Shown: positions 1-64,000 of the stretch, piece after piece
Layout: each line of letters opens with the position of its first letter
How positions within the stretch are numbered: position 1 is the first letter of the stretch
Source of the DNA: Thiotrichaceae bacterium
Lineage (GTDB): Bacteria; Pseudomonadota; Gammaproteobacteria; Eutrophobiales; Eutrophobiaceae
Direction: 5' to 3'
DNA length: 64,000 nt
Assembly (NCBI GenBank): GCA_012960105.1
Contig: DUBV01000005.1
Location: 77,000 to 140,999, forward strand
The notes under the pieces: generated by a model
What the model was told of the DNA's origin: nothing
Database searches by the model: none
Seen by the model: only the letters and a program-made list of their open reading frames with translations
Made by a program: the position numbers and the translations under genes

Positions 1-1176
1 TTGTGTTCCACGCATTTCATCGTGTTGCCTTTCCATGCGACCAAAACGAATATGAGCCAAATTGCGTACCCATTCAAAATACGAAACCGTCACACCACCC
101 GCGTTAACATAAGCATCAGGCAATATAGTGATATCACGTTGACGTAAGATATTGTCAGCTTCAAATGTGACCGGTCCATTTGCAGCCTCTACAATCAATT
201 TTGTTTTTATTCTTTCAGCATTTTCTTTGGTAATTTGTGCTTCCATTGCAGCAGGAATTAAAATATCACATTCAATTTCCAAACCGGAAGCGCCGTCTTC
301 AGAGAATGTTGCATCAGGAAAACCTTTAATAGTTTTATGTTCGTTAATATGGTTACGTACATTTTCAATACATAGGCCTTCATCATTAACTAAGACGCCA
401 TCTCGTTCGACGATAGCAATAATTTTGCTTTCATCTTCTTCATCCAATAATTTTGCCGCGTAATAGCCTACATTTCCCAGGCCTTGCATGACGATACGTT
501 TTCCGCCTAGACCGGGTGTTAGTCCTGCTGCTTTAACATCATCTGCATGGCGAAAGAATTCACGGATGGCATAAACAACCCCACGACCTGTGGCCTCGGT
601 TCTTCCTCGTATGCCACCATGGGCAACTGGTTTTCCCGTAACACATGCAGCGTAATTTATATCTTCAGGATGGAGGTGTTTGTAGGTATCAGCAATCCAT
701 GCCATTTCTCTTTCACCTGTTCCCATGTCCGGTGCTGGGACATTGGTGGCGGGACTGAGAAATCCTTTACGAATAAGTTCACGTGCGAAACGTCGAGTAA
801 TCCTTTGCAGGTCATCACGTGTATATTGATAAGGGTCGATTAATAGTCCGCCTTTAGAACCACCAAAGGGAACATCTACAATGGCACATTTATAGGTCAT
901 CAATGCTGCCAATGCTTCGACTTCATCTTCGTTAACTATTGGAGCGAATCGAATTCCGCCTTTTGAAGGTAACCTGTGACTGCTATGAGTTGAACGCCAA
1001 CCGGTAAACACTTCAATTTTGCCGTTGATTTCTACTGGGAAGTTGATTTTTATGGTGGAATTACAGGCTTTAATAGCTGCTGATATACCTTCATCAATTT
1101 CAAGTACAGTTAATGCGCGATCAACCATAAAATTGACACTTTCGCTAAAACTTAGCGACTTATTGTCTTGTCCCAT
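1..1176 (-). CDS. gdh: Glu/Leu/Phe/Val dehydrogenase (glutamate dehydrogenase); 3' end lies outside the window
   Basis: Not in the ORF track. Manual translation of the minus strand from ATG 1176 (GGAG upstream) gives MGQDNKSLSF...HRLPSKGGIRF...ALMTYKCAIVDVPFGGSKGG...NAGGVTVSYFEW, the GDH signature motifs. Confidence 0.92.
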   Translation of the reverse strand, partial: MGQDNKSLSFSESVNFMVDRALTVLEIDEGISAAIKACNSTIKINFPVEINGKIEVFTGWRSTHSSHRLPSKGGIRFAPIVNEDEVEALAALMTYKCAIVDVPFGGSKGGLLIDPYQYTRDDLQRITRRFARELIRKGFLSPATNVPAPDMGTGEREMAWIADTYKHLHPEDINYAACVTGKPVAHGGIRGRTEATGRGVVYAIREFFRHADDVKAAGLTPGLGGKRIVMQGLGNVGYYAAKLLDEEDESKIIAIVERDGVLVNDEGLCIENVRNHINEHKTIKGFPDATFSEDGASGLEIECDILIPAAMEAQITKENAERIKTKLIVEAANGPVTFEADNILRQRDITILPDAYVNAGGVTVSYFEWVRNLAHIRFGRMERQHDEMRGTQ

Positions 1177-1237
1177 TCTGTTTCTCCCTGATTTTTATCA
1201 AACAGTTTTTAAACTAAAGCTTAGTCTAATATTGTGA

Positions 1238-1981
1238 CTATTCCATCCAGATCATTGATGCAGTACGTCCAGTATTGCCATCTCGCCGATATGAAAAGAA
1301 TAATTCGTCCATTTTGTATGTGCATAGATTACACTCAAAAATTGCGCCAACTCCACTGTTTTTTAGAAGAATTTTGACAATTTTATTTAAGTCACAATGC
1401 CAATGATTCATGTCGGTTTGATGAAATGCACTTTTGAGCAAATTTGAATGATTTAAACAGTTTTCATAAACATCTTTGCCGACTTCATAGTGCTCGTTGC
1501 TGATGCAAGGGCCTATCCAGACGAATACTGTTTCGGGCTCAGGAAATACCTTAATGGCTTTTTCAATGATTCCTCCGCAGATTCCTTTCCAGCCGGCGTG
1601 AATAGCGGCGACTTTTGTTCCGTCTTTATTACAAAGCAAAATGGGAACGCAGTCTGCAGTCATAATGACGCAAACCTTATTTTGTTTTGTTGTATAGCAG
1701 CCATCGGCATTTAGGCTATCAGCTGCTGTATCGAGGGAAATGATCTCTGTACTATGAATTTGATTTAGCCAAGTGGGGTCTGATTGTAAATTAAGATGCT
1801 TTATCAGAGTTTCACGGTTTTTATTAACATTAGTGGACTTATCACCAACATGTAGGGCGAGGTTAAGATCATTGTAGGGTTTGTCGCTATGCCCCCCGAG
1901 TCTGATTGATACGCCCGCGCGAATATGTTCTGGAGCCGACCAATCTGCCCGAAGCCAATATCTATTTATTTGTTTGGTCAT
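1238..1981 (-). CDS. pgeF: Peptidoglycan editing factor PgeF/YfiH
   Basis: LNLALHVGD, LNQIHS, TADCVPILL, AIHAGWKG, FFSYRRDG motifs; overlaps the end of rluD as usual. Confidence 0.93.
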   Translation of the reverse strand: MTKQINRYWLRADWSAPEHIRAGVSIRLGGHSDKPYNDLNLALHVGDKSTNVNKNRETLIKHLNLQSDPTWLNQIHSTEIISLDTAADSLNADGCYTTKQNKVCVIMTADCVPILLCNKDGTKVAAIHAGWKGICGGIIEKAIKVFPEPETVFVWIGPCISNEHYEVGKDVYENCLNHSNLLKSAFHQTDMNHWHCDLNKIVKILLKNSGVGAIFECNLCTYKMDELFFSYRRDGNTGRTASMIWME

Positions 1982-2918
1982 AGCTGTTTAATGCTTCTAT
2001 TAATGAATTTATATCATTGGGTAGAACAGCATTAAATTTCATTTTGTCCTTGGTGATAGGGTGGGGAAGCTCGAGGGAATATGCATGTAATGCTTGGCGC
2101 TTAAAGTTTTTAATAATTTCACGTAATGGGGAATCGACGCCTTTTTTTACGGAATTATTATTTCCATAAACAGGATCTCCGACTATAGGGTGTTTGATGT
2201 AAGACATATGTACTCGTATTTGGTGAGTTCTACCGGTTTCTAGTTGAACATCCAGATGAGTGTAATGTTGAAATTTATTGATAATCCGATAGTGAGTTAC
2301 TGCCTTTTTACCAGAATTTGTCACAGCCATTTTGATGCGGTTAACGGGGTGTCTTCCCATGTTGTTTTCGATAGTTCCCCCCGCAACAAGCTGTCCACAA
2401 ACTATTGTCTGATATTCACGTTTAATATTTCTTTCCTGTAGCTGATGAACCAGAAAGGTATGTGATTCTAACGTTCTGGCGACAACCATTACTCCGGTAG
2501 TTTCTTTATCGAGACGATGAACGATGCCTGCACGAGGCACCATATCAAGCTTGGCATCAAAATTTAGCAGGGCATTTACCAACGTGTGATTTGGGTTTCC
2601 TGCCCCAGGATGTACGACGAGTCCTGTCGGTTTATTAATAATAATAATCGCATCATCTTCGTGAATAATATTGAGTTCGATATCTTCCGCCTCATGTTTT
2701 TCGATGCTATTAAGTTCTGTGCTTATTTCAATGACATCGCCGAAATTGACTTCGTCCTTTTGTTTATAATTTGAGTTATTAACACTAACGTCACCGGATT
2801 TAATCCAGGATTGAATTCTAGAGCGCGAATGTTCAGGGCATAGTTTGGAAAGAGCCTGATCTAGACGTTTTCCTGATAGCTCATCGGGAACAGTAATTTG
2901 AAATTGAAATTTACTCAT
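1962..2918 (-). CDS. rluD: 23S rRNA pseudouridine synthase RluD
   Basis: N-terminal S4 domain, NKPTGLVVHPG, HRLDKETTG (catalytic Asp), LETGRTHQIRVH; divergent from bamD. Confidence 0.96.
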   Translation of the reverse strand: MSKFQFQITVPDELSGKRLDQALSKLCPEHSRSRIQSWIKSGDVSVNNSNYKQKDEVNFGDVIEISTELNSIEKHEAEDIELNIIHEDDAIIIINKPTGLVVHPGAGNPNHTLVNALLNFDAKLDMVPRAGIVHRLDKETTGVMVVARTLESHTFLVHQLQERNIKREYQTIVCGQLVAGGTIENNMGRHPVNRIKMAVTNSGKKAVTHYRIINKFQHYTHLDVQLETGRTHQIRVHMSYIKHPIVGDPVYGNNNSVKKGVDSPLREIIKNFKRQALHAYSLELPHPITKDKMKFNAVLPNDINSLIEALNSYDQTNK

Positions 2919-2927
2919 ATATGTTTG

Positions 2928-3169
2928 AACCTAAAAGCCTCAGTTGACAGGCTCTAAAATTAGTATGTATGTGTTTAAAAATAGCAACTTTATAGTGTGA
3001 GAGATGGTCATCTATAAATTATCTTTACCTGCCTGCTTTATTGCACGTTTTTCAAGCTCATTTGCTTAACAGCGAAAGCCTTACGAGAATTACTATGCTC
3101 GGCTTTCTGGTCGTGCAACTGAACTTGAAAAACTCGCACTCAAATAGCTTCAACTGAGGATTCTAGCTT
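2928..3169. repeat. MITE-like element with terminal inverted repeats and an internal hairpin
   Basis: AACCTAAAAGCCTCAGTTGA (2928-2947) is the reverse complement of TCAACTGAGGATTCTAGCTT (3150-3169) with 3 mismatches. Internal stem 3047-3065/3115-3133 encloses GAAAGCC/GGCTTTC. Confidence 0.6.
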
Positions 3170-3211
3170 GTGGCTTTGCCCTCAAGATAGGATTAGGCTA
3201 ACCTACAGTCT

Positions 3212-3985
3212 ATGCGACATTTATATACTTTATTACTGATTTTTATCATTTCCGGTTGTTCTTATTTTGGCGACGAAAAAGAAGATGAGACCGTAAATTG
3301 GGATGCTGAGCATTTTTATGCTGAAGCAAGAGGGGCACTGGACTCTGGAGATTATTCAAAAGCAGTGGAATTGTATCAAAAGCTGGAAACCAGATATCCA
3401 TTTGGGGTGCATGCACAGCAAGCTTTGTTGGATTTAGCTTATGCACATTATAAGGATGAAGAACCTGAGGCGTCTATTGCTGCAAGTGATCGCTTCATTA
3501 AGCTATACCCGCAAAACGTCCATGTTGATTATGCATACTATTTGAAAGGTCTTTCAAATTTTAATAAGGGGAAAGGTTTTACTCAGCGTTATTTACCCAC
3601 AGATGAATCTCAACGGGATCCCGGTGCGGCTCTCCATGCTTTCCAATCTTTTTCCGAATTGATAAAACGTTATCCAGATAGTGAATATGTTGCAGATTCA
3701 GAACAACGTATGCGATATTTGCGAAACGTACTTGCAAAAAATGAAGTGCATGTTGCGAATTATTATATGCGCCGGGGTGCCTTTATTGCCGCTGCCAACA
3801 GAGCAAGGTATGTGATCGAAAACTATCCGCGCACACCCTCCGTGCCTGATGCCTTGGTAGTATTGGCAAAAACCTATCGTATATTGGAAATGAATGATTT
3901 GTCGGATGATGCCTTGCGGGTTTTAGAGTTGAATTATCCTAATCATCCTGGAGCCTATGAAGCAAAAAATGTGAAGGTTAAATAA
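3212..3985 (+). CDS. bamD: Outer membrane protein assembly lipoprotein BamD (ComL)
   Basis: Lipobox ISGC, TPR helices, RYPFGVHAQQA, DYAYYLKGL, AAANRA; rluD-bamD synteny. Confidence 0.95.
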   Translation: MRHLYTLLLIFIISGCSYFGDEKEDETVNWDAEHFYAEARGALDSGDYSKAVELYQKLETRYPFGVHAQQALLDLAYAHYKDEEPEASIAASDRFIKLYPQNVHVDYAYYLKGLSNFNKGKGFTQRYLPTDESQRDPGAALHAFQSFSELIKRYPDSEYVADSEQRMRYLRNVLAKNEVHVANYYMRRGAFIAAANRARYVIENYPRTPSVPDALVVLAKTYRILEMNDLSDDALRVLELNYPNHPGAYEAKNVKVK

Positions 3986-4011
3986 ATATAGTATTTTGAA
4001 TACTCCATCAA

Positions 4012-5598
4012 TTGAGTAATAAAAAAGAATCTTATTGTTGGAGTGAGTATACTAATTATGTTGCGATTGGGTTTATTGCCCTCATAAGTATTTTCTATTT
4101 TTATTTATCTGCGAACAATAAAATAATTGGCTTAATTGCTGATGATGCTGTCTATTTATTGATGGCAGATTATTTTTCTCCATATTATAGTTCGCTTAGC
4201 CAAAGTGCTGCTTTCATTATTAAAGTAAGCCAGTTTCCTCCTTTATACCCAATCTTTTTAGCACTCTTCGGTGCAAGTAGCGAGAATATTGTTATTGCAC
4301 ATTTAGTAACAACTAGTTGTTTAATAGGAGCAATAATAGTTTATATCCTTTGGCTTAGAGAAAGTGCTGTAACGAAAACAGCGAGCCTATATTTGGCATT
4401 AATTTTTATTTGTTTACCTGCATCATTTCTTATGAATATTGATTTGTGGAGCGAGCATTTATATTTATTTTTTACAATGAGTGTACTTTTTTTAATTGAA
4501 AAAGCCAATGCAAATAAAAAATATTGGATAGTAGTTGCTTGTATTGTTGGACTGATCCCCTTGGTAAGAATAGTTGGCGTATCATTTTTAGCCGCATTTT
4601 TAATTTACCTTCATATTCATAAAATTCATGGGCGCTATAAATATTTTATAATTAGTGTTTTTCCTATTTTAATATGGAAAACCATTTCAATAAGTTTTAG
4701 CCCCTTGGACATGAACGAAGGCCCTTTGATGATTGAGGGTATTCTGCTTACATTTTATCAACATGATTTTGTAGATATTCTCAATAATTTATTTTTTGTA
4801 CAGTTTCAGAATTTATGGAATGGTTGGCATGAATGTATAGATGTACAAAAAAATATTTGGAGCGGAATAATCTGTGCATCTGTATTATTTTTTGCTCTAT
4901 TAAGTTGGTTGCCTCGGCTGTATAAAAAAAAGATTGATAGTATATATTTATTATTTTACTTAATAATAATTTGGATGTGGCCTGCACAAGATCATGACAT
5001 GCGATTTATGTTTGTTGTATGCCCTATTTTGTTTTATTACAGTTATTTATCCTTCTCTATGTTAATGAGGAATTATGCAGTAAAAAATATAAGCCATATT
5101 ATTAATTATGCGAGCATATTATTAATATTAATAATTATGCTGCCTACGAATTTATATGCCGTACATAGGTTATTTACAAGTATCCCTCCTGAGTTAAGTG
5201 ATTATCGAAATACGAGATACTGGATGACTGAGCCGGATAATCTCCAAACCGAAGTATCAATTATAATTTTAAATAGAATGATTGAGTCTTATAAAGATGC
5301 GAAGCAATTTATTCCAGAAAAAGATTGTGTGTATTCTGTCCATCAGGAACAGTTTATGTTTTATACACGTAGGATAGCGATGCCTCCGCCTAATGCAGAT
5401 ATAGTAACTGAAAAAACTTTTAAGAAAGGCGTAAGGAAATGTGAATACGTTCAAATTACTCATACAACTAGCCATCCTTATTACCCCGGAGGATATCCAA
5501 TTAATGAACTGGGAGGTAATTATAAATATTTATCTACAACTAGATTAGATACGGGAAATGATATTGCCGTCATCGGCGCACTTCTGCAGCTTTACTAA
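4012..5598 (+). CDS. Polytopic membrane protein, putative GT-C-fold glycosyltransferase (paralogue A)
   Basis: Many hydrophobic helices; first loop ADDAVYLLMA then FPPLYP, SE motif, RIVG; motifs shared with 23734 and 27120. TTG start uncertain. Confidence 0.7.
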   Translation: MSNKKESYCWSEYTNYVAIGFIALISIFYFYLSANNKIIGLIADDAVYLLMADYFSPYYSSLSQSAAFIIKVSQFPPLYPIFLALFGASSENIVIAHLVTTSCLIGAIIVYILWLRESAVTKTASLYLALIFICLPASFLMNIDLWSEHLYLFFTMSVLFLIEKANANKKYWIVVACIVGLIPLVRIVGVSFLAAFLIYLHIHKIHGRYKYFIISVFPILIWKTISISFSPLDMNEGPLMIEGILLTFYQHDFVDILNNLFFVQFQNLWNGWHECIDVQKNIWSGIICASVLFFALLSWLPRLYKKKIDSIYLLFYLIIIWMWPAQDHDMRFMFVVCPILFYYSYLSFSMLMRNYAVKNISHIINYASILLILIIMLPTNLYAVHRLFTSIPPELSDYRNTRYWMTEPDNLQTEVSIIILNRMIESYKDAKQFIPEKDCVYSVHQEQFMFYTRRIAMPPPNADIVTEKTFKKGVRKCEYVQITHTTSHPYYPGGYPINELGGNYKYLSTTRLDTGNDIAVIGALLQLY

Positions 5599-5605
5599 TT
5601 ATATT

Positions 5606-7225
5606 TTATTTGTCATTTTCACTGTAGCCAGATGTTATTGGGTAGCGTCTATCTCTTCCAAAACCTCTTTCAGTTATTCGCACCCCTGGTGCTGCTTGTC
5701 TGCGCTTATATTCATTTTTGTCGACTAGTTGTATGAGTTTATACACAGTGTCAGCATCGTAGCCATTTTTAATTATATTTTTTGGTGATGTATCAAACTC
5801 AATGTATTGTTCGAGAATTGCATCGAGAATATTATAATCAGGTAGTGAATCCTGATCTACTTGGTCATGACGTAGTTCCGCCGAAGGAGGTCTGCTTATC
5901 ACTCTTTCAGGAATAACTTGTCCTTGTGTATTACGCCATGTTGCTAATCGGTAAACCAACGTCTTCCATACATCTTTGAGAGGTGCATAACCTCCGGCCA
6001 TGTCTCCATAGAGTGTTGCGTAGCCGACAGCCATTTCACTTTTATTGCCCGTGGTTAGTACCAGTTTGCCACATTTGTTTGATGCCGCCATGAGCAGAGT
6101 TCCTCTGCAACGTGCTTGTATATTTTCCTCAGTCGTATCAGTCGATAAATCATTAAAGCGGGGCTCGAGCACTTTAAGAAAAGATTTAAAAGGCTGTTCA
6201 ATAGAGATAGTTTCATGTTTAACGCCAAGTATTTCTGCTTGTATGTAGGCATCTTCATTACTCATGTCTGCGGTGTAGCGCGAAGGCATAAGCAATACTT
6301 CAACATTTTCCGCACCTAAAGCATCTACTGCAATACTTAATGTTAATGCTGAATCTATGCCGCCGGATAAACCAATGAGTGCGCCTTTAAAATTATTTTT
6401 TATGACATAGTCTCGTACACCTAAAACAAGTGCGTTATAAATATTTTCTTCTTCAGTTTGATGAGCCTTTATATTTTTACTGATGTTCGATTTTTCAAGG
6501 TCTAGTTCGAAACTATATAAGCCTTCTTCAAATTGAGGCGCATGAAAAATTGTTTCTCCCTTATTATCAACGATCATTGAATTGCCATCAAAAACAAGTT
6601 CATCTTGTCCTCCAACCAGATTGGCATAGACAATGTGCATATTAGAATTTTGAGCACGTTTAGAGATCATTTCTTCACGTTCAACTAGTTTATTTTTATG
6701 ATAAGGAGAAGCGTTAATATTGAACATGATTTTAGCGCCCGCAGAAGCAGCATAAGTGATAGGTTTCTGATCCCATATATCCTCGCATATAGTTATTGTC
6801 GCAGTGATACCTTTAATATTAAATAAACATGTTTCATTTCCGGCAGTGAAATATCTTTTTTCATCGAAAACACCGTAATTTGGAAGATGTTGTTTGTAAT
6901 AGGTTTGTTTGATCTCTCCATTATGTATAAGGCTGCATGCATTGTATAAAGTATCATTATGCTTCGTTGGGTAACCAAGTAGGGCATGAATATTTCTGGT
7001 TTTTTTTACAATTCTATCTAATGCGATATTTATGTAATCATTAAATGCAGGACGCAACAATAAATCTTCAGGAGGGTAAGAACTTATACTCAATTCAGGA
7101 AAAATAATAATGTCGGCATTATGCTTAAGTTCAGCATCACTAATGGAATTTATTATTTTTTCTGTATTGCCCTCAATGTCTCCAACAGTGAGGTTTAATT
7201 GGGCAAGTATTATGTTTATTTTCAT
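5606..7225 (-). CDS. nadE: Glutamine-dependent NAD+ synthetase
   Basis: Nitrilase-like domain (FPEL, KQHLPNYGVFDEKRYF, ICEDIW) fused to synthetase domain (GLSGGIDS, ENIQAR, TGNKSE). Confidence 0.96.
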   Translation of the reverse strand: MKINIILAQLNLTVGDIEGNTEKIINSISDAELKHNADIIIFPELSISSYPPEDLLLRPAFNDYINIALDRIVKKTRNIHALLGYPTKHNDTLYNACSLIHNGEIKQTYYKQHLPNYGVFDEKRYFTAGNETCLFNIKGITATITICEDIWDQKPITYAASAGAKIMFNINASPYHKNKLVEREEMISKRAQNSNMHIVYANLVGGQDELVFDGNSMIVDNKGETIFHAPQFEEGLYSFELDLEKSNISKNIKAHQTEEENIYNALVLGVRDYVIKNNFKGALIGLSGGIDSALTLSIAVDALGAENVEVLLMPSRYTADMSNEDAYIQAEILGVKHETISIEQPFKSFLKVLEPRFNDLSTDTTEENIQARCRGTLLMAASNKCGKLVLTTGNKSEMAVGYATLYGDMAGGYAPLKDVWKTLVYRLATWRNTQGQVIPERVISRPPSAELRHDQVDQDSLPDYNILDAILEQYIEFDTSPKNIIKNGYDADTVYKLIQLVDKNEYKRRQAAPGVRITERGFGRDRRYPITSGYSENDK

Positions 7226-7381
7226 ATGAATTTATTGGTTTCTATTTCGTAGAATATTATTTCTGGGACGAAGAAGTATTTTATGAAGGAAAAGTAATTA
7301 GAATATTACCTACAATTTTAATCTAATTATAGCCTTGATTAGCAGGTAAACCATAGACTTGTTGGAATTCGATTGATTTAA

Positions 7382-8131
7382 TTATATATCAACATTTTTT
7401 ACAAGCTCAATATCTACGAAACTTCCAAAGTCATTTGTGATTCGCAATAAAAACTTATCAAGCATGATAGCTAATGGAATAAAAATTTTTGGAATAAGAT
7501 TCCACTTTTTTAGTCCTCCACTTAGCCAATAAAATAAAGGTGTATGTGGTTTGTATTTAATCAATTTTAACTCGGGATATTTCTTTTGAAACAATTTTAA
7601 GTCTCTTCGAAAAACGATCCAAGTAAGAGCGCCATTTGCATCTGTTACTGGGTTACTTGATTCAAATGTCCATGAATTAGTTTTGTCGTCGTAATTTTCA
7701 TTGTGAAGGTATTTTAAAATCCATCGGCTAATTAAACCAATGTGTTGGTCGATCATGAGTATTCTTCCCTGAGGAGCTAAACACCGACTTACTTCACTTA
7801 GAAATAATTCTACATCTGAGATATGGTGAAAAACGTTAAGCATGCAAAATAGTCGAATACTATCGTTTTTAAAGGGCAATGTTTTTCCATCAATAACACA
7901 GTCTAACTCTGGAAATAAAATGACATCCGTTGTTATGAATTCTGAAATAAAATATTTTGTAAGCCCCGCTCCGGAACCCAATTCAATAGCTAGTCCTTTT
8001 TGGGGGCAGCGATTAAGTATTTCGGTATATTTTTGATAAGATTTTTGATAAAAATATTTTTTTGCAGCTGTATTAATAATACGCTTTTTTAGTTCTGAGG
8101 TATCCTCCGTTTCAACAAGCTTATTTGCCAT
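7382..8131 (-). CDS. Class I SAM-dependent methyltransferase
   Basis: IELGSGAG motif I, LPFKNDSI, NVFHHI, RCLAPQGRI; overlaps the upstream GT2 gene. Confidence 0.8.
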   Translation of the reverse strand: MANKLVETEDTSELKKRIINTAAKKYFYQKSYQKYTEILNRCPQKGLAIELGSGAGLTKYFISEFITTDVILFPELDCVIDGKTLPFKNDSIRLFCMLNVFHHISDVELFLSEVSRCLAPQGRILMIDQHIGLISRWILKYLHNENYDDKTNSWTFESSNPVTDANGALTWIVFRRDLKLFQKKYPELKLIKYKPHTPLFYWLSGGLKKWNLIPKIFIPLAIMLDKFLLRITNDFGSFVDIELVKNVDI

Positions 8132-9431
8132 GTGGCAAACCTAGCTTTAATCGAAGAATGCCGATGAGTGTTATCTTAAAAAGCATGCTGCCATGGTTAA
8201 ATCGATCAATATTCGTTTCCCCATAAGTCCGGGCACGATAACGTATTGGAATATCTTTTATTCCAAGTGCCATAACAGATGCGGGAAATAAAAGCTGGAA
8301 ATCACCAAAAGGATCGTGTTCTCCAAAGTCATCCCACCATTTAATAATTCTTGCATAATCATCACGGTGAAACAGTTTTGTGCCGCATAAAGAATCACCT
8401 AAAGGAACCTCCAGTATCCAACTTAAAAGTTTTGCGAAGAAAATATTTCCGAGCCAATTTAAAGGACGCATTGCTTGTCCTTCCATCGGGTAAACTAACC
8501 GGGTGCCGTTAATAAAATCTGCATGTCCATAATGAAAAGCATCTATGAATTGTGGTAATAGTTCAGGAGGCATAGAAAGGTCTGCATCCAGAATAGTCAG
8601 AAGTTCTCCTTTTGATTTTTCAAATCCAAGACGGACAGCATCACCTTTTCCTTTCCCCTTTTGTTGGAAAGTTTGAATTGAATAATTATCTTTAAATTCT
8701 TCCGCTATATTCAGGATCTCTTCCCATGTGTCATCTGTAGAATTGCCTTCTATAAATATAACCTCAGTCTCATTCTCTAGTTTAAGATCTATTAACCTTT
8801 CCATTATATCTCGAATATTTCCGTATTCATTCCTTGCTGGAACCACAATGCTGAGAGAACGTTTTGTTTGATCTACAATAATAGGTCGAACGGTAATTAG
8901 ATAAACTTGAGAAAACCATTTTATAAAAGGAATTTTTTCAAGGACAAGGTTAATAATTCTACCAAACCCAAATAAATTCCAGGGAAAAACGCCAACGCAT
9001 TTAGTTTGGATTATTTCATATCCACTAAGATCCAGTATATTTTTCAGATCCGTTCGTGTTAGGTAAGTTGTTGGCAATGGAGTCTTCTTAAGCCCCACTT
9101 TTTTTAGAAGTGAATGTGCCCAGGCAAAATATGGATTATAAAGCACAATTGCCAGACGAGAAAATCTATTTATTTTAGATTTAATATTTAACATTAAATC
9201 ATGGATATCATAATTATGATTTAGATTACCGTTAAGTAAGATGACTGATTTTTCTGAATTTGAAGAGGCAGTTAACTCTTCAAAAGAGGAACTAATATTT
9301 TTTTTATTTGCTTTGATTTTTTCAAAAAGATATAGCTTGTCATGCTCCATCGGTTTCAGCTGAACCAACGTATCTGCATAACTACTTAATTTCGATATTT
9401 CAGTTGCCAATTGATTAAGAACTGCGCGCAT
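8121..9431 (-). CDS. GT2 glycosyltransferase (polyprenyl-phosphate sugar synthase-like) with a degenerate methyltransferase-like N-terminal region
   Basis: C-terminal SIVVPARNE, EGNSTDDT, GKGDAVRLG, ILDADLS, DSLCGTK, YRARTYGETNI; about 190 extra N-terminal residues without a GxGxG motif. Confidence 0.82.
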   Translation of the reverse strand: MRAVLNQLATEISKLSSYADTLVQLKPMEHDKLYLFEKIKANKKNISSSFEELTASSNSEKSVILLNGNLNHNYDIHDLMLNIKSKINRFSRLAIVLYNPYFAWAHSLLKKVGLKKTPLPTTYLTRTDLKNILDLSGYEIIQTKCVGVFPWNLFGFGRIINLVLEKIPFIKWFSQVYLITVRPIIVDQTKRSLSIVVPARNEYGNIRDIMERLIDLKLENETEVIFIEGNSTDDTWEEILNIAEEFKDNYSIQTFQQKGKGKGDAVRLGFEKSKGELLTILDADLSMPPELLPQFIDAFHYGHADFINGTRLVYPMEGQAMRPLNWLGNIFFAKLLSWILEVPLGDSLCGTKLFHRDDYARIIKWWDDFGEHDPFGDFQLLFPASVMALGIKDIPIRYRARTYGETNIDRFNHGSMLFKITLIGILRLKLGLPHGK

Positions 9432-9697
9432 CAGTTTGCCTATTTGTATATTTAGAAAAGCGTCCTTAGGACGTGGAAAGGTTCAATGCTTATAAATTCA
9501 GAACCTGTTTATACATTCGACTGATACTATAGCCATTTGTTATTAATCTCAATTGTGTTGTTTTACTTTAATGATGATTAAGAATAGAAACATATATAAT
9601 TATTTGTTGCAGCTTCAATAATTTTATACTTAATCCTTATAAGTGATTTAATCATCAAACAGTATTATTTTATTTAAAATAGCTTGTTAAATTTAGC

Positions 9698-11509
9698 TTA
9701 GTTATTTTCTTCTCTTTCAAAAAGAATATGCTGGTCAATCCGTGCCATTTTTTTCGCTTGCTCTATATGATATAGCTTATGCTGCATATACTTTTCAGGA
9801 GTTAGCGAAGCTGCAGTGATATGTGATTCGACAAGAGCCGAATCTTGAGGTGCTGCGGGCAGAATACTGTCAATCATGTAATGTATTTGATCCGCTGTAT
9901 TTACATGTGAAATATCTGGATTCTTATTATTTAGTGTAATTAATGAAAAACCAGTGAATGACTTTAAGTCGAGATCTTCAGGCCATTTAGAAAGTTGCCA
10001 TTCAAAAGGGGATTGACGTATGTCAGGGATGAACGGGAATCGAGAATGACTGGTCAAAAAATAGTTACGATAATGGAATATAAGTAATACGGGTCGTATT
10101 GTTATCTGCACAAGTTTATTTTTTGCCTCTGTTAATTCTGCCATGGAGGCTCTAAAACTTTGTCCATAATAATATCGGGAAAAAAAAGCGAATTCCGGTT
10201 GCCAGTGTTTAGAAGGTTCAAGTGTCGAGTAAACAATCAAAGATTCTGTACTATATTGTTCACTAAGGTACTTTCCTACCTCTCGCCAATCTGATTTTTT
10301 TCTAATGGATTTAAAGTCAGCGACCGTAATTATTGCCGTGCTTATAATTATCACGGATGCAATTATAGTGACGAACTTTAAAGTATTTTCTTGATTGTAT
10401 CGAGTTAATAATATCCTGATTTTTTCCAAAGAATACGAGGAAAGCAGTAGAGCCATTGGGAGTAAATAAATAGCGTATGGAGGGCGGAAGGGAAAGCTAG
10501 TATGAAGACGAAATACTGTATAGTGAATAAAAAAACTAAGAGGGAAAAGGACTGTTAGTAGACATATCAAAGTGTGTTCGTTTTTATTTTTTTCGCTGAA
10601 AATAAATACTAAGCTTAAGCCGTACAAAATAGAAAATAGTATGGCAAAAGGTTCAAGTTGTACGAACCATGCTTGCCTAATATCATTAAATGAAAATTCC
10701 GATAATCGAGAAATAAAATACTCAAGGTTATGAACTTGTGTCTCATTTAAATATGATTGACCAAACTGTAATATTTTTAGAAAAAGTGGGAGGTATAGTA
10801 ATAAAGAGACTGATAGAATAATAAGTATAACAATAAGCCGAGTTTGTTGTGGGTAGAATGATGTCTTTTCGAGAAAGCCGTTCTTAGCTAAGTCTATTGC
10901 AAACTGGATAAAAAGAATGGTTCCTAAGCTTACGTATGTCGCTAAAGGAGAGAGAGTACGGCTCAATAGAAACGCGAAGCATAAGATAAAAAACAAAAAG
11001 TAACTGCGAGCTCTTACCCTATTGGAAGTTAATAAATACTGAAGACTAGTTAGCATTGCAAGCAGGAAAAAGACAGGAATGCTGTAAGGTCTAGCTTCCT
11101 GTGAGAAATAAATATGGTAGGGACTAAGTGCCATAATTAATCCGGAAAATGCAGCAATAGGCCAGCTGGCAAATGTACTGGATAAGAACATTATTAGTAA
11201 TACAGACCCTGTTCCCCATAAAGCGGCAGGAAAACGGATCATGTAGTCGCTTTCTGATAACTTGTAAAAAAGCGATCCAACTAAGTAATCTAAGGGCGGT
11301 TGTTGTTGTTGAATGGCACCTTTTATAACCTCAAAAAAGGTTTCTTTATAGTATGAAACCTGAAGGATTTCATCCACGAATAAACTTTCGTAATCAAGAT
11401 GATGAAGTCTCAATCCAAGTGCTAAACAAGTGATGAAAAAAAAGACGAACCACTTACTTGAAGTAAGTAGGCTAAAATTATAACGGCTGTTTAAAATCTT
11501 ATTCATCAT
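9698..11509 (-). CDS. GT39/PMT-like (GT-C fold) membrane glycosyltransferase
   Basis: LGLRL...SLFVDE, PPLDY, IRFPAALWG, ALSPYHIYFSQEARPYS, KSDWREV; multiple TM helices plus a soluble C-terminal domain. Confidence 0.8.
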   Translation of the reverse strand: MMNKILNSRYNFSLLTSSKWFVFFFITCLALGLRLHHLDYESLFVDEILQVSYYKETFFEVIKGAIQQQQPPLDYLVGSLFYKLSESDYMIRFPAALWGTGSVLLIMFLSSTFASWPIAAFSGLIMALSPYHIYFSQEARPYSIPVFFLLAMLTSLQYLLTSNRVRARSYFLFFILCFAFLLSRTLSPLATYVSLGTILFIQFAIDLAKNGFLEKTSFYPQQTRLIVILIILSVSLLLYLPLFLKILQFGQSYLNETQVHNLEYFISRLSEFSFNDIRQAWFVQLEPFAILFSILYGLSLVFIFSEKNKNEHTLICLLTVLFPLSFFIHYTVFRLHTSFPFRPPYAIYLLPMALLLSSYSLEKIRILLTRYNQENTLKFVTIIASVIIISTAIITVADFKSIRKKSDWREVGKYLSEQYSTESLIVYSTLEPSKHWQPEFAFFSRYYYGQSFRASMAELTEAKNKLVQITIRPVLLIFHYRNYFLTSHSRFPFIPDIRQSPFEWQLSKWPEDLDLKSFTGFSLITLNNKNPDISHVNTADQIHYMIDSILPAAPQDSALVESHITAASLTPEKYMQHKLYHIEQAKKMARIDQHILFEREENN

Positions 11510-11787
11510 GGTTATGAATCTTATAGATGTGTAGTCTTAAGTAATTGCAAAATATTCACGTATAAATGGTGGGGAGTACATCAGAACATGTATATAGGAA
11601 GTATTGTTGTGGGTAAAGTTATGTTGTAATTATTTGTCACCTGAATGTCTCGTTGAATTATCATCAGACGAAAATAACCAGGTAAATAACGGGAAACTGA
11701 AGGCCTTAATATTTTTAAGACTCTTCAGCGCATTTGAAAGAATGCTATTCTTGATTTTTTAAACTACCTTAATAAATAAGATAGGTT

Positions 11788-12657
11788 TTATACTAAAGAT
11801 GCAATTGCTTCTCCAAGTTGACCTGGAGAACGTACCGTTTTTACATTCGCTTCTTCTAGTGCGGCAAATTTATCATCTGCCGTTCCTTTACCTCCGGAAA
11901 TTATTGCACCAGCATGACCCATACGTTTTCCTGGTGGTGCTGTAACACCGGCTATATAACCAACCACAGGTTTAGTTACATTTTCTTTAATAAATTGTGC
12001 TGCTTCTTCTTCTGCAGTACCACCGATCTCTCCAACCATAATAATGCCATTGGTGTCAGGATCTTCTTCGAATAGACCTAGACAATCTATAAAATTCATA
12101 CCATGTATTGGATCACCACCGATACCGACACAGGTGCTTTGTCCTAGTCCATTGTTTGTGGTCTGATGAACTGCTTCATAAGTGAGCGTGCCTGAGCGAG
12201 AGACAATACCAATGCCGCCGGCTTTATGGATGCTTCCAGGCATGATGCCAATTTTGCATTGGTCAGGAGTAATAAGACCAGGGCAGTTAGGTCCGACCAA
12301 ACGAGTGTCAGGAAATTGTTCAAGATAAGCTCTTACCTTGACCATATCTAAGACAGGAATACCTTCAGTAATACAAACAATAATGCTTATGCCCGCATCT
12401 GCCGCTTCAGTTATTGCTTCAGCAGCATAAGCAGCAGGAACCATAATCATACTTGCGTTAGCGCCAGCTTTTTCGACCGCATCCGTAACAGTATCAAATA
12501 CAGGTCGATCAAGATGTTTTTGGCCGCCTCTGCCGGGTGTGACACCACCAACGATTTGCGTTCCATATTCAATGGCTTGCTCAGCATGGAATGTACCTTG
12601 TCGCCCGGTAAAACCTTGAACGATAACTTTCGTGTCTTTATTAATTAAAATAGCCAT
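11788..12657 (-). CDS. sucD: Succinyl-CoA synthetase alpha subunit
   Basis: [34 protein letters not shown] (phospho-His). Confidence 0.98.
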
Positions 12658-13826
12658 TATTGATTCCCTCCAACAGCAGCAACTGCTTTTTCAGCAGCAT
12701 CCGTTAAATCATCAGCTGTAACAATAGTAAGTCCACTTTCTGCTAATAATGCTTTTCCTTCATCCACTTTTGTTCCTTCCAGTCGAACAACAACAGGAAC
12801 GTTAACGCCGACTTCTTTTACTGCTTTAATAATGCCTTCAGCTATTAAATCGCAACGTACTATACCGCCGAAAATATTGACCAAAATTGCTTCAACATTT
12901 TTATCAGAAACAATAAGTTTAAATGCCTCGGCAACTCTTTCTGCTGTTGCGCCGCCGCCAACGTCTAGAAAATTTGCTGGGTCGCCGCCATGTAATTTAA
13001 TGATATCCATCGTTGCCATGGCTAAGCCTGCGCCATTGACCATACAAGCAATGTTGCCATCCAATGTGATGTAATTAAGATCGAAGCGTTTTGCGATACT
13101 TTCTTTTTCATCTTCTTGAGTGGGATCACGCCACTCTTCTAAATGAGATTGTCTAAATAGCGCATTGTCATCAATAGATATTTTGGCATCCAGTGCTTCC
13201 AGATCGCCATCTTTATTTATCGTTAGCGGATTAATTTCAACGAGGCTCAAATCTTTATCGATATAGAGTTTATATAAGCTTTTTAAAATAGAAATTAATT
13301 GTTTTCGTTGTTTGTCATCAAAACCAAGCGCAAAGCCAATCCGGCGACTCTGGTGATCTTGCAGACCTAAAACAGGATCAACGGTAACACTGATAATCTT
13401 TTCTGGTTGGGTGGCAGCAACTTCCTCAATATCCATTCCGCCTTCAGTCGAAGCCATAATGGCGACGCGGCGACTGGCACGGTCAACAACGAGGCCAAGA
13501 TATAATTCTGATTCAATACCTGATATTGATGATATCAATACACAGTTTACAGGCTGACCATTTGGAGCAGATTGTTTGGTAATCAGTTGAGAGCCTAGCA
13601 TTGAACGGACAACGGACTCGAGTTCTTCAGAGCCTTTTACTACTTTTACTCCGCCGGCCTTACCTCTTCCTCCGGCATGAACTTGTGCTTTAACGACCCA
13701 ACCATCGCCGCCCATATCAGCAGCATGGCGTAGTGCTTCTTTAATAGTATGAGCCGGTTTACCGGGTGGAACCGGAATACCATAGTCTTCGAATAGCTTT
13801 TTAGCCTGATATTCATGTAGGTTCAT
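12657..13826 (-). CDS. sucC: Succinyl-CoA synthetase beta subunit
   Basis: [44 protein letters not shown]. Confidence 0.98.
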
Positions 13827-14016
13827 GTTATATCCTTATAGCGATGGGTTGGGCTTTATATCGGGTTTATCTTATTTTTCTTTAAATATAGTCAAATCTA
13901 TTATCTTTTTATACTTTTAAATAGCAGTAAATCCATTTTAATCAGCTATTTGTATGATTTATCTTCAATAAATGTGCCAGTATAATTATTTAATCAATCA
14001 TTTTTAATCATAGGTA

Positions 14017-15630
14017 ATGGATAAAGTTAATAAAATAATTCGTAATCAATCTAAATCCATAGATTGGCGTGCATTACAGTATTATAACTATTATCGAATT
14101 TTGCTCTCTGGCTTATTTGTTATATTGGTTTATATAGGCCAATTACCTGAACCGCTGGGTAGTCTAGATGATCATTTCTTTTCAATAACAAGCCATATTT
14201 ATTTATTACTAGCCCTAGTTTTTGCATGGTTCATATATAAGCAAGTTCCTCGACTTAATCTTCAGATAGCAGTTCATACTCTTGTCGATATCATCATGTT
14301 GAGTCTATTGATGTATTCGAGTAATGGACTAAGTAGTGGTTTTGGCATGCTCATTATTATTGCTGTTGCGGGCGGCAGTATCTTAAGAGAAGGCACGATT
14401 GCAATTCTATTTGCAGCTATTGCATCTTTCTCGGTTCTTGGCCATGAGTTATACATCCAGTTTTTTCGCGATTTCGATACGGTTAATTACACGCATGCAG
14501 GTATTTTGGGAGCCACTTTTTTTATAGCTGCAATTATAGGTAACCTTTTATCTGCTCGAGTACGTTCATCAGAAGCCTTAGCTGAACAGCAGGCGATTGA
14601 AATTAATGAATTAGCAAAATTGAACGAACATATTGTGCAACGCATGCAATCGGGAATTATTGTTTTAGATAGCAATATGAATATTTTGCTGATGAATGAA
14701 TCTTCTAAACGTTTACTGGGACAACAGGGAAAAGATACACATAAAATATTTAATTTCATTAATAATTATCTTAAAAATTATATTCATGAATGGCTACATA
14801 ATGATGCCCAACAGAATGTCATTATTAAGCTAGAGGAGGATGAAACTGAATTACAAGCCTCATTTATAAAACTAACGTTGGTTTCTAATTATCAAATATT
14901 AGTTTTTTTAGAGGATCTGGCTCGAATTAGACAACATGCTCAGCAACTTAAGCTCGTTTCTTTAGGTCGCTTGGCAGCGAGTATTGCGCATGAAATCAGG
15001 AATCCATTAGGTGCTATTAATCATGCCGGTCAATTATTGCAAGAATCCAATACGGTCAGTTTAGAAGATAAACGTTTAACAGAAATTATTAATGACCATT
15101 CACTTCGGGTTAATAATATAATTGAAAATGTATTAAGCGTTAGTCGCAGAGAACAAACAACGTCAGAGGAAATTGAAATATTTGGGTGGCTGAAAAATTT
15201 TGTAACTGAATTTGAACAACGATTTAATTTATCTGATGGGGATATCAGGCTGAATATAAAAAGAGATGATATTAATGTCAGGATGGATCCTTCTCAATTA
15301 CATCAAGTCATCTGGAATCTATGTGAAAATGCGATACGTTATAGCCAGGTTAAACCGGCTATTACGATAATTTTTGATCTAAGTAGTGAAACACAACGAC
15401 CTTATATTGATATAATTGATTACGGTTCTGGCATGTCTGAGGAAATTAAGCAGCAACTTTTTGAACCATTTTTCACAACAGAGACGAAAGGTTCTGGTTT
15501 AGGATTATATCTTGCCCGTGAACTATGTGAGGCCAACCAGGCAAGTTTGAATTTATACTCGACATCTGATGTGGGCTCAGTATTCAGGTTGAACTTTATG
15601 CCTCTCAACAAACAGGACGAATTAATTTAA
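14017..15630 (+). CDS. pilS: Sensor histidine kinase PilS
   Basis: About six N-terminal TM helices, PAS-like region, H-box AHEIRNPL, N-box NLCENA, FEPFFTT, GSGLGL; precedes pilR and pilA. Confidence 0.9.
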   Translation: MDKVNKIIRNQSKSIDWRALQYYNYYRILLSGLFVILVYIGQLPEPLGSLDDHFFSITSHIYLLLALVFAWFIYKQVPRLNLQIAVHTLVDIIMLSLLMYSSNGLSSGFGMLIIIAVAGGSILREGTIAILFAAIASFSVLGHELYIQFFRDFDTVNYTHAGILGATFFIAAIIGNLLSARVRSSEALAEQQAIEINELAKLNEHIVQRMQSGIIVLDSNMNILLMNESSKRLLGQQGKDTHKIFNFINNYLKNYIHEWLHNDAQQNVIIKLEEDETELQASFIKLTLVSNYQILVFLEDLARIRQHAQQLKLVSLGRLAASIAHEIRNPLGAINHAGQLLQESNTVSLEDKRLTEIINDHSLRVNNIIENVLSVSRREQTTSEEIEIFGWLKNFVTEFEQRFNLSDGDIRLNIKRDDINVRMDPSQLHQVIWNLCENAIRYSQVKPAITIIFDLSSETQRPYIDIIDYGSGMSEEIKQQLFEPFFTTETKGSGLGLYLARELCEANQASLNLYSTSDVGSVFRLNFMPLNKQDELI

Positions 15631-15632
15631 GC

Positions 15633-16940
15633 ATGTCTAAACTTGCACTAATCATAGATGATGAACCTGATATTCTGGAGTTATTACAGATAACATTGCA
15701 GCGAATGAAAGTCGATAGTCATTGTGCTGAAAATTTATCTACGGCGAGATCATTATTAAAAGAATATAAGTTTGATTTGTGTTTAACGGATATGAAGCTA
15801 CCAGATGGAGATGGTGTTGAATTTGTTAACGAATTACAAATAAATCATCCACAAATACCCATTGCTGTGATTACAGCGCATGGAAGTATGGACAGTGCTA
15901 TTCAGGCGTTGAAATATGGTGCATTTGATTTTTTGATAAAACCTGTCGATTTAAATTCGTTGAGATCTGTAGTGCAAAGTGCATTAAGTATTAAACCAAA
16001 ACAAGCTTCTACTAAGCCAAGCATCATTGGTAATAGTCAGATTATTCAAGATTTACGGGAAACTATTGGAAAGGTGGCGCGTAGTCAGGCACCTATTTAT
16101 ATCAGTGGTGAATCAGGGACAGGCAAAGAACTTGCGGCGCATATGATTCATGATTATGGCCCACGTTCAGATAAACCTTTCATCGCTATTAACTGTGGTG
16201 CTATTCCAAATGATTTAATGGAAAGCGAATTTTTTGGTCATATTAAAGGCAGTTTCACGGGGGCCGTTTCTGATAAAAAAGGATTGTTCCAAGCTGCGGA
16301 TGGAGGAACATTATTCCTTGATGAAGTCGCGGAATTGCCGCAACACATGCAGGTTAAATTATTACGTGCTATTCAGGAAAAAGTAGTGCGACCCATAGGT
16401 GCGCAGGAAGAGATTCATGTTGATGTTCGGATATTGAGTGCGACAAATTGTGATTTGTCAGAGCAAGTCAATCAGGGCTTATTTCGTCAAGATTTACTTT
16501 ATCGTATTAATGTCATTGAATTAAAAATACCTCCATTAAGATCAAGAGTAGAAGATATACCCGATCTAATTGAGCATATACTTAAAAAAATAGTTCTGGA
16601 TTCTGGTAATAAAAAACTGGAATTAAGCAAGGAAGCTGGACAATTACTGGAATCATATAATTTTCCTGGAAATATTAGAGAATTAGAAAATATTCTCGAA
16701 CGTGCCGCAACCTTATGTAGTGATAATCTTATCGACAAAGCAGATATACAACTTACTGAGTCTCCTCATACAGTGGATGAAAAACATACGGCATTAGATT
16801 CAATGTTGGGAGATATAGAAAAGCAAAAAATTATGGAAGCGCTTGAAAAAACAAGATGGAATAAAACGGCGGCAGCAAAGTTGCTTGGTATCAGTTTTCG
16901 GGCATTGCGATATCGATTAGAGAAGTTAGGTATGGATTAA
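15633..16940 (+). CDS. pilR: Sigma54-dependent response regulator PilR
   Basis: Receiver domain, GESGTGKE, ESEFFGHIKGSFTGA (GAFTGA variant), FLDEV, C-terminal HTH NKTAAAKLLGISFRALRYR. Confidence 0.93.
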   Translation: MSKLALIIDDEPDILELLQITLQRMKVDSHCAENLSTARSLLKEYKFDLCLTDMKLPDGDGVEFVNELQINHPQIPIAVITAHGSMDSAIQALKYGAFDFLIKPVDLNSLRSVVQSALSIKPKQASTKPSIIGNSQIIQDLRETIGKVARSQAPIYISGESGTGKELAAHMIHDYGPRSDKPFIAINCGAIPNDLMESEFFGHIKGSFTGAVSDKKGLFQAADGGTLFLDEVAELPQHMQVKLLRAIQEKVVRPIGAQEEIHVDVRILSATNCDLSEQVNQGLFRQDLLYRINVIELKIPPLRSRVEDIPDLIEHILKKIVLDSGNKKLELSKEAGQLLESYNFPGNIRELENILERAATLCSDNLIDKADIQLTESPHTVDEKHTALDSMLGDIEKQKIMEALEKTRWNKTAAAKLLGISFRALRYRLEKLGMD

Positions 16941-16973
16941 GTAGTGCGATGATATTTTCAAACTGCCGTATTA

Positions 16974-17012
16974 CGTCACATTTTGACAATAAAGAGTGGG
17001 AGTTTATGTCAA
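16974..17012 (+). promoter_or_regulatory. Candidate PilR upstream activator sites
   Basis: GTCA-N5-TGAC palindrome at 16975-16987 and a further TGTCA near 17007, about 110-145 bp upstream of the sigma54 promoter. Confidence 0.4.
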
Positions 17013-17118
17013 ACTCAGGTTCTTAAAATGAGATTAATAAAAATCACTGCTGTTAATTATTTAGTATATTCAATTAGCTAAGTGCAACCTGAGTGTTTTT
17101 TGTAAAATATTTTATCTC

Positions 17119-17134
17119 TGGCATAAATGATGCT
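17119..17134 (+). promoter_or_regulatory. Sigma54 (-24/-12) promoter of pilA
   Basis: TGGCATAAATGATGCT has exact GG-N10-GC spacing and lies between pilR and pilA. Confidence 0.85.
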
Positions 17135-17259
17135 CTAATAGATTTGCTTTACTGCTCAAATGGATCTTAATATGAGGATTATATTGAGCTATGAAGCGAT
17201 CTTTGCAAAGATTGTTAAAAATAAAAGCGGTATTTAATTAACATTATCAGGAGTTTATA

Positions 17260-17676
17260 ATGAAAAAAACACAACAGGGTTTTACCCTTATTGAATTGAT
17301 GATCGTTGTGGCAATTATCGGTATTCTTGCCGCAGTTGCTATCCCTTCTTATCAAGATTACACCAAGCGTGCGCATGTGGCTGAAGGTTTTAGTCTAGCG
17401 GGTGCAGCAAAGTTAGCAGTTGCAGAATACCATGCATCTGAAGGCGCATTTCCTACTACAAATGCTTCAGCGGGTATGTCATCTGCTACTTCTATCACTG
17501 GTAATGCTGTAAGAAGCGTTTCGGTTGGTGCTGCGGGTGCAATTACGATTACTTATAACACCAAAGTAACTGCAGGTGCGACTGTCGTATTAACGCCTTC
17601 AAATGCTATTGGCTCGATTAAATGGGTTTGTTCAGGTGGTGTAGCAACCAAGTTAAGACCTTCTAATTGTCGTTAA
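17260..17676 (+). CDS. pilA: Type IVa major pilin
   Basis: Leader MKKTQQG|[22 protein letters not shown] with Glu5, C-terminal Cys pair (WVC...NCR), AGGAG RBS. Confidence 0.97.
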
Positions 17677-17701
17677 TAATTTAACTTATTAGAAAATAGA
17701 T

Positions 17702-17736
17702 AAGCCGTTGCTGCTTTAATGCAGCATCGGCTTTTT
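17702..17736 (+). terminator. Intrinsic terminator after pilA
   Basis: Stem AGCCGTTGCTGC / GCAGCATCGGCT (one mismatch) followed by a T run. Confidence 0.85.
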
Positions 17737-17758
17737 ACTGTATGTTATTTAGTTAAAC

Positions 17759-19675
17759 ATGAATAGATTCATAATAAATAAAATCCAGCCTTTCTTTATC
17801 CCCTTTGCTCTATTATTTTCTTATTTTATTTATTCTCCCGGCTTTAGTGGAACTTTTCTTTTTGACGATGGTGTTAATTTAGGTCAATTCGTAGAAATAC
17901 GTGTAGGAAACGAAGGCCTATGGCAATTTTTCAGTCATACAGAGCGTCCGTTAGCATTTCTCTCGTTCATGCTTAACGACAATGTTTGGCCATCTGCATC
18001 TGAAAGCTTTATTAAAACAAATGTTTTGTTGCACTTGCTTTCTGCTTGTTTATTGATGATTTGCCTTATTCTAATCGGTAAAAATCTAGCTTGGGACAGA
18101 AGAAAACGTGAATCAGTAGCCATGTTTGCTACCTTAATATGGATGGTTCATCCATTTTTTGTATCAACGGTACTCTATATAGTACAGCGGATGACTATAT
18201 TGTCAGCGATGTTTGTTGTACTTAGTTTAATTTCTTATCTGTACGGCCGCCTACAACTTAATAAAGGCAATAATAAAGCTTGGTTTTGGCTAATTTTTGC
18301 AACACCAATCTTTGGCTTATTTGGGTTTCTTTGCAAAGAAAACGCCGCATTAATACCTTTCTATTTACTAACTTTCGAAGCAATACTATTTTCTAATGAA
18401 AAACAGACGTCACGTTATTATCTTTTATGGAAGAGATGTTATATCTATCTACCAATAATTATTATGCTCGTGTGTGTTTTTATATTTAAAAATTCATGGA
18501 TAAATGATTATTCATTTCGAAGTTTTAGTTTAATTGAGAGGCTGCTAACACAGGCAAATATCCTCGTATATTATCTGTTTATGTTATTGATACCGAAATC
18601 ATCTACGACAGGACTCCATTATGAAAACTATCCAATTTCGACGAGTTTAATTGAACCTTGGACAACCTTATTAGCCGTTATATTTATTGTAAGCATTATT
18701 TTGTTTTCAATTTTCTATCGAAAGAAATATCCGATATTAACATTTTCGATACTTTTTTTCTTTTTTGGACATTTAATGGAGTCTACTTTTATTGCATTGG
18801 AACTATATTTTGAGCATCGTAACTACTTGCCTTCAATGATGTTTTTCTTTGCTCTGGCCCATATTTTGTTTCTCTGTTATGACAAATATAAAAGGAGCGT
18901 CATTTTAGCGGCGCTTGCTATAGTTTTTACATATAGTGGATTAACTTACGCCCGATCGGATTTATGGGGGAACCCATTATTGCTTTTGTCGGTCTGGACG
19001 GAAAATAACCCAGGTTCTTCTCGCAACTATATAGAAGGACACGTTCAAGCACATCGACTTCATCGATATGATTTGGCTCAAAAATTCCTGGAAAGGGGTA
19101 TAGAAGCGTTACCCGATAATATTTTTTTACGAATTGGTTATACTAGCTATGGTTGCGGAAGAGGGTCATTGCTGAAAAGTGATGTAGAAAAGCTGAAGAT
19201 CATGTTGGGAGAGACGGAACAAACTATTTCGCATTATCTTTATCAGAATCTTGCACAATTATTAGGAACTTCTTTTTCTCCTGATTGCAAACTTATAACG
19301 CATGAAGATATGAGAGAGATTATTTCTTCTGTATTAAATAACCCTAATATCTTGACGTATGAACTTAGACTACATGAAATGTTACATTTAATGGGGCGGT
19401 TTGAATTGCAAGTGGAAAATTATTCAGAAGCAAAAGAAGCGTTTTTAAAATCTTTGTTGCTTAATCTAAATCCATCTACTGCTCTCCAGCAAGTTGCTCT
19501 GATTGCTACTTTTGAACAATATGAATTAGCTTATGAATATCTAAAAGAAACAAGAGAGTTGATTTATGGGAGAGATGATGTAGAACTGCGTAAACAATCT
19601 GCAGGTTGGGAGGAATTTGAGTATATGGAATCTGTGTTATTAGAGGAATTGAAAGACATGCCTTTGAGAAATTAA
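17759..19675 (+). CDS. TMTC-like (GT-C fold with TPR-like tail) membrane glycosyltransferase; candidate pilin O-glycosyltransferase
   Basis: FLFDD in the first loop, RPL, NVLLH, HPFFVSTVLYIVQR, KENA, FEHRNYLPS and C-terminal TPR-like helices, in the same order as TMTC-family motifs. Confidence 0.72.
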   Translation: MNRFIINKIQPFFIPFALLFSYFIYSPGFSGTFLFDDGVNLGQFVEIRVGNEGLWQFFSHTERPLAFLSFMLNDNVWPSASESFIKTNVLLHLLSACLLMICLILIGKNLAWDRRKRESVAMFATLIWMVHPFFVSTVLYIVQRMTILSAMFVVLSLISYLYGRLQLNKGNNKAWFWLIFATPIFGLFGFLCKENAALIPFYLLTFEAILFSNEKQTSRYYLLWKRCYIYLPIIIMLVCVFIFKNSWINDYSFRSFSLIERLLTQANILVYYLFMLLIPKSSTTGLHYENYPISTSLIEPWTTLLAVIFIVSIILFSIFYRKKYPILTFSILFFFFGHLMESTFIALELYFEHRNYLPSMMFFFALAHILFLCYDKYKRSVILAALAIVFTYSGLTYARSDLWGNPLLLLSVWTENNPGSSRNYIEGHVQAHRLHRYDLAQKFLERGIEALPDNIFLRIGYTSYGCGRGSLLKSDVEKLKIMLGETEQTISHYLYQNLAQLLGTSFSPDCKLITHEDMREIISSVLNNPNILTYELRLHEMLHLMGRFELQVENYSEAKEAFLKSLLLNLNPSTALQQVALIATFEQYELAYEYLKETRELIYGRDDVELRKQSAGWEEFEYMESVLLEELKDMPLRN

Positions 19676-20023
19676 AGTTTATTTTTAGAGCGCTAGTATA
19701 AATGAGAAATTTAGTGAAATTTAATCAGTAAAAATAAGGCGAGTGTATTAGAAATAATTTTTATTATGTTATTAGTTATACGGTAGAATTTATTATCTAT
19801 ACACTTAACTATAGTGTGGGATGTTTCACGAGTATGAGAGTCTTATTGTTTACTGCCGTGGTAACTATATTCTTTATGGCCTAATATCAGAGCAGATATC
19901 TAATTTGATTTATAATCAGAATATGAACTTGTTGGGAGTATTGATATTTATAGATAGTTATGAAATAGATATAAACAATAAGTATAAAGATAAACAGATT
20001 ATATTTTTTTATTATAAAGGTGG

Positions 20024-20440
20024 GTGAATATGATTAACAAAAAAAAAGAAACGACAAATATTGAGCCACTGGTAAATTTGTTACCACCATATACTGATGA
20101 AAGAGGTGCTATTTATCCTTTAGTTGATGCAACTATGCAGAGCGCAGTATTAATCACTTCAAAGAAAGGAAGTATACGTGCTAATCATTATCATAAAACA
20201 GATTGGCATTATTGCTATGTATTAGAAGGAATAATTGAATATTATCATCGCCCACACGGTTCAAAAGATGAGCCCGAGTGCGTTATGGTAAAGAAAGGCG
20301 AGATGATGTATACCCCTCCAATGGTTGATCACGCAATGCTATTTCCCGAAGATACGGTTTTCCTTACATTGGGCGGAAACCCGAGAGACCAAGAGACTTA
20401 TGAAGCGGATATTGAGCGTGTTGAATTGATAACATCATAA
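20024..20440 (+). CDS. Cupin-fold protein, putative NDP-sugar isomerase/epimerase (FdtA/RmlC-like)
   Basis: DERG, RANHYH, and downstream PPMVDHAM cupin motifs; first gene of a sugar operon. Confidence 0.72.
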   Translation: MNMINKKKETTNIEPLVNLLPPYTDERGAIYPLVDATMQSAVLITSKKGSIRANHYHKTDWHYCYVLEGIIEYYHRPHGSKDEPECVMVKKGEMMYTPPMVDHAMLFPEDTVFLTLGGNPRDQETYEADIERVELITS

Positions 20441-20448
20441 ACATACTC

Positions 20449-21687
20449 ATGGCTTTTTATCACCGAGATTCTTGCAGGTTGTGCAGTAGTGCAAATTTAG
20501 TCAAAGTTCTTTCGTTAGCATCAACGCCACCTGCGAATGCATTTGTTTCAAAAAATGAGTTAGATGAAAAACAAGATTGTTTTCCTCTTGAACTTTGGTT
20601 TTGTCGAGGCTGTTCGCACCTGCAATTATTAGACATTGTTGCTCCTGATATTTTATTCAGTGACTACGTTTATGTATCAGGAACATCGTCAGTCTTTGTT
20701 AAGCATTTTGAAAATTATGCTTCTACTATAATAAATTATGCCGAGTTGGATAAAGATAGTCTGGTTGTTGATATAGGTTCCAATGATGGTACGCTTTTGA
20801 GATGTTTTAAAGATGCTGGGTTTCGTGTCTTGGGTATTGACCCCGCAGCTAAAATTGCTGAGCAGGCTACAAAGTCGGGGATAGAAACGATACATGCCTT
20901 TTTTAATAAAGAAATTTCTGAAGAAATAAAAATGTCTTTCGGGCAGGCGGATGTTATCACCGCTAACAATGTATTTGCTCATATCGATAACCTCGAAGAA
21001 GTTATTTCTGGCGTCTACTCATTATTAAAAAATGATGCAATATTTGTCTTCGAAGTCTCATATTTACTGGATATGTATGAAAAAACTTTATTTGATATGA
21101 TTTATCATGAACATCTTGATTACCACTCGGTACAACCGCTGATGCAATTTTTTAAACGATATAACATGGAAATCATTAAAGCTGAGCGTGTAAATACTCA
21201 TGGTGGAAGTTTGCGTTGCTATGTCCAGAAAACTACAGCTAAGAAAAATGTTGATTCCAGTGTCAGTGAATTTATAAGCATGGAAAGAAAGCATAAGTTG
21301 GACGATGAAAATACTTTTATTTCATTTGCAAGAGAAATAAAAGAAAAAGGACAGGCTCTCAGATCTTTGCTTTCTGATTTAAAATCATCGGGTAAACGGA
21401 TTGCGGGGTTTGGCGCTCCTGCTAAGGCAACTACATTAATGTATCATTTTGGTATAGATGAAAATGATATTTCATTTATTATTGATGATAGTCCTATAAA
21501 GCAAGGACTATATAGCCCCGGACTTCATATTCCGGTACTGCCAGCATCGGCTATTGAAGAATTCAAACCGGATTATTTACTTATTCTTGCCTGGAATTTT
21601 GCAGACTCAATTGTAAGCAAGAATAAACAATTTTTGAACGATGGTGGTCAATTCATCATCCCGCTCCCTGAACTAAAAATTATATGA
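20449..21687 (+). CDS. NDP-sugar C-methyltransferase (TylC3/EryBIII/NovU-like)
   Basis: Zn site CRLC...CRGC, VVDIGSNDG, ANNVFAH, FDMIYHEH, HGGSLR, GFGAPAK, LAWNF. Confidence 0.86.
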   Translation: MAFYHRDSCRLCSSANLVKVLSLASTPPANAFVSKNELDEKQDCFPLELWFCRGCSHLQLLDIVAPDILFSDYVYVSGTSSVFVKHFENYASTIINYAELDKDSLVVDIGSNDGTLLRCFKDAGFRVLGIDPAAKIAEQATKSGIETIHAFFNKEISEEIKMSFGQADVITANNVFAHIDNLEEVISGVYSLLKNDAIFVFEVSYLLDMYEKTLFDMIYHEHLDYHSVQPLMQFFKRYNMEIIKAERVNTHGGSLRCYVQKTTAKKNVDSSVSEFISMERKHKLDDENTFISFAREIKEKGQALRSLLSDLKSSGKRIAGFGAPAKATTLMYHFGIDENDISFIIDDSPIKQGLYSPGLHIPVLPASAIEEFKPDYLLILAWNFADSIVSKNKQFLNDGGQFIIPLPELKII

Positions 21688-22745
21688 ATACATTTTTACT
21701 AATGACAGATGTTGATGAAATTATTGAACAATTAGATGAAATAACTGCTGATTATGATGGTAAAACAATATTGTTAGCAGGAGGACTTGGATTTCTTGGT
21801 CGCTATTTTATGTCTGTTTTCGCAAGATTAAATGAAACAAAGTTTAGTGAGCCATGTAAATTAATTATTCTTGATAATTTAATTACATCAGGAAAAGCAA
21901 GTAACTACATTGATCAATATCCAGAGTTTAAGTTCTTAGAACAAGATATAACAACCCCGTTAAATATTGATGAGCATATAGACTTTGTTATTCATTGTGC
22001 TGGAATAGCAAGTCCCTTTTACTATCGTGCACATCCTTTAGAAACAGCTGATGTGGCTATTGCTGGCAATAGAAACCTGTTGGAAGTTGCTAAGAGTAAT
22101 CAGGCACGCTACACATTTTTCAGTTCTAGTGAAATTTATGGTGACCCCGATCCTAAGCATATTCCAACACCTGAAAGTTATAGAGGCAATGTTTCTTCTC
22201 AAGGTCCGCGAGCTTGCTATGATGAAAGTAAGCGGATGGGGGAGACACTATGTTATATATATAACCACCTGCATGGAACTGCGACGACTATTATTCGGCC
22301 ATTTAATGTTTATGGGCCGGGGATGCAAGAGGCTGATTATCGAGTATTACCTAACTTTGCAAGTCTCATAAAAGCCGGGAAGCCTCTTAAGGTTTATGGA
22401 GGAGGGAATCAGACCCGGACTTTCTGTTATGTGACTGATGCGATCAATGGTTTTCTAAGGGCTATTGCCAAAGGAGTTCCTGGTGAAACCTATAATATCG
22501 GTAATCCTAAACCGGAAATTTCTATGGTTGAACTCGTGCAACACTGTAGCGATGCAATTGGAAAGAAAATTGATCATAATATTATAGAGTATCCTGATTC
22601 TTATCCTGCCGATGAACCTAATAGACGTTGTCCTGATATCCGTAAAGCTAAATTACAGCTTGAATATGTTCCTAATGTTGATCTTAAGACTGGATTGCAG
22701 CGCTTTTTGTCATGGACAGATGATAATTTTGTTGGGGAACAATGA
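21684..22745 (+). CDS. NAD-dependent epimerase/dehydratase, UDP-glucuronate decarboxylase (UXS)-like
   Basis: GGLGFLG, AGIASP, SSSEIYGDP, GPRACYDESKR, FNVYGPGM, QTRTFCYVTD, RRCPDI. Confidence 0.82.
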   Translation: MNTFLLMTDVDEIIEQLDEITADYDGKTILLAGGLGFLGRYFMSVFARLNETKFSEPCKLIILDNLITSGKASNYIDQYPEFKFLEQDITTPLNIDEHIDFVIHCAGIASPFYYRAHPLETADVAIAGNRNLLEVAKSNQARYTFFSSSEIYGDPDPKHIPTPESYRGNVSSQGPRACYDESKRMGETLCYIYNHLHGTATTIIRPFNVYGPGMQEADYRVLPNFASLIKAGKPLKVYGGGNQTRTFCYVTDAINGFLRAIAKGVPGETYNIGNPKPEISMVELVQHCSDAIGKKIDHNIIEYPDSYPADEPNRRCPDIRKAKLQLEYVPNVDLKTGLQRFLSWTDDNFVGEQ

Positions 22746-23656
22746 GTGAAGACTTAAAAATCGGTCTTATTGGAGCAGGGAAATGGGGAAAGAATATAAT
22801 TCTTACGCTGGATACTATACCTGGGGTTCAACTCACACATATAGCTACTCGTATACAGAAATCAGTAGAAAATATACCGTCATCCTGTGTTGTTAGTACG
22901 AACTGGAGAGATGTAGTTACGAATTATGATTTAGACGGTATCATTATTGCCTCCCCTGCTGGTTTGCATGCTGAAATGTCTGCATATGCTTTGAAACAAA
23001 ATAAAGCCGTTTTTGTAGAAAAACCTATGACATTGACAGTAGTTGAGGCGCAACAACTTTACGATCTTGTTGAAGAATATTCCGGTATTTTACATGTTGA
23101 CTATACAGACATAGCCAATCCTGCATGGCAAAGTTTAAAGGACAATCTATCTTTAGTCGGAGATATTAATAGCATAGAGGCTAAATTCGGTGGTATGGGG
23201 CCAGTACGAGCAGATGTGACGCCGCTATGGGACTGGGGGACACATCCAATAGCTTTAATTATTAGTTTGCTAGAAGAGCCAATTCACGTCAGTGCTAACT
23301 ATCGGTATAAAAATCATACTGAAATTGGTTATATTGAAGATATCAATATAGTACTTGATTACAAAATGATTAATGCAAAGGTTTCGGTAAGTAACAATTA
23401 TTCAGAGTCAATACGAAAATTATCTATTGAAGGAAATAAAGGAAGCCTGATCTATGATGATAAAGCTATTAATAAATTATTGTTCATAACAAAAAATATA
23501 ACAAAAAAAATAGAGTACTCAAAAATTTCTCCATTAAGATCTGCTTTAGATCGTTTTAAAGAATCTATTGTTAAAGGTTCGCCATATTATAAAGATGTGT
23601 CATTAGGATTGCGAGTGACAAAAGTGTTATCAAAACTAGATGCAGTTTTAAATTGA
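22742..23656 (+). CDS. Gfo/Idh/MocA family oxidoreductase
   Basis: IGLIGAGKWG, ASPAGLH, VFVEKPM, WDWGTH; ATGA overlap with the upstream gene. Confidence 0.85.
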   Translation: MSEDLKIGLIGAGKWGKNIILTLDTIPGVQLTHIATRIQKSVENIPSSCVVSTNWRDVVTNYDLDGIIIASPAGLHAEMSAYALKQNKAVFVEKPMTLTVVEAQQLYDLVEEYSGILHVDYTDIANPAWQSLKDNLSLVGDINSIEAKFGGMGPVRADVTPLWDWGTHPIALIISLLEEPIHVSANYRYKNHTEIGYIEDINIVLDYKMINAKVSVSNNYSESIRKLSIEGNKGSLIYDDKAINKLLFITKNITKKIEYSKISPLRSALDRFKESIVKGSPYYKDVSLGLRVTKVLSKLDAVLN

Positions 23657-23733
23657 GCAAGTCGTTAGCTTCGATGTGGACTGCATAAACATTCAATTTA
23701 TTTATGAAAAAATATTAAATTATTTTATAAGTT

Positions 23734-25290
23734 ATGAATAATCGATATATTTTTGAATCTACTTCAAACATTGTAATAGCAGCTATCATAATAGCTGTTT
23801 CTATTTTCTATTTTTACTTTACTTCAGGTGATAGTGTTGTTGGTATGTTGGGAGATGATGCGGCATATTTGCTGCAGGCTGAGCTGTACTCGCCCTGGGT
23901 TAATGATAGTTCCCCCGCAATTGATTACATACAAAAAAGGAGTTTTTATCCGCCAATATATCCTATCGTATTAGGAATGTTTGGCGCGGATACTCATAAC
24001 TTAATTCTTGCCTCTAACTTAACCGTATCTTTTTTATTATTATCATTTTTAATCATTGGATATTTTGTATATGTTCTAACGGAATCAAAATTTACAGCTA
24101 TATTAATCGCTTTAATGGTAGCTTTTCTTCCAAAATCATTATTGTTTTCGCAAGATTTGTATAGCGAATTTCTTTTTATGTGTTTTATTTACGCGGCCTT
24201 TATATTAGTGAATGATAATGAGATTAGTTCAGAGCAGTGGTTGTTAGGGGCATTAGTTATTTCGTTAGCTTCATTAACAAGATCAATAGGAATCGGTTTG
24301 TCTTGTGCTTTTATAATATTATTAATTATTAAGCGTCCAAGGTATTATTTTTATTATATTTCTCTTTCCTGCATGCCATTTTTAATGTGGATGTTTAATC
24401 GCTATGTGTTGATTGGTGATGTGAGCTATATTACTCAGATGGTGGCTAATTCAAATGCAATAAGTGCTTATGATGTCTTTAGTTTATTGCAAAATAAAAT
24501 TATTATTTTAATTCAAAGTTGGTCGAGACTTTTTACGTCCAAAGTGGACAATACTATTTTTGTTACTTCATTTTTAGTGATGTTTTTTATTCTTTCGTTA
24601 ATTGGATTCTATTCACGATTGATTAAATATAAACTCGATGCGATATTCATTCCTGTTTATTTGTTACTAGTAATAATATGGCCGTTTAACGAGTTTTATT
24701 TATTAGAGCGGTTTATTTATCCCGTCTTTCCCGTACTGTTAATCTATATAATAATAGCCATTCAAAAATTATTTTCTCAAAAAAAATATCAATACATTTC
24801 ATTTGGCGTAATATTATTATTTAATATAAGTATCGTTTTGCCTACGAGTATCAGCTATATAAAGAGAGGTTTCATAGATATTGAACCAAATTTAAAGCCT
24901 TACACAAGAACAGGACACTGGTTGGCGACAAAAGATTACGAAGATGCTTTTCAATATGCATCTATTTTAAAAGTAGTAATCGAATCATTACCGTACGTAT
25001 CAAATTATGTGCCTGAAAGCGCATGTATTTATTCGGCTCGGACACCTTTAGTATTATTATTTACACATCGTAAAAGTTTGTACTTTCCGGATGTAAAAAA
25101 TTCGGCAGATGATTTCCATGAATATACTAGTACATGTGATTATTTTCTTGCTATGCCAATGACATCTTCGAATAAGCAATCTATATATTACCCAATAGAA
25201 ATAGTTAAGTCTGATGCTAGATATGAGGTGTTTCCAATTGCAGATGAAAAACAGGGTAAAAATAAAATATTTCTAATTAAAAGAATTTGA
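23734..25290 (+). CDS. Polytopic membrane protein, putative GT-C-fold glycosyltransferase (paralogue B)
   Basis: GDDAAYLLQA, YPPIYP, YSEFLF, TRSIG, RFIYPVFP; shares motifs with 4012 and 27120. Confidence 0.72.
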   Translation: MNNRYIFESTSNIVIAAIIIAVSIFYFYFTSGDSVVGMLGDDAAYLLQAELYSPWVNDSSPAIDYIQKRSFYPPIYPIVLGMFGADTHNLILASNLTVSFLLLSFLIIGYFVYVLTESKFTAILIALMVAFLPKSLLFSQDLYSEFLFMCFIYAAFILVNDNEISSEQWLLGALVISLASLTRSIGIGLSCAFIILLIIKRPRYYFYYISLSCMPFLMWMFNRYVLIGDVSYITQMVANSNAISAYDVFSLLQNKIIILIQSWSRLFTSKVDNTIFVTSFLVMFFILSLIGFYSRLIKYKLDAIFIPVYLLLVIIWPFNEFYLLERFIYPVFPVLLIYIIIAIQKLFSQKKYQYISFGVILLFNISIVLPTSISYIKRGFIDIEPNLKPYTRTGHWLATKDYEDAFQYASILKVVIESLPYVSNYVPESACIYSARTPLVLLFTHRKSLYFPDVKNSADDFHEYTSTCDYFLAMPMTSSNKQSIYYPIEIVKSDARYEVFPIADEKQGKNKIFLIKRI

Positions 25291-25364
25291 TTTTTTTTAC
25301 AGGGTTAATATTATTTTGAGGAGTTTGCCTATTAATTAGTGCGTGTAGATGTAAGAGTTAAGTA

Positions 25365-26060
25365 TTAATGGAAGAATAATCGAGCTCTGATAATCATCAG
25401 TAAAACTGCAATAGAGTGATAAGCTTTGATTTTTTTCCCATCTTCGTATGTGCGCCCATGATAACTAATAGGGACTTCATAAAATACTTTTCCTTTTCGA
25501 ACTGCTTTAGATAAAATTTCTGCTTGTTGTTCCCAACCTTCAGTTTTTAGTTGTTCCGCATCAATCAATGAACGACGAATAACAAGATAACAACTATATA
25601 TATCAGTAAAAGTTGTATTGTTAAGAATATTAAATAAAAATGTTATCAGTCTATTTCCTATTTTATGCCAGTAATAATGAACGCGTGTGCATTGAGGAGC
25701 AATAAACCTGCTTCCATATACGATATCAGCAGAAAATTTTAAAATGGGGTAAAATAATAAACTATAGTCATCAGGGTCATATTCTAAATCTGCATCTTGA
25801 AATAATATATATTCGCCCTTAGATGCTTTTAATCCTTCTTTAATCGCTGCGCCTTTTCCTTTGTTATGAGAGAGTTGAATAATTTTTGAATATAGCTCTG
25901 GGTGTTGTTGCAATACGAGTAGAGTTTCATCTATTGAACCATCATCAATGATTATTATTTCAAAAGTGATGTCATCAATATGTTGTGCATTTACTTTATT
26001 AAGTAATTTTATAATGGAAGCGCTTTCATTATAAACAGGAATTAAAATAGAAATTAACAT
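25365..26060 (-). CDS. GT2 glycosyltransferase, DPM1-like polyprenyl-phosphate sugar synthase
   Basis: SILIPVYNE, DDGSIDET, NKGKGAAI, QDADLEYDP, VYGSRF, YHGRTYEDGKKI. Confidence 0.88.
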   Translation of the reverse strand: MLISILIPVYNESASIIKLLNKVNAQHIDDITFEIIIIDDGSIDETLLVLQQHPELYSKIIQLSHNKGKGAAIKEGLKASKGEYILFQDADLEYDPDDYSLLFYPILKFSADIVYGSRFIAPQCTRVHYYWHKIGNRLITFLFNILNNTTFTDIYSCYLVIRRSLIDAEQLKTEGWEQQAEILSKAVRKGKVFYEVPISYHGRTYEDGKKIKAYHSIAVLLMIIRARLFFH

Positions 26061-26186
26061 GGCATATTTATGGGAATTTATAGTCCACTTAAAATAGTAG
26101 AGTAGAAACCAATTGTCAAAATAATAAATATATTGTAACTAAAAATAAAGTAAGATGTATGAATTTTATCATCAGGCATTACAGAT

Positions 26187-26909
26187 ATGAAAAATATAAT
26201 TGTTGAATCTATTGAGAAGCCTCAATATTTTGGCCGAGACTTGGAAGCGATGTCTTTTGCTACTAACTACCATAACTGGATTGCAGATGAATTTAAGCCA
26301 TACTTAGGAAATAATGTTGCTGAAATTGGAGCGGGAACAGGAAATTTTTCAAAATTACTAATTGAAAGCACAAAAAAAATAGTTGCATTTGAGCCTTCAG
26401 AAAATATGTTTCCTCAGCTCCAAGAGCAACTGAGGGAATACAAGAGTATTACAAAAATTAATAATTATTTTGTTGATGAATATTTAAAGTATAAAGAACA
26501 CTTTGACTCAGTTGTATATGTCAACGTGTTAGAGCACATAGAAGGTGATGAGAAAGAACTTAGTTGTGCCTATAGTGGGTTAAAAAAAGGGGGGCACATA
26601 TTAATTTTCGCTCCTGCACTCTCTTATTTATATAGTGATTTTGATCGAAAAGTTGGGCACTATCGACGTTATCACAAAAAAGATCTGATAATGATCGTTA
26701 AACGAGCAGGATTCAAAATAGTAGATGTGAGGTATTTAGATTTTATTGGTATTTTACCGTGGTATGTAGCTCTTGTTCTACTAGCGAAGACCCTATCCGC
26801 GGAGAAAGTTTCGCTATATGATACTTTAGTTATTCCAATTGTACGGAAAATAGAGAGCATAATTACTTTTCCAATAGGAAAAAATATCCTGTTGATAGCA
26901 CAAAAATAA
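26187..26909 (+). CDS. Class I SAM-dependent methyltransferase
   Basis: EIGAGTG, FDSVVYVNVLEHI, LKKGG, DRKVGHYRRY. Confidence 0.85.
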   Translation: MKNIIVESIEKPQYFGRDLEAMSFATNYHNWIADEFKPYLGNNVAEIGAGTGNFSKLLIESTKKIVAFEPSENMFPQLQEQLREYKSITKINNYFVDEYLKYKEHFDSVVYVNVLEHIEGDEKELSCAYSGLKKGGHILIFAPALSYLYSDFDRKVGHYRRYHKKDLIMIVKRAGFKIVDVRYLDFIGILPWYVALVLLAKTLSAEKVSLYDTLVIPIVRKIESIITFPIGKNILLIAQK

Positions 26910-27119
26910 TTACAGAAGATTAGGGGTGTTGATTTATTTGCTGTTTATGTACTTATTTTATATAAATTCTCAAATACCCTAATATTTTAGTCCTCATTAT
27001 TGCATTCTTTACTAAGGCTGTTTTTTTGATTATGAAAAAATTATGTTTAAGTCTGATCAGGCCATGTCTCATTTTATTAAGATAGTCATGTTGGAATTTT
27101 CATAAACGGTCTTAAGAAA

Positions 27120-28676
27120 ATGATTTCTAGAAATATATTTCTCCAGAAAATCTTCATGCCAATTGGAGCATGCTCAGTAGTCATTATTTCTATTATTGCC
27201 ACTTTATATTTTATATGGACGTGGAGTCCTATTCTCGCTCAGTTTGGTGGAGATAATGCAACATACCTGCTGACAGCTAAATTGTTTTCACCTTATTCTC
27301 AATCAACTTACGCTGTAGAATATTTTTCTATTCATAGTCGATACCCCCCGCTTTATCCATTGTTATTGGGTTTGCTAGGAGGAGGTGAAAGTGTATTAAT
27401 TGCACACTTATTAACGACATCATTTCTAATAGCGGCCATTTTAGTTTTGTATAAATGGGCTTCCATCATGGGGCTCGGAAGATTACATTCTTTAGTGTTG
27501 ATTGTTATTTTTTCTATGATGCAAAATACGTATATGCAGGCTTTATCAATACTTAGTGAAAATCTCTATTTGTTGCTAAGTTTGTCAGTGCTGTACATAA
27601 TTTCGTTGAAAGATAATAGTGAAAAATGGGCTTGGGTTGCAGTGCTTCTCATTGTATGTGCTACTTTGACTCGAAGTGCAGGACTTCCTTTGGTTTTGTC
27701 TTTTATCATCTATCTATTTATAAATAGAAATAATAATAAATATCTATTTTCATTCTCTGCAATATTGCCAATGATCGCATGGGGGCTATTTAATAATCAG
27801 GATAGCATTTCATATGCCGGTCAATTTTCTGATCGTTATTCTACTGACCTTGTTTCTATATTATTACAAATACTAGATCAATCAGTTTATATGTTAAGTA
27901 TATGGCACCGGTCATTTACTAATGGAAACACTGGATATTTATTATTATCTATTATTGCTATTTTTTGTTTTTTTGGAATGATGTACAGTTTATATTTAAA
28001 GAGAATAGAAGGAATATATGTTTTTTTGTATATGTTAATGGTTCTTGCTTGGCCATACCCTGCTGAATCTATGAGGTTATTGTACCCTGTCATTCCTGTT
28101 CTTCTGGTTCAAACGAGCTTCATGATAAAAAATTTAATGCCTAGTTTGAATTCTGTATATGGCTTCCATAAAGGAAATTTTGTTATACAAGGAATATTAC
28201 TAATTATTTTAGTGCCAAATCTTGTGTTAACAATCAACAGGTTTAATGCGCCGGTTGATGAGTATTTAATGCCCTATAAACGGACGTATGATTGGTATAA
28301 TCCAAATCCTGTTGCAGCTGTAAATGGAGTGAGATTTACTCATGGAGTAATTTCAAGCCTTAAAGATGCGAGGAACTATATACCTGAGGATCAATGTGTT
28401 TATAGTATAAAGCCTTCTATCATTGGCTTATATATGGAGCGAATAAGTCATAAACCTCCTGTTGCAAGTATCGATGATATAAGTTTTTATAAACTTATAG
28501 AGCAATCTGAATGCAGACATTTTTATTTGCTGCCATTTGCAAGCCCTACTTATAATCAGCCATTCTATCCTTACGAAAGGATGAAGGATTATATTGACAT
28601 TATTAAAGTATATTATTTAGATGGCAACAATAAGGGAAATATTGTTGCTATATTGGCTAAGTTGAATAATATTTAA
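27120..28676 (+). CDS. Polytopic membrane protein, putative GT-C-fold glycosyltransferase (paralogue C)
   Basis: GGDNATYLLTA, YPPLYP, LSENLY, TRSAG, RLLYPVIP; shares motifs with 4012 and 23734. Confidence 0.72.
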   Translation: MISRNIFLQKIFMPIGACSVVIISIIATLYFIWTWSPILAQFGGDNATYLLTAKLFSPYSQSTYAVEYFSIHSRYPPLYPLLLGLLGGGESVLIAHLLTTSFLIAAILVLYKWASIMGLGRLHSLVLIVIFSMMQNTYMQALSILSENLYLLLSLSVLYIISLKDNSEKWAWVAVLLIVCATLTRSAGLPLVLSFIIYLFINRNNNKYLFSFSAILPMIAWGLFNNQDSISYAGQFSDRYSTDLVSILLQILDQSVYMLSIWHRSFTNGNTGYLLLSIIAIFCFFGMMYSLYLKRIEGIYVFLYMLMVLAWPYPAESMRLLYPVIPVLLVQTSFMIKNLMPSLNSVYGFHKGNFVIQGILLIILVPNLVLTINRFNAPVDEYLMPYKRTYDWYNPNPVAAVNGVRFTHGVISSLKDARNYIPEDQCVYSIKPSIIGLYMERISHKPPVASIDDISFYKLIEQSECRHFYLLPFASPTYNQPFYPYERMKDYIDIIKVYYLDGNNKGNIVAILAKLNNI

Positions 28677-28707
28677 TTACAATAGATGAGGAAAGGTAAC
28701 GGCATAA

Positions 28708-29565
28708 ATGAAAATAAGTATTATTATCCCTGCGCTTAATGAAGGTGAGAGCTTGAAACACTTATTGCCAGTATTGGTAAGCGAATATCCGAACACGGAA
28801 ATCATCATTGTTGATGATGGATCTACTGATGTAACTAAAGAGATATGTGCAGCTCAAGGTGTAATCTGTCTCAGTCACCCTTATAGGAAGGGCAATGGTG
28901 CGGCTATTAAAACAGGCGTTCGAGCTGCAACTGGTAAGATGTTTGTATTTATGGATGCAGATGGCCAGCATGATCCCAAGAATATTTCAGGGATGCTTAA
29001 AAAAATTGACGAGGGATTTGATATGGTTGTTGGTGCCAGATCAGCCTCTTCACAAGCTAGTGTAGGTCGGCTATGTGCTAATACCCTATATAATTGGTTC
29101 GCATCTTTTATGGTGGGACAAAAAATTGAAGATCTAACCTCCGGCTTTCGTGCAGTAAGAGCCGAGAAATTCAAGAAATTTCTTTATCTTTTACCAAATG
29201 GATTTTCTTATCCCACTACGTGCACGATGGCATTCTTTCGATCTGGTTATAGCGTTGGATATATACCTATTGAAGCGAATAAAAGAATAGGTAAAAGTCA
29301 TATCAAGTTGCTAAAAGATGGAATACGATTTTTATTGATATTGTTCAAAATTGGTACATTATATTCACCATTAAAAATATTTTTTCCCTTAAGTCTAATT
29401 AGCTTACTTACAGGGATGTTATATTATGTATACACTTTTATGGCGATGGGTCGATTTACTAATATGAGTGCTTTACTGTTTACAACATCAGTTACTATTT
29501 TTCTAATGGGACTAATCTCTGAACAAATTACTAGTTTGCTCTATTCAAAAGCGGGCGATAATTAA
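28708..29565 (+). CDS. GT2 glycosyltransferase with two C-terminal TM helices (polyprenyl-phosphate sugar synthase-like)
   Basis: SIIIPALNE, VDDGSTD, GNGAAIKTG, MDADGQHDP, DLTSGFRA, hydrophobic C-terminus. Confidence 0.88.
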   Translation: MKISIIIPALNEGESLKHLLPVLVSEYPNTEIIIVDDGSTDVTKEICAAQGVICLSHPYRKGNGAAIKTGVRAATGKMFVFMDADGQHDPKNISGMLKKIDEGFDMVVGARSASSQASVGRLCANTLYNWFASFMVGQKIEDLTSGFRAVRAEKFKKFLYLLPNGFSYPTTCTMAFFRSGYSVGYIPIEANKRIGKSHIKLLKDGIRFLLILFKIGTLYSPLKIFFPLSLISLLTGMLYYVYTFMAMGRFTNMSALLFTTSVTIFLMGLISEQITSLLYSKAGDN

Positions 29566-29579
29566 TTCGACGCATTATT

Positions 29580-30344
29580 TTGAAGGAGGTTGATTTGGGT
29601 AGAGGATATCAAAATGATTACTCTAGTAGTGCAAAGCATATGTATGATCTGGATATGCGAAAAAACAAAGCTCGTACTATGGTAGCAATTCTTGAAGATT
29701 ATTTGGGAGGACTTGAGAATTTAAATTGTTTAAATGTAGGCGGATCTGCAGGCATAATTGATCTTTATCTTGCCGAATATTTTAAATATGTCATTGGTGT
29801 CGATATCGATGAAAAAGCAATTAGTTATGCGAATGAGAATTTCTTAAAAGAAAACCTGGAATTTCAAATCGGTGACGCAATGGAATTGAAATTTGCAAGT
29901 GAATCCATAGATATAGTTATTTCATCTCATGTATATGAGCATGTTCCTGATTCTAGGCAAATGATGAAAGAAATATATCGGGTGTTAAAACCAAATGGCA
30001 TATGTTTCTTTGCTGCTGGCAATCGATTGATGCTGAATGAGCCACATTATAATTTACCTTTTTTATCTATTTTTCCAAAAGCATTGGCACATATCTATTT
30101 AAGAGCTTTGGGAAAAGGGAACCATTATTATGAGACGCATTTAAGTTACTGGGGCTTGAAACATCTAACTCGTGATTTTGATGTGTTTGACTATACAGAA
30201 AAGGTAATTCAACAGCCCGCCAAGTATTTTACTGAATATATGCTTAGACCCGATAGTTTTAAATCGAGAATTGCTTTATTTATGGCGAAATATTTTATAT
30301 GGATAGTCCCAAGTTATTTATGGGTGTTAAAAAAAGTAGAATGA
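29580..30344 (+). CDS. Class I SAM-dependent methyltransferase
   Basis: LNVGGSAG, GVDID, GDAMEL, HVYEHVPD, EIYRVLKPNG; TTG start. Confidence 0.85.
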   Translation: MKEVDLGRGYQNDYSSSAKHMYDLDMRKNKARTMVAILEDYLGGLENLNCLNVGGSAGIIDLYLAEYFKYVIGVDIDEKAISYANENFLKENLEFQIGDAMELKFASESIDIVISSHVYEHVPDSRQMMKEIYRVLKPNGICFFAAGNRLMLNEPHYNLPFLSIFPKALAHIYLRALGKGNHYYETHLSYWGLKHLTRDFDVFDYTEKVIQQPAKYFTEYMLRPDSFKSRIALFMAKYFIWIVPSYLWVLKKVE

Positions 30345-30371
30345 ATTTGAATTACTTTCTGCTGAGTTAAA

Positions 30372-31433
30372 CTATGCTCTAAGAATTGTTGCTAGCTCAG
30401 TATAATACTGTTGCGCAACATGACTCCATAGACATTTTGTTTCAATATAACGTTTTGTTTTTGTAGATAAATCTTGCCGTAGGTTATCATCATCCAAAAG
30501 TGCAGATAATACCTTTGCATAATCTATCGATTTTTCAGGGTTTACCAACAGTCCATTTTCACCATGTTTGATTGCATCACATAATCCTTCTAGCTTAGAA
30601 GCAACAATTGGTAAGCCAGCTGCTCCCGCCTCAAGTACAACCAGGCCAAAGCCTTCCATATCTCCTTCAATCGGAATATTAGGTTGAACAAATATGTCTG
30701 CTGCTTGTAATAAAGCCACCTTTTGTTCATCACTGACCGAACCGAGTAGTATGACTCTATCCTGTAAACCAGATGCCACAATAGATTTTTCTATATCAAG
30801 TCTATCAGAACCATCTCCTGCAATAAGATAAATGACATTATTATCCAGTTTGTTCATAACTTCTCTGACAAACCAGGAGACACCTTTCCGTTTAACCAGA
30901 CGTCCTATGGTTAACAGATATTTCTTTTCAGCTTGTAAGTTTAATAAATTTCTCGCTTCAGTTTGACTCATAGTGGCATTAAAAAGATTTACACCAAGTG
31001 GGATAAAAACACAGCTTTTTTCATCAATACCATGAACTACAGCCTGATGAATTGTTTCATTGCTACAAGCAAATAAGGAATCAAGTCGTTTCAAAGCAAA
31101 CTTTACCCAAAGTCTTTGATAAAAAGAGTTTCTAAAAGTCACATCCAGACCAACAATAATTGAAACGACGGGTTTTCGAGTTAAAACTTTTAACAACCAA
31201 CCGGATAGTCCTAAAACACCATCACCTAATAAAATGACATCATATTTTCGAGCTATAAATAATGCTTTTATGAATGAATAGAATAGGAAGAAAGGAAGGG
31301 CTGATTTTCCTTGGGTATTAGCGATGACTTTTATATCTGCGAACTCAGTTAGAGCATGAGATATCTCAAAGTTTAGTTTTTCTATGCCGCCAACAACAGG
31401 AGGATAGGCTCTGGATATAAATAGGATTTTCAT
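30372..31433 (-). CDS. GT4 glycosyltransferase
   Basis: YPPVVGG, GRLVKRKG, EGFGLVVLEA (E-x7-E). Confidence 0.9.
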   Translation of the reverse strand: MKILFISRAYPPVVGGIEKLNFEISHALTEFADIKVIANTQGKSALPFFLFYSFIKALFIARKYDVILLGDGVLGLSGWLLKVLTRKPVVSIIVGLDVTFRNSFYQRLWVKFALKRLDSLFACSNETIHQAVVHGIDEKSCVFIPLGVNLFNATMSQTEARNLLNLQAEKKYLLTIGRLVKRKGVSWFVREVMNKLDNNVIYLIAGDGSDRLDIEKSIVASGLQDRVILLGSVSDEQKVALLQAADIFVQPNIPIEGDMEGFGLVVLEAGAAGLPIVASKLEGLCDAIKHGENGLLVNPEKSIDYAKVLSALLDDDNLRQDLSTKTKRYIETKCLWSHVAQQYYTELATILRA

Positions 31434-31661
31434 GTGATGCTATCGGGTTTCGATACTTATTACAGAATATAACGGTAATAAACTTGATTTTGCCATGATA
31501 AATACAATCATAGATTTGGTCTCATCGATTGTTACTAAATAGGAAGTATCTTCTTATTGTTTGAAAGAGGCTATTATTATAATATTTCGAATAAATTAAG
31601 AACATCAATAATATCACAGTTTGGCACTAATTCAGTTTCAAGCTTTTAGTTGTGATAGTAG

Positions 31662-32606
31662 ATGAATCAAAATAGTAAAGGGAATATGCCAATATCACGT
31701 CTAAAAATCACATATGCACTATATTCCTTAGGCTTGGGATTTGTTTTTTACTTGCTTTACAAATCATGGCCGGAAGTCAGCGCTCAAATTATAGACTTTA
31801 AAATTAGCTACCTTGTTATTTCTACAATTGCTTTATTGTGTAATACCTTAATAGGATGTTGGTTATTAAAAAAACTTCTTAACTCTTATAAAGTATCTAT
31901 AAGCTATTTCCAAACGTGTAAAATATTTTATTTATCACAAATATCAAAATATTTACCGGGCGTTGTTTGGGGTCTTGCAATGCAAGCATCTATGCTTGAC
32001 TCTGATAAAGCAATGAAAAAAATTGTATTTTCAAATATTCGATTCTTGTTATTTATTACAGCTTTTTTTCTTTTCACTAGTTCCGCGTATCTAGCATTGA
32101 GATACTCATTAATAATAGCTTGTCTTTTATTCATAAGCTCTTTTGTGACGGTTTTTTGTCTAAATAAAGACTCTATTCTCAATATTATTTTAACTCCCTT
32201 TCATAAACTCCATTCATATTTTTATCTGGAAAAAATAAATGAATGTAAAATAAGCACTGATAAATTATTTTTATCTTGTATAGGGATATATATAACTTAT
32301 ATTCTAACAATTTCCACTATTGTTTTGGCTTTTTATGAAGTAACTTTATATGAGGCAATAGAAATTTCTATATATCAATGTATAGCATGGGTTGCAGGAA
32401 TGTTAGTATTTTTAGTGCCGGCTGGTATGGGTGTAAGAGAGGCGGCTTTTCTTGCCTTGGGAAATCTTTCAACTAATTTTTCTACAGAACAAATACAGTC
32501 TATTGCCATTCTGACAAGGTTTGTTCAGTTGATTCAAGATGTCATACTATCATTAATAGCGATACTTTTTATCAAAGCAAGGAGGTTGAGTCGCAGTTTA
32601 GGATAA
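31662..32606 (+). CDS. UPF0104 / lysylphosphatidylglycerol-synthase TM-domain membrane protein, putative flippase
   Basis: Multi-TM protein with SQISKYLPG and VPAGMGVREA motifs. Confidence 0.72.
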   Translation: MNQNSKGNMPISRLKITYALYSLGLGFVFYLLYKSWPEVSAQIIDFKISYLVISTIALLCNTLIGCWLLKKLLNSYKVSISYFQTCKIFYLSQISKYLPGVVWGLAMQASMLDSDKAMKKIVFSNIRFLLFITAFFLFTSSAYLALRYSLIIACLLFISSFVTVFCLNKDSILNIILTPFHKLHSYFYLEKINECKISTDKLFLSCIGIYITYILTISTIVLAFYEVTLYEAIEISIYQCIAWVAGMLVFLVPAGMGVREAAFLALGNLSTNFSTEQIQSIAILTRFVQLIQDVILSLIAILFIKARRLSRSLG

Positions 32607-33195
32607 ATTAAGAGTAGTTTAATATGCTACAAGTAAGTGTTCTAGATATTTATAAAGAGTTAATTTGTCTCTCTATCCCTTCTTGCGAGAAGTAAATTCT
32701 TCTAGTAATGTTTTCGCCTGAGTTTTGTTTCTGGGCTTCTATCGAGTAGCGTGACGATAATACCTTTTAATAGTTCTGCTGTCTCCATCACATAAATTTG
32801 CTATGTTCGTTTTCTGTAAGTTATTTATAGTTTATTCTGTAACAATTAATGAATGTACATGAATTTTGTGATGTTCTATTCCTTCTAAGAGAATATGGTG
32901 GAGCCATGTGATGGCTTGGAAGGAAGCCTGCTGTGCTTCACTAGGATTAATTGAAAATATGCGGTTAGGCATATTGTGTGTATTACTTGGAAGGGATATC
33001 AAAATTTTTGGTTTCGATTGTTGAATTTTATTAAGAATAAGAATTTAACTAAAGTGCTAAGGATAGTAGTAAAAGAAAGAGTGTTTATCCGAAGCAAAGA
33101 TATGACGAATACATGTATCAATTATTTAGTTACTATTAAGGTATGGGGCCAGAGAATATTTCTGATTTCTGTAACATTAAAATAGATAAAAAATT

Positions 33196-34230
33196 ATGAA
33201 GAAACGCGCATTAATTACTGGCATCTCAGGACAAGATGGGGCTTTTTTATCACAGTTCCTCCTAGAAAAAAATTATGAAATTTATGGTGCGTACAGGCGT
33301 AGTTCATCTCCAATTACTTGGCGTCTTAACGAATTAGGGATTGACGGCGATGTAAAAATGGTACCGTTTGAACTGCTGGATTATTCAAACATATTAAGCG
33401 TAATTGGCGAAGTGCAACCGGATGAAATATATAATTTAGCTGCACAAAGTTTTGTTAAAGGATCATTCGAAAAACCGATTTATACCGCTGATGTAGATGC
33501 TGTTGGTGTGTTGAAAGTATTAGAGGCAATTAGAGTTGTTAATCCAGAAATAAAATTTTATCAAGCATCAACGTCTGAATTATTTGGTGTCCCAAAGGAA
33601 TTTCCTCAAACAGAAACAACACCATTTTATCCTCGGAGTCCCTATTCCGCAGCGAAATTATTTGCACATACTATTACTATTAACTATAGAGAAGCGTATG
33701 GACTTCATGCTTCTGCTGGTATCTTATTTAATCATGAGTCGGAATTTAGAGGAATAGGTTTTGTAACTAGAAAGATCACCTCTTCATTAGCTAGTATAAA
33801 ACAAGGGAATCTCGATTCTTTCGAATTAGGCAATATATATTCCAAGAGGGACTGGGGCTACGCAAAAGATTATGTGTCTGCTATGTGGGAAATGTTACAG
33901 CAGGAAAAAGCGGATGAATATGTTATTGCAACTGGAGAATCACATACAATTAAAGAGTTTATTACGTTAGCAGCTGCGTCTATTGGGTTTGATCTAGAAT
34001 GGTCTGGAGAAGGAGTAAATGAATATGCAATTGATAAAAAGAGAGGAAAAAAAATAATTACGATTAATGAGAAGTATTTTCGTCCTTCAGAAGTTGACAT
34101 GTTACAAGGAGATATAAGTAAAGCGAAAGAAATATTAGGTTGGGAACCAACTGTTACGTTTGAACAACTTGCTGAAAAAATGGCAGTATCAGATTATGAA
34201 AGAGTGAAAAATGGAAAGCGGTTAGTTTAA
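33196..34230 (+). CDS. gmd: GDP-mannose 4,6-dehydratase
   Basis: ALITGISGQDG, YNLAAQSFV, YQASTSE, FYPRSPYSAAK, GILFNHES, FVTRKIT, RDWGYAKDYV. Confidence 0.95.
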   Translation: MKKRALITGISGQDGAFLSQFLLEKNYEIYGAYRRSSSPITWRLNELGIDGDVKMVPFELLDYSNILSVIGEVQPDEIYNLAAQSFVKGSFEKPIYTADVDAVGVLKVLEAIRVVNPEIKFYQASTSELFGVPKEFPQTETTPFYPRSPYSAAKLFAHTITINYREAYGLHASAGILFNHESEFRGIGFVTRKITSSLASIKQGNLDSFELGNIYSKRDWGYAKDYVSAMWEMLQQEKADEYVIATGESHTIKEFITLAAASIGFDLEWSGEGVNEYAIDKKRGKKIITINEKYFRPSEVDMLQGDISKAKEILGWEPTVTFEQLAEKMAVSDYERVKNGKRLV

Positions 34231-34328
34231 TGAGTTTATTAAGGTTCGTTTACAACTATAGTGCTCATAATAGTTAATAGGCTATTTTAAAATTAGTATA
34301 CTTTTGTAATTAATAGTCGAAAATTAAC

Positions 34329-35099
34329 CTAAGAGATCAATTTAAGCATAGCTTTTACCATTTTAGGGTTTGCAGAAACTATATTTCCGCTTTCTAAGTA
34401 ATCTAATCCGCCTGATATTTCACTGCTAATTCCACCAGCTTCTTGTACTATTAGTACCCCAGCAGCAATATCCCAAGGTTTTAAATCATATTCCCAGAAC
34501 CCATCAAGACGACCACAAGCAACATAGGCTAAGTCTAGTGATGCTGCACCGGCTCTTCTAATGCCTGCTGCTTTTGGGAAAAAGGATTTAAAGTTTCCTA
34601 TAAATCTATCCATGTCGTGCCCTTCCTTGAAAGGAAAGCCAGTGCCAAGTAAAGCACCATCTATTGTTTTTTGTGAACTCACACGAATTTTTTTATTATT
34701 AAGTTGTGCGCCTTTGCCTTTTGAAGCAGTAAATAATTCCTGTTTTACCGGGTCGTATATAACAGCTTGATCTAGACGATCTTTATATTGAAGTGCAATA
34801 GAGATAGCAAAATGAGGGAAACCATGTAAAAAATTAGTTGTGCCATCAAGCGGGTCAATAATCCAGACGTATTCACTATCGCCAGATTTACCTGATTCCT
34901 CTGCGAGAAAAGCATGATCAGGGTAAGCCTTTTTAATGGTTTCGATGATGATATATTCAGCTTGTTTATCAACTTCTGTGACAAAGTCATTTTTTCCCTT
35001 TATATCAATCGAAATATCACTGACGCGATCCATTTCACGTACAATAGAGTCGCCGGCAGCTCTAGCTGCTCGGATAGCGATATTAAGCATGGGGTGCAT
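34329..35099 (-). CDS. suhB: Inositol monophosphatase SuhB
   Basis: Start placed at ATG 35099 (MHPMLNIA, GGAG upstream); WIIDPLDGTTNF, RRAGAASLDL, WDIAAG. Confidence 0.95.
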   Translation of the reverse strand: MHPMLNIAIRAARAAGDSIVREMDRVSDISIDIKGKNDFVTEVDKQAEYIIIETIKKAYPDHAFLAEESGKSGDSEYVWIIDPLDGTTNFLHGFPHFAISIALQYKDRLDQAVIYDPVKQELFTASKGKGAQLNNKKIRVSSQKTIDGALLGTGFPFKEGHDMDRFIGNFKSFFPKAAGIRRAGAASLDLAYVACGRLDGFWEYDLKPWDIAAGVLIVQEAGGISSEISGGLDYLESGNIVSANPKMVKAMLKLIS

Positions 35100-35165
35100 A
35101 GTGTTCTCCAAATAGTTAGCGGGGTATTCTACGTTGTCAGTAGTAATGAGTGAAGCAATACAAGC

Positions 35166-35891
35166 ATGAAAAATATTTTTGATAAAATTAGGATTGTCTT
35201 AGTCAGTACAACACATCCCGGTAATATTGGTGCAGCAGCCCGCGCCATGAAAACCATGTCACAGGAAAATTTGTATCTTGTGGAGCCTAAAATTTTTCCT
35301 TCAGCCGAAGCGACATCAAGAGCAACAGGTGCAGATGACGTACTAGCCGCAACCACGGTGTGCTCTAGTTTAAAAGAAGCTATTGCCGGTTGTGATCTGG
35401 TGATTGGCACTAGTGCCCGAACCAGAAGTATACCTTGGCCGATGGTTTTGCCGCGTGAATGCGCACAAACAGTTTCCGAAGATAAATATTCATCTGTCGC
35501 TATTGTCTTCGGCCGGGAGAATTCAGGTTTAAGTAACGATGAACTGGAATTATGTAATCTTGTTCTGCAAATACCTACTAATACAGAATATAGCTCATTG
35601 AACTTAGCCTCGGCCGTTCAAATTATTTGTTATGAGATATATCTGTTAGGCATCTATGAAAGCAGGGTTGAGTCGGCCGAAACGGACTCGCCTTTAGTTC
35701 ATCAGGATAAAATGGAAATGTTTTATCAGCATCTAGAAGAATGTATGGTCGACATCGGTTTTCATGATGTAGATAACCCGCGTCTATTAATGCATCGAAT
35801 GCGACGGCTATTTAATCGCGCACAATTGGAAGAAAGTGAATGCAATATCTTGCGTGGAATTTTGGCGAAGGTTCAGGGAAAAATTAAATAA
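35166..35891 (+). CDS. trmJ: tRNA (C32/U32-2'-O)-methyltransferase TrmJ
   Basis: [31 protein letters not shown]; divergent from suhB. Confidence 0.92.
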
Positions 35892-36927
35892 TTACTTTAT
35901 TTTCTGAATCGTTGCCTGCAATGATTTTTCCAATCTCCCAGGCCGTCTCACCACTATTATTCAGATAACTAATTGCTGCTTTCTTATTCTCTTGTGCCAC
36001 ACAGACAATCATGCCGACACCACAGTTAAATGTTTTATACATTTCGTGTGCTTCAACATTACCTTGTTCTTGAAGCCATTTAAAAATGGGAGGCAGTGAC
36101 CAACTAGCCGCATCAATTTCAACAGATAGATTATCAGGAATGACTCGCGGAATATTTTCGATTAATCCACCCCCAGTAATATGGGCAATGGCATTCACAG
36201 GTACTTCATTAATTAATCCCAGAATTTGTTTTACATAGAGTCGTGTAGGTTCGAGCAAGAGGTCTAGTAGTGTTTTGTCGCCCAGCTTCTCAGATAGATC
36301 CTGATTCGTATGTTCAATTATTTTTCTAACCAGAGAATAACCATTTGAATGACAGCCGCTAGATGCAAGTGCAATGACCGCATCACCTTCAGATACATTT
36401 TCTCCGGTAATTATTTCATCTTTTTCAACAACGCCGACGCAAAATCCGGCCAGATCATAATCACCTTCTGTATACATCCCTGGCATTTCCGCCGTTTCGC
36501 CACCAATGAGACTACATCCCGATAAGGAACAGCCTTCTGCAATACCATTAATGACTGTTTCAGCAACATCAACATCAAGACTTGAGGTGGCAAAATAATC
36601 CAGAAAGAATAAAGGATCTGCGCCTTGCACTATCAAATCATTCACACACATCCCGACTAAATCTATACCAATAGATTCGTGTCGATTATTTTCAATAGCG
36701 AGTTTGATTTTGGTGCCAACACCATCGGTGCCGGAAACCAGGACAGGATGCTTGTAATTTAATGAACCGAGGTCAAATAAAGCACCAAAGCCACCAAGAC
36801 CACCCATAACACCGGGTCGATGGGTTTTGCCGACGCTCTTTTTCAGCCGCTTAACCAGTTCATTGCCTTGCTCTATATCAACGCCAGCGTCTTTATAGCT
36901 GAGTTTTTTGTCTGAGGGGTTATTCAT
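35884..36927 (-). CDS. purM: Phosphoribosylformylglycinamidine cyclo-ligase (AIR synthetase)
   Basis: [38 protein letters not shown]; start placed at ATG 36927. Confidence 0.96.
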
Positions 36928-37002
36928 GGTGGCTATGGTATCGATGTCGACTGTTAACCGCAATCCTTGACTTAAAGAGCAGTCTTGAATAGCGTGCCTA
37001 CT

Positions 37003-38052
37003 ATGAAATTTAAATTATCTATTATCGTTTGTTTATTCGTTCTTACTTCCCAACCAGTCTATGCCATAAAGGTTTCCGGCCTATATCAGGCGACTGCGAC
37101 AGTTAGTGATGAATCAGCAGCAAAACGTAAGCCAGCCATTAAACGGGCGCTTCTACAGGTATTAATAAAGCTGACGGGAAATCGGAATATTGCCAAGAGC
37201 AGTGGTATTAGTAATTTAATCGAGCGTCCAGAGCAGTATGTTCAGCAATTCCGTTATCAACAAGCAAGCAGTCAGGATAATGGACTGGAGCAATCCGCCA
37301 TTCAGGAGCTATGGGTTCAATTTGATGAAAGTGCTCTGAATGATGTGCTACGTAGCTACAGCATTAGCATCTGGGGCAAAGAACGTCCGTCGATACTGGT
37401 ATGGTTCGCTCATGAAGGCGGTGAAACTCGCAGTCTGGTGACTTTTGAAGAAAGCCCAGAATATATCACGATGCTGGATAATGGCGCTGCAGCTAGAGGT
37501 ATCTCACTATTATTTCCATTGCTCGATCTTGAAGATACTTCGAAAATTAGTGTTAGCGATGTTTGGGCAGATTTTAAAGAACCGGTATTAGCCGCGTCGA
37601 CTCGCTACCAATCAGATGTGATATTGACGGGTAAATTAATTCAAGTTCTACCCACGTTGTGGGAAACACAATGGTCGGTTTATATTGATGCCAGTGAAAA
37701 TCGCTGGACGACACAGGGAGAATCACCAGAAATCGTCCTGGAAGAGGGTATTGATGTGCTCGTCGATAGGCTAGCACATCAATATGTGAATACCGGCTCG
37801 ACGCGTACAGAAGTGATATCGTTATTAGTTACCGATATTAATAATGTGGATAAATATGCTCGAGCATTATCCTATCTGGAATCATTACACTTTGTCCGTG
37901 CCGTGCAAGTGAAACACGTATCCGAGAATGAAGTCTTGTTCGAAGTCATTAGTGACGGTGGCACGTCGGCAATTAACCAGACGATAGCGCTAGGTAAAAC
38001 ATTAGAGCTAGTGAGCAATGAAGAACAGTTGCATTACCGTTTAATTAGATGA
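37003..38052 (+). CDS. DUF2066 family exported protein
   Basis: Signal peptide, [30 protein letters not shown]; usual position divergent from purM. Confidence 0.8.
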
Positions 38053-39113
38053 GCGTACAAATAACAGATGCCCAGAAATGGTTAATTCTGGTTGCAATCA
38101 TAGCGACAGGCTATTTGTTATATTTATTGGCACCCATACTCACTCCATTTCTGATTAGTGCTTTTCTCGCCTATATCGGCGATCCTGCAGTCGACCGACT
38201 GCAAACGATAAAGTTTTCAAGAACACTCGCTGTCGTTTTTGTTTTTTGTCTAATGTTAATTATAGGTTTATGTTTTATGTTAGCGGTGTTTCCGTTAATT
38301 GAAGAACAGATCAGACTGCTACTAACACGCATACCGGTCATGATCGATTGGGTACAATCAGAATTCATCCCTTGGATAACGCAACGATTTGGTTTACAGC
38401 CAGATGCGATAGATCTAGGAGGACTAAAACAATCACTCATGGGACATTGGCAAACCGTTGGTAATGTTGTCGGAAAATTTTTGGCGAAGGTTTCTGCTTC
38501 AGGACAATTAATCATACTCTGGGTCAGTTACACATTATTAGTACCGGTAGTTACTTTTTACTTGCTAAGAGACTGGGATATTCTTGTAGATAAAATAAGA
38601 GAATTAATCCCCCGACGGTATGAAACTGTTACCGTTAAATTAGTAAAAGACAGCGATGCAGTATTGGCTGAATTTTTTAGAGGGCAGTTACTGCTTATGT
38701 TTGCACAAGCTATTTTTTATAGCATAGGCTTGTGGGTAGTCGGTCTAGAGTTTTCATTATTAATAGGCATGACTGCCGGCTTAGTTAGCTTTGTACCTTA
38801 TCTAGGTGTAATAGTCGGAATAGTCGTTGCAGGTATAGCCGCTTTTATGCAGTTTCATGATGTAGTTCATATTGTCTATATATTGGTAGTCTTTGGCATG
38901 GGTCAGATGTTAGAAGGCATGGTGTTAACGCCATTACTCGTCGGTGACAGAATAGGCCTGCACCCAGTTGCTGTTATTTTTGCCGTTATGGCCGGTGCGC
39001 AATTATTTGGTTTTTTTGGCATGTTAATAGCTCTGCCAGTTGCGGCAGTTATAGTCGTACTACTAAGACACTTTCATGAACAATATTTAAACAGTAATTT
39101 TTACACTCCGTAA
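38049..39113 (+). CDS. AI-2E family transporter (PerM-like)
   Basis: LAPILTPF, FYLLRDW, FFRGQL, FVPYLG, LVGDRIGLHP; precedes hda. Confidence 0.9.
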   Translation: MSVQITDAQKWLILVAIIATGYLLYLLAPILTPFLISAFLAYIGDPAVDRLQTIKFSRTLAVVFVFCLMLIIGLCFMLAVFPLIEEQIRLLLTRIPVMIDWVQSEFIPWITQRFGLQPDAIDLGGLKQSLMGHWQTVGNVVGKFLAKVSASGQLIILWVSYTLLVPVVTFYLLRDWDILVDKIRELIPRRYETVTVKLVKDSDAVLAEFFRGQLLLMFAQAIFYSIGLWVVGLEFSLLIGMTAGLVSFVPYLGVIVGIVVAGIAAFMQFHDVVHIVYILVVFGMGQMLEGMVLTPLLVGDRIGLHPVAVIFAVMAGAQLFGFFGMLIALPVAAVIVVLLRHFHEQYLNSNFYTP

Positions 39114-39829
39114 TGCCAAGTGATTTTTCTGAAAATTCTTCTTTAGACCAAATTCCATTTCAGTTTGGCAATTTTCAGCAGGATGATTTCTCCTCATTTT
39201 TGTCAGGAGAAAATCAAGAGTTGTTGACGCTGATGAATAAGATTTCTAAAAAAGAAGAAATTCATCATCTCTATATTTGGGGTGCAACCGGATTCGGCAA
39301 GACGCATCTATTGCAAGCCGCATGCAAACAAGCCTCTGAATCTGATTTGCAAGTAGCCTATCTTCCTCTTAAGCAGTTATCAGAATTAAGCTCTGAAATG
39401 TTACATGACTTAGGTGAACTGGATTTAGTTTGTGTTGATGATATTGAATGTGTCGCCGGACAAATAGAATGGCAACAAGGTTTAGTCTGGCTATATAACG
39501 AATTGCGCGACAATGAACATTCCATGATTATAAGTTCAAATGTTTCAGCGACAAATATTGAGCTTGAAGTCGATGATCTAAAATCCAGGTTAAGCTGGGA
39601 TCAGGTACTTCGCATTAAAGAAGCTGATGACGAATTGAAAATACAAATACTAAAACAAAAAGCCAATGCACGATCATTTGAACTGAGTGATGAGGTTATA
39701 GAGTATTTAATTGTCCGAGTTGACCGTAATCTAGGTTCACTAATAGACATATTGGATAAAATCGATCACGCATCGCTTGCGGCAAAACGGAAGATAACGA
39801 TTCCTTTTGTCAAAGATTTGATTAACTAG
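39113..39829 (+). CDS. hda: DnaA regulatory inactivator Hda
   Basis: Clamp-binding-like QIPFQF, Walker A GATGFGKTHLL, DLKSRL, KRKITIPFVK. Confidence 0.92.
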   Translation: MPSDFSENSSLDQIPFQFGNFQQDDFSSFLSGENQELLTLMNKISKKEEIHHLYIWGATGFGKTHLLQAACKQASESDLQVAYLPLKQLSELSSEMLHDLGELDLVCVDDIECVAGQIEWQQGLVWLYNELRDNEHSMIISSNVSATNIELEVDDLKSRLSWDQVLRIKEADDELKIQILKQKANARSFELSDEVIEYLIVRVDRNLGSLIDILDKIDHASLAAKRKITIPFVKDLIN

Positions 39830-39943
39830 TCATTTATAGCAATTGTAGCAGTATTATCATTGTTACAAGTGATTGCGATTTTAGTAGGTCGATGAAACAC
39901 ATTAATTAAATTTTTAATCTAACCCTGATTTTCTATGTTTAGT

Positions 39944-39959
39944 AGGCATAATTATTGCT
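39944..39959 (+). promoter_or_regulatory. Candidate sigma54 promoter
   Basis: AGGCATAATTATTGCT has GG-N10-GC spacing with TTGC, about 85 bp upstream of ATG 40045. Confidence 0.55.
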
Positions 39960-40044
39960 AATTTTATAGTTTGGTATTAGGCCAATGTGTGCACAGTAAG
40001 AGCCACTTTAAATAATTCGAAGAACTGTAAGTAAAATAGCATCA

Positions 40045-41181
40045 ATGAATTCAAATCTAAAAAATACAGATATGCAGGATATCTTACTTAATATATTAAA
40101 GGGTATCTCCTTTGATTCAGGTCAATCTTATTTTGCCTCATTGACTAAGCAATTAACGGAAGTTCTAAAGGCAGATTTCGCCATCATCGGTAAATTAAAA
40201 GATGACAAAATTGCACGTATTCAGACACTAGCTGTCGTTACAGAAGGTGAATTAATTGAGAATTTTGAATACGATTTGGAACACGCACCTTGTGCAAAAG
40301 CCATTAGCAATTCGATATGTATTCATGCAAGCGGTATACAAGAAATATACCCTCAAGATTCTTTTTTAGAAGCGAAGAATATAGAAGCTTACGCTGGAAT
40401 TCGTCTGCTTGACGCTAATGGAAACCTGTAGGGCATTATGAATGTGCTCTATCGCCATTCGATTGAGAATTTGAATGTAGTTGAATTTATACTGAAAGTC
40501 TTAGCAGTGCACACTTCAGCAGAAATAAACAGGATCAATATAGAAAAAGAGCTGCTCGAGTCCGAGAGAAAAAATCGTGCCTGGATAGAGAAATCTCCGG
40601 TTTGCACCAAAATACTGGACCTTGATTTTAATTTGCAATACATGAGTTCTGCAGGTGTGCAAGCGCTTAATATTGACGACATCACTTTGCACTATGGGAA
40701 ACCCTATCCTTTAGAATTTTATCCTGAGTCATTCAAAAACAAGATGCTTGAAAGTTTGAAAAAAGCTTTAAAGACAAATGAAGTTGTTGAACAGGAAGCC
40801 CCCGTGTTCGATGTGGATGGAAATGAATTATGGTTTCATTCGACCATAATCCCTGTTCTGGATGATAAATGTGAAAATGACTACATCATGGTCTTATCCC
40901 TCGAGATTACCGATCGCAAACGTGCGGAAGATAATCTGAAGCAAAGTGAAGAACGTTTTAACTTTGCTATGCAAGGTGCCAATGATGGTCTGTGGGACTG
41001 GGACTTGAAGACCGATGAGGTCTACTATTCGCCACGCTGGAAAAGCATGTTGGGATATAAAGATGATGAAATTAAACATCATGTATCAGAATGGAAACGA
41101 CTGTTGCACCCAGATGATTTGGACATGACATTAGCCAATGCTGAAGCCTGTATAAATGATGAAAAAAATAGTCGTTGTTGA
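40045..41181 (+). pseudogene. Disrupted GAF-PAS-PAS sensor protein
   Basis: ORFs 40045-40431 and 40438-41181 share a frame and are split by one TAG (40429-40431) inside the GAF domain. The second PAS (NDGLWDWDL...YSPRWKSMLGY...HPDD) stops half-way, with no output domain. Confidence 0.8.
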
Positions 41182-41521
41182 TGACGAACCTGAAGTTCGA
41201 AGCGCAATAAATGTCATGTTGTCTGATCAATACGAAATTAAGGAATTAGTAACGGTTAATGAAGTGATTAAATACTGAAATAAAAATTCAGTTGATCTGA
41301 TTATTACGGACTTATTTATGCCGGAAAAATCAGGTCTGGATCTGATCGAAATCATCAATGAAATGAATTATGATGTTAAATTATTAGCAGTATCAGGTGG
41401 CAGCCGCAAAAGTAAATGTGACTTTCTTCCTGTCGCAGAACTTATGGGGGCACATGATATTTTGCATAAACCATTTACTCCAAATGAACTTCGGGGAAAA
41501 GTGGGGGCGTTATTAAACTAA
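41156..41521 (+). pseudogene. Single-domain CheY-like response regulator with an in-frame stop
   Basis: Manual translation from ATG 41156: MMKKIVVVDDEPEVR...VIKY*NKNSVDLIITDLFMPEKSG...AVSGG...HKPF, with TGA at 41276-41278. Confidence 0.82.
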
Positions 41522-41591
41522 GAATTATATAACTTAAGGTTATGTAAAAATAACTTTTCATAAGCAAATCAAAAGAGTCATTATCGATTAA

Positions 41592-42549
<958 letters not shown>

Positions 42550-42643
42550 GGCAATTCCTACTGTATATTAAGCATTAAGATTTAATTGATGATAATTAAA
42601 ATAAAAGCAGTTGACGAGTTGAATTTAATTAAACAAGGACACT

Positions 42644-43900
42644 ATGTCAGAAAATCTTATTAATATTATTAAAGTAGCACTGGTAAATATATTTTATTTT
42701 ACCCGTTTCTTTCTGCGTCATTTCTATGCCCTTCGGGGCATGCAAACCGCATCGTCACTCGCGTATACCTCACTGCTTTCTCTTGTTCCCTTAGTTACAG
42801 TCATGTTTGGCTTATTTGGCAGCATTTCAGTTTTGCAGGATTTTTCTGATGCAATTCAAGATTTTGTCTTTTCCAGCTTTGTACCTGAATTTGGCTGGAC
42901 GGTGCAATCCTATATCTCCGATTTTTCTACCAAAGCATCGCAACTGACAATAAGTGGTAGTTTGGTTCTGGTTTTGATAGCCATCATGTTAATGGCGACG
43001 ATTGATAATGCTTTTAATCGCATCTGGATCGTAAAGAATAAACGTAGCCCAATTGCGCGCTTACTGGTTTATTGGGGTGTGTTAACAATGGGGCCGTTAT
43101 TAATCGGTGCTGGTTTGGCGACAACTTCTTATTTGCTTTCGTTACCCGTTGTTGCTGATGTTGATACAACATTTAATTTAAAAGCACGTTTGCTTAGTTG
43201 GCTGCCTTTTCTAACAACATCAACTGCATTTAGTTTGATTTATATTCTGATCCCGAATTGCTTTGTGTCAAAAAAACATGCTTTGACGGGCGGTGTTATC
43301 AGCGCCGTGTTATTTGAATTAGCAAAATATGGATTCGGAATCTATGTAAAAGAAATGCCGAGTTATGAAAATATTTACGGTGCTGTTGCAGTCATCCCTC
43401 TTTTTCTAATCTGGATTTATGTGTCATGGGTGATAGTTTTGTTTGGTGCCCATATTACATTTTGTCTTTCATCGTTTCGTTTGCAAGATGAGATAGAACA
43501 TCGTAGTAAAGGCAGTTGGACGTATCTTGATGCATTGCGAGTACTTGATGTTATGTATCAAGCGCAAAAAAATGGTGAGACTATTTCTGTTTCTAAATTA
43601 ATAAAAAATAATATTTTATTGCCGCATCATCAGATGAACGAGCTTCTGGAACATCTGAAAAGATTAAAATGGGTTAATCAAAATTCAAGTGATCAATGGT
43701 TGTTATCAAAAGATATGAAAGAAACCAGTCTGTATGATTTACATACGGTATTGCCGGTTCGCTTGCCTATAACTACTAATGAACTAGAGCAAGATAAGTT
43801 TTCCAGTAAATTGAAAGCTTGTCTTGCTAATCACCATCAGGAAGTCGCTCAACATTTATCTATATCGATACATGATTTTCTTAAAGAGGAAAGTGCGTAA
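42644..43900 (+). CDS. yihY: YihY/BrkB family inner membrane protein with C-terminal extension
   Basis: ASSLAYTSLLSLVP, AFNRIW, FELAKYGF, YENIYGAVA, WIYVSW. Confidence 0.88.
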   Translation: MSENLINIIKVALVNIFYFTRFFLRHFYALRGMQTASSLAYTSLLSLVPLVTVMFGLFGSISVLQDFSDAIQDFVFSSFVPEFGWTVQSYISDFSTKASQLTISGSLVLVLIAIMLMATIDNAFNRIWIVKNKRSPIARLLVYWGVLTMGPLLIGAGLATTSYLLSLPVVADVDTTFNLKARLLSWLPFLTTSTAFSLIYILIPNCFVSKKHALTGGVISAVLFELAKYGFGIYVKEMPSYENIYGAVAVIPLFLIWIYVSWVIVLFGAHITFCLSSFRLQDEIEHRSKGSWTYLDALRVLDVMYQAQKNGETISVSKLIKNNILLPHHQMNELLEHLKRLKWVNQNSSDQWLLSKDMKETSLYDLHTVLPVRLPITTNELEQDKFSSKLKACLANHHQEVAQHLSISIHDFLKEESA

Positions 43901-43905
43901 ACTAC

Positions 43906-45495
43906 CTACCTCGTCTTATAGCTGAATACTTCATAAGATGTTGTCGACTCAAACATAGTGTTGGCGGCAATCAATTCACTTTTATCGTCAAATTTTATTT
44001 CCATTTCTCTTTCAGCAGCATAAAGACCTTTCTCTACTATGATTGAAAGTTCATTCGGATCACTGTTGTGACTGACTAAAAATGCTGGTTTGAACAGGCA
44101 ATCTGCTTTCTTTCCATTACTGGCGCGTAGCGCAACAGGCTTGGCCGTTTCGGCAATAACTTGTAAGCCTATTTTATGTACGGTTTTACTTACCATTAAC
44201 CATCGAGTGACCGCTATGTTCCATGAATTGTTTTCACCATCGAGCTTTATACCGACGAGGTCGCCTACGCGAATTGCTTTTTTGGGTTTATCGTCGCGGA
44301 TTATTGCGAAGCCGCCGGAACCCTGATCAACAATTCGCCAACCTTCAGGAGTGCAGTGTGTTCCTGTATGTGAAATAGTTACATCTTCTGAAATATCGAT
44401 CTCATCTTCTTCATTATCAATATTTGTATCACTTTTGAAGGCATTGCCATTGTTTAAAAAATAATAAACCGCACTGATACCAGAAACTACACTTAAGCTG
44501 CCCGATTTTGTTTTCCTTGGAAAATAACGTTTAGGTGGAAGCCCCCATGCTTTTAACATATGTGCGAGTAATGATTTTGCATAAAACGGTGATAGCACAA
44601 TTGACTGATCGATAGGTTGATCTATCTGAATTAAATCAATTTGTTTTTGTATTAAGTTTTCAAGCGGGGTTGAATCAAGTAAGCGTGTTTTGTTATTGAT
44701 ATTGGCTTGATCAAACTTTGCATAAGCGACCGCTTTATTATCTGTTTTAAGATCAAAAACAAAATAACCACTGGTATTTGAAACGGATTGCATCGGATGT
44801 ATTTGTGTATATTCCACCCAGCTATTAAGTTGTTCGAAAATTTCCCAGATTGCACCAAACGGTAAATGATGTGGGTCAACCAGAGAAGCCATCATGATGC
44901 GTTTATAGGTATGGTCTATGGTCGTGGTAATCTCTTTATTATTGGGGCCCGGTATAGAATAGATTTTTTTATGACACTCCATTGATTCAGCGAAGTCATA
45001 AATAAAATTAAGTTGTTGCCAAACACTTTTTGGAATTGGTGCGTACTCCAAAAAGCTAAATATCAAAGCATGTGATAAGTAATTCATCGACATTAACATT
45101 GCTTCAGTGGGTGGTTTGGTTTTTTTCCAAAGCGTTTTTGTATTCAATGCTGAATCAAATGCGAGCTTACAACTGTAGCTCAGAGAAACAGCGATGTGTT
45201 TCAATTGTGTCAGTTGGGTTCCCACTACTTCAATCGTTTGTAATGTATGTTGCGCGCCGGTGTTTATTTGCGATTCCACATAATATTGATAAGGGCGGTT
45301 ATAGAGTTCGATTAATTCAATTCGAACTGAAGATTTGATATCTGCTTTATTCGTAGCAATTAGCGCTTCGTTTAGTAAAGCGCAGGTTTTTTTGAAGTCG
45401 AGGTAGGGCAGTGACTCAAGCCATTCCTCAATATAGAGTGGACGAGTCTCTATCTCATCTCCTTGGGCAGATTTTTTTAGCGGTAGTTGATCCAT
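43906..45495 (-). CDS. FimW-like protein with a PilZ-type c-di-GMP-binding region
   Basis: Helical N-terminus (WLESLP), then KRYFPR (RxxxR) and DQGSGG before a beta-rich region (VGDLVG, VTRWL, IGLQVI). Confidence 0.55.
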   Translation of the reverse strand: MDQLPLKKSAQGDEIETRPLYIEEWLESLPYLDFKKTCALLNEALIATNKADIKSSVRIELIELYNRPYQYYVESQINTGAQHTLQTIEVVGTQLTQLKHIAVSLSYSCKLAFDSALNTKTLWKKTKPPTEAMLMSMNYLSHALIFSFLEYAPIPKSVWQQLNFIYDFAESMECHKKIYSIPGPNNKEITTTIDHTYKRIMMASLVDPHHLPFGAIWEIFEQLNSWVEYTQIHPMQSVSNTSGYFVFDLKTDNKAVAYAKFDQANINNKTRLLDSTPLENLIQKQIDLIQIDQPIDQSIVLSPFYAKSLLAHMLKAWGLPPKRYFPRKTKSGSLSVVSGISAVYYFLNNGNAFKSDTNIDNEEDEIDISEDVTISHTGTHCTPEGWRIVDQGSGGFAIIRDDKPKKAIRVGDLVGIKLDGENNSWNIAVTRWLMVSKTVHKIGLQVIAETAKPVALRASNGKKADCLFKPAFLVSHNSDPNELSIIVEKGLYAAEREMEIKFDDKSELIAANTMFESTTSYEVFSYKTR

Positions 45496-45824
45496 AATAT
45501 TTATTCTTTATTATTTATAGCCTGTATTTATTGCTTTACTACTTAAAAATGTAGTTTGGTAAATACTCTATCAGCAATATCCGTTCCAATAGTTAGTTTT
45601 TATTTTGGAAATACTGTGATGGACTACTCGTTAAGTGTAGTTCAAGGTAGGCACAACAAACTTGCATTAGGTTTTCCTTAACCATCAAGTATTTCCATAT
45701 ATATCAATAAGATATGTTTGTTATTTTGTTTTACAGCATTATATAAATGCTCAAACAAATACTAAGCGGAGAATTATGTCTCAATTAAGAGACAGCCATA
45801 ATGATATTTAAGTGATTGATAATT

Positions 45825-46094
45825 ATGAATAAATCAATAAATTGTTATGTCAGCGGACGCGTTCAAGGGGTTTGTTTTCGGATGTCGACCAGCCAACAGG
45901 CCAAAATACTGGGTTTAACCGGTTGGGTGAGGAATCTGGACGATGGTCGGGTTGAAGTTCTTGCTAGTGGAAAAGCGCCACAAATAGATCAATTACAAAA
46001 ATGGTTGGCGCATGGCCCTAGCATGGCAAAGGTTCTGAATATTGAGTACCGAGTTATCGAATACCAGGAGTTTCCAAATTTCTCAATTCGCTAA
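45825..46094 (+). CDS. acyP: Acylphosphatase
   Basis: VSGRVQGVCFR and GLTGWVRNLDDGRVE. Confidence 0.93.
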   Translation: MNKSINCYVSGRVQGVCFRMSTSQQAKILGLTGWVRNLDDGRVEVLASGKAPQIDQLQKWLAHGPSMAKVLNIEYRVIEYQEFPNFSIR

Positions 46095-46095
46095 T

Positions 46096-47814
46096 CTAGC
46101 TCAGTTTTTCTTTAATAAATTCAATAGCTGTTTCTAAAGAAATATTCTGGTTATCCGTATCTGTTCTCGCCTTATATTCAATCTCACCGGCATCCAGCCC
46201 TTTTTCACTGAAGACCATGCGATGCGGAATACCTATTAATTCCATATCGGCAAACATAACGCCAGGGCGTTCACGTCTGTCATCAAGAACGACATCTACA
46301 CCAGCAGCTAACAGTTGCTCATAAAATTCCATAACAGCGTCACGTAGTCGAACTGATTTGTGCATATTGATAGGAACGAGGGCGAGTTCAAAAGGCGCTA
46401 TGGATGCGGGCCAGATAATGCCTTTTTCATCATTGTTCTGTTCAATAGTGGCAGCGACGATGCGCGAGACACCGATGCCATAACAACCCATCGTGAGCGT
46501 GGTTGCTTTGCCTTGTTCGTTGAGACAAGTGGCTTTTAATTTAGAACTGTATTTAGTACCGAGTTGAAAGATATGTCCGACTTCAATACCGCGGGCAAAT
46601 TCTATTTTTCCGGAACCATCTTCAGCCATATCGCCTTCGCAGACATTACGAATATCAACCGTAGTTGCTAGTGGACAATCACGTTCCCAATTAACACCCG
46701 TTAAATGCTGTCCATCGGTATTCGCACCACAGACGAAATCAGAAACAATACCTGCACTATGATCAACATAAACAGTAATGGATGTTTTATCCGATATTCC
46801 GACTGGCCCGATTGATCCAACACCACAACCAATTGCAGATTCAATCTCTTTATTGTCTGCAAAAGTAAGTGGGCTTAATACGCCGTCTAATTTTTCTGCT
46901 TTGATTTCATTCAATTCATGGTCGCCTCTCAAAACAAAGGCAACTAACCCGTCATCGTTAGATTTAACAATTAGTGTTTTCAAACATTGCGCTGTGTCGA
47001 TATTCAAAAATTGACTGACTTCTTCAATGCTATGTTGATCAGGCGTATCCACCGTTTCCATCGTTTTAACGGCTTCAGGCCGAGCTTGTTCAGGTTTTAC
47101 TGCGACAGCTTGTTCCATATTCGCGGCATAGTCGCCTTTATCAGAAAAGACGATAAGGTCTTCGCCAGAATCAGCCAATACGTGAAATTCATGCGATTTG
47201 CTACCACCAATACTGCCTGAGTCCGCAATCACTGCGCGGAAGTTCAAGCCGACGCGAGTGAATATATTTGAATAGGTGGTGTACATCTGTTCGTAGGTTT
47301 CTTGCAAAGATTCGTCAGTCAGATGAAAGGAATAAGCATCTTTCATTAAAAACTCACGTGCGCGCATAATGCCAAAACGTGGTCGCACTTCATCTCTAAA
47401 CTTGGTTTGAATCTGGTAAAAATTGATGGGTAATTGTTTGTAACTGCGAATTTCACGTCTGGCCAAATCGGTAATGATTTCTTCATGAGTTGGGCCAAAG
47501 CAGAATTCACGGTCATGACGATCATTGATTCTCAATAACTCAGGGCCATATTGTTCCCAACGTTCAGACTCTTGCCATAACTCAGCAGGCTGAATGGCAG
47601 ACATCATAATTTCCTGTGCTCCAGCGCGATTCATTTCGTCTCTGACAATCGCTTCTACTTTACGCAAAACACGTAACCCTAGTGGTAACCAAGTGTAAAT
47701 CCCCGAAGCTAATTGTCGGATCATGCCCGCGCGTAGCATTAACTGATGGCTAGCGATCTCGGCATCGGCAGGTGCTTCACGCAGCGTTGCCATTAATAAT
47801 TGTGATGTTTTCAT
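46096..47814 (-). CDS. proS: Proline--tRNA ligase with editing domain
   Basis: [47 protein letters not shown]. Confidence 0.98.
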
Positions 47815-48046
47815 ATTATCGGTCTAAGTTTGGGTCTAATTATTTGGGTCTATTTTTATGGGCTGTTTCAGAAAAACTTCAAAGCTTGAGAATATTCTAA
47901 GTGAAGCTTATTAAACGCCGTATCATAAACGATTAATGAAAAGAATGCGTATGCTAAGTAGTCTTGAATGTATTCAATAATTACAGTGAAATTTTAGCTG
48001 TTATTGCGCTGATTTTAGCTATTCTCCCGAATATCGAATACATTGC

Positions 48047-48075
48047 TTGACCTGACCCAATAATCTCAGTAACTT
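48047..48075 (+). promoter_or_regulatory. Candidate sigma70 promoter of ilvIHC
   Basis: TTGACC-N17-TAACTT ending 45 bp before the GTG start. Confidence 0.5.
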
Positions 48076-48119
48076 CGCGCGTTTCGACGCAATTTATTAA
48101 CAAACTGGTAAGGCAAGTA

Positions 48120-49853
48120 GTGGCTAAAAATAAAGAGATTTTACGAGGGGCAGACATATTCTGTCGCGCATTGAAGGACGAAGGTGTTAAACACCTATTT
48201 GGTTATCCTGGCGGTGCGGTTTTACATATTTATGATGCACTTTATAAGCAAGATGCTGTAGAGCATATTCTTGTGCGCCATGAACAAGGTGCAACTCATG
48301 CAGCGGATGGTTATGCGCGTGCAACGGGTAAGCCGGGCGTCGTGCTGGTGACTTCAGGTCCGGGTGCGACTAATGCTGTAACCGGTATTGCTACTGCTTA
48401 TCTGGATTCTATTCCTCTCGTCGTATTCACCGGTCAAGTGCCTCGAGCCATGATCGGCAATGATGCATTTCAGGAAGTCGATTCCATTGGTATTACGCGT
48501 CCGTGTGTAAAACATAATTTCCTCGTCAAAGATGTGAAAGATTTGGCGACAACCATAAAGAAAGCATTTTATATTGCCACTAGCGGTCGTCCCGGCCCTG
48601 TAGTGGTTGATATCCCTAAAGATGTTACCGCTGATTCGTGTGAGTACGAATATCCAAAAACAGTGGTTATGCCTTCGTATAAACCGGTCCTTAAAGGTCA
48701 TCCTGGGCAGATTAAAAAAGCGGCAGATTTAATTCTGGCAGCGAAGAAGCCGATGATTTATTCCGGTGGCGGCGTTATTTTAGGTGAGTCCAGTAAAGAA
48801 TTAAGAGAGTTTACAAAATTACTCGGCTATCCCATTACCAATACCTTGATGGGACTGGGCGCCTATAAGGCAACGGATAAACAGTTTGTTGGTATGTTGG
48901 GTATGCATGGTACCTATGAAGCCAATATGGCGATGCATCAATGTGATGTCTTGATTGCTATTGGTGTACGGTTTGATGATCGTGTTACCGGCGATTTGGA
49001 GAAGTTTTGTCCTAACGCGAAAATTATTCATATTGATGTTGACCCATCTTCTATTGCCAAGAACGTTCCTGTTGATGTGCCTATCGTCGGCGATGTTAAA
49101 CATGTGCTTAAAGATTTAATCGGCTTATTAAAAGCGGATATAAAGAATCTTGATAAAAAAGTGATTAAGCCGTGGTGGAAACAAATTGATGAATGGCGTG
49201 CTATTGATTGTCTGAAATTCGATCGCACTACCGATGTTATTAAACCACAGTATGTTATCGAGAAGTTATGGGAGCTGACCAAAGGTGATGCTTATGTGAC
49301 TTCTGATGTAGGCCAACATCAAATGTGGGCGGCACAATTTTATAAATTCGACAAACCACGTCGCTGGATTAATTCCGGTGGTCTCGGCACCATGGGTTTT
49401 GGTATCCCTGCGGCGATGGGCGTTAAAATGGCATTTCCTGATGAGACCGTGGCCTGTATTTCTGGTGAAGCCAGTCTGGTGATGTGTATACAAGAATTGT
49501 CTACTTGTTTGCAATATAACACCGGTATAAAAATCTTAAGTTTGAATAACCGCTACATGGGTATGGTGCGTCAATGGCAGGAATTCTTTTATGACAAGCG
49601 TTACTCTCATTCCTATATGGAAGCCTTACCTGACTTTGTCAAAATGGCAGAGAGCTATGGTCATGTTGGCATGCGTATCGAAAAGACTAGCGATGTCGAA
49701 GGCGCGATAAAAGAAGCGCTAGCATTAAAAGACCGTACGGTATTAATGGATTTCGTTACTGACCAGACCGAGAATGTCTATCCAATGATCGGTGCTGGAA
49801 AGGGTCATCATGAAATGCATTTGTCGACAGATATCAAGAGGGAGCTTGCTTAA
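48120..49853 (+). CDS. ilvI: Acetolactate synthase large subunit
   Basis: FGYPGGAVL, RHEQGA, TSGPGATN, RFDDRVTG, DVGQHQMW, GMVRQWQ. Confidence 0.95.
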   Translation: MAKNKEILRGADIFCRALKDEGVKHLFGYPGGAVLHIYDALYKQDAVEHILVRHEQGATHAADGYARATGKPGVVLVTSGPGATNAVTGIATAYLDSIPLVVFTGQVPRAMIGNDAFQEVDSIGITRPCVKHNFLVKDVKDLATTIKKAFYIATSGRPGPVVVDIPKDVTADSCEYEYPKTVVMPSYKPVLKGHPGQIKKAADLILAAKKPMIYSGGGVILGESSKELREFTKLLGYPITNTLMGLGAYKATDKQFVGMLGMHGTYEANMAMHQCDVLIAIGVRFDDRVTGDLEKFCPNAKIIHIDVDPSSIAKNVPVDVPIVGDVKHVLKDLIGLLKADIKNLDKKVIKPWWKQIDEWRAIDCLKFDRTTDVIKPQYVIEKLWELTKGDAYVTSDVGQHQMWAAQFYKFDKPRRWINSGGLGTMGFGIPAAMGVKMAFPDETVACISGEASLVMCIQELSTCLQYNTGIKILSLNNRYMGMVRQWQEFFYDKRYSHSYMEALPDFVKMAESYGHVGMRIEKTSDVEGAIKEALALKDRTVLMDFVTDQTENVYPMIGAGKGHHEMHLSTDIKRELA

Positions 49854-49855
49854 TT

Positions 49856-50347
49856 ATGCGTCATATCATTTCCCTATTGATGGATAACGAAGCTGGAGCT
49901 TTGTCACGCGTCGCCGGTTTGTTTTCTGCGCGTGCGTTTAATATAGAATCATTAACCGTTGCGCCGACAGAAGATCCTGACGTTTCGCGTATGACTGTGG
50001 TGACTAATGGTTCAGACGCCATCGTTGAACAAATCATGAAGCAATTGAATAAATTGATCGATGTTATCAAGGTGGTCGATTTAAATGATACACGTCATAT
50101 CGAACGTGAATTGATGTTGATTAAAGTATCAACGAAAAAGGCTGCCCGTGATGAAGTAAGATGTCTGGTGGATATTTTTCGTGGTCGTATTATTGATGTC
50201 ACAGAAAATACTTACACAGTAGAAATGACCGGTACTTGCGATAAGCTAGATGCCTTCATCGAAGCATTGGATCACGACTTGATCCTTGAGGTTGTACGTT
50301 CCGGTGTCTCGGGTATATCCCGTGGCGACAAACCGATTCAATCCTAA
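49856..50347 (+). CDS. ilvH: Acetolactate synthase small subunit
   Basis: ACT domain NEAGALSRVAGLFSARAFNIESL, KQLNKLIDV. Confidence 0.95.
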   Translation: MRHIISLLMDNEAGALSRVAGLFSARAFNIESLTVAPTEDPDVSRMTVVTNGSDAIVEQIMKQLNKLIDVIKVVDLNDTRHIERELMLIKVSTKKAARDEVRCLVDIFRGRIIDVTENTYTVEMTGTCDKLDAFIEALDHDLILEVVRSGVSGISRGDKPIQS

Positions 50348-50371
50348 GCAAATAAACTTAAATATTATTAA

Positions 50372-51412
<1,041 letters not shown>

Positions 51413-51472
51413 TTAAAAGTACAAAGACTTTTAAGTTCTAAGCTATAATGCGTTTTACTATTTGATTGCCTT

Positions 51473-52138
51473 ATGAAGATGCCAAGTAACCGGTATCCGT
51501 TCATTGCTCGTGAAGCATGGCCATTCCTGTTTTTTGTTTTTGGTTTGGCTGTGCTAGCGCAATTTCTTATTGGCGCAAGTGCATCTATCGTTTTACTCCT
51601 TATCTTTGTTGTTTTTGTTTATCTGTTCCGTGATCCTACTCGCGAGATACCTTCCGAACCCTTAGCCGTTGTTAGTCCTGTTCATGGCGTGATTACTTTA
51701 ATTGAAGAGGCTGAAGAAATTCATCCGCATGCAAAGACGATACGAGTACAGATTAATATGCGAGCTCATGATATCTATTCCTTACGTGGTCCAATTGAAG
51801 GCAAGGTCATGGAACAATGGTGTTCTTCTACAGATAAAAATGAATCACGTCGACATTTTGATTTTCATATCAAGTCGGATGAAGGTGATGACGTGGTTAC
51901 GGCTATTCGTTTGCGAGATGTGATTCGTAAGTTTCATGTCTATATGCATTCTGGTGAACGCATAGGTCAAGGGCAACGCGGTGGCTATATTTATTTCGGT
52001 GGCCTTGTTGATGTGTTTTTACCAATTGAATCAAAAGTAAAAGTCGAAGTTGGGCAATATGTTGAGTCAGGTAGCAGCGTATTAGCGCATATCATTCATT
52101 CCAAAGCAGCTAGCGTAATTCAAGACGAAGATAACTAG
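51473..52138 (+). CDS. Phosphatidylserine decarboxylase-like protein lacking the catalytic Ser
   Basis: N-terminal TM, FRDPTR, VVSPVHG; C-terminal GQRGGYIYFGGLVDVFLP where active enzymes have FGS; located between ilvC and pssA. Confidence 0.75.
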   Translation: MKMPSNRYPFIAREAWPFLFFVFGLAVLAQFLIGASASIVLLLIFVVFVYLFRDPTREIPSEPLAVVSPVHGVITLIEEAEEIHPHAKTIRVQINMRAHDIYSLRGPIEGKVMEQWCSSTDKNESRRHFDFHIKSDEGDDVVTAIRLRDVIRKFHVYMHSGERIGQGQRGGYIYFGGLVDVFLPIESKVKVEVGQYVESGSSVLAHIIHSKAASVIQDEDN

Positions 52139-52247
52139 TCGATATCACGATCGCTGATTTTAGTTTCATTTCTTTCAGTAAACCCCGTTCAAAGGTAAAC
52201 TCCATGATATGTTTACTTTTTCTTACAAACTCATAAAGGCCTAAAGT

Positions 52248-52985
52248 GTGATGAAACGCAGACGTGGCATTTATCTATTACCGAATCTGTTTACCACAGG
52301 CGCATTGTTTGCTGGTTTCTATTCTATTATTGCGTCGATAAATCAGCACTTCGAAGCCGCTGCGATAGCCATTTTTGTTGCCATGATACTTGATGGTATG
52401 GATGGTCGAATTGCACGAATGACTAATACCCAAAGTGATTTTGGTATGCAATACGATAGTTTGTCAGACATGGTCTCATTTGGCATGGCACCAGCATTAG
52501 TCATGTATCAATGGGCCTTATTTGGAATGGGAAAGCTCGGTTGGTTAGCCGCTTTTGTTTTTACGGCGTCAGCCGCATTGAGACTATCACGCTTTAATAC
52601 GCAAGCTGCAAGTCAGGACAAACGTTATTTTCAAGGTTTACCGAGTCCTGCGGCCGCTGCAGTTTTAGCCGGAATGATTTGGTGTGGGACAGTTTACAAT
52701 TTGATTGATGAGACGACATCATTAGTTTTTTGTCTTCCGGTAACGGTTATCCTCGGCATCTTAATGGTGAGTAATGTTCGTTATCATAGTTTTAAGGAAT
52801 TTGATCTCAAGGGACGAGTGCCCTTTATGGCTATTCTGGTAATTGTGCCAATATTTGTTTTGATTGCGATGGAACCACCATTAGTCTTATTTCTCTTGGC
52901 AGCAAGCTACGCTATTTCAGGGCCAATTTTGACTTTGCTTACTTTACGTAAACATCGAGAAGCTAGAAAAGCGCCCGAATCCTGA
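52248..52985 (+). CDS. pssA: CDP-diacylglycerol--serine O-phosphatidyltransferase
   Basis: LLPNLFT, DGMDGRIARMT...FGMQYDSLSD (CDP-alcohol motif), LRLSRFN, FQGLPSP. Confidence 0.95.
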   Translation: MMKRRRGIYLLPNLFTTGALFAGFYSIIASINQHFEAAAIAIFVAMILDGMDGRIARMTNTQSDFGMQYDSLSDMVSFGMAPALVMYQWALFGMGKLGWLAAFVFTASAALRLSRFNTQAASQDKRYFQGLPSPAAAAVLAGMIWCGTVYNLIDETTSLVFCLPVTVILGILMVSNVRYHSFKEFDLKGRVPFMAILVIVPIFVLIAMEPPLVLFLLAASYAISGPILTLLTLRKHREARKAPES

Positions 52986-53014
52986 TTTTCCTTGATACTG
53001 AACTAGGACAGTAC

Positions 53015-53042
53015 TTGAATTATATTTAAATCAGTTTATATT
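53015..53042 (+). promoter_or_regulatory. Candidate sigma70 promoter of the leuA leader
   Basis: TTGAAT-N16-TATATT; the expected start site falls at about the ATG at 53050. Confidence 0.45.
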
Positions 53043-53049
53043 CGCGTCT

Positions 53050-53142
53050 ATGAACTCAAGCAACATCACAATCAATTCTTTTTCTACTGGCACTCAAGTT
53101 CAGCCAGCAGTACTGTCTCGCCTGCTATTCCTTCTGCCCTAA
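53050..53142 (+). CDS. Putative leuA leader peptide (30 aa)
   Basis: MNSSNITINSFSTGTQVQPAVLSRLLFLLP*; five Leu codons (CTG, CTG, CTA, CTT, CTG) in the last nine codons; 124 bp upstream of leuA. Confidence 0.7.
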   Translation: MNSSNITINSFSTGTQVQPAVLSRLLFLLP

Positions 53143-53266
53143 GGGGCTAATAATCGTTTTACACAATCAGGTTTTGTTATCGCGTTTATATAAATAAACG
53201 CTAATTTCACATTTGTATTGCTCAGGCTATCAACATAGACTGAGCGCGAGTATCGGAGTAAATAAA

Positions 53267-54802
53267 ATGCAGGATAAATTAATTATATTTGACACGACTT
53301 TGCGTGATGGTGAGCAAAGTCCCGGCGCCTCAATGACGAAGGATGAAAAGATTCGTATTGCCAAGGCCTTGGAAAAATTGCGCGTCGATATTATCGAAGC
53401 GGGTTTCCCTATTGCCAGTCAGGGCGATTTTGAAGCGGTAAAAGCCGTGGCTGAAATTATCACTGAAAGTACCGTATGTGGTTTGGCGCGAGCACTTGAT
53501 AAAGATATCGATCGAGCGGCTGAAGCACTTAAGCCAGCAAAATCATCACGGATTCACACGTTTTTAGCGACCTCACCTATACACATGCGCGAGAAATTAC
53601 GTATGTCACCAGATCAGGTCGTTGAACATGCGGTGCATGCTGTAAAGCGTGCAAAAACTTATACCGATAATGTTGAGTTCTCACCGGAAGATGCTGGACG
53701 TTCTGACTTTGACTTTTTATGTCGAGTGATAGAAGCGACCATTGATGCGGGTGCAACAACTATTAATATTCCGGATACCGTTGGTTATAACTTACCGCAG
53801 TTCTTTGGTGAGTTGATTAAAAACTTAATCGAAAATATTCCCAATTCAGATAAGGCGATATTTTCTGTGCATTGTCATAACGATTTGGGTTTATCGGTGG
53901 GTAATTCATTAGCCGCAGTATTGAATGGTGCGCGACAGGTTGAATGTACCATTAACGGATTGGGTGAACGTGCAGGTAATGCTTCACTCGAAGAAGTCGT
54001 TATGAGCGTGCGAACTCGTCGAGATATTTTTACTTGTGATACTCGAATAGATACAACTCAGATCATGAATTGTTCACGATTGGTGTCGACAATCACTGGT
54101 TTTCCGGTGCAACCTAATAAAGCTATCGTTGGTGCCAATGCATTCGCTCATGAATCGGGTATACATCAAGATGGCGTATTAAAAAGCCGTGAGACTTACG
54201 AAATTATGCGTGCAGAAGATGTTGGCTGGAATGCCAATCGTATGGTCTTGGGAAAACATTCTGGTCGAAATGCCTTTCGTTCACGCTTGGAAGAATTAGG
54301 CGTTACTTTTGAAAAAGAAGAAGATTTGAATGATGCTTTTTCTCGTTTTAAAGATTTAGCGGATAAGAAGCATGAAATCTTTGATGATGATTTACAGGCG
54401 TTGGTCAGTGATGCACTTCAAGATAGTGCCAATGAAAAGATTAAACTTGTTTCAATTAAAGCATCAATCGAAACGGGTGAAACACCTAAAGCAGAAATAA
54501 CGCTTTCTATAGACGGTGAAGAGAAACAAGCTAAAGCTGAAGGTGGCGGGCCAGTTGATGCAACCTTTAAAGCTATCGAAAGCATGGTGAATAGTGGTTG
54601 TGATTTGCAATTATATTCAGTTAATAACATAACCAATGGTACCGACTCTCAAGGTGAAGTAACCGTTCGTCTTGATAAAGGAGGTCGCATAGTTAATGGT
54701 TTAGGTTCAGATACAGATATTGTGGTTGCTTCTGCAAAAGCATATATCAGCGCGCTAAATAAAGTGTTGGATCCTTCTCAGAAGGCACACCCGCAGCTTT
54801 GA
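53267..54802 (+). CDS. leuA: 2-isopropylmalate synthase
   Basis: [38 protein letters not shown], regulatory domain GGGPVDA; ATG 53267 with GGAG RBS. Confidence 0.97.
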
Positions 54803-54818
54803 AATATAAAAGTTAATC

Positions 54819-55556
54819 ATGCAAGCATACCAGCAACAATATCTAAAAGAGATGGGCATTGATGTCTGGGTAGATCGTCAGGCAGAACAAGTATTGAATG
54901 TCTCTGAAGATATAACTGCTAGTAATGTTTCTAAAGCTATTACTTCTGAAAGACAAATCCCTGAGCCGGCTCCCAAGTCGGTTCAGGTTTTTCCAGAAGC
55001 ATTAGCAACATTAAAGAAAGAAGTATCAACTTGTGAGAAATGTGAATTACATACATCAAGAACACAAACTGTATTTGGTGTTGGTAATCCAGATGCAGAC
55101 TGGTTAATTATTGGCGAAGCACCAGGTGCGGATGAAGATAGACAAGGAGAACCATTTGTTGGACGTGCTGGACAATTATTGAATTCGATGTTGTTGGCAA
55201 TGGGTTTGAAAAGAGAGCAGGTATTCATTGCCAATATATTAAAGTGTCGGCCACCAGACAATCGAGATCCGAAGATCGGTGAAGTAATAGCTTGTGAATC
55301 ATATTTAAGACAGCAGATCGATTTAATCAAACCAAAAATTATTTTAGCGGTTGGCCGTATAGCAGCACAAAATCTATTGAAGGTGGATACTCCAATTGGA
55401 AAAATGCGCGGTAATCAATATCAATATCCTGATAGTAAACTACCTGTGATCGTGACGTACCATCCAGCGTATCTATTACGTTCGCCAAGAGAAAAACGTA
55501 AGGTCTGGGAAGATCTTAAAATTGCAATGCGGCTTTATAAAAATATAGATGCATAA
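54819..55556 (+). CDS. Uracil-DNA glycosylase family 4
   Basis: CEKCEL Fe-S ligands, [26 protein letters not shown]. Confidence 0.93.
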
Positions 55557-55575
55557 AGAGGTTGAATCATAGGAT

Positions 55576-56049
55576 ATGAGCGCTGTAATCAAACAAGATG
55601 AATTATATCTTCGACCTATGTCTGAAGAAGACTTGGTGTTTGTTGTGGCGAATGAAAATCGCGCTTATGAGTTTCCCTGGAGTGAGACTATCTTTCAGGA
55701 TTGTTTGCATGTTGGTTATTGCAGTTGGGTACTTGAGTGTGATGGAAACATCATCGCTCATACCGTAATGTCAGTAGCAGCAGGTGAAGCACATATTCTA
55801 AATATCTGTGTGCATCCTGATTATCAGGGACAAGGTCTTGGCCGAAAGTTATTAGAGCACTTATTAGAGTTAGTATTGGATCATAATGTTGACATGATGT
55901 TTCTTGAAGTACGACCAACTAACTTTGGAGCAATCAAGTTGTATCTAGATGTTGGCTTTGATGAAATAGGTATGCGAAGAAATTATTATCCCGCAAAAAT
56001 GGGGTGGGAAGATGCGTTGGTTTTTGCTAAAGCAGTGATAAAGGATTAA
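55576..56049 (+). CDS. rimI: Ribosomal protein S18 N-acetyltransferase
   Basis: FPWS, EAHILNICV, QGQGLG, LEVRPTN, RRNYY. Confidence 0.93.
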   Translation: MSAVIKQDELYLRPMSEEDLVFVVANENRAYEFPWSETIFQDCLHVGYCSWVLECDGNIIAHTVMSVAAGEAHILNICVHPDYQGQGLGRKLLEHLLELVLDHNVDMMFLEVRPTNFGAIKLYLDVGFDEIGMRRNYYPAKMGWEDALVFAKAVIKD

Positions 56050-56069
56050 ACGGATATATTCGCTCACTA

Positions 56070-56103
56070 CGTCATACCCGCGCAGGCGGGTATCCAGTAA
56101 GTC
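56070..56103 (+). repeat. REP-like palindrome, intact copy
   Basis: CGTCATACCCGCGCAGGCGGGTATCCAGTAAGTC, with hairpin ATACCCGC/GCGGGTAT; related copies at 61450-61584. Confidence 0.85.
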
Positions 56104-56152
56104 GACGTGTAAATAAGATGGCATTGATAGATACCATATAATTAACAATCAA

Positions 56153-57061
56153 ATGAATATGAATAATAAAGACGACTTCCCAACACTAGAATCATTTGTT
56201 GGCAACACACCGTTAGTAAGGTTACAACGCTTACCGGGTAAGACGAGTAATGTTGTGCTTGCCAAGCTTGAAGGAAACAACCCTGCAGGTTCGGTAAAAG
56301 ATCGTCCTGCACTAAGCATGATTAAACATGCCGAAGCGCGCGGCGATATAAAACAGGGTGATACTTTAATCGAAGCCACTAGTGGTAATACCGGTATAGC
56401 ATTAGCAATGGCCGCAGCAATACGTGGTTATAAAATGATATTAATCATGCCGGAAAGTATGAGTGTCGAACGTCGTGCAGTAATGAAAGCCTTTGGTGCG
56501 GAAATAGTTTTAACTTCTGCTGATGGCAGTATGGAAGAAGCCATCGATGTTTCTCGCGAAATGGAAGCCAAAGGTGAAGGCAAAGTATTAGATCAGTTTG
56601 GTAATCCCGATAATCCACGTGCGCATTATGAAGGTACCGGTCCGGAGATATGGCGTGATACTAATGGCAAGATTACACATTTTGTTAGTGCCATGGGTAC
56701 GACGGGAACCATTATGGGTACATCGCGTTTTCTAAAAGAACAAAATCCGGATATTCAGATTGTTGGTGTTCAACCTATTGAGGGTGCAAAGATCCCGGGC
56801 ATACGTCGTTGGCCGGAAGCATATATGCCAAAGATTTATGAACCTGCCCGTGTTGATCGAATTATGGATATGGGGCAAGAGCTCGCAGAAAAAACAACAT
56901 TAGAACTCGGATCGAAAGAAGGCATCTTTGCCGGTATTTCATCCGGTGGTGCAATGGCAGCAGCATTGCAATTATCAGAAGAAGTTGAGAATGCAGTAAT
57001 AGTCACAATCGTATGTGACCGTGGAGATCGGTATCTGTCAACGAATGTCTTTCCTGGATAG
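56153..57061 (+). CDS. cysM: Cysteine synthase B
   Basis: VGNTPLV, KLEGNNPAGSVKDR (PLP Lys), EATSGNTG, MGTTGT, CDRGDRYLS. Confidence 0.96.
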   Translation: MNMNNKDDFPTLESFVGNTPLVRLQRLPGKTSNVVLAKLEGNNPAGSVKDRPALSMIKHAEARGDIKQGDTLIEATSGNTGIALAMAAAIRGYKMILIMPESMSVERRAVMKAFGAEIVLTSADGSMEEAIDVSREMEAKGEGKVLDQFGNPDNPRAHYEGTGPEIWRDTNGKITHFVSAMGTTGTIMGTSRFLKEQNPDIQIVGVQPIEGAKIPGIRRWPEAYMPKIYEPARVDRIMDMGQELAEKTTLELGSKEGIFAGISSGGAMAAALQLSEEVENAVIVTIVCDRGDRYLSTNVFPG

Positions 57062-57081
57062 CTTCTTTTAAAAAACCATTA

Positions 57082-57807
57082 ATGATATTTATGATTCAAG
57101 CAATAAAAAGAATAATTGTTTATATTATATTAATTATTTCGCTGATAATATTGATTCTTTTCTTTAGCGGATATATTTCAATTTATTCAAAAGAAAATTT
57201 TGAAAGAAGTTATTCTCAATTTCATAGTATTAATAAGAAAGATGAATATATTATTGCTGAAGAAGTCAATCAGGTGACATTCAATATATCTGAATACAAA
57301 TATATTTTAGGAGATTTTCCGATTGGTGACAGTGAAGTTGATTTATCTTTAGTGGCGAATTTTAAATATTTTATAAATTTTTCTGAACTTACTCATGAAC
57401 TATATGAAAGAACCTTAATTATAAATATACCTAAGTTATATTTATCAACTCCTGTAGCTATTAATACAGGATCTATTAAACAAAAAGGAGAAAGGTTTAT
57501 GCTTGGGGCATCTCCTGAAAAGTTATATGAAAAATTACTTAGCCAAGTATCTGGAAAATTAAAAACTATTGGGGAGGCACAAAAGAATAATGTTAGAGAT
57601 AAAGCGGCTCAATCAATGGCTGAAAATTTGAATGATTTTTTATCCAATAATAATAGTTCTGGCCATTACGATATTATAAAAGTGGTTTTTAATGATGATA
57701 TGAAAGATGCTATCCGACTATATGAATTTAATAATAGCTTTTGCCCACAAAAGCTATGTAAATTTGAACTAGAATTTCTAGATGGAAAAACCATAGTAAT
57801 AGAGTAA
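57082..57807 (+). CDS. Membrane-anchored hypothetical protein, possibly DUF4230-like
   Basis: Single N-terminal TM, beta-rich segment (ANFKYFINFSEL...TLIINIPK), then a long helix; very AT-rich. Confidence 0.5.
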   Translation: MIFMIQAIKRIIVYIILIISLIILILFFSGYISIYSKENFERSYSQFHSINKKDEYIIAEEVNQVTFNISEYKYILGDFPIGDSEVDLSLVANFKYFINFSELTHELYERTLIINIPKLYLSTPVAINTGSIKQKGERFMLGASPEKLYEKLLSQVSGKLKTIGEAQKNNVRDKAAQSMAENLNDFLSNNNSSGHYDIIKVVFNDDMKDAIRLYEFNNSFCPQKLCKFELEFLDGKTIVIE

Positions 57808-57819
57808 GTATTATAAATT

Positions 57820-58599
57820 ATGAACATACTTGTATTTGATATTGAAACTGTACCGGACGTTGAGTCGGGTAAAAAATTATATAATCTTGAGGGTTTAAAA
57901 GCTGAAGATGCGGCTGAATTGATGTTTAGTCAGCGTCGTCAGGAAACTGATGGTAAGTCAGATTTCTTACGACATTACTTACATAGGATTGTTGCTATCT
58001 CTGTGGTATTAAAAACACAGGATAAACTCAGTGTTTGGTCTTTAGGTGATGTTGATTCGGATGAGAAAGAAATTATTCAACGTTTTTTTGAAGGTATAGA
58101 ACGTTACACGCCGACGATTGTTTCGTGGAATGGTAGTGGCTTCGATTTACCGGTTCTGCATTATCGTTCGCTTTTACATAGCGTGGTAGCGCAGCGTTAT
58201 TGGGAAAATGGTGAAGATGATCAGAGTTTTAAATGGAATAATTATTTATCACGCTTTCATAGTCGTCATACCGATTTAATGGATGTGATCGCGGGTTATA
58301 TGCCTGGAACGAAAGCGCCTCTGGATCAAATTGCTACTTTACTTGGCTTTCCAGGAAAGATGGGTATGAGTGGTGATAAGGTTTGGGATACTTATGCGGC
58401 GGGTGATATAGAAGCGATACGTAATTATTGTGAGACCGATGTATTAAATACCTATCTGGTTTATTTACGCTATGAATTAATTCGTGGTCGATTAACCGAT
58501 AAAGCTTATGAAGATGAATGTAATCAAGTTCGCGAAATGTTGAACGATGAAACTAAACCCCATCTAAAAGAATTCCTACAAACCTGGCAACAAGGCTAA
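57820..58599 (+). CDS. Predicted 3'-5' exonuclease (PolB-like DEDDy)
   Basis: VFDIETVPD, SWNGSGFDLP, HTDLMD, YCETDVLNT. Confidence 0.9.
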   Translation: MNILVFDIETVPDVESGKKLYNLEGLKAEDAAELMFSQRRQETDGKSDFLRHYLHRIVAISVVLKTQDKLSVWSLGDVDSDEKEIIQRFFEGIERYTPTIVSWNGSGFDLPVLHYRSLLHSVVAQRYWENGEDDQSFKWNNYLSRFHSRHTDLMDVIAGYMPGTKAPLDQIATLLGFPGKMGMSGDKVWDTYAAGDIEAIRNYCETDVLNTYLVYLRYELIRGRLTDKAYEDECNQVREMLNDETKPHLKEFLQTWQQG

Positions 58600-58607
58600 A
58601 TCGTACT

Positions 58608-59939
58608 ATGGGCAGACGCCACCGTCGAAAAATCCCGCAAGGACTTTTCACTACTAACATTGAATCCTTATCGCACGAAGCTAGAGGTGTTGCTCATATT
58701 GATGGAAAGACCATCTTTGTCGAGAATGCTCTAGCGGGTGAACAAGTTGAGTTTAACTACGTTAATACACGTTCTAAATATGATGAAGGTGTCGCAGAAA
58801 ATATTATTAACGCTAGCGAACAACGTACTGAACCGGGTTGCGAATACTTCGGTTATTGCGGTGGTTGCAGCTTGCAACATATGCATGCCGATGCGCAGTT
58901 AGAACATAAGCAAAGTGTCTTATTAGAACAGTTCACGCATCTTGGTAATGTAAATCCAAAAGAAGTGTTGCCGCCATTAAAAGGTCCTTTATTTGGCTAT
59001 CGCCATAAAGCACGATTAGGTGTTAAGTACGTCATTAAAAAAGAAAGAGTCTTAGTGGGCTTTCGTGAAAAGCGTAGCCCGTTTATTGCTGATATAAAAC
59101 ATTGCGAAGTATTGCATCCTGATATTGGTTACAAAATATCTGACTTGCAGGCGTTAATCGAAACGATATCAATCAAAGATAAGATCCCACAAATAGAAGT
59201 TGCAGTTAGTGATAATGGCATTGCTTTGGTTATGCGACACCTTGAAGAATTTACTGAAGATGATCTGAGTAATCTAAAAGATTTTGAAGAACAACATAAT
59301 TTCAAATTCTATTTACAACCCGGCGGTTATGACAGTGTCCATCGGTTAGCTAGCAGCAGTAATGATTGTGAACTGTTTTATAAGCTAGACGACCATGATA
59401 TTAATATTTACTTTCAGCCGACTGACTTCACCCAGATCAATGTAGAGATTAATAAGCAGATGATCAATCTGGCGATAGAATTACTCGAAGTTGACAAAGA
59501 AGATAATATTCTGGATCTGTTCTGTGGCGTCGGTAATTTCACTTTGCCTATTGCACGAAAAGCGAAATCAGTAGTTGGTGTTGAAGGTGATGAAGGTTTA
59601 GTACAACGGGCAAAAAATAATGCTATAAAAAACAATATTGATAATGTTGAATTTTACGTGGCAGATTTAGCAGACTTTGACAAAGATTATGATTTCATGA
59701 AGAAGCCGTATGATAAAATATTATTAGACCCTGCACGCACAGGTGCAAAAGAAATTATCTCTGCCATTAATATGAAAAACATTAAACGTATTGTGTATGT
59801 TTCATGTAATCCCGCAACCCTTGCACGAGATGCCGGTATACTTGTTAATGAAAAAGGATTTAAACTAAAGAAAGCTGGAGTGATGGATATGTTTCCACAT
59901 ACTGCACATGTAGAGTCGATTGCAGTATTCACCAAATAA
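58608..59939 (+). CDS. rlmD: 23S rRNA (uracil-1939-C5)-methyltransferase
   Basis: TRAM domain, C-x5-CGGC, FTQIN, LDLFCGVGNF, LDPAR, YVSCNPATLARD, DMFPHTAHVE. Confidence 0.95.
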   Translation: MGRRHRRKIPQGLFTTNIESLSHEARGVAHIDGKTIFVENALAGEQVEFNYVNTRSKYDEGVAENIINASEQRTEPGCEYFGYCGGCSLQHMHADAQLEHKQSVLLEQFTHLGNVNPKEVLPPLKGPLFGYRHKARLGVKYVIKKERVLVGFREKRSPFIADIKHCEVLHPDIGYKISDLQALIETISIKDKIPQIEVAVSDNGIALVMRHLEEFTEDDLSNLKDFEEQHNFKFYLQPGGYDSVHRLASSSNDCELFYKLDDHDINIYFQPTDFTQINVEINKQMINLAIELLEVDKEDNILDLFCGVGNFTLPIARKAKSVVGVEGDEGLVQRAKNNAIKNNIDNVEFYVADLADFDKDYDFMKKPYDKILLDPARTGAKEIISAINMKNIKRIVYVSCNPATLARDAGILVNEKGFKLKKAGVMDMFPHTAHVESIAVFTK

Positions 59940-59941
59940 CG

Positions 59942-61441
59942 ATGCGAAAATATATAGTTAATTTATTATTTTTATGTATTTTACTTTTTATTAATGGTTG
60001 CGCTGATAGCAATAGAAGCAGCATAGCCTTTGGCTTAAATACCGCCCCCGTTACGCTCGATCCTCGGTTTTCTACTGACGCTGTTTCATATCGGATTACT
60101 CGTCTGCTATATAGAAGTATGATTGATTTCGATGATCAATACCAAGTGATTCCTGATCTGGCAACATGGCAACAATTATCATTGAATCATTATCGTTTTA
60201 CTTTAGGTAATGAAGGACGTGTATTCCATGATGGTTCGCGATTGACTGCGAAAGATGTCAAAGCGACTTATGAATCAGTATTGGAACAATCTAATGCCTC
60301 ACCGCATCGAAGTTCGGTACTAATGATCGAACAGATTAATGTTATTGATGATGATGTCGTCGATTTTAAATTATCTCATGAGGATCCACTTTTTCCCGGG
60401 CGTATGGTCATAGGCATACTGCCTGAGAAACTAATTTCTAAGCAACATAGTTTTAATCGAAATCCTGTAGGTAGTGGTCCTATGAAACTACTAGATTGGC
60501 AAGATGATACGCGATTAAGTTTATTGCGACTTCGTGACAAGCAAACTATAGAGTTCATTACTTTAAAAGATCCGACTGTACGAGTTCTTAAATTATTAAG
60601 AGGTGAGATTGATTTAGTACAGGGCGACTTACCACCGGAAATAGTTAAATGGTTGGATGGAAGAGATTCTATTGATGTCAGAAGAAAACATGGTAGTACT
60701 TTTAGCTATATAGGTTTTAATTTAAAAGATCCGTTTACTGGAAATATTTTAATTCGGAAAGCGATTGCTCATGCAATTGATCGTGAAGCGATAATTAAAT
60801 ATGTTATGCGCGCATCAGCTCGAAAAGCAGAAACATTATTGCCGCCGGATCATTGGGCGGGAAATGCAAAGTTAATCGGTCATAAGTATGATCCCGAAAA
60901 GTCTAAGGCCTTATTAAAAAAGGCGGGTTACAGTTTAGAGGTGCCATTGAAATTAACCTATAAAACTTCAAATAATCCGTTTCGTTTGCGACTTGCGACT
61001 ATTATTCAGGATCAACTAAAATCTGTGGGTATAGAAGTCGATATACGTAGTTATGATTGGGGGACATTTTATGGCGATATTAAATCGGGTCGCTTTCAGA
61101 TGTATAGCTTGTCCTGGGTCGGTTTAAAAATGCCGGATATATTTCGTTATATATTTCATAGTAGCGCGGTACCTCCCAATGGTGCTAATCGAGGACGCTT
61201 TGCTGATAAGCAAGTAGACGCTATAATTGAACTAGCTGAAGTAGAAGTGTCATTAATAAAGCAGGCTGAATATTATCGCGAGTTACAGCAGCTTTTATAT
61301 GATAGTTTGCCTACTATTCCATTATGGTATGAAGATAATGTTCTGGCGATACGAAAAGATATTAAAGGTTATGAACTTAGCGCGGATGGAAATTTCGACT
61401 CGCTAGTATCTATAACAAAAATAAAGAACAAGGGACATTAA
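59942..61441 (+). CDS. ABC transporter substrate-binding lipoprotein, family 5 (peptide/nickel)
   Basis: Lipobox INGC, TLDPR, PDLA, FHDGSRLTAKDV, PVGSGP, IRKAIAHAIDR. Confidence 0.9.
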   Translation: MRKYIVNLLFLCILLFINGCADSNRSSIAFGLNTAPVTLDPRFSTDAVSYRITRLLYRSMIDFDDQYQVIPDLATWQQLSLNHYRFTLGNEGRVFHDGSRLTAKDVKATYESVLEQSNASPHRSSVLMIEQINVIDDDVVDFKLSHEDPLFPGRMVIGILPEKLISKQHSFNRNPVGSGPMKLLDWQDDTRLSLLRLRDKQTIEFITLKDPTVRVLKLLRGEIDLVQGDLPPEIVKWLDGRDSIDVRRKHGSTFSYIGFNLKDPFTGNILIRKAIAHAIDREAIIKYVMRASARKAETLLPPDHWAGNAKLIGHKYDPEKSKALLKKAGYSLEVPLKLTYKTSNNPFRLRLATIIQDQLKSVGIEVDIRSYDWGTFYGDIKSGRFQMYSLSWVGLKMPDIFRYIFHSSAVPPNGANRGRFADKQVDAIIELAEVEVSLIKQAEYYRELQQLLYDSLPTIPLWYEDNVLAIRKDIKGYELSADGNFDSLVSITKIKNKGH

Positions 61442-61449
61442 ATCTAGTT

Positions 61450-61584
61450 CGTCATGCCCGCGTACGACTACATGGATGTAGTCGGTAAAGCGAAGCAGGA
61501 GCCAGAGCCGAGGCGGGTATCCAGTAAGTCACAGATTAGTACGATGACATCATTCACTGGATTCCTGCCTGCGCGGCAACGACG
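61450..61584. repeat. Inverted pair of REP-like palindromes, the left copy interrupted by a 47-bp insert
   Basis: CGTCATGCCCGCGT-[61464-61510]-AGGCGGGTATCCAGTAAGTC, then an inverted copy at 61556-61584 (reverse complement CGTCGTTGCCGCGCAGGCAGGAATCCAGT). Confidence 0.82.
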
Positions 61585-61610
61585 TGTTTATGGGACAGCA
61601 TGAAAATAAT

Positions 61611-62114
61611 ATGAATATTCAAATATCAATTTCACATCAAACTTTAACGCTGTTTGATAATGATACGCAGCTTAAACACTATTCCATCTCTACTGCTAAG
61701 AATGGTCTGGGTGAAAATATGGACAGTGAATGCACACCTTATGGCTCGCATATTATTTCTGAAAAAATCGGATCGGGCGCTGAAGTAAATTCGGTCTTTG
61801 TTGGTAGAGTCGCCACGGGTGAAATTTACCAGTCGGCATTACGTGAACTGCATCCACAACGCGACTGGATATTAACGCGCATACTTTGGCTAAGTGGTAC
61901 CGAAGAAGGTAGGAATAAAGGCCATAAAGATGGCCGCGAAGAAAATGTTAGCGTTGATAGCCATGATCGTTATATTTATTTACACGGCACACCCGAGGAT
62001 ATCGCCATGGGACAACCCGGTTCGAGAGGCTGCATACGCATGCGAAACAAAGACATTATAGAATTATTTGATTTGATAGAAGTAGGAACGGAGTTAGTAA
62101 TTAATGACGACTGA
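61611..62114 (+). CDS. L,D-transpeptidase (YkuD family)
   Basis: YSISTAKNG, TPYG, RILWLSG, IYLHGT...SRGCIRM; start placed at ATG 61611, outside the repeat. Confidence 0.9.
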   Translation: MNIQISISHQTLTLFDNDTQLKHYSISTAKNGLGENMDSECTPYGSHIISEKIGSGAEVNSVFVGRVATGEIYQSALRELHPQRDWILTRILWLSGTEEGRNKGHKDGREENVSVDSHDRYIYLHGTPEDIAMGQPGSRGCIRMRNKDIIELFDLIEVGTELVINDD

Positions 62115-62517
62115 GGAACAAGATTCACAACAACTGGCAACACCTCATGAACGCATTGGTGGTGATGAAGCTTTAAAAAAATTAGTTACTTTGTTTTATG
62201 ACAATATGGAAAGTTTGCCTGAAGCAAAGTTGATTCGTGATTTACATCCTAAGGATATGCGTAGTGCGCGAGAAAAATTGTATATGTTTCTTAGCGGTTG
62301 GATGGGAGGGCCCGATCGATATATTGCTGCTTTTGGTCATCCGCGCTTACGTGCCAGACACTTACCTTTTCCGATAGGAATAGAAGAACGCGATCAATGG
62401 TTAATGTGTATGCAGAAAGCTTTGGATGAAATGGATATTAATACCATGTTTAAAGAACAACTAATGTCATCATTTATACAGACAACGAATCATATGATGA
62501 ACCAAGAATCAGGTTGA
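62104..62517 (+). CDS. Group II truncated haemoglobin
   Basis: IGG, FYDNM, FLSGWMGGPDRY, GHPRLRARHLPFPIG, ERDQWL. Confidence 0.92.
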   Translation: MTTEEQDSQQLATPHERIGGDEALKKLVTLFYDNMESLPEAKLIRDLHPKDMRSAREKLYMFLSGWMGGPDRYIAAFGHPRLRARHLPFPIGIEERDQWLMCMQKALDEMDINTMFKEQLMSSFIQTTNHMMNQESG

Positions 62518-62524
62518 ACAAGTA

Positions 62525-62899
62525 TTAATTTAAATTAGCCATGTCTTTATCTGACACAGCAGTTACTAATAATTTTTCAGAAAGTTTATTAAGTTGTTTT
62601 TGAACTCTTTGATCTTGTTTTTTGAAACACAAACCGATCAAACCGAAGTCTTTCCATACGACCAGTGCTTCTAGAATAATACTGGTATTATCATCCTGAA
62701 TAAGGATTTTACAGTCTTGCTTCGGTTGCATTTCAACATCAGTAGGTTCAACAATTTGCATTCCATTACCTGAGATATTTCTCATTTTGGTAATATATTC
62801 CTGATCATCAATATAGGTGGTTATATCAAGATCAGCATAGATACGACCGTTATTTCGACGGTTATCGTTATTACGTTTTTTATTACGTCTGTCTCTCAT
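62525..62899 (-). CDS. Single-domain PilZ protein
   Basis: RxxxR motifs, NISGNG, ALVVW...IGLCF. Confidence 0.8.
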   Translation of the reverse strand: MRDRRNKKRNNDNRRNNGRIYADLDITTYIDDQEYITKMRNISGNGMQIVEPTDVEMQPKQDCKILIQDDNTSIILEALVVWKDFGLIGLCFKKQDQRVQKQLNKLSEKLLVTAVSDKDMANLN

Positions 62900-62993
62900 T
62901 TTTTTACCCTCTTTCGATAGCTTATATATCGGCGAGGGTGAAATTTTCTTAATACTTTTATTTAGTTACTGAAATATATAGAATTTTCGGAAG

Positions 62994-63019
62994 AATAGCT
63001 GGGCTTATGCCCAGCTATT
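62994..63019. terminator. Hairpin, probable terminator of the CDF gene
   Basis: Perfect 11-bp stem AATAGCTGGGC-TTAT-GCCCAGCTATT, 47 bp beyond the CDF stop; U tract is weak. Confidence 0.6.
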
Positions 63020-63065
63020 GTATTTGTTTAAGGGAGGCTAAAAGGGATAGTCGTTAGTTGAGGAT

Positions 63066-63980
63066 TTAAGCCTTGGTATCTGGTTCCATGAAGCACCATT
63101 TAACCGTGGGAACTTGTTTTTGAATTTCCTCTTCCAGTTCATTAATTTGTTTGACGGCTTCTTCAATACTTAAACCGGCTTTCATCTTAAGTTTTGCTGC
63201 CAACATTATGTCTGCGCCAAATTGCATGGTAATGGAATTTAGTAGTTTTTCTATGCTGTCATCTTTCTCGATTATGGTATCAATCAATACGACCAATTCA
63301 GGTTCAGCCGAACGTCCAACGATTAAGGATTTAATGCGCCAGGCAATAAATATAGAAATAAAGATCAAGATTATACCAATACAAATCGAACCAATGGCAT
63401 CATACATCGGGTTGCCGGTAATCCAGGCGATTGATACAAAGATGAATGCCATAGCCAAACCAATAATGGCGGCAGTGTCTTCGCCAAGTATGACAACAAG
63501 CTCCGCATTTCGAGTATTCTTAAACCAGTTCCAAAATGATTTTTCCTTTCTAATCTTTTTTATTTCTTTCAGAGCGCCAAGTAGGCTAAAACCTTCCAGA
63601 ATGATACCGAGAGCAAGCACGAGCAGCGCGATCCAGATTTGATTGAGTTCTTCAGTGGAATGCAATTTATGCCAGCCTTCGTAAACTGAAAATAAACCAC
63701 CCATGCTAAATAACATAATAGCAACGATGAAACTCCAGAAATAAGTCACTTTGCCATAACCTAGTGGATGTTTGTCATCCGCTGGTTTTTCTGCCTGTTT
63801 CATGCCGATAAATAATAGAATTTGATTGCCACAATCAGCAAAGGAGTGAATTGCTTCTGCCAACATGCTGCCAGAACCGGTATAAACAGCGGCACCGGAT
63901 TTTGCTATAGCAATACCGAGATTGGCTATAAATGCGTAAAGAATTGCTTTTACTGTGCCACCATGAGCTGATCCAGACAT
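63066..63980 (-). CDS. Cation diffusion facilitator family transporter
   Basis: SMLAEAIHSFADCGNQ, HPLGYGK, EDTAA, C-terminal cytosolic domain. Confidence 0.92.
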   Translation of the reverse strand: MSGSAHGGTVKAILYAFIANLGIAIAKSGAAVYTGSGSMLAEAIHSFADCGNQILLFIGMKQAEKPADDKHPLGYGKVTYFWSFIVAIMLFSMGGLFSVYEGWHKLHSTEELNQIWIALLVLALGIILEGFSLLGALKEIKKIRKEKSFWNWFKNTRNAELVVILGEDTAAIIGLAMAFIFVSIAWITGNPMYDAIGSICIGIILIFISIFIAWRIKSLIVGRSAEPELVVLIDTIIEKDDSIEKLLNSITMQFGADIMLAAKLKMKAGLSIEEAVKQINELEEEIQKQVPTVKWCFMEPDTKA

Positions 63981-64000
63981 ACTCCCTCCCGTTTACAGCT

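Follow-up and report, generated by a model that had tools for sequence, protein, structure and literature searches.

The 64-kb stretch of DNA analysed here (the window) encodes three membrane proteins of one family, two of them in and one beside a glycosylation island that begins at the type IV pilin gene pilA. How type IV pili are glycosylated affects phage resistance, adhesion and antigenic variation, and in Pseudomonas, to our knowledge, only two types of pilin glycosylation enzymes are well studied, the TfpO/PglL-like enzymes and TfpW. The three paralogues are probably enzymes that decorate the pilus coat with additional sugars taken from lipid-linked donors.

Three old members of an unnamed family

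The three open reading frames, of 518-528 aa and starting at 4012, 23734 and 27120 (copies A, B and C; Table 1), lie exactly where the original prediction had placed them, and the significant mutual similarity claimed for their products is confirmed by pairwise BLASTP, with 27% identity per pair over ~490-510 residues (E values of 5e-53 for A/B, 4e-40 for A/C and 2e-32 for B/C). All the motifs of the proposed ordered set are seen in the three-way alignment. In copies A, B and C, respectively, they read DDAVYLLMADYFSP, DDAAYLLQAELYSP and DNATYLLTAKLFSP after TM1; FPPLYP, YPPIYP and YPPLYP; SEHLY, SEFLF and SENLY; RIVG, RSIG and RSAG; YRNTRYW, YTRTGHW and YKRTYDW; and FIPEKDCVYS, YVPESACIYS and YIPEDQCVYS, and the second Cys common to the three copies is C477 in copy A numbering. 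The motif given as WP..R stands for its residues, WP then Arg being common to the three copies, but not for its spacing, which is looser (Arg 7-9 residues after WP).

A profile built from the three copies yields exactly 3 matches in the 2.54-Mb genome, all inside the window. Neither of two other ORFs of ~530 aa is a fourth paralogue, as 43906-45495 is without Pfam match and not hydrophobic, and 53213-54802 is LeuA-like. The membrane proteins P0004 and P0005 also fall outside the three-copy family (hhalign probabilities of 0.16% and 0.36%, respectively).

The family was rightly called unnamed, since no Pfam or NCBIfam model claims the three proteins. Copy A reaches 26.0 bits with Pfam PMT_2 (PF13231), below the gathering cut-off of 26.1, copies B and C give no match at E<=1, and 17 of 52 family members match PMT_2 at E<=0.01. 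Judged by sequence, the three-copy family is a distant relative of PMT_2, and not a member of it by the curated rule. With A1 and A2 as profiles, searches across all chains of the PDB gave nothing at E<=10, and in these searches and in NCBIfam no sequence homology to ArnT/GT83 was detected, the likeness being in fold only. The family comprises 778 representative clusters at E<=1e-30 in an exhaustive search, by which the 60 clusters of a word-indexed search are an understatement.

The motifs hold family-wide. D44, Y48, P76, P77, Y79, S147, R186, C439, C477 and P496 are invariant in a 52-sequence alignment, in which D44, Y48, E148, R186, R331, C439 and C477 are retained in 51-52 sequences; in 139 further representatives, Y48, E148, R186 and R331 are present in all, and D44, C439 and C477 in 138 each. 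A clear sequence signature is now given for the unnamed family. The DN of copy C had been taken to suggest divergence. The first Asp alone is invariant (52/52, 138/139), however, and at the varying second position N is ordinary (D 34, N 6 and A 6 of 52; D 46, N 42 and S 31 of 139).

The view of a locally expanded family had to be abandoned as well. In a quick IQ-TREE run with SH-aLRT support, the three copies fall in three separate supported clades, which rules out a recent tandem expansion, and for each copy the nearest relatives are encoded by other genomes and not by its own; the clade of copy A is genus-level and bamD-linked. The copies are thus old lineages gathered in one region.

Predicted structure

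As expected from the original prediction, the AlphaFold (AF2) model of copy A (pLDDT 90.4, pTM 0.92) adopts a GT-C fold, and an acidic residue, D44, follows TM1, opening helix 43-55 right after the TM1 helix (10-34). All of the 23 Foldseek matches of this model in the PDB at E<=1e-3 are GT-C enzymes. In the VIA comparison, the top 20 rows are all GT-C-fold chains (Z 11.1-22.4) and the next rows drop to 7.3; they are led by Pmt1/2 (Z 22.4, 350 residues aligned) and include ALG12 (22.1), ArnT (21.2), Pmt4 (20.6), AglB (20.4) and PglB (19.9). The C-terminal region is modelled as an alpha/beta domain of ~110 residues with few strands, weakly like the peptide-binding C-terminal domains of AglB (Z 7.3) and PglB (Z 6.9), Z ~7 being within the range that VIA calls a common arrangement.

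The pilA-to-suhB island and its neighbourhood

Table 1. Features of the window discussed in the text
Feature	Position	Strand	Evidence and remarks
Copy A, unnamed GT-C family	4012..5598	+	528 aa, TTG start; 26 nt past bamD stop, same strand
Methyltransferase, second module near copy A	7382-8131	-	
AglJ/ArnC-like GT2, second module near copy A	8121-9431	-	
P0005, membrane protein, second module near copy A	9698-11509	-	603 aa; weak PMT_2 match
pilA, major type IV pilin	17260..17676	+	138 aa; Pfam Pilin 7.7e-25, N_methyl 1.7e-10
P0004, TfpW-type pilin glycosyltransferase candidate	17759..19675	+	GT-C domain ~1-425 (FLFDDG after TM1), TPR domain ~418-636
Cupin-like protein	20024..20440	+	138 aa; Cupin_2 5.3e-6; first gene of sugar-modification run
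NDP-sugar C-methyltransferase	20449..21687	+	412 aa; Methyltransf_14 1.9e-54, Methyltransf_13 6.3e-19
UDP-xylose-synthase-like SDR, divergent	21684..22745	+	353 aa; closest solved structure UDP-glucuronate decarboxylase (4.4e-56), runner-up at 1.7e-28
GFO/IDH/MocA sugar oxidoreductase	22742..23656	+	304 aa; Pfam/NCBIfam scan
Copy B	23734..25290	+	518 aa; same family as copy A, different clade
GT2_231, soluble DPM1-like polyprenyl-phosphate sugar synthase candidate	25365..26060	-	DPMS 5.3e-17, ArnC 4.7e-11, GtrB 9.4e-10
Methyltransferase	26187..26909	+	240 aa; Pfam
Copy C	27120..28676	+	518 aa; same family, third clade; DN where others DD
GT2_285, GtrB/ArnC-like polyprenyl-phosphate sugar synthase candidate	28708..29565	+	DPMS 4.1e-14, ArnC 6.9e-14, GtrB 4.1e-10
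Methyltransferase	29580..30344	+	254 aa; Pfam
GT4 Leloir glycosyltransferase	30372..31433	-	353 aa; Glycos_transf_1 4.1e-37
LPG_synthase_TM-family membrane protein	31662..32606	+	314 aa; PF03706 1.9e-12
GDP-mannose 4,6-dehydratase	33196..34230	+	Last sugar gene before suhB/trmJ (island boundary)

The boundary of the island at suhB/trmJ was set by comparison with the genomes G012 and G022. The PilA protein is rich in Ser and Thr. P0004, encoded directly downstream of pilA, combines, like TfpW, a GT-C domain with a TPR domain at the C terminus; its AF2 model (pLDDT 81.3) resembles AglB (VIA Z 16.7), Pmt1/2 (16.4), ArnT (15.1) and the TPR of PilW (11.2), TPR proteins come at the top in Foldseek, and its homologues adjoin pilA in 11 loci. 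The likeness to TfpW is one of architecture and of position next to pilA.

The TfpW-type gene and GT2_285 are separated by a block (20024-28676) that contains copies B and C. The G012 cassette is made of pilA, the TfpW-type gene and GT2_285 (67% identical), with no family member, and in G022 two members flank a UDP-xylose synthase (UXS) gene inside the pilA-suhB island. Copies B and C are located in the variable part of the pilA-to-suhB glycosylation island, the content of which differs among three congeners. A GT2_285 homologue directly follows the TfpW-type gene in G012 and G022, and lies beside it in loci L023, L029, L032 and L056: GT2_285 is the conserved partner of the TfpW-type gene. It carries a C-terminal membrane anchor (hydrophobic segments 208-271); GT2_231, which adjoins copy B, has no hydrophobic segment. 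GT2_231 and GT2_285, which have their best matches in DPMS, ArnC and GtrB, are candidate polyprenyl-phosphate sugar synthases encoded together with the GT-C proteins, as in loci L009, L020, L039, L048 and L057, where homologues lie beside family members, those of GT2_231 being found in the last four.

None of the Wzx, Wzy, WaaL, ABC-transporter or initiating phosphoglycosyltransferase families was matched among the island genes, which fits a stepwise addition of sugars in the periplasm. GtrA-, ArnE/F-like or MATE flippase families were not matched either among the island ORFs of at least 100 aa. The LPG_synthase_TM-family protein, a family also found in the G012 island, is a candidate flippase for a lipid-linked donor. 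No tRNA was found as an island marker. Promoter and terminator scans gave counts no different from those of shuffled sequence (69 vs 81.2 and 12 vs 8.6; 41 vs 39.2 and 5 vs 5.1) and gave no operon evidence, except for a hairpin followed by a T-run at 17709-17726, after pilA.

The SDR of the island, two genes upstream of copy B and next to the C-methyltransferase gene, is only 34-35% identical to canonical UXS. Canonical UXS, identified by E values of 1e-115 and 1.5e-118 (next matches ~1e-36), is encoded beside members in 9 loci, 6 of the genus, 2 of Nevskia and L034; more generally, small DPMS/ArnC/GtrB-like GT2s and UXS-like enzymes recur beside members in the genus, in Nevskia and in one further MAG locus. 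The genome of the window also carries a canonical UXS on contig C18, together with ugd, an AsnB-like gene and SDRs, in what looks like a polysaccharide locus. A cultured, non-pathogenic carrier of the family was identified, Nevskia soli DSM 19509, in whose locus L048 the gene order is pilA, two TfpW-type genes, a GT2, a UXS and two members.

Copy A, which has bamD and nadE as neighbours, is 11.7 kb away from pilA and near a second module (Table 1). Its bamD/nadE position says nothing specific on the pilin.

Distribution among relatives

The co-occurrence with pilA that had been put forward holds in this genus and in four other lineages, but not in most of the family. A pilin-like gene is present in the fetched flank of 10 of the 49 loci with a full-length member and absent from that of the other 39, in a sample gathered with a closer 20-sequence alignment and therefore biased toward DDAxYLLM or FPPLYPxLL patterns. 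In the four further lineages (L023/L029; L032; L039/L048/L057; L056), members adjoin pilA and TfpW-type genes in different arrangements, the member of L023/L029 lying between pilR and pilA. In the pilin-free loci, 67 ORFs from 22 of the 39 were scanned with Pfam, and the neighbours are mostly unrelated housekeeping genes.

At the genome level, a TfpW-type gene is found in 12 of 13 member-carrying vs 12 of 28 member-free genomes, these 41 relatives being kin and so not independent samples, and in 9 of 10 distant member-carrying genomes. Members without a TfpW-type match occur in G019 (87% complete) and G044. The larger distant genomes contain up to 4 family matches each, mostly dispersed. A member and a TfpW-type gene are separated by 154 kb and 171 kb in G042 and G047 and by ~31 kb in G046 and G049, and are on different contigs in six more distant genomes.

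Proposed function and alternatives

We propose, with moderate confidence and at about even chances, that the three ORFs encode periplasmic glycosyltransferases that use polyprenyl-phosphate sugars and extend or branch the pilin glycan, possibly with a pentose. They would be functional, anciently diverged paralogues of an unnamed GT-C branch of ArnT/PMT-like architecture, in which a multi-helix membrane domain precedes the small C-terminal alpha/beta domain. Acting at the periplasmic face, they would move single sugars from polyprenyl-phosphate-sugar donors, with Asp44 as the putative catalytic residue, Glu148, Arg186 and Arg331 as candidate donor-binding residues, and the invariant Cys439/Cys477 pair predicted to form a disulfide in the periplasmic domain. 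The donors could be made by the adjacent DPMS/ArnC/GtrB-like GT2s, supplied by the sugar-nucleotide genes of the island; the module of the copy B type probably uses a pentose donor that originates from the decarboxylation of UDP-glucuronate. The TfpW-type GT-C and TPR enzyme and its GT2 partner would form the island core and start the glycan on pilin, which copies B and C would most likely extend or branch, resulting in species-dependent pilus surface chemistry. Copy A, which within the genus stays linked to bamD, may act on this glycan too, or on some other acceptor of the envelope. It is plausible that the copies differ in the sugar or the linkage that they add; in favour of this, the small GT2 or other sugar gene found close by is not the same for any two of them. 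The locus suggests that in some Gammaproteobacteria a TfpW-type enzyme works alongside additional GT-C enzymes from the unnamed family, each supplied by its own lipid-sugar synthase.

The pilin could nevertheless be the wrong acceptor. The target of the members might be LPS, in its lipid A, core or O antigen, or a different polysaccharide of the envelope, the proximity of pilA then reflecting only a glycan island prone to recombination. This is a serious possibility, although we consider it rather unlikely. It would account for the overall architecture, closest to that of ArnT, for the many loci without a nearby pilin gene and the dispersed copies of larger genomes, for the position of copy A directly after bamD, an outer-membrane biogenesis gene, and for the polysaccharide-like setting of the canonical UXS on contig C18; three-component periplasmic side-chain systems are moreover widespread (PMC11127046). 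It is less easily reconciled with the location of copies B and C, which have the TfpW-type gene on one side and the conserved GT2 partner of that gene on the other, with the occurrence in unrelated lineages of members immediately upstream of pilA or in the interval from pilR to pilA, with the near-complete nesting of member presence in TfpW-type presence (12/13), and with an island devoid of Wzx/Wzy/WaaL/ABC-transporter genes.

Returning to the extension of the pilin glycan, a more specific form of this proposal can be put forward tentatively, and we do not expect it to hold in all its parts: the members would be xylosyl (pentosyl) transferases using an undecaprenyl-phosphate-xylose-type donor, made from UDP-xylose by a DPM1/GtrB-like GT2, and would build, together with the TfpW-type initiator, a branched pilin glycan stepwise outside the cytoplasm. 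The locus points to such a lipid-linked xylose-type donor, of which no description was found in the literature searched by phrase; likewise, judging by titles and abstract openings, no paper on pilin xylosylation was found. If true, the system would parallel mycobacterial arabinan assembly, but on a protein, and island content would set species-specific pilus surfaces.

It is improbable that each member is instead a PMT-like protein O-glycosyltransferase, acting in parallel to the TfpW-type enzyme on Ser/Thr of the pilin, or of a number of proteins in the periplasm or outer membrane. Such an activity would agree with Pmt1/Pmt2 as best fold match and Pmt4 among the others, with the borderline PMT_2 scores, with the weak likeness of the C-terminal domain to those of AglB and PglB and with the Ser/Thr-rich pilin. 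The members are, however, without the TPR or MIR protein-binding domain of TfpW and PMT, the AglB/PglB-like scores are within the common range of the tool, and the near-constant co-occurrence with TfpW-type genes suggests that they depend on the TfpW-type enzyme. Finally, the PIG-U subunit of GPI transamidase, which is non-catalytic, occupies three of the top 20 VIA rows (Z 14.3-15.0), but PIG-U-like scaffolds or lipid-carrier-binding subunits are hardly credible here, given the adjacent donor-synthase GT2s and the invariance, in both the 52 and the 139 sequences, of the Asp after TM1, Glu148 and two Arg, as active GT-C enzymes would show.

Comparison with known systems

ArnT, the Gtr systems and GT136 modify LPS or envelope polysaccharide. 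ArnT, the undecaprenyl-phosphate-L-Ara4N:lipid A transferase of CAZy GT83 (PDB 5F15/5EZM), is like the paralogues in size and architecture, a GT-C membrane domain then a small periplasmic alpha/beta domain, and 426 of its residues are aligned with copy A over 10-528 (Z 21.2; Foldseek E 3.7e-5). The ArnA/ArnC/ArnT logic is also echoed by the ArnC-like GT2 and the UDP-GlcA-decarboxylase-type SDR of the island. The paralogues differ from ArnT by their signature (D-x3-Y, PP-x-Y, SE, R, WP, R, two Cys) and by a genomic setting that is a pilin island and not an operon for lipid A modification.

TfpW of Pseudomonas aeruginosa group IV strains is a pilA-linked GT-C enzyme that transfers D-arabinofuranose, a lipid-linked pentose, to pilin (bioRxiv 10.1101/2020.04.19.049825). 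Its architecture is matched by P0004, in or beside whose island the three paralogues lie. The paralogues themselves are unlike it, having no TPR, not being directly downstream of pilA and showing no profile similarity to P0004.

In the three-component systems (GtrA/GtrB/GtrC; GT136 of Citrobacter youngae), a lipid-linked monosaccharide synthase and a GT-C enzyme attach sugars one by one on the outer side of the cytoplasmic membrane, and variety in the sugar comes from additional enzymes (PMC11127046). The pairing of synthase and GT-C enzyme is similar here. The GT136 system is described with a PRPP-dependent synthase, where a GT2 is found here as in Gtr, with an O antigen acceptor, where the pilin glycan is the likely one here, and with a beta-rich C-terminal CBM in the GT136 enzyme (ORF12), where a small alpha/beta domain is modelled here (PMC11127046). 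No GtrA or MATE flippase was matched among the island ORFs of at least 100 aa, and the LPG_synthase_TM protein is the sole candidate for that role.

The mycobacterial enzymes AftA, AftB, AftD and EmbA/B/C, all among the fold matches of copy A (Z 11-17), offer a parallel, as a set of diverged GT-C enzymes that coexist in one organism and presumably differ in the linkage by which each adds a lipid-linked pentose. They are much larger, with other C-terminal domains, and use decaprenyl-phosphate-arabinofuranose, a donor made by a different route, on a cell-wall polysaccharide acceptor.

The family and its fold

The three open reading frames that the original prediction had described as paralogous GT-C-like membrane proteins (copies A, B and C) are present where it had placed them. 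They align end to end with 27% identity and are mutually similar in pairwise BLASTP (E-values of 5e-53, 4e-40 and 2e-32), and a three-way alignment recovers every motif of the predicted set in each of them. A three-copy profile gives only these three matches in the genome (2.54 Mb, 116 contigs, 98.5% complete), all within the window. None of the curated Pfam and NCBIfam families claims them: copy A scores 26.0 bits against Pfam PMT_2, below the cut-off of 26.1, copies B and C have no Pfam match, and NCBIfam returns nothing for the three. Family profile searches of all PDB sequences also return nothing at E<=10.

A word-indexed search retrieves 60 homologous clusters, nearly all without a name. 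An exhaustive profile search of 1.84 billion representatives finds 18,780 proteins at E<=1e-3; 6,208 of them remain at E<=1e-10 and 778 at E<=1e-30. The best 150 listed cover all or most of the profile with at least 389 bits. The family is thus mid-sized and not a rarity.

The predicted GT-C fold is borne out by an AlphaFold2 model of copy A (pLDDT 90.4, pTM 0.92; 52-sequence alignment as input) and by its Foldseek matches in the PDB, as the 23 matches at E<=1e-3 are without exception GT-C enzymes (AglB, PglB, ArnT, ALG9/12, STT3 and AftA among them). In an independent structure search against representatives, the top 20 chains all have the GT-C fold (Z-scores: Pmt1/2 22.4, ALG12 22.1, ArnT 21.2, Pmt4 20.6, AglB 20.4, PglB 19.9); the ArnT match spans residues 10-528, and three of the 20 chains are PIG-U, a non-catalytic subunit of GPI transamidase. 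Z then drops to 7.3 and 6.9, for the C-terminal globular domains of AglB and PglB against residues about 417-528, weak matches to be taken as a lead only.

An invariant Asp directly after TM1 is a hallmark of GT-C enzymes. In 52 sequences, no variation is seen at D44, Y48, P76, P77, Y79, S147, R186, C439, C477 and P496; among 139 further representatives, Y48, E148, R186 and R331 are found in all, and D44 and each of the two Cys in 138. C439 and C477 both lie in the soluble C-terminal domain and point to a disulfide formed in the periplasm. The position following D44 varies family-wide (D 34, N 6 and A 6 of 52; D 46, N 42 and S 31 of 139), so that the DN of copy C, previously read as divergence, is not a sign of it. 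The three copies are very probably active GT-C glycosyltransferases.

Distribution and phylogeny

Named contigs carrying members of the family belong almost all to uncultured Gammaproteobacteria (with labels including Thiotrichaceae, Sedimenticolaceae, Rudaea, Chromatiales and Nevskia), the one cultured carrier being Nevskia soli DSM 19509. In other phyla, matches are limited to the N-terminal third; this contig scan relied on DDAxYLLM[AT] and FPPLYPxLL[AS] as patterns, which biases it to copy-A-like sequences.

In a quick IQ-TREE phylogeny with SH-aLRT support (66 rows; the duplicate window locus L006 was left out and only ORFs of 440-700 aa aligned over at least 380 residues were kept, so that the fragmented members of L022 and L050 are missing), the three copies fall into separate supported clades. 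Copy A belongs to a 7-row genus clade linked to bamD (support 100). Copy B belongs to a 6-row clade (support 100) with one congener, two MAGs, a gene of locus L056 that adjoins pilA and a gene of locus L020 that adjoins GT2_231, the small GT2 gene found beside copy B. Copy C groups with two congeners (support 97), close to a pilA-linked Nevskia clade. The reading of the three copies as a local expansion is thus not upheld by the tree. Distribution within the genus is patchy: one to three family matches occur in 11 of its 22 other species, and G005 and G013 have remnants interrupted by stops. Members with internal stops or in several pieces in these two genomes and in G049 (see table) suggest ongoing gain and loss.

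Coordinates of the features discussed
Feature	Sequence	Position	Strand	Description
Copy A	window	4012-5598	+	528 aa, TTG start
Copy B	window	23734-25290	+	518 aa
Copy C	window	27120-28676	+	518 aa
P0005 module	window	7382-11509	-	methyltransferase; 436-aa GT2 (AglJ/ArnC-like catalytic domain, 190-aa N-terminal extension); P0005
Hairpin	window	17709-17726	+	GC-rich, followed by T-run, terminator-like; between pilA and P0004
P0004	window	17759-19675	+	638 aa, GT-C+TPR, 'FLFDDG' (DD motif) after TM1; directly 3' of pilA
Block with copies B and C	window	20024-28676		between the TfpW-type gene and GT2_285
Sugar-gene run	window	20024-23656	+	cupin, NDP-sugar C-methyltransferase, divergent UXS-like SDR, GFO oxidoreductase
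UXS-like SDR	window	21684-22745		UDP-glucuronate decarboxylase E 4.4e-56, next match 1.7e-28
gmd	window	33196-34230
P0006	window	43906-45495	-	529-aa soluble ORF between BrkB-family gene and proS; no Pfam match; unrelated to the GT-C finding
Split UDP-glucose dehydrogenase	G000 contig C18 (L084)	3368-4779	-	two overlapping ORFs beside canonical UXS: 307 aa (N-terminal and central domains), 163 aa (C-terminal domain)
Congener pilA region	G012:C3 (L085)	about 14630-18223 (in the fetched stretch)		pilS/pilR not between sucC and pilA
Broken member	G005:C2	468420-469872
Broken member	G013:C2	42622-43191
Broken member	G049:C2	592301-593812

A variable glycosylation island downstream of pilA

The window reads gdhA, yfiH, rluD, bamD, copy A, nadE(-), methyltransferase(-), AglJ/ArnC-like GT2(-), P0005(-), sucDC(-), pilS, pilR, pilA, P0004, cupin, C-methyltransferase, UXS-like SDR, GFO oxidoreductase, copy B, GT2_231(-), methyltransferase, copy C, GT2_285, methyltransferase, GT4(-), LPG_synthase_TM protein, gmd, suhB and trmJ. 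Copy A is tied to bamD (same strand, 26-nt gap), a synteny also found in L004, L005, L007, L016-L018 and L022. P0005 (603 aa, a multi-pass membrane protein) carries 'FVDE' after TM1, matches PMT_2 weakly (E 0.0047) and is probably a fifth GT-C of the window.

TfpW is described in a preprint as the enzyme that arabinosylates pilin in group IV strains of P. aeruginosa; its gene lies downstream of pilA, and the protein combines a DDx motif in periplasmic loop 1 with a C-terminal TPR domain (bioRxiv 10.1101/2020.04.19.049825). P0004 has this published architecture and is likened to TfpW by gene position, motif and domains. Its model (pLDDT 81.3) matches AglB (Z 16.7), Pmt1/2 (16.4) and ArnT (15.1) over the GT-C domain and PilW (11.2) over the TPR domain, and genes homologous to it come after pilA in 11 of the fetched loci, often in tandem pairs. 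The terminator-like hairpin lies upstream of the glycosylation genes, which may rely on transcription reading through it or on promoters of their own.

The best matches of GT2_231 and GT2_285 are dolichol-phosphate-mannose synthase, ArnC and GtrB, and GT2_285 has hydrophobic segments at 208-271. The run of sugar genes, together with gmd, looks like a candidate pathway to a C-methylated or branched deoxy or pentose sugar.

Two congeners differ from the window in this region. In G012, which has a P0004 orthologue (59-61% identical) and no family member, the order is pilA, TfpW-type gene, GT2_285 (67% identical), DUF354, AsnB-like gene, an unknown gene, three methyltransferases, a fused oxidoreductase, LPG_synthase_TM protein, acetyltransferase, suhB and trmJ. 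Its bamD-to-pilA block is rearranged, with a short nadE (279 aa) and sucC matched in two pieces. In G022, which has no member between bamD and nadE, the order is pilA, TfpW-type gene, GT2_285 (61%), GT4s and an SDR, a member, a canonical UXS, a second member, suhB and trmJ. The pilA-to-suhB interval is therefore a variable glycosylation island, whose core is the TfpW-type enzyme and GT2_285. No island gene matches the Wzx, Wzy, WaaL or initiating phosphoglycosyltransferase families, which fits one-by-one addition of sugars from polyprenyl-monophosphate donors better than block transfer.

Association with pilin genes

Full-length members are encoded in 49 of 68 fetched loci. The co-occurrence with pilA suggested as a check holds in part: a pilin-like gene (class III signal-peptide motif) is found in the fetched flank of 10 of the 49, within 5 kb in four, and in all ten a P0004-like gene adjoins pilA. 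These ten represent five lineages with differing arrangements, one being the genus of the window and another a Chromatiales MAG. The member lies between pilR and pilA in Sedimenticolaceae and 117 nt upstream of pilA in L056, a gammaproteobacterial chromosome; Nevskia has pilA, two TfpW-type genes, GT2_231, UXS and two members. A canonical UXS adjoins members in nine loci (E-values against human UXS1 of 1.5e-118 and 1e-115, the next matches being at about 1e-36). The window's own genome has one beside ugd on the 6.3-kb contig C18, where the split of UDP-glucose dehydrogenase may stem from a frameshift or from faulty assembly.

A role restricted to pilin is countered by the other 39 loci, where no pilin gene is nearby; in the 22 of them that were scanned (67 ORFs) the neighbours are mostly housekeeping genes, and three (L020, L034, L037) have as neighbours trmJ and/or suhB, which mark the other end of the island. 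Larger distant genomes have up to four family matches each, mostly dispersed: members are near TfpW-type genes only in G046 (31.6 kb) and G049 (about 31 kb, fragmented), whereas the closest ones are 154 kb away in G042 and 171 kb away in G047, and the genes lie on different contigs in the remainder. TfpW-type genes are found in 9 of the 10 distant genomes whose members look stand-alone, and in 12 of 13 member-carrying versus 12 of 28 member-free genomes among 41 relatives, a co-occurrence that is only suggestive, as these genes are common in the class and kin are not independent samples. A TfpW-type match is absent from G019 (87% complete) and G044 despite their members.

Proposed function and comparison with known systems

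What the analysis shows is homology, the GT-C fold, invariant acidic and basic residues, neighbours resembling lipid-sugar synthases (GT2) and of UXS type, and the position of copies B and C within the pilA/TfpW-type island; the mechanism that we propose is inferred. Members would face the periplasm and use a polyprenyl-phosphate sugar made by the neighbouring GT2 and flipped across the membrane, the LPG_synthase_TM protein being a candidate flippase; the sugar would be passed to a glycan begun on pilin by the TfpW-type enzyme. We judge the chances to be about even that the pilin glycan is the substrate of copies B and C; copy A may work on this glycan too or on a different acceptor in the envelope. 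In copy-B-type modules the donor would probably be a UXS-derived pentose, and the sugar of the window may be modified or branched, since its UXS-like enzyme is divergent and accompanied by a C-methyltransferase, a cupin and an oxidoreductase; as a claim of its own, a pentose donor is tentative. A lipid-linked xylose-type donor is possible; a phrase search of one library of papers turned up no description of it.

The three copies represent an unnamed, well-defined GT-C family, part of which would have come to serve TfpW-type pilin glycosylation islands as accessory enzymes. ArnT is nearest in architecture, but the copies do not belong with it by sequence, nor with PMT_2, as copy A falls below its cut-off, nor with TfpW, as they have neither its TPR domain nor profile similarity to it. 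The logic proposed for the members is that of three-component periplasmic glycosylation systems, as outlined in PMC11127046, and they resemble the mycobacterial arabinan pathway in its arrangement of multiple GT-C enzymes.

Follow-up and report, generated by a model that had tools for sequence, protein, structure and literature searches.

Glycosylation of type IV pilins alters phage susceptibility, antigenicity and pilus behaviour. To our knowledge, only two types of pilin glycosylation enzyme have been characterised, TfpO/PglL and TfpW, the latter in one species and with one unusual sugar.

TfpW is a GT-C arabinosyltransferase acting on the group IV pilins of Pseudomonas aeruginosa/paraeruginosa (Pa5196, PA7) (10.1101/2020.04.19.049825). 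According to the same work, it is a 646 aa protein with 11 predicted transmembrane (TM) helices and a periplasmic C-terminal TPR domain, encoded immediately downstream of pilA and co-transcribed with it. Periplasmic loop 1 carries an essential DDx motif and loop 4 a Y-x6-PF-x7-P motif, the best modelling template for TfpW was ArnT, and the protein was itself proposed to polymerise and transfer oligomers. Its activity masks pili from pilus-specific phages, and homologs were reported beside pilA in several genera, including Acinetobacter (A. venetianus) (10.1101/2020.04.19.049825). TfpO likewise occupies the accessory slot after pilA, and the available part of PMC11841053 describes glycosylated pilin as protective against phage for TfpO/PilO and PglL.

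Other GT-C enzymes are paired with a donor synthase. In Gtr systems (GtrA flippase, GtrB GT2, Gtr* GT-C) a GtrB-like GT2 makes the undecaprenyl-phosphate sugar for a periplasmic GT-C, as stated in the accessible part of PMC11127046. The PMT family (Pmt1/2/4) and ArnT use monophosphate-linked single-sugar donors. The metazoan O-mannosyltransferases TMTC1-4 are protein-specific O-glycosylation enzymes of the GT-C/PMT clan whose donor comes from a DPM1-type GT2. The accessible part of PMC7801869 lists their motifs (Table 4) as DD, SHKSYRP(L), RxD, KE(T/Q)xxT, DW and ERxxY. Here we describe a gene directly after pilA in a 64,000-nucleotide stretch of DNA from a Thiotrichaceae bacterium (the window) and compare its product with these systems.

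A GT-C/TPR protein is encoded directly after pilA

The pilin locus contains the following features:

14017..15630, plus strand, PilS-like sensor histidine kinase (Pfam 6TM_PilS 2e-32, HisKA, HATPase_c)
15633..16940, plus strand, PilR-like sigma-54-dependent response regulator (Pfam Response_reg 1.3e-27, Sigma54_activat 4.2e-68, HTH_8)
17260..17676, plus strand, pilA, type IVa major pilin, 138 aa prepilin (Pfam Pilin 7.7e-25, N_methyl 1.7e-10)
17702..17736, plus strand, Rho-independent-terminator-like hairpin and T-run (sequence, terminator scan, fold energy)
17759..19675, plus strand, GT-C/TPR gene, 638 aa, ATG start (ORF list)
17759..18973, plus strand, N-terminal 11-helix GT-C glycosyltransferase domain, residues 1-405 (AF2, Foldseek, invariant residues)
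18974..19675, plus strand, C-terminal periplasmic TPR domain, residues 406-638 (~12 helices), and stop codon (model, TPR profiles)

The open reading frame 17759..19675 is present in the ORF list and translation exactly as given in the initial annotation, and the translation contains every motif quoted there: FLFDD (D36, D37), TERPL (R63-P64-L65), TNVLLHLL, HPFFVSTVLYIVQR (H131...R144), CKENAA (K193-E194) and YFEHRNYLPS (E352...S359). Its description of a helical TPR-like tail was also borne out, by the helices of the structure model and by matches to TPR profiles. An AF2 model of the whole protein (pLDDT 93.3) has 11 long hydrophobic helices and then about 12 TPR-like ones, which form ~6 hairpins within roughly 230 residues.

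A Foldseek search with the complete model returned mainly TPR proteins and placed AglB no higher than rank 30; the N-domain (~410 residues) was therefore modelled alone (pLDDT 90.8, pTM 0.92) and searched against the PDB. All rows listed to rank 29 were AglB, STT3, PglB, Pmt1/2/4, ArnT or PIG-U, and the first unrelated match appeared at rank 30 with a probability of 0.14. AglB, STT3, PglB, Pmt and ArnT were matched with probabilities of 0.95-1.00 (TMq 0.39-0.56), and the three PIG-U rows with 0.87-0.97 (TMq 0.33-0.36). AglB had an E of 9.8e-4, Pmt1-Pmt2 and ArnT reached a probability of 1.00, and the top TM-score belonged to Pmt4 (TMq 0.56). The models and Foldseek results thus support its assignment as an enzyme of the GT-C fold that ends in a TPR tail. 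Oligosaccharyltransferases with pyrophosphate-linked donors make up most of the best fold matches, so the fold alone leaves the donor type unsettled.

The protein gave no Pfam or NCBIfam match at E<=0.01 and only weak TPR matches at E<=10; there was no PMT, PMT_2, Wzy_C or PglL_A Pfam match. Against solved structures the single sequence and the full-length profile found TPR proteins or nothing, and the N-domain profile gave a spurious best match at E 0.57. The TPR proteins matched by the full-length family profile included PilF and the OGT TPR, and TPR Pfam models matched 34 of 50 relatives. Comparison of the N-domain profile (hhalign) with the membrane proteins encoded at 9698-11509, 27120-28676 and 4012-5598 found no relation, in a test made weak by single-sequence targets.

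In an alignment of 73 N-domains, D36, D37, R63, K193, Y272, E341 and E352-H-R-N-Y356 (R354 included) were invariant in all 73, and the motifs therefore exceed chance. The DD, RP, QR, KE, Y-x6-P and EHRNY residues all lie on predicted periplasmic loops of the model. When the sequence was read against the model helices, short K/R-rich loops alternated in side, with the invariant residues on the opposite side; this positive-inside pattern and the model helices put the TPR domain on the periplasmic side. Section 8 of PMC7801869, in its accessible part, names among the hallmarks of GT-Cs an acidic DD/DxD pair in extracytoplasmic loop 1 and, ahead of TM10, a conserved arginine; the GT-C/TPR protein combines a multi-helix GT-C fold with D36/D37 in loop 1 and R354 before TM10.

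The architecture and genetic slot resemble those of TfpW

By analogy, the closest characterised analogue of the GT-C/TPR protein is Pseudomonas TfpW. Both are ~640 aa (646 vs 638) with 11 TM helices and a periplasmic TPR domain, and both are encoded directly after pilA. The invariant loop-1 DD is shared, as is Y272-x6-P279 (Y invariant, P in at least 90%). The remaining half of the TfpW loop-4 motif, PF-x7-P, is missing: K stands after P279 instead of F, and no proline recurs until 292 (+13, not +9). The two also differ in that no tfpX follows the GT-C/TPR gene.

The TfpW donor is supplied by a DprE1/DprE2/phosphoribosyl pathway. Genes of the D-Araf pathway (DprE1, DprE2, prenyl-phosphoribose synthase) were found neither among the 58 window ORFs scanned nor among 54 neighbour-family representatives of related loci, so the donor would differ from that of the characterised TfpW case, although such genes may be encoded elsewhere in the genome. 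Here the conserved partner is instead a GtrB/DPMS-type GT2, which implies a sugar other than that of TfpW.

Homolog searches with the GT-C/TPR sequence listed no P. aeruginosa/paraeruginosa or A. venetianus protein among the matches. A query with a homolog from a Pseudomonas locus gave at least 120 matches; those listed had identities of 68% or more and, where named, came from Stutzerimonas, Pseudomonas and relatives, with no P. aeruginosa; a 9-sequence Acinetobacter/Moraxella profile had no A. venetianus among the named matches listed. The likeness to TfpW proposed here is one of architecture, slot and motifs. TfpW of the Pseudomonas group IV pilins, the closest known analogue, was not mentioned in the initial annotation.

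The slot after pilA and an intervening terminator are conserved

Synteny was assessed in the best 80 of 610 confirmed related loci, 75 of which were testable for adjacency. In 50 of the 75, in agreement with the proposed accessory-gene position, the gene immediately upstream on the same strand encodes a pilin; 64 of the 80 have a pilin somewhere in the locus. Several Acinetobacter homologs occupy the same slot after a pilin. Among Woeseiaceae loci without a pilin, most are flanked by zapD on one side and coaE-pilD-pilC-pilB on the other. The wider family comprises 22166 representative clusters at E<=1e-3, and its members carry the database names 'tetratricopeptide repeat protein' or 'hypothetical'.

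The pilA start is preceded by AGGAG 8 nt ahead of its ATG, and 82 nt separate pilA from the GT-C/TPR gene. Within this spacer a hairpin (AAGCCG-T-TGCTGC / GCAGCA-T-CGGCTT, 17702-17733) runs into TTTTT (17732-17736), 26 nt past the pilA stop; a terminator scan flagged the same hairpin. As first described, the GT-C/TPR gene begins just after the pilA terminator, its ATG lying 22 nt downstream of this strong hairpin and T-run. A 96-nt region folded at -27.8 kcal/mol (z = -4.46), and 0 of 200 shuffles folded as well. A terminator-like hairpin was found between pilin and GT-C/TPR homolog in 40 of 50 loci, compared with 103 of 940 shuffled spacers (11%). In the available part of PMC11841053, terminators are described as a general means of attenuating pilin accessory genes.

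The GT-C/TPR gene is probably transcribed from a PilSR/sigma-54-controlled pilA promoter through terminator read-through. A sigma-54-type site is present at 17119-17134, matches of that quality being no commoner in the window than chance (35 vs 28.4 expected). No Shine-Dalgarno sequence is visible ahead of the GT-C/TPR gene, and its translation is therefore probably weak.

A GtrB/DPMS-type GT2 is the conserved partner

Downstream of the GT-C/TPR gene the window contains:

20024..28676, no strand assigned, intervening block (Pfam; GC 0.30-0.35)
25365-26060, minus strand, second DPMS-like GT2, inside the block
28708..29565, plus strand, GT2 polyprenyl-phosphate glycosyltransferase, 285 aa (Pfam Glycos_transf_2 3.6e-31)
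30372..31433, minus strand, GT4 glycosyltransferase (Pfam Glycos_transf_1 4.1e-37)
31662..32606, plus strand, LPG_synthase_TM-type membrane protein (Pfam PF03706 1.9e-12)

The GT2 encoded at 28708-29565 fits the GtrB/DPMS/ArnC type, with a GT2 domain, hydrophobic stretches in the C-terminal quarter (past about residue 208) and similarity to all three. Over residues 2-274 it matched DPMS (4.1e-14), ArnC (6.9e-14) and GtrB (4.3e-10) in the PDB. Its NCBIfam matches were AglJ (9.3e-36), PpgS (8.4e-22), Dol-P-hexose transferase (8.5e-21) and ArnC (7e-17), all under curated cut-offs.

Orthologs of this GT2 (54-67% identical) lie directly downstream of the GT-C/TPR homolog, within 400 nt, in 33 of 75 loci; three more loci have one within 3 kb and four elsewhere, and 35 have none in the flank examined. 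Both the upstream pilin and the downstream GT2 are present in 27 loci, and the nearest relative (59% identity) has the order pilA, GT-C/TPR homolog, GT2. A DPM1-like GT2 at either 25365 or 28708 had been proposed as donor maker. Of the two, 28708, which is DPMS/ArnC/GtrB-like and whose orthologs adjoin the homolog, is the likely donor synthase, not 25365. This GT2 probably makes the lipid-linked sugar donor.

In the window, ~9 kb of sugar-tailoring genes separate the GT-C/TPR gene from the GT2; in the 33 related loci this block is absent between the two genes. By Pfam the block encodes a cupin, a sugar C-methyltransferase, an epimerase/dehydratase, a GFO oxidoreductase and a methyltransferase. 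It also encodes two paralogous 518-aa GT-C-like membrane proteins (27% identity) with PMT_2/GT39-like language-model neighbours. The GT2 gene starts 32 nt past one of these (27120-28676), whose product could be a competing client. Homologs of the 518-aa proteins occur in only 2 of 80 loci; in one locus (L029) the homolog adjoins a 25365-type GT2 and a 28708-type GT2 follows the GT-C/TPR gene.

Other neighbours are candidates for further steps. GT4 30372-31433, with homologs in 22 of 80 loci (the 12 matches listed are 29-44% identical), may tentatively be placed in the glycosylation module; members of a GT4 family come after the GT2 in 20 loci, and 14 loci encode PglK/MsbA-type ABC exporters. 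The LPG_synthase_TM protein is a candidate flippase, a weak lead; in another locus (L056) a PF03706 protein (7.9e-07) is encoded beside a methyltransferase gene, a few kb from a 28708-type GT2. No GtrA-family gene was seen, and no initiating phosphoglycosyltransferase was found among the window ORFs scanned.

The locus shares the GT2 to GT-C logic of Gtr systems, and GT2 28708 aligns with GtrB over nearly its whole length. It differs from them in that the acceptor would be a protein and not O-antigen, in the TPR domain of the GT-C, and in its candidate flippases, which are the LPG_synthase_TM protein (window) or the ABC exporters (other loci) and not GtrA. The GT-C fold, the loop-1 acidic pair and a DPMS/ArnC-type GT2 partner are common to the PMT family (Pmt1/2/4) and ArnT, but the GT-C/TPR protein has a TPR domain and no MIR domains, and the acceptor of ArnT is lipid A, not protein.

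The TPR domain covaries with the pilin head

Across loci (nearest relative excluded) the TPR domain is only 12-22% identical, compared with 29-38% for the N-domain. Pilin-head distance correlated with TPR distance when the N-domain was controlled for (partial r 0.365, n=51, a value reached by 0 of 2000 permutations) in a Mantel test that does not correct for shared ancestry or for the faster TPR clock; the reverse partial correlation was -0.07. On this covariation and the synteny, the TPR domain is the presumed pilin-recognition module. Complex prediction for the GT-C/TPR protein with mature PilA gave a median score of 0.15 against a mark of 0.32 and is uninformative on binding.

The alpha-beta loop of mature PilA is S/T-rich and contains NASAG at Ser63, which we take to parallel the Ser63 site of Neisseria. 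The S/T content of this loop is not enriched on average in pilins paired with homologs (0.222 vs 0.222).

Alternative functions

The initial annotation had placed the protein with the TMTCs, using a motif list that largely matches Table 4 in the accessible part of PMC7801869. Read strictly, it would be a true, ortholog-level member of that family, transferring a single mannose from polyprenyl-phosphate-mannose made by the DPM1-like GT2. According to the same part of that paper the TMTC architecture has 11 TM helices, the N-terminus inside and the TPR on the non-cytoplasmic side, as here, and TMTC homologues exist among prokaryotes. DD, SH..RPL..SF.LN, KE and E.R.Y motifs lie on equivalent loops: S59-H-T-E-R-P-L...S-F-M-L-N73 resembles SHKSYRPLCVLTSFRLN of Table 4, K193-E194 is present, and E352-H-R-N-Y356, then LPS, compares with ERxxY. 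By eye, M1 (DD), M4 (K, E) and, with a one-residue deletion, M2 are present, and in M7 the E and Y are equally spaced with R shifted by one, but M3 keeps R144 without its aspartate and no conserved M5 DW was found. Three of 120 listed relatives bear the JGI name 'protein O-mannosyl-transferase', and the best solved relative of GT2 28708 is Dol-P-Man synthase; this GT2, however, scores similarly against hexose, GalNAc and Ara4FN transferases, in each case under curated cut-offs, and mannose as the transferred sugar is a guess. A TMTC_DUF1736 cluster is among the language-model neighbours at rank 25 (0.92), below bacterial PMT_2/GT39-type clusters (0.98). All human TMTCs match DUF1736 at E<1e-30, in the TM7-TM8 loop (PMC7801869, accessible part), whereas the search for TMTC_DUF1736 (PF08409), specified beforehand, found no match to the GT-C/TPR protein at E<=10. 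The family is also absent from the 25 listed for 50 relatives (E<=1), and since the last listed family had one member, at most 1 of the 50 could match. Membership of the TMTC family was therefore not upheld, and we consider the strict reading unlikely. The substrate would moreover be a bacterial pilin, and the lipid presumably undecaprenyl and not dolichyl phosphate.

It is likewise improbable that the protein acts en bloc, moving to pilin a glycan preassembled on undecaprenyl pyrophosphate with the help of the nearby GT4 and other enzymes, as TfpO/PglL do, on a GT-C/STT3-like scaffold. Most top fold matches are oligosaccharyltransferases (AglB, STT3, PglB), GT4 genes and ABC exporters accompany the module in related loci, and the proposal that TfpW transfers oligomers (10.1101/2020.04.19.049825) is compatible with this. 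The most conserved partner, however, is a GT2 of a type whose products are monophosphate-linked single sugars (accessible part of PMC11127046), an initiating phosphoglycosyltransferase is missing from the window ORFs scanned, and the best TM-score is that of Pmt4. TfpO and PglL share the outcome, glycosylated pilin, and TfpO the slot, but they belong to the unrelated Wzy_C/O-antigen-ligase type and transfer O-units linked to pyrophosphate. A different acceptor (LPS, another envelope glycan or many periplasmic proteins), with GT2 28708 serving the adjacent 518-aa protein and the pilA linkage reflecting a shared variable surface-antigen island, has a small probability. The 32-nt spacing of the GT2 gene from 27120-28676, the dense packing of glycan genes in the region, the 25 of 75 loci without a pilin directly upstream and a family too large for one substrate to be assumed all fit it. 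Against it, the GT2 directly follows the GT-C/TPR gene in 33 loci with no 518-aa homolog between, these homologs are rare and in L029 pair with the other GT2, and the adjacent pilin gene, the conserved terminators and the covariation of TPR domain and pilin all indicate pilin as the acceptor. Least probable, and very much so, is a non-catalytic pilin chaperone or assembly factor (cf. TfpX/Y/Z and the TPR protein PilF) that has kept a GT-C-like fold without the activity, like PIG-U. TPR proteins help in the biogenesis of pili, PilF is among the TPR matches and the non-enzymatic PIG-U among the fold matches, but all residue classes of active GT-Cs given in the accessible section 8 of PMC7801869 (loop-1 DD, loop-3 K/E, arginine before TM10) are invariant, and the conserved neighbour is a donor-synthase gene.

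Discussion

Taken together, we favour as probable a model in which the GT-C/TPR protein is a pilin-cassette O-glycosyltransferase of the TfpW kind. It would be an inner-membrane GT-C enzyme with 11 TM helices, presenting D36/D37 (loop 1), K193/E194 (loop 3) and E352-H-R-N-Y356 (before TM10) to the periplasm. The periplasmic TPR domain would dock the membrane-anchored PilA subunit before assembly, and a sugar would be moved from a polyprenyl-phosphate donor to a Ser or Thr in the head of the pilin, with the alpha-beta loop near Ser63 as a plausible site. The donor would most likely be made at the cytoplasmic face by GT2 28708-29565 and then flipped by another protein. The modification may mask pili from pilus-specific phages, as published for TfpW.

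In a broader reading, which as a whole we regard as possible but doubtful, the family is a prokaryotic counterpart, possibly the evolutionary source, of the eukaryotic TMTC O-mannosyltransferases. A DPMS/GtrB-like GT2 and an 11-TM GT-C enzyme that reads its substrate through a TPR domain would form a portable two-gene module in the pilin cassette of many Gammaproteobacteria. The module would O-glycosylate the major type IV pilin from a monophosphate-linked sugar, with N-x-S63-A-G of the alpha-beta loop as a plausible site. With the TPR domain diversifying alongside the pilin head, every pilin allele would come with a glycosylase matched to it, serving as a mask against phage. A further set of GT-C/GT2 pairs and the sugar-tailoring enzymes, which in this genome lie between the two genes, would then elaborate the pilin glycan.

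The results suggest a large, almost unannotated bacterial family with TfpW architecture, in which the pilin-linked branch is coupled to a GtrB/DPMS-type GT2 and not to an arabinose pathway. The coupling lends itself to a simple reconstitution from three genes (the GT-C/TPR gene, the GT2 gene and pilA), and the family offers bacterial models of how TPR-bearing GT-C enzymes such as TMTCs choose their protein substrates.

P0001 lies directly behind pilA and a terminator-like hairpin

The open reading frame at 17759-19675 on the plus strand begins with ATG and encodes a protein of 638 residues (P0001), exactly as proposed in the initial annotation, and every motif string quoted there is present in its translation. 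It is preceded by three genes and a hairpin:

14017-15630, PilS-like kinase gene, upstream of P0001
15633-16940, PilR-like sigma-54 activator gene, upstream of P0001
17260-17676, type IVa major pilin gene pilA, directly upstream of P0001 (Pfam Pilin, 7.7e-25)
17702-17733, GC-rich, interrupted 12-bp hairpin running into TTTTT, between the pilA stop and P0001

The observation originally made was confirmed. The hairpin was also picked out by a terminator scan, and the region folds with -27.8 kcal/mol (z = -4.46), equally good folding being found in 0 of 200 shuffles. While AGGAG can be read 8 nt 5′ of the pilA ATG, no comparable Shine-Dalgarno sequence is visible before P0001, and the spacer contains no convincing sigma-70-like promoter (11 promoter-like sites in the region, 15.9 expected). 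According to PMC11841053, terminator attenuation of pilin accessory genes is a general cassette feature. We infer that P0001 would be expressed from transcripts that read through the terminator of pilA.

Upstream of pilA, TGGCAT-N5-ATGCT at 17119-17134 forms a sigma-54-like -24/-12 element 126 nt before the ATG, consistent with the adjoining PilS/PilR genes; equally good matches occur in the window no more often than expected by chance.

The N-terminal domain of P0001 has a predicted GT-C fold

No Pfam or NCBIfam model matched P0001 at E<=0.01, and at E<=10 only weak TPR matches appeared. Sequence searches of the PDB likewise returned TPR proteins only, and nothing with the N-terminal profile. 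An AlphaFold2 model of the whole protein, built from a 50-sequence alignment (pLDDT 93.3, pTM 0.90), begins with 11 long helices, which extend to residue 403, and continues with about 12 shorter ones. Because TPR proteins dominate the Foldseek matches of the whole model, the N-terminal 410 residues were modelled separately (73 sequences, pLDDT 90.8). This model matched AglB (E 9.8e-4, TMq 0.50), Pmt4 (TMq 0.56), STT3, PglB, Pmt1-Pmt2, ArnT and the GT-C-like subunit PIG-U. GT-C proteins occupy all places listed to rank 29, and the first unrelated match, at rank 30, has a probability of 0.14. A GT-C fold, anticipated by the initial annotation, is thus predicted for this domain.

Short K/R-rich loops (residues 110-118, 169-173, 214-226, 320-323 and 375-379) alternate with loops bearing invariant residues. 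This alternation indicates an N-in, C-out topology, which places the TPR domain and the following residues on the periplasmic side:

D36/D37 and R63-P64, loop 1, periplasmic side
Q143-R144, loop 2, periplasmic side
K193-E194, loop 3, periplasmic side
Y272...P279, loop 4, periplasmic side
E341 and E352-H-R-N-Y356, loop 5, periplasmic side

Two cysteines of the TPR domain, C466 and C510, are kept in at least 90% of aligned sequences and would fit a periplasmic disulfide.

P0001 resembles TfpW and, in part, the metazoan TMTCs

The proposal that P0001 is TMTC-like was upheld for its overall design and several motifs and failed for Pfam membership. According to PMC7801869, all TMTCs match DUF1736 at E<1e-30, whereas P0001 has no match to this model. 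Of the TMTC motifs described in PMC7801869, DD, SH..RPL..SF.LN, KE and E.R.Y-LPS have counterparts in P0001; none was seen for the aspartate of M3 or the DW of M5. Among language-model neighbours the TMTC cluster ranks 25th (0.92), behind bacterial PMT_2/GT39 clusters (0.98).

A second comparison is offered by TfpW, the arabinosyltransferase of Pseudomonas group IV pilins. As described in 10.1101/2020.04.19.049825, TfpW has 646 residues, an N-terminus on the cytoplasmic side, 11 transmembrane helices by prediction and a C-terminal periplasmic TPR domain; its gene lies immediately 3′ of pilA and is co-transcribed with it; its motifs are an essential DDx and Y-x6-PF-x7-P; and its best modelling template is ArnT. 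Set against that description, P0001 is like TfpW in these features, its co-transcription with pilA being predicted, but of the proline motif it keeps only the first part. The same preprint names TfpW homologs in Azotobacter, Acinetobacter venetianus, Teredinibacter, P. indica and Kingella whose genes adjoin pilA (10.1101/2020.04.19.049825). A scan of 58 ORFs of the window revealed no TfpW donor pathway (DprE1/E2 and related enzymes), and no DprE1/DprE2-type gene was found among 54 representatives of neighbour families from related loci. Among the openly available papers found by full-text searches on TfpW and on pilin glycosylation, no title described a GT2-coupled TfpW-like system.

The P0001 family is very large. 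Among 8000 candidates scored, 3451 were homologs at E<=1e-3, and an exhaustive scan found 22166 representative clusters at E<=1e-3, 4821 of them at E<=1e-30. Homologs that bear a name in their source are called 'tetratricopeptide repeat protein' or 'hypothetical protein'; 'protein O-mannosyl-transferase' is the name of 3 among the 120 listed.

The position behind a pilin gene and a hairpin recurs in related loci

When one genome of each species was scanned, 610 related loci were confirmed, the best 80 of which were fetched; represented among these are Thiotrichaceae, Acinetobacter, Moraxella, Pseudomonas/Stutzerimonas-like bacteria, Rhodanobacteraceae, Woeseiaceae, Competibacteraceae, methanotrophs and others. 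The suggested accessory-gene slot after pilA is borne out: of the 75 loci that extend far enough upstream, 50 have a pilin gene on the homolog's strand that ends no more than 700 nt before it, and 64 of the best 80 contain a pilin gene somewhere. In most Woeseiaceae loci the homolog stands between zapD and coaE-pilD-pilC-pilB, and is thus still within the pilus cluster. In 40/50 loci the pilin-to-homolog spacer holds a hairpin that folds at -8 kcal/mol or better and has four or more T's behind it, compared with 103/940 shuffled spacers.

Other enzymes that modify pilin or the envelope are encoded near homologs in individual loci. An EptA-type phosphoethanolamine transferase lies downstream of the homolog in a Rhodanobacter locus (L005:11796-13778), and a PglL/Wzy_C-type O-oligosaccharyltransferase upstream of it in an Acinetobacter locus (L015:6297-7931). 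Among the best 80, a GT4 recurs as a neighbour in 20 loci and an ABC exporter of PglK/MsbA type in 14.

A GtrB/DPMS-type GT2 accompanies many P0001 homologs

Downstream of P0001, the window contains the following genes:

20024-28676, cupin, sugar C-methyltransferase, epimerase/dehydratase, GFO-type oxidoreductase, two 518-aa membrane proteins, second GT2 and methyltransferase (Pfam scan)
23734-25290 and 27120-28676, the two 518-aa membrane proteins, paralogs with 27% identity
25365-26060, minus strand, the second GT2, 231 aa, DPMS-like (5.3e-17)
28708-29565, plus strand, P0488, a GT2

The commonest downstream neighbour of P0001 homologs is an ortholog of P0488 (54-67% identity). In 33 of 75 testable loci it stands on the same strand no more than 400 nt away; a further 3 have it at a distance of up to 3 kb, and another 4 at some other place in the locus. 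An upstream pilin and a downstream P0488-type GT2 occur together in 27 loci. Several environmental Acinetobacter and Stutzerimonas species are carriers of this pilA / TPR-GT-C / GT2 cassette. The order is exactly pilA, homolog, GT2 in L001, the locus with the closest relative of P0001 (59% identical). In a midpoint-rooted FastTree tree of the N-domain the window groups with L001, and 11 of the 17 other leaves of the surrounding clade have an adjoining GT2, a purely descriptive count.

P0488 (285 aa) combines a GT2 domain with hydrophobic C-terminal stretches. Its closest solved relative is dolichol-phosphate mannose synthase (4.1e-14), followed by ArnC (6.9e-14) and GtrB (residues 2-274 aligned, 4.3e-10). 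Its NCBIfam matches (AglJ, PpgS, Dol-P-hexose transferase, ArnC) all fall under the curated cut-offs and so do not name its sugar. The second GT2 shares only 37% identity with P0488 over 139 residues, and its counterpart in locus L029 is paired with a relative of the 518-aa membrane proteins, not with the TPR-GT-C gene. Either GT2 had been put forward as a DPM1-like donor synthase; both are DPMS-like, and it is the 28708 type that neighbours TPR-GT-C genes in related loci.

In the window itself P0001 is separated from P0488 by the block 20024-28676 (GC content 0.30-0.35), whose genes may help to build up the same glycan or belong to a different one. Both 518-aa proteins carry GDD/GDN after the first helix, lack a Pfam match and have PMT_2/GT39-type clusters as language-model neighbours, and are probably additional GT-C glycosyltransferases. 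The gene at 27120-28676 ends 32 nt before P0488, and its product is a rival client for this GT2. The recurrent synteny in related loci points to P0001 as the client, for which P0488 would supply the donor.

Further glycan genes in the window

The genes at 20024-23656 form a nucleotide-sugar tailoring set (cupin, C-methyltransferase with Methyltransf_13/14 domains, epimerase/dehydratase, GFO/IDH/MocA oxidoreductase) and suggest a C-methylated or deoxy sugar. At 31662-32606, close to GT2, methyltransferase and GT4 genes, lies an LPG_synthase_TM-type membrane protein (MprF flippase-domain family), a possible lipid-sugar flippase; in the Competibacteraceae/Contendobacter locus L056, a protein with this Pfam domain adjoins a methyltransferase gene, and the 28708-type GT2 of that locus is a few kb away. 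A GDP-mannose 4,6-dehydratase is encoded at 33196-34230 (Pfam 2.7e-129); in L005, L041 and L065 a homolog (51-52% identity) follows the TPR-GT-C gene at a distance of 2-4 kb downstream. Upstream are further envelope-glycan genes: 4012-5598 encodes a protein of 528 aa whose PMT_2 match is borderline (1.2e-5), 8121-9431 a GT2 of 436 aa that is extended at its N-terminus, and 9698-11509 a 603-aa protein without a Pfam match. In hhalign comparisons with the P0001 N-domain profile, neither 4012-5598 nor 9698-11509 showed a relation. At the window's far end, 62525-62899 encodes a small PilZ-domain protein.

The TPR domain covaries with the pilin head

With L001 left out, identity to the window is 29-38% in the N-domain and only 12-22% in the TPR domain. 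Across 51 pilin/enzyme pairs, pilin-head distance correlated with TPR distance when N-domain distance was controlled (partial r 0.365; 0 of 2000 permutations as high), while the reverse partial correlation was -0.07. This covariation fits a TPR domain that would read the pilin, in a statistic that also retains shared history and rate differences.

The alpha-beta loop of pilins paired with P0001 homologs shows no S/T enrichment on average. Ser/Thr63 within N-x-S-A-G-[LVIM] is present in 22 of 51 pilins, the window's PilA among them. PilE of Neisseria is glycosylated at Ser63. In Pa5196 pilin the sites for TfpW are Thr64/Thr66, as given in 10.1101/2020.04.19.049825.

Taken together, P0001 is best read as a putative TfpW-type pilin O-glycosyltransferase, a GT-C enzyme whose TPR domain would read its substrate and which a GtrB/DPMS-type GT2 would feed. 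The analysis shows the fold, the motifs, the synteny and the kinship of the GT2; acceptor, donor, sugar, mode of expression and role are inferred. PMC11841053 cites phage protection for both TfpO and TfpW. Among the best 80 loci, about 17 carry tandem copies of the TPR-GT-C gene (L007, L010, L053 and L056, from Competibacteraceae/Contendobacter, and about 13 more), often with two pilin genes, which suggests one matched enzyme per pilin allele.
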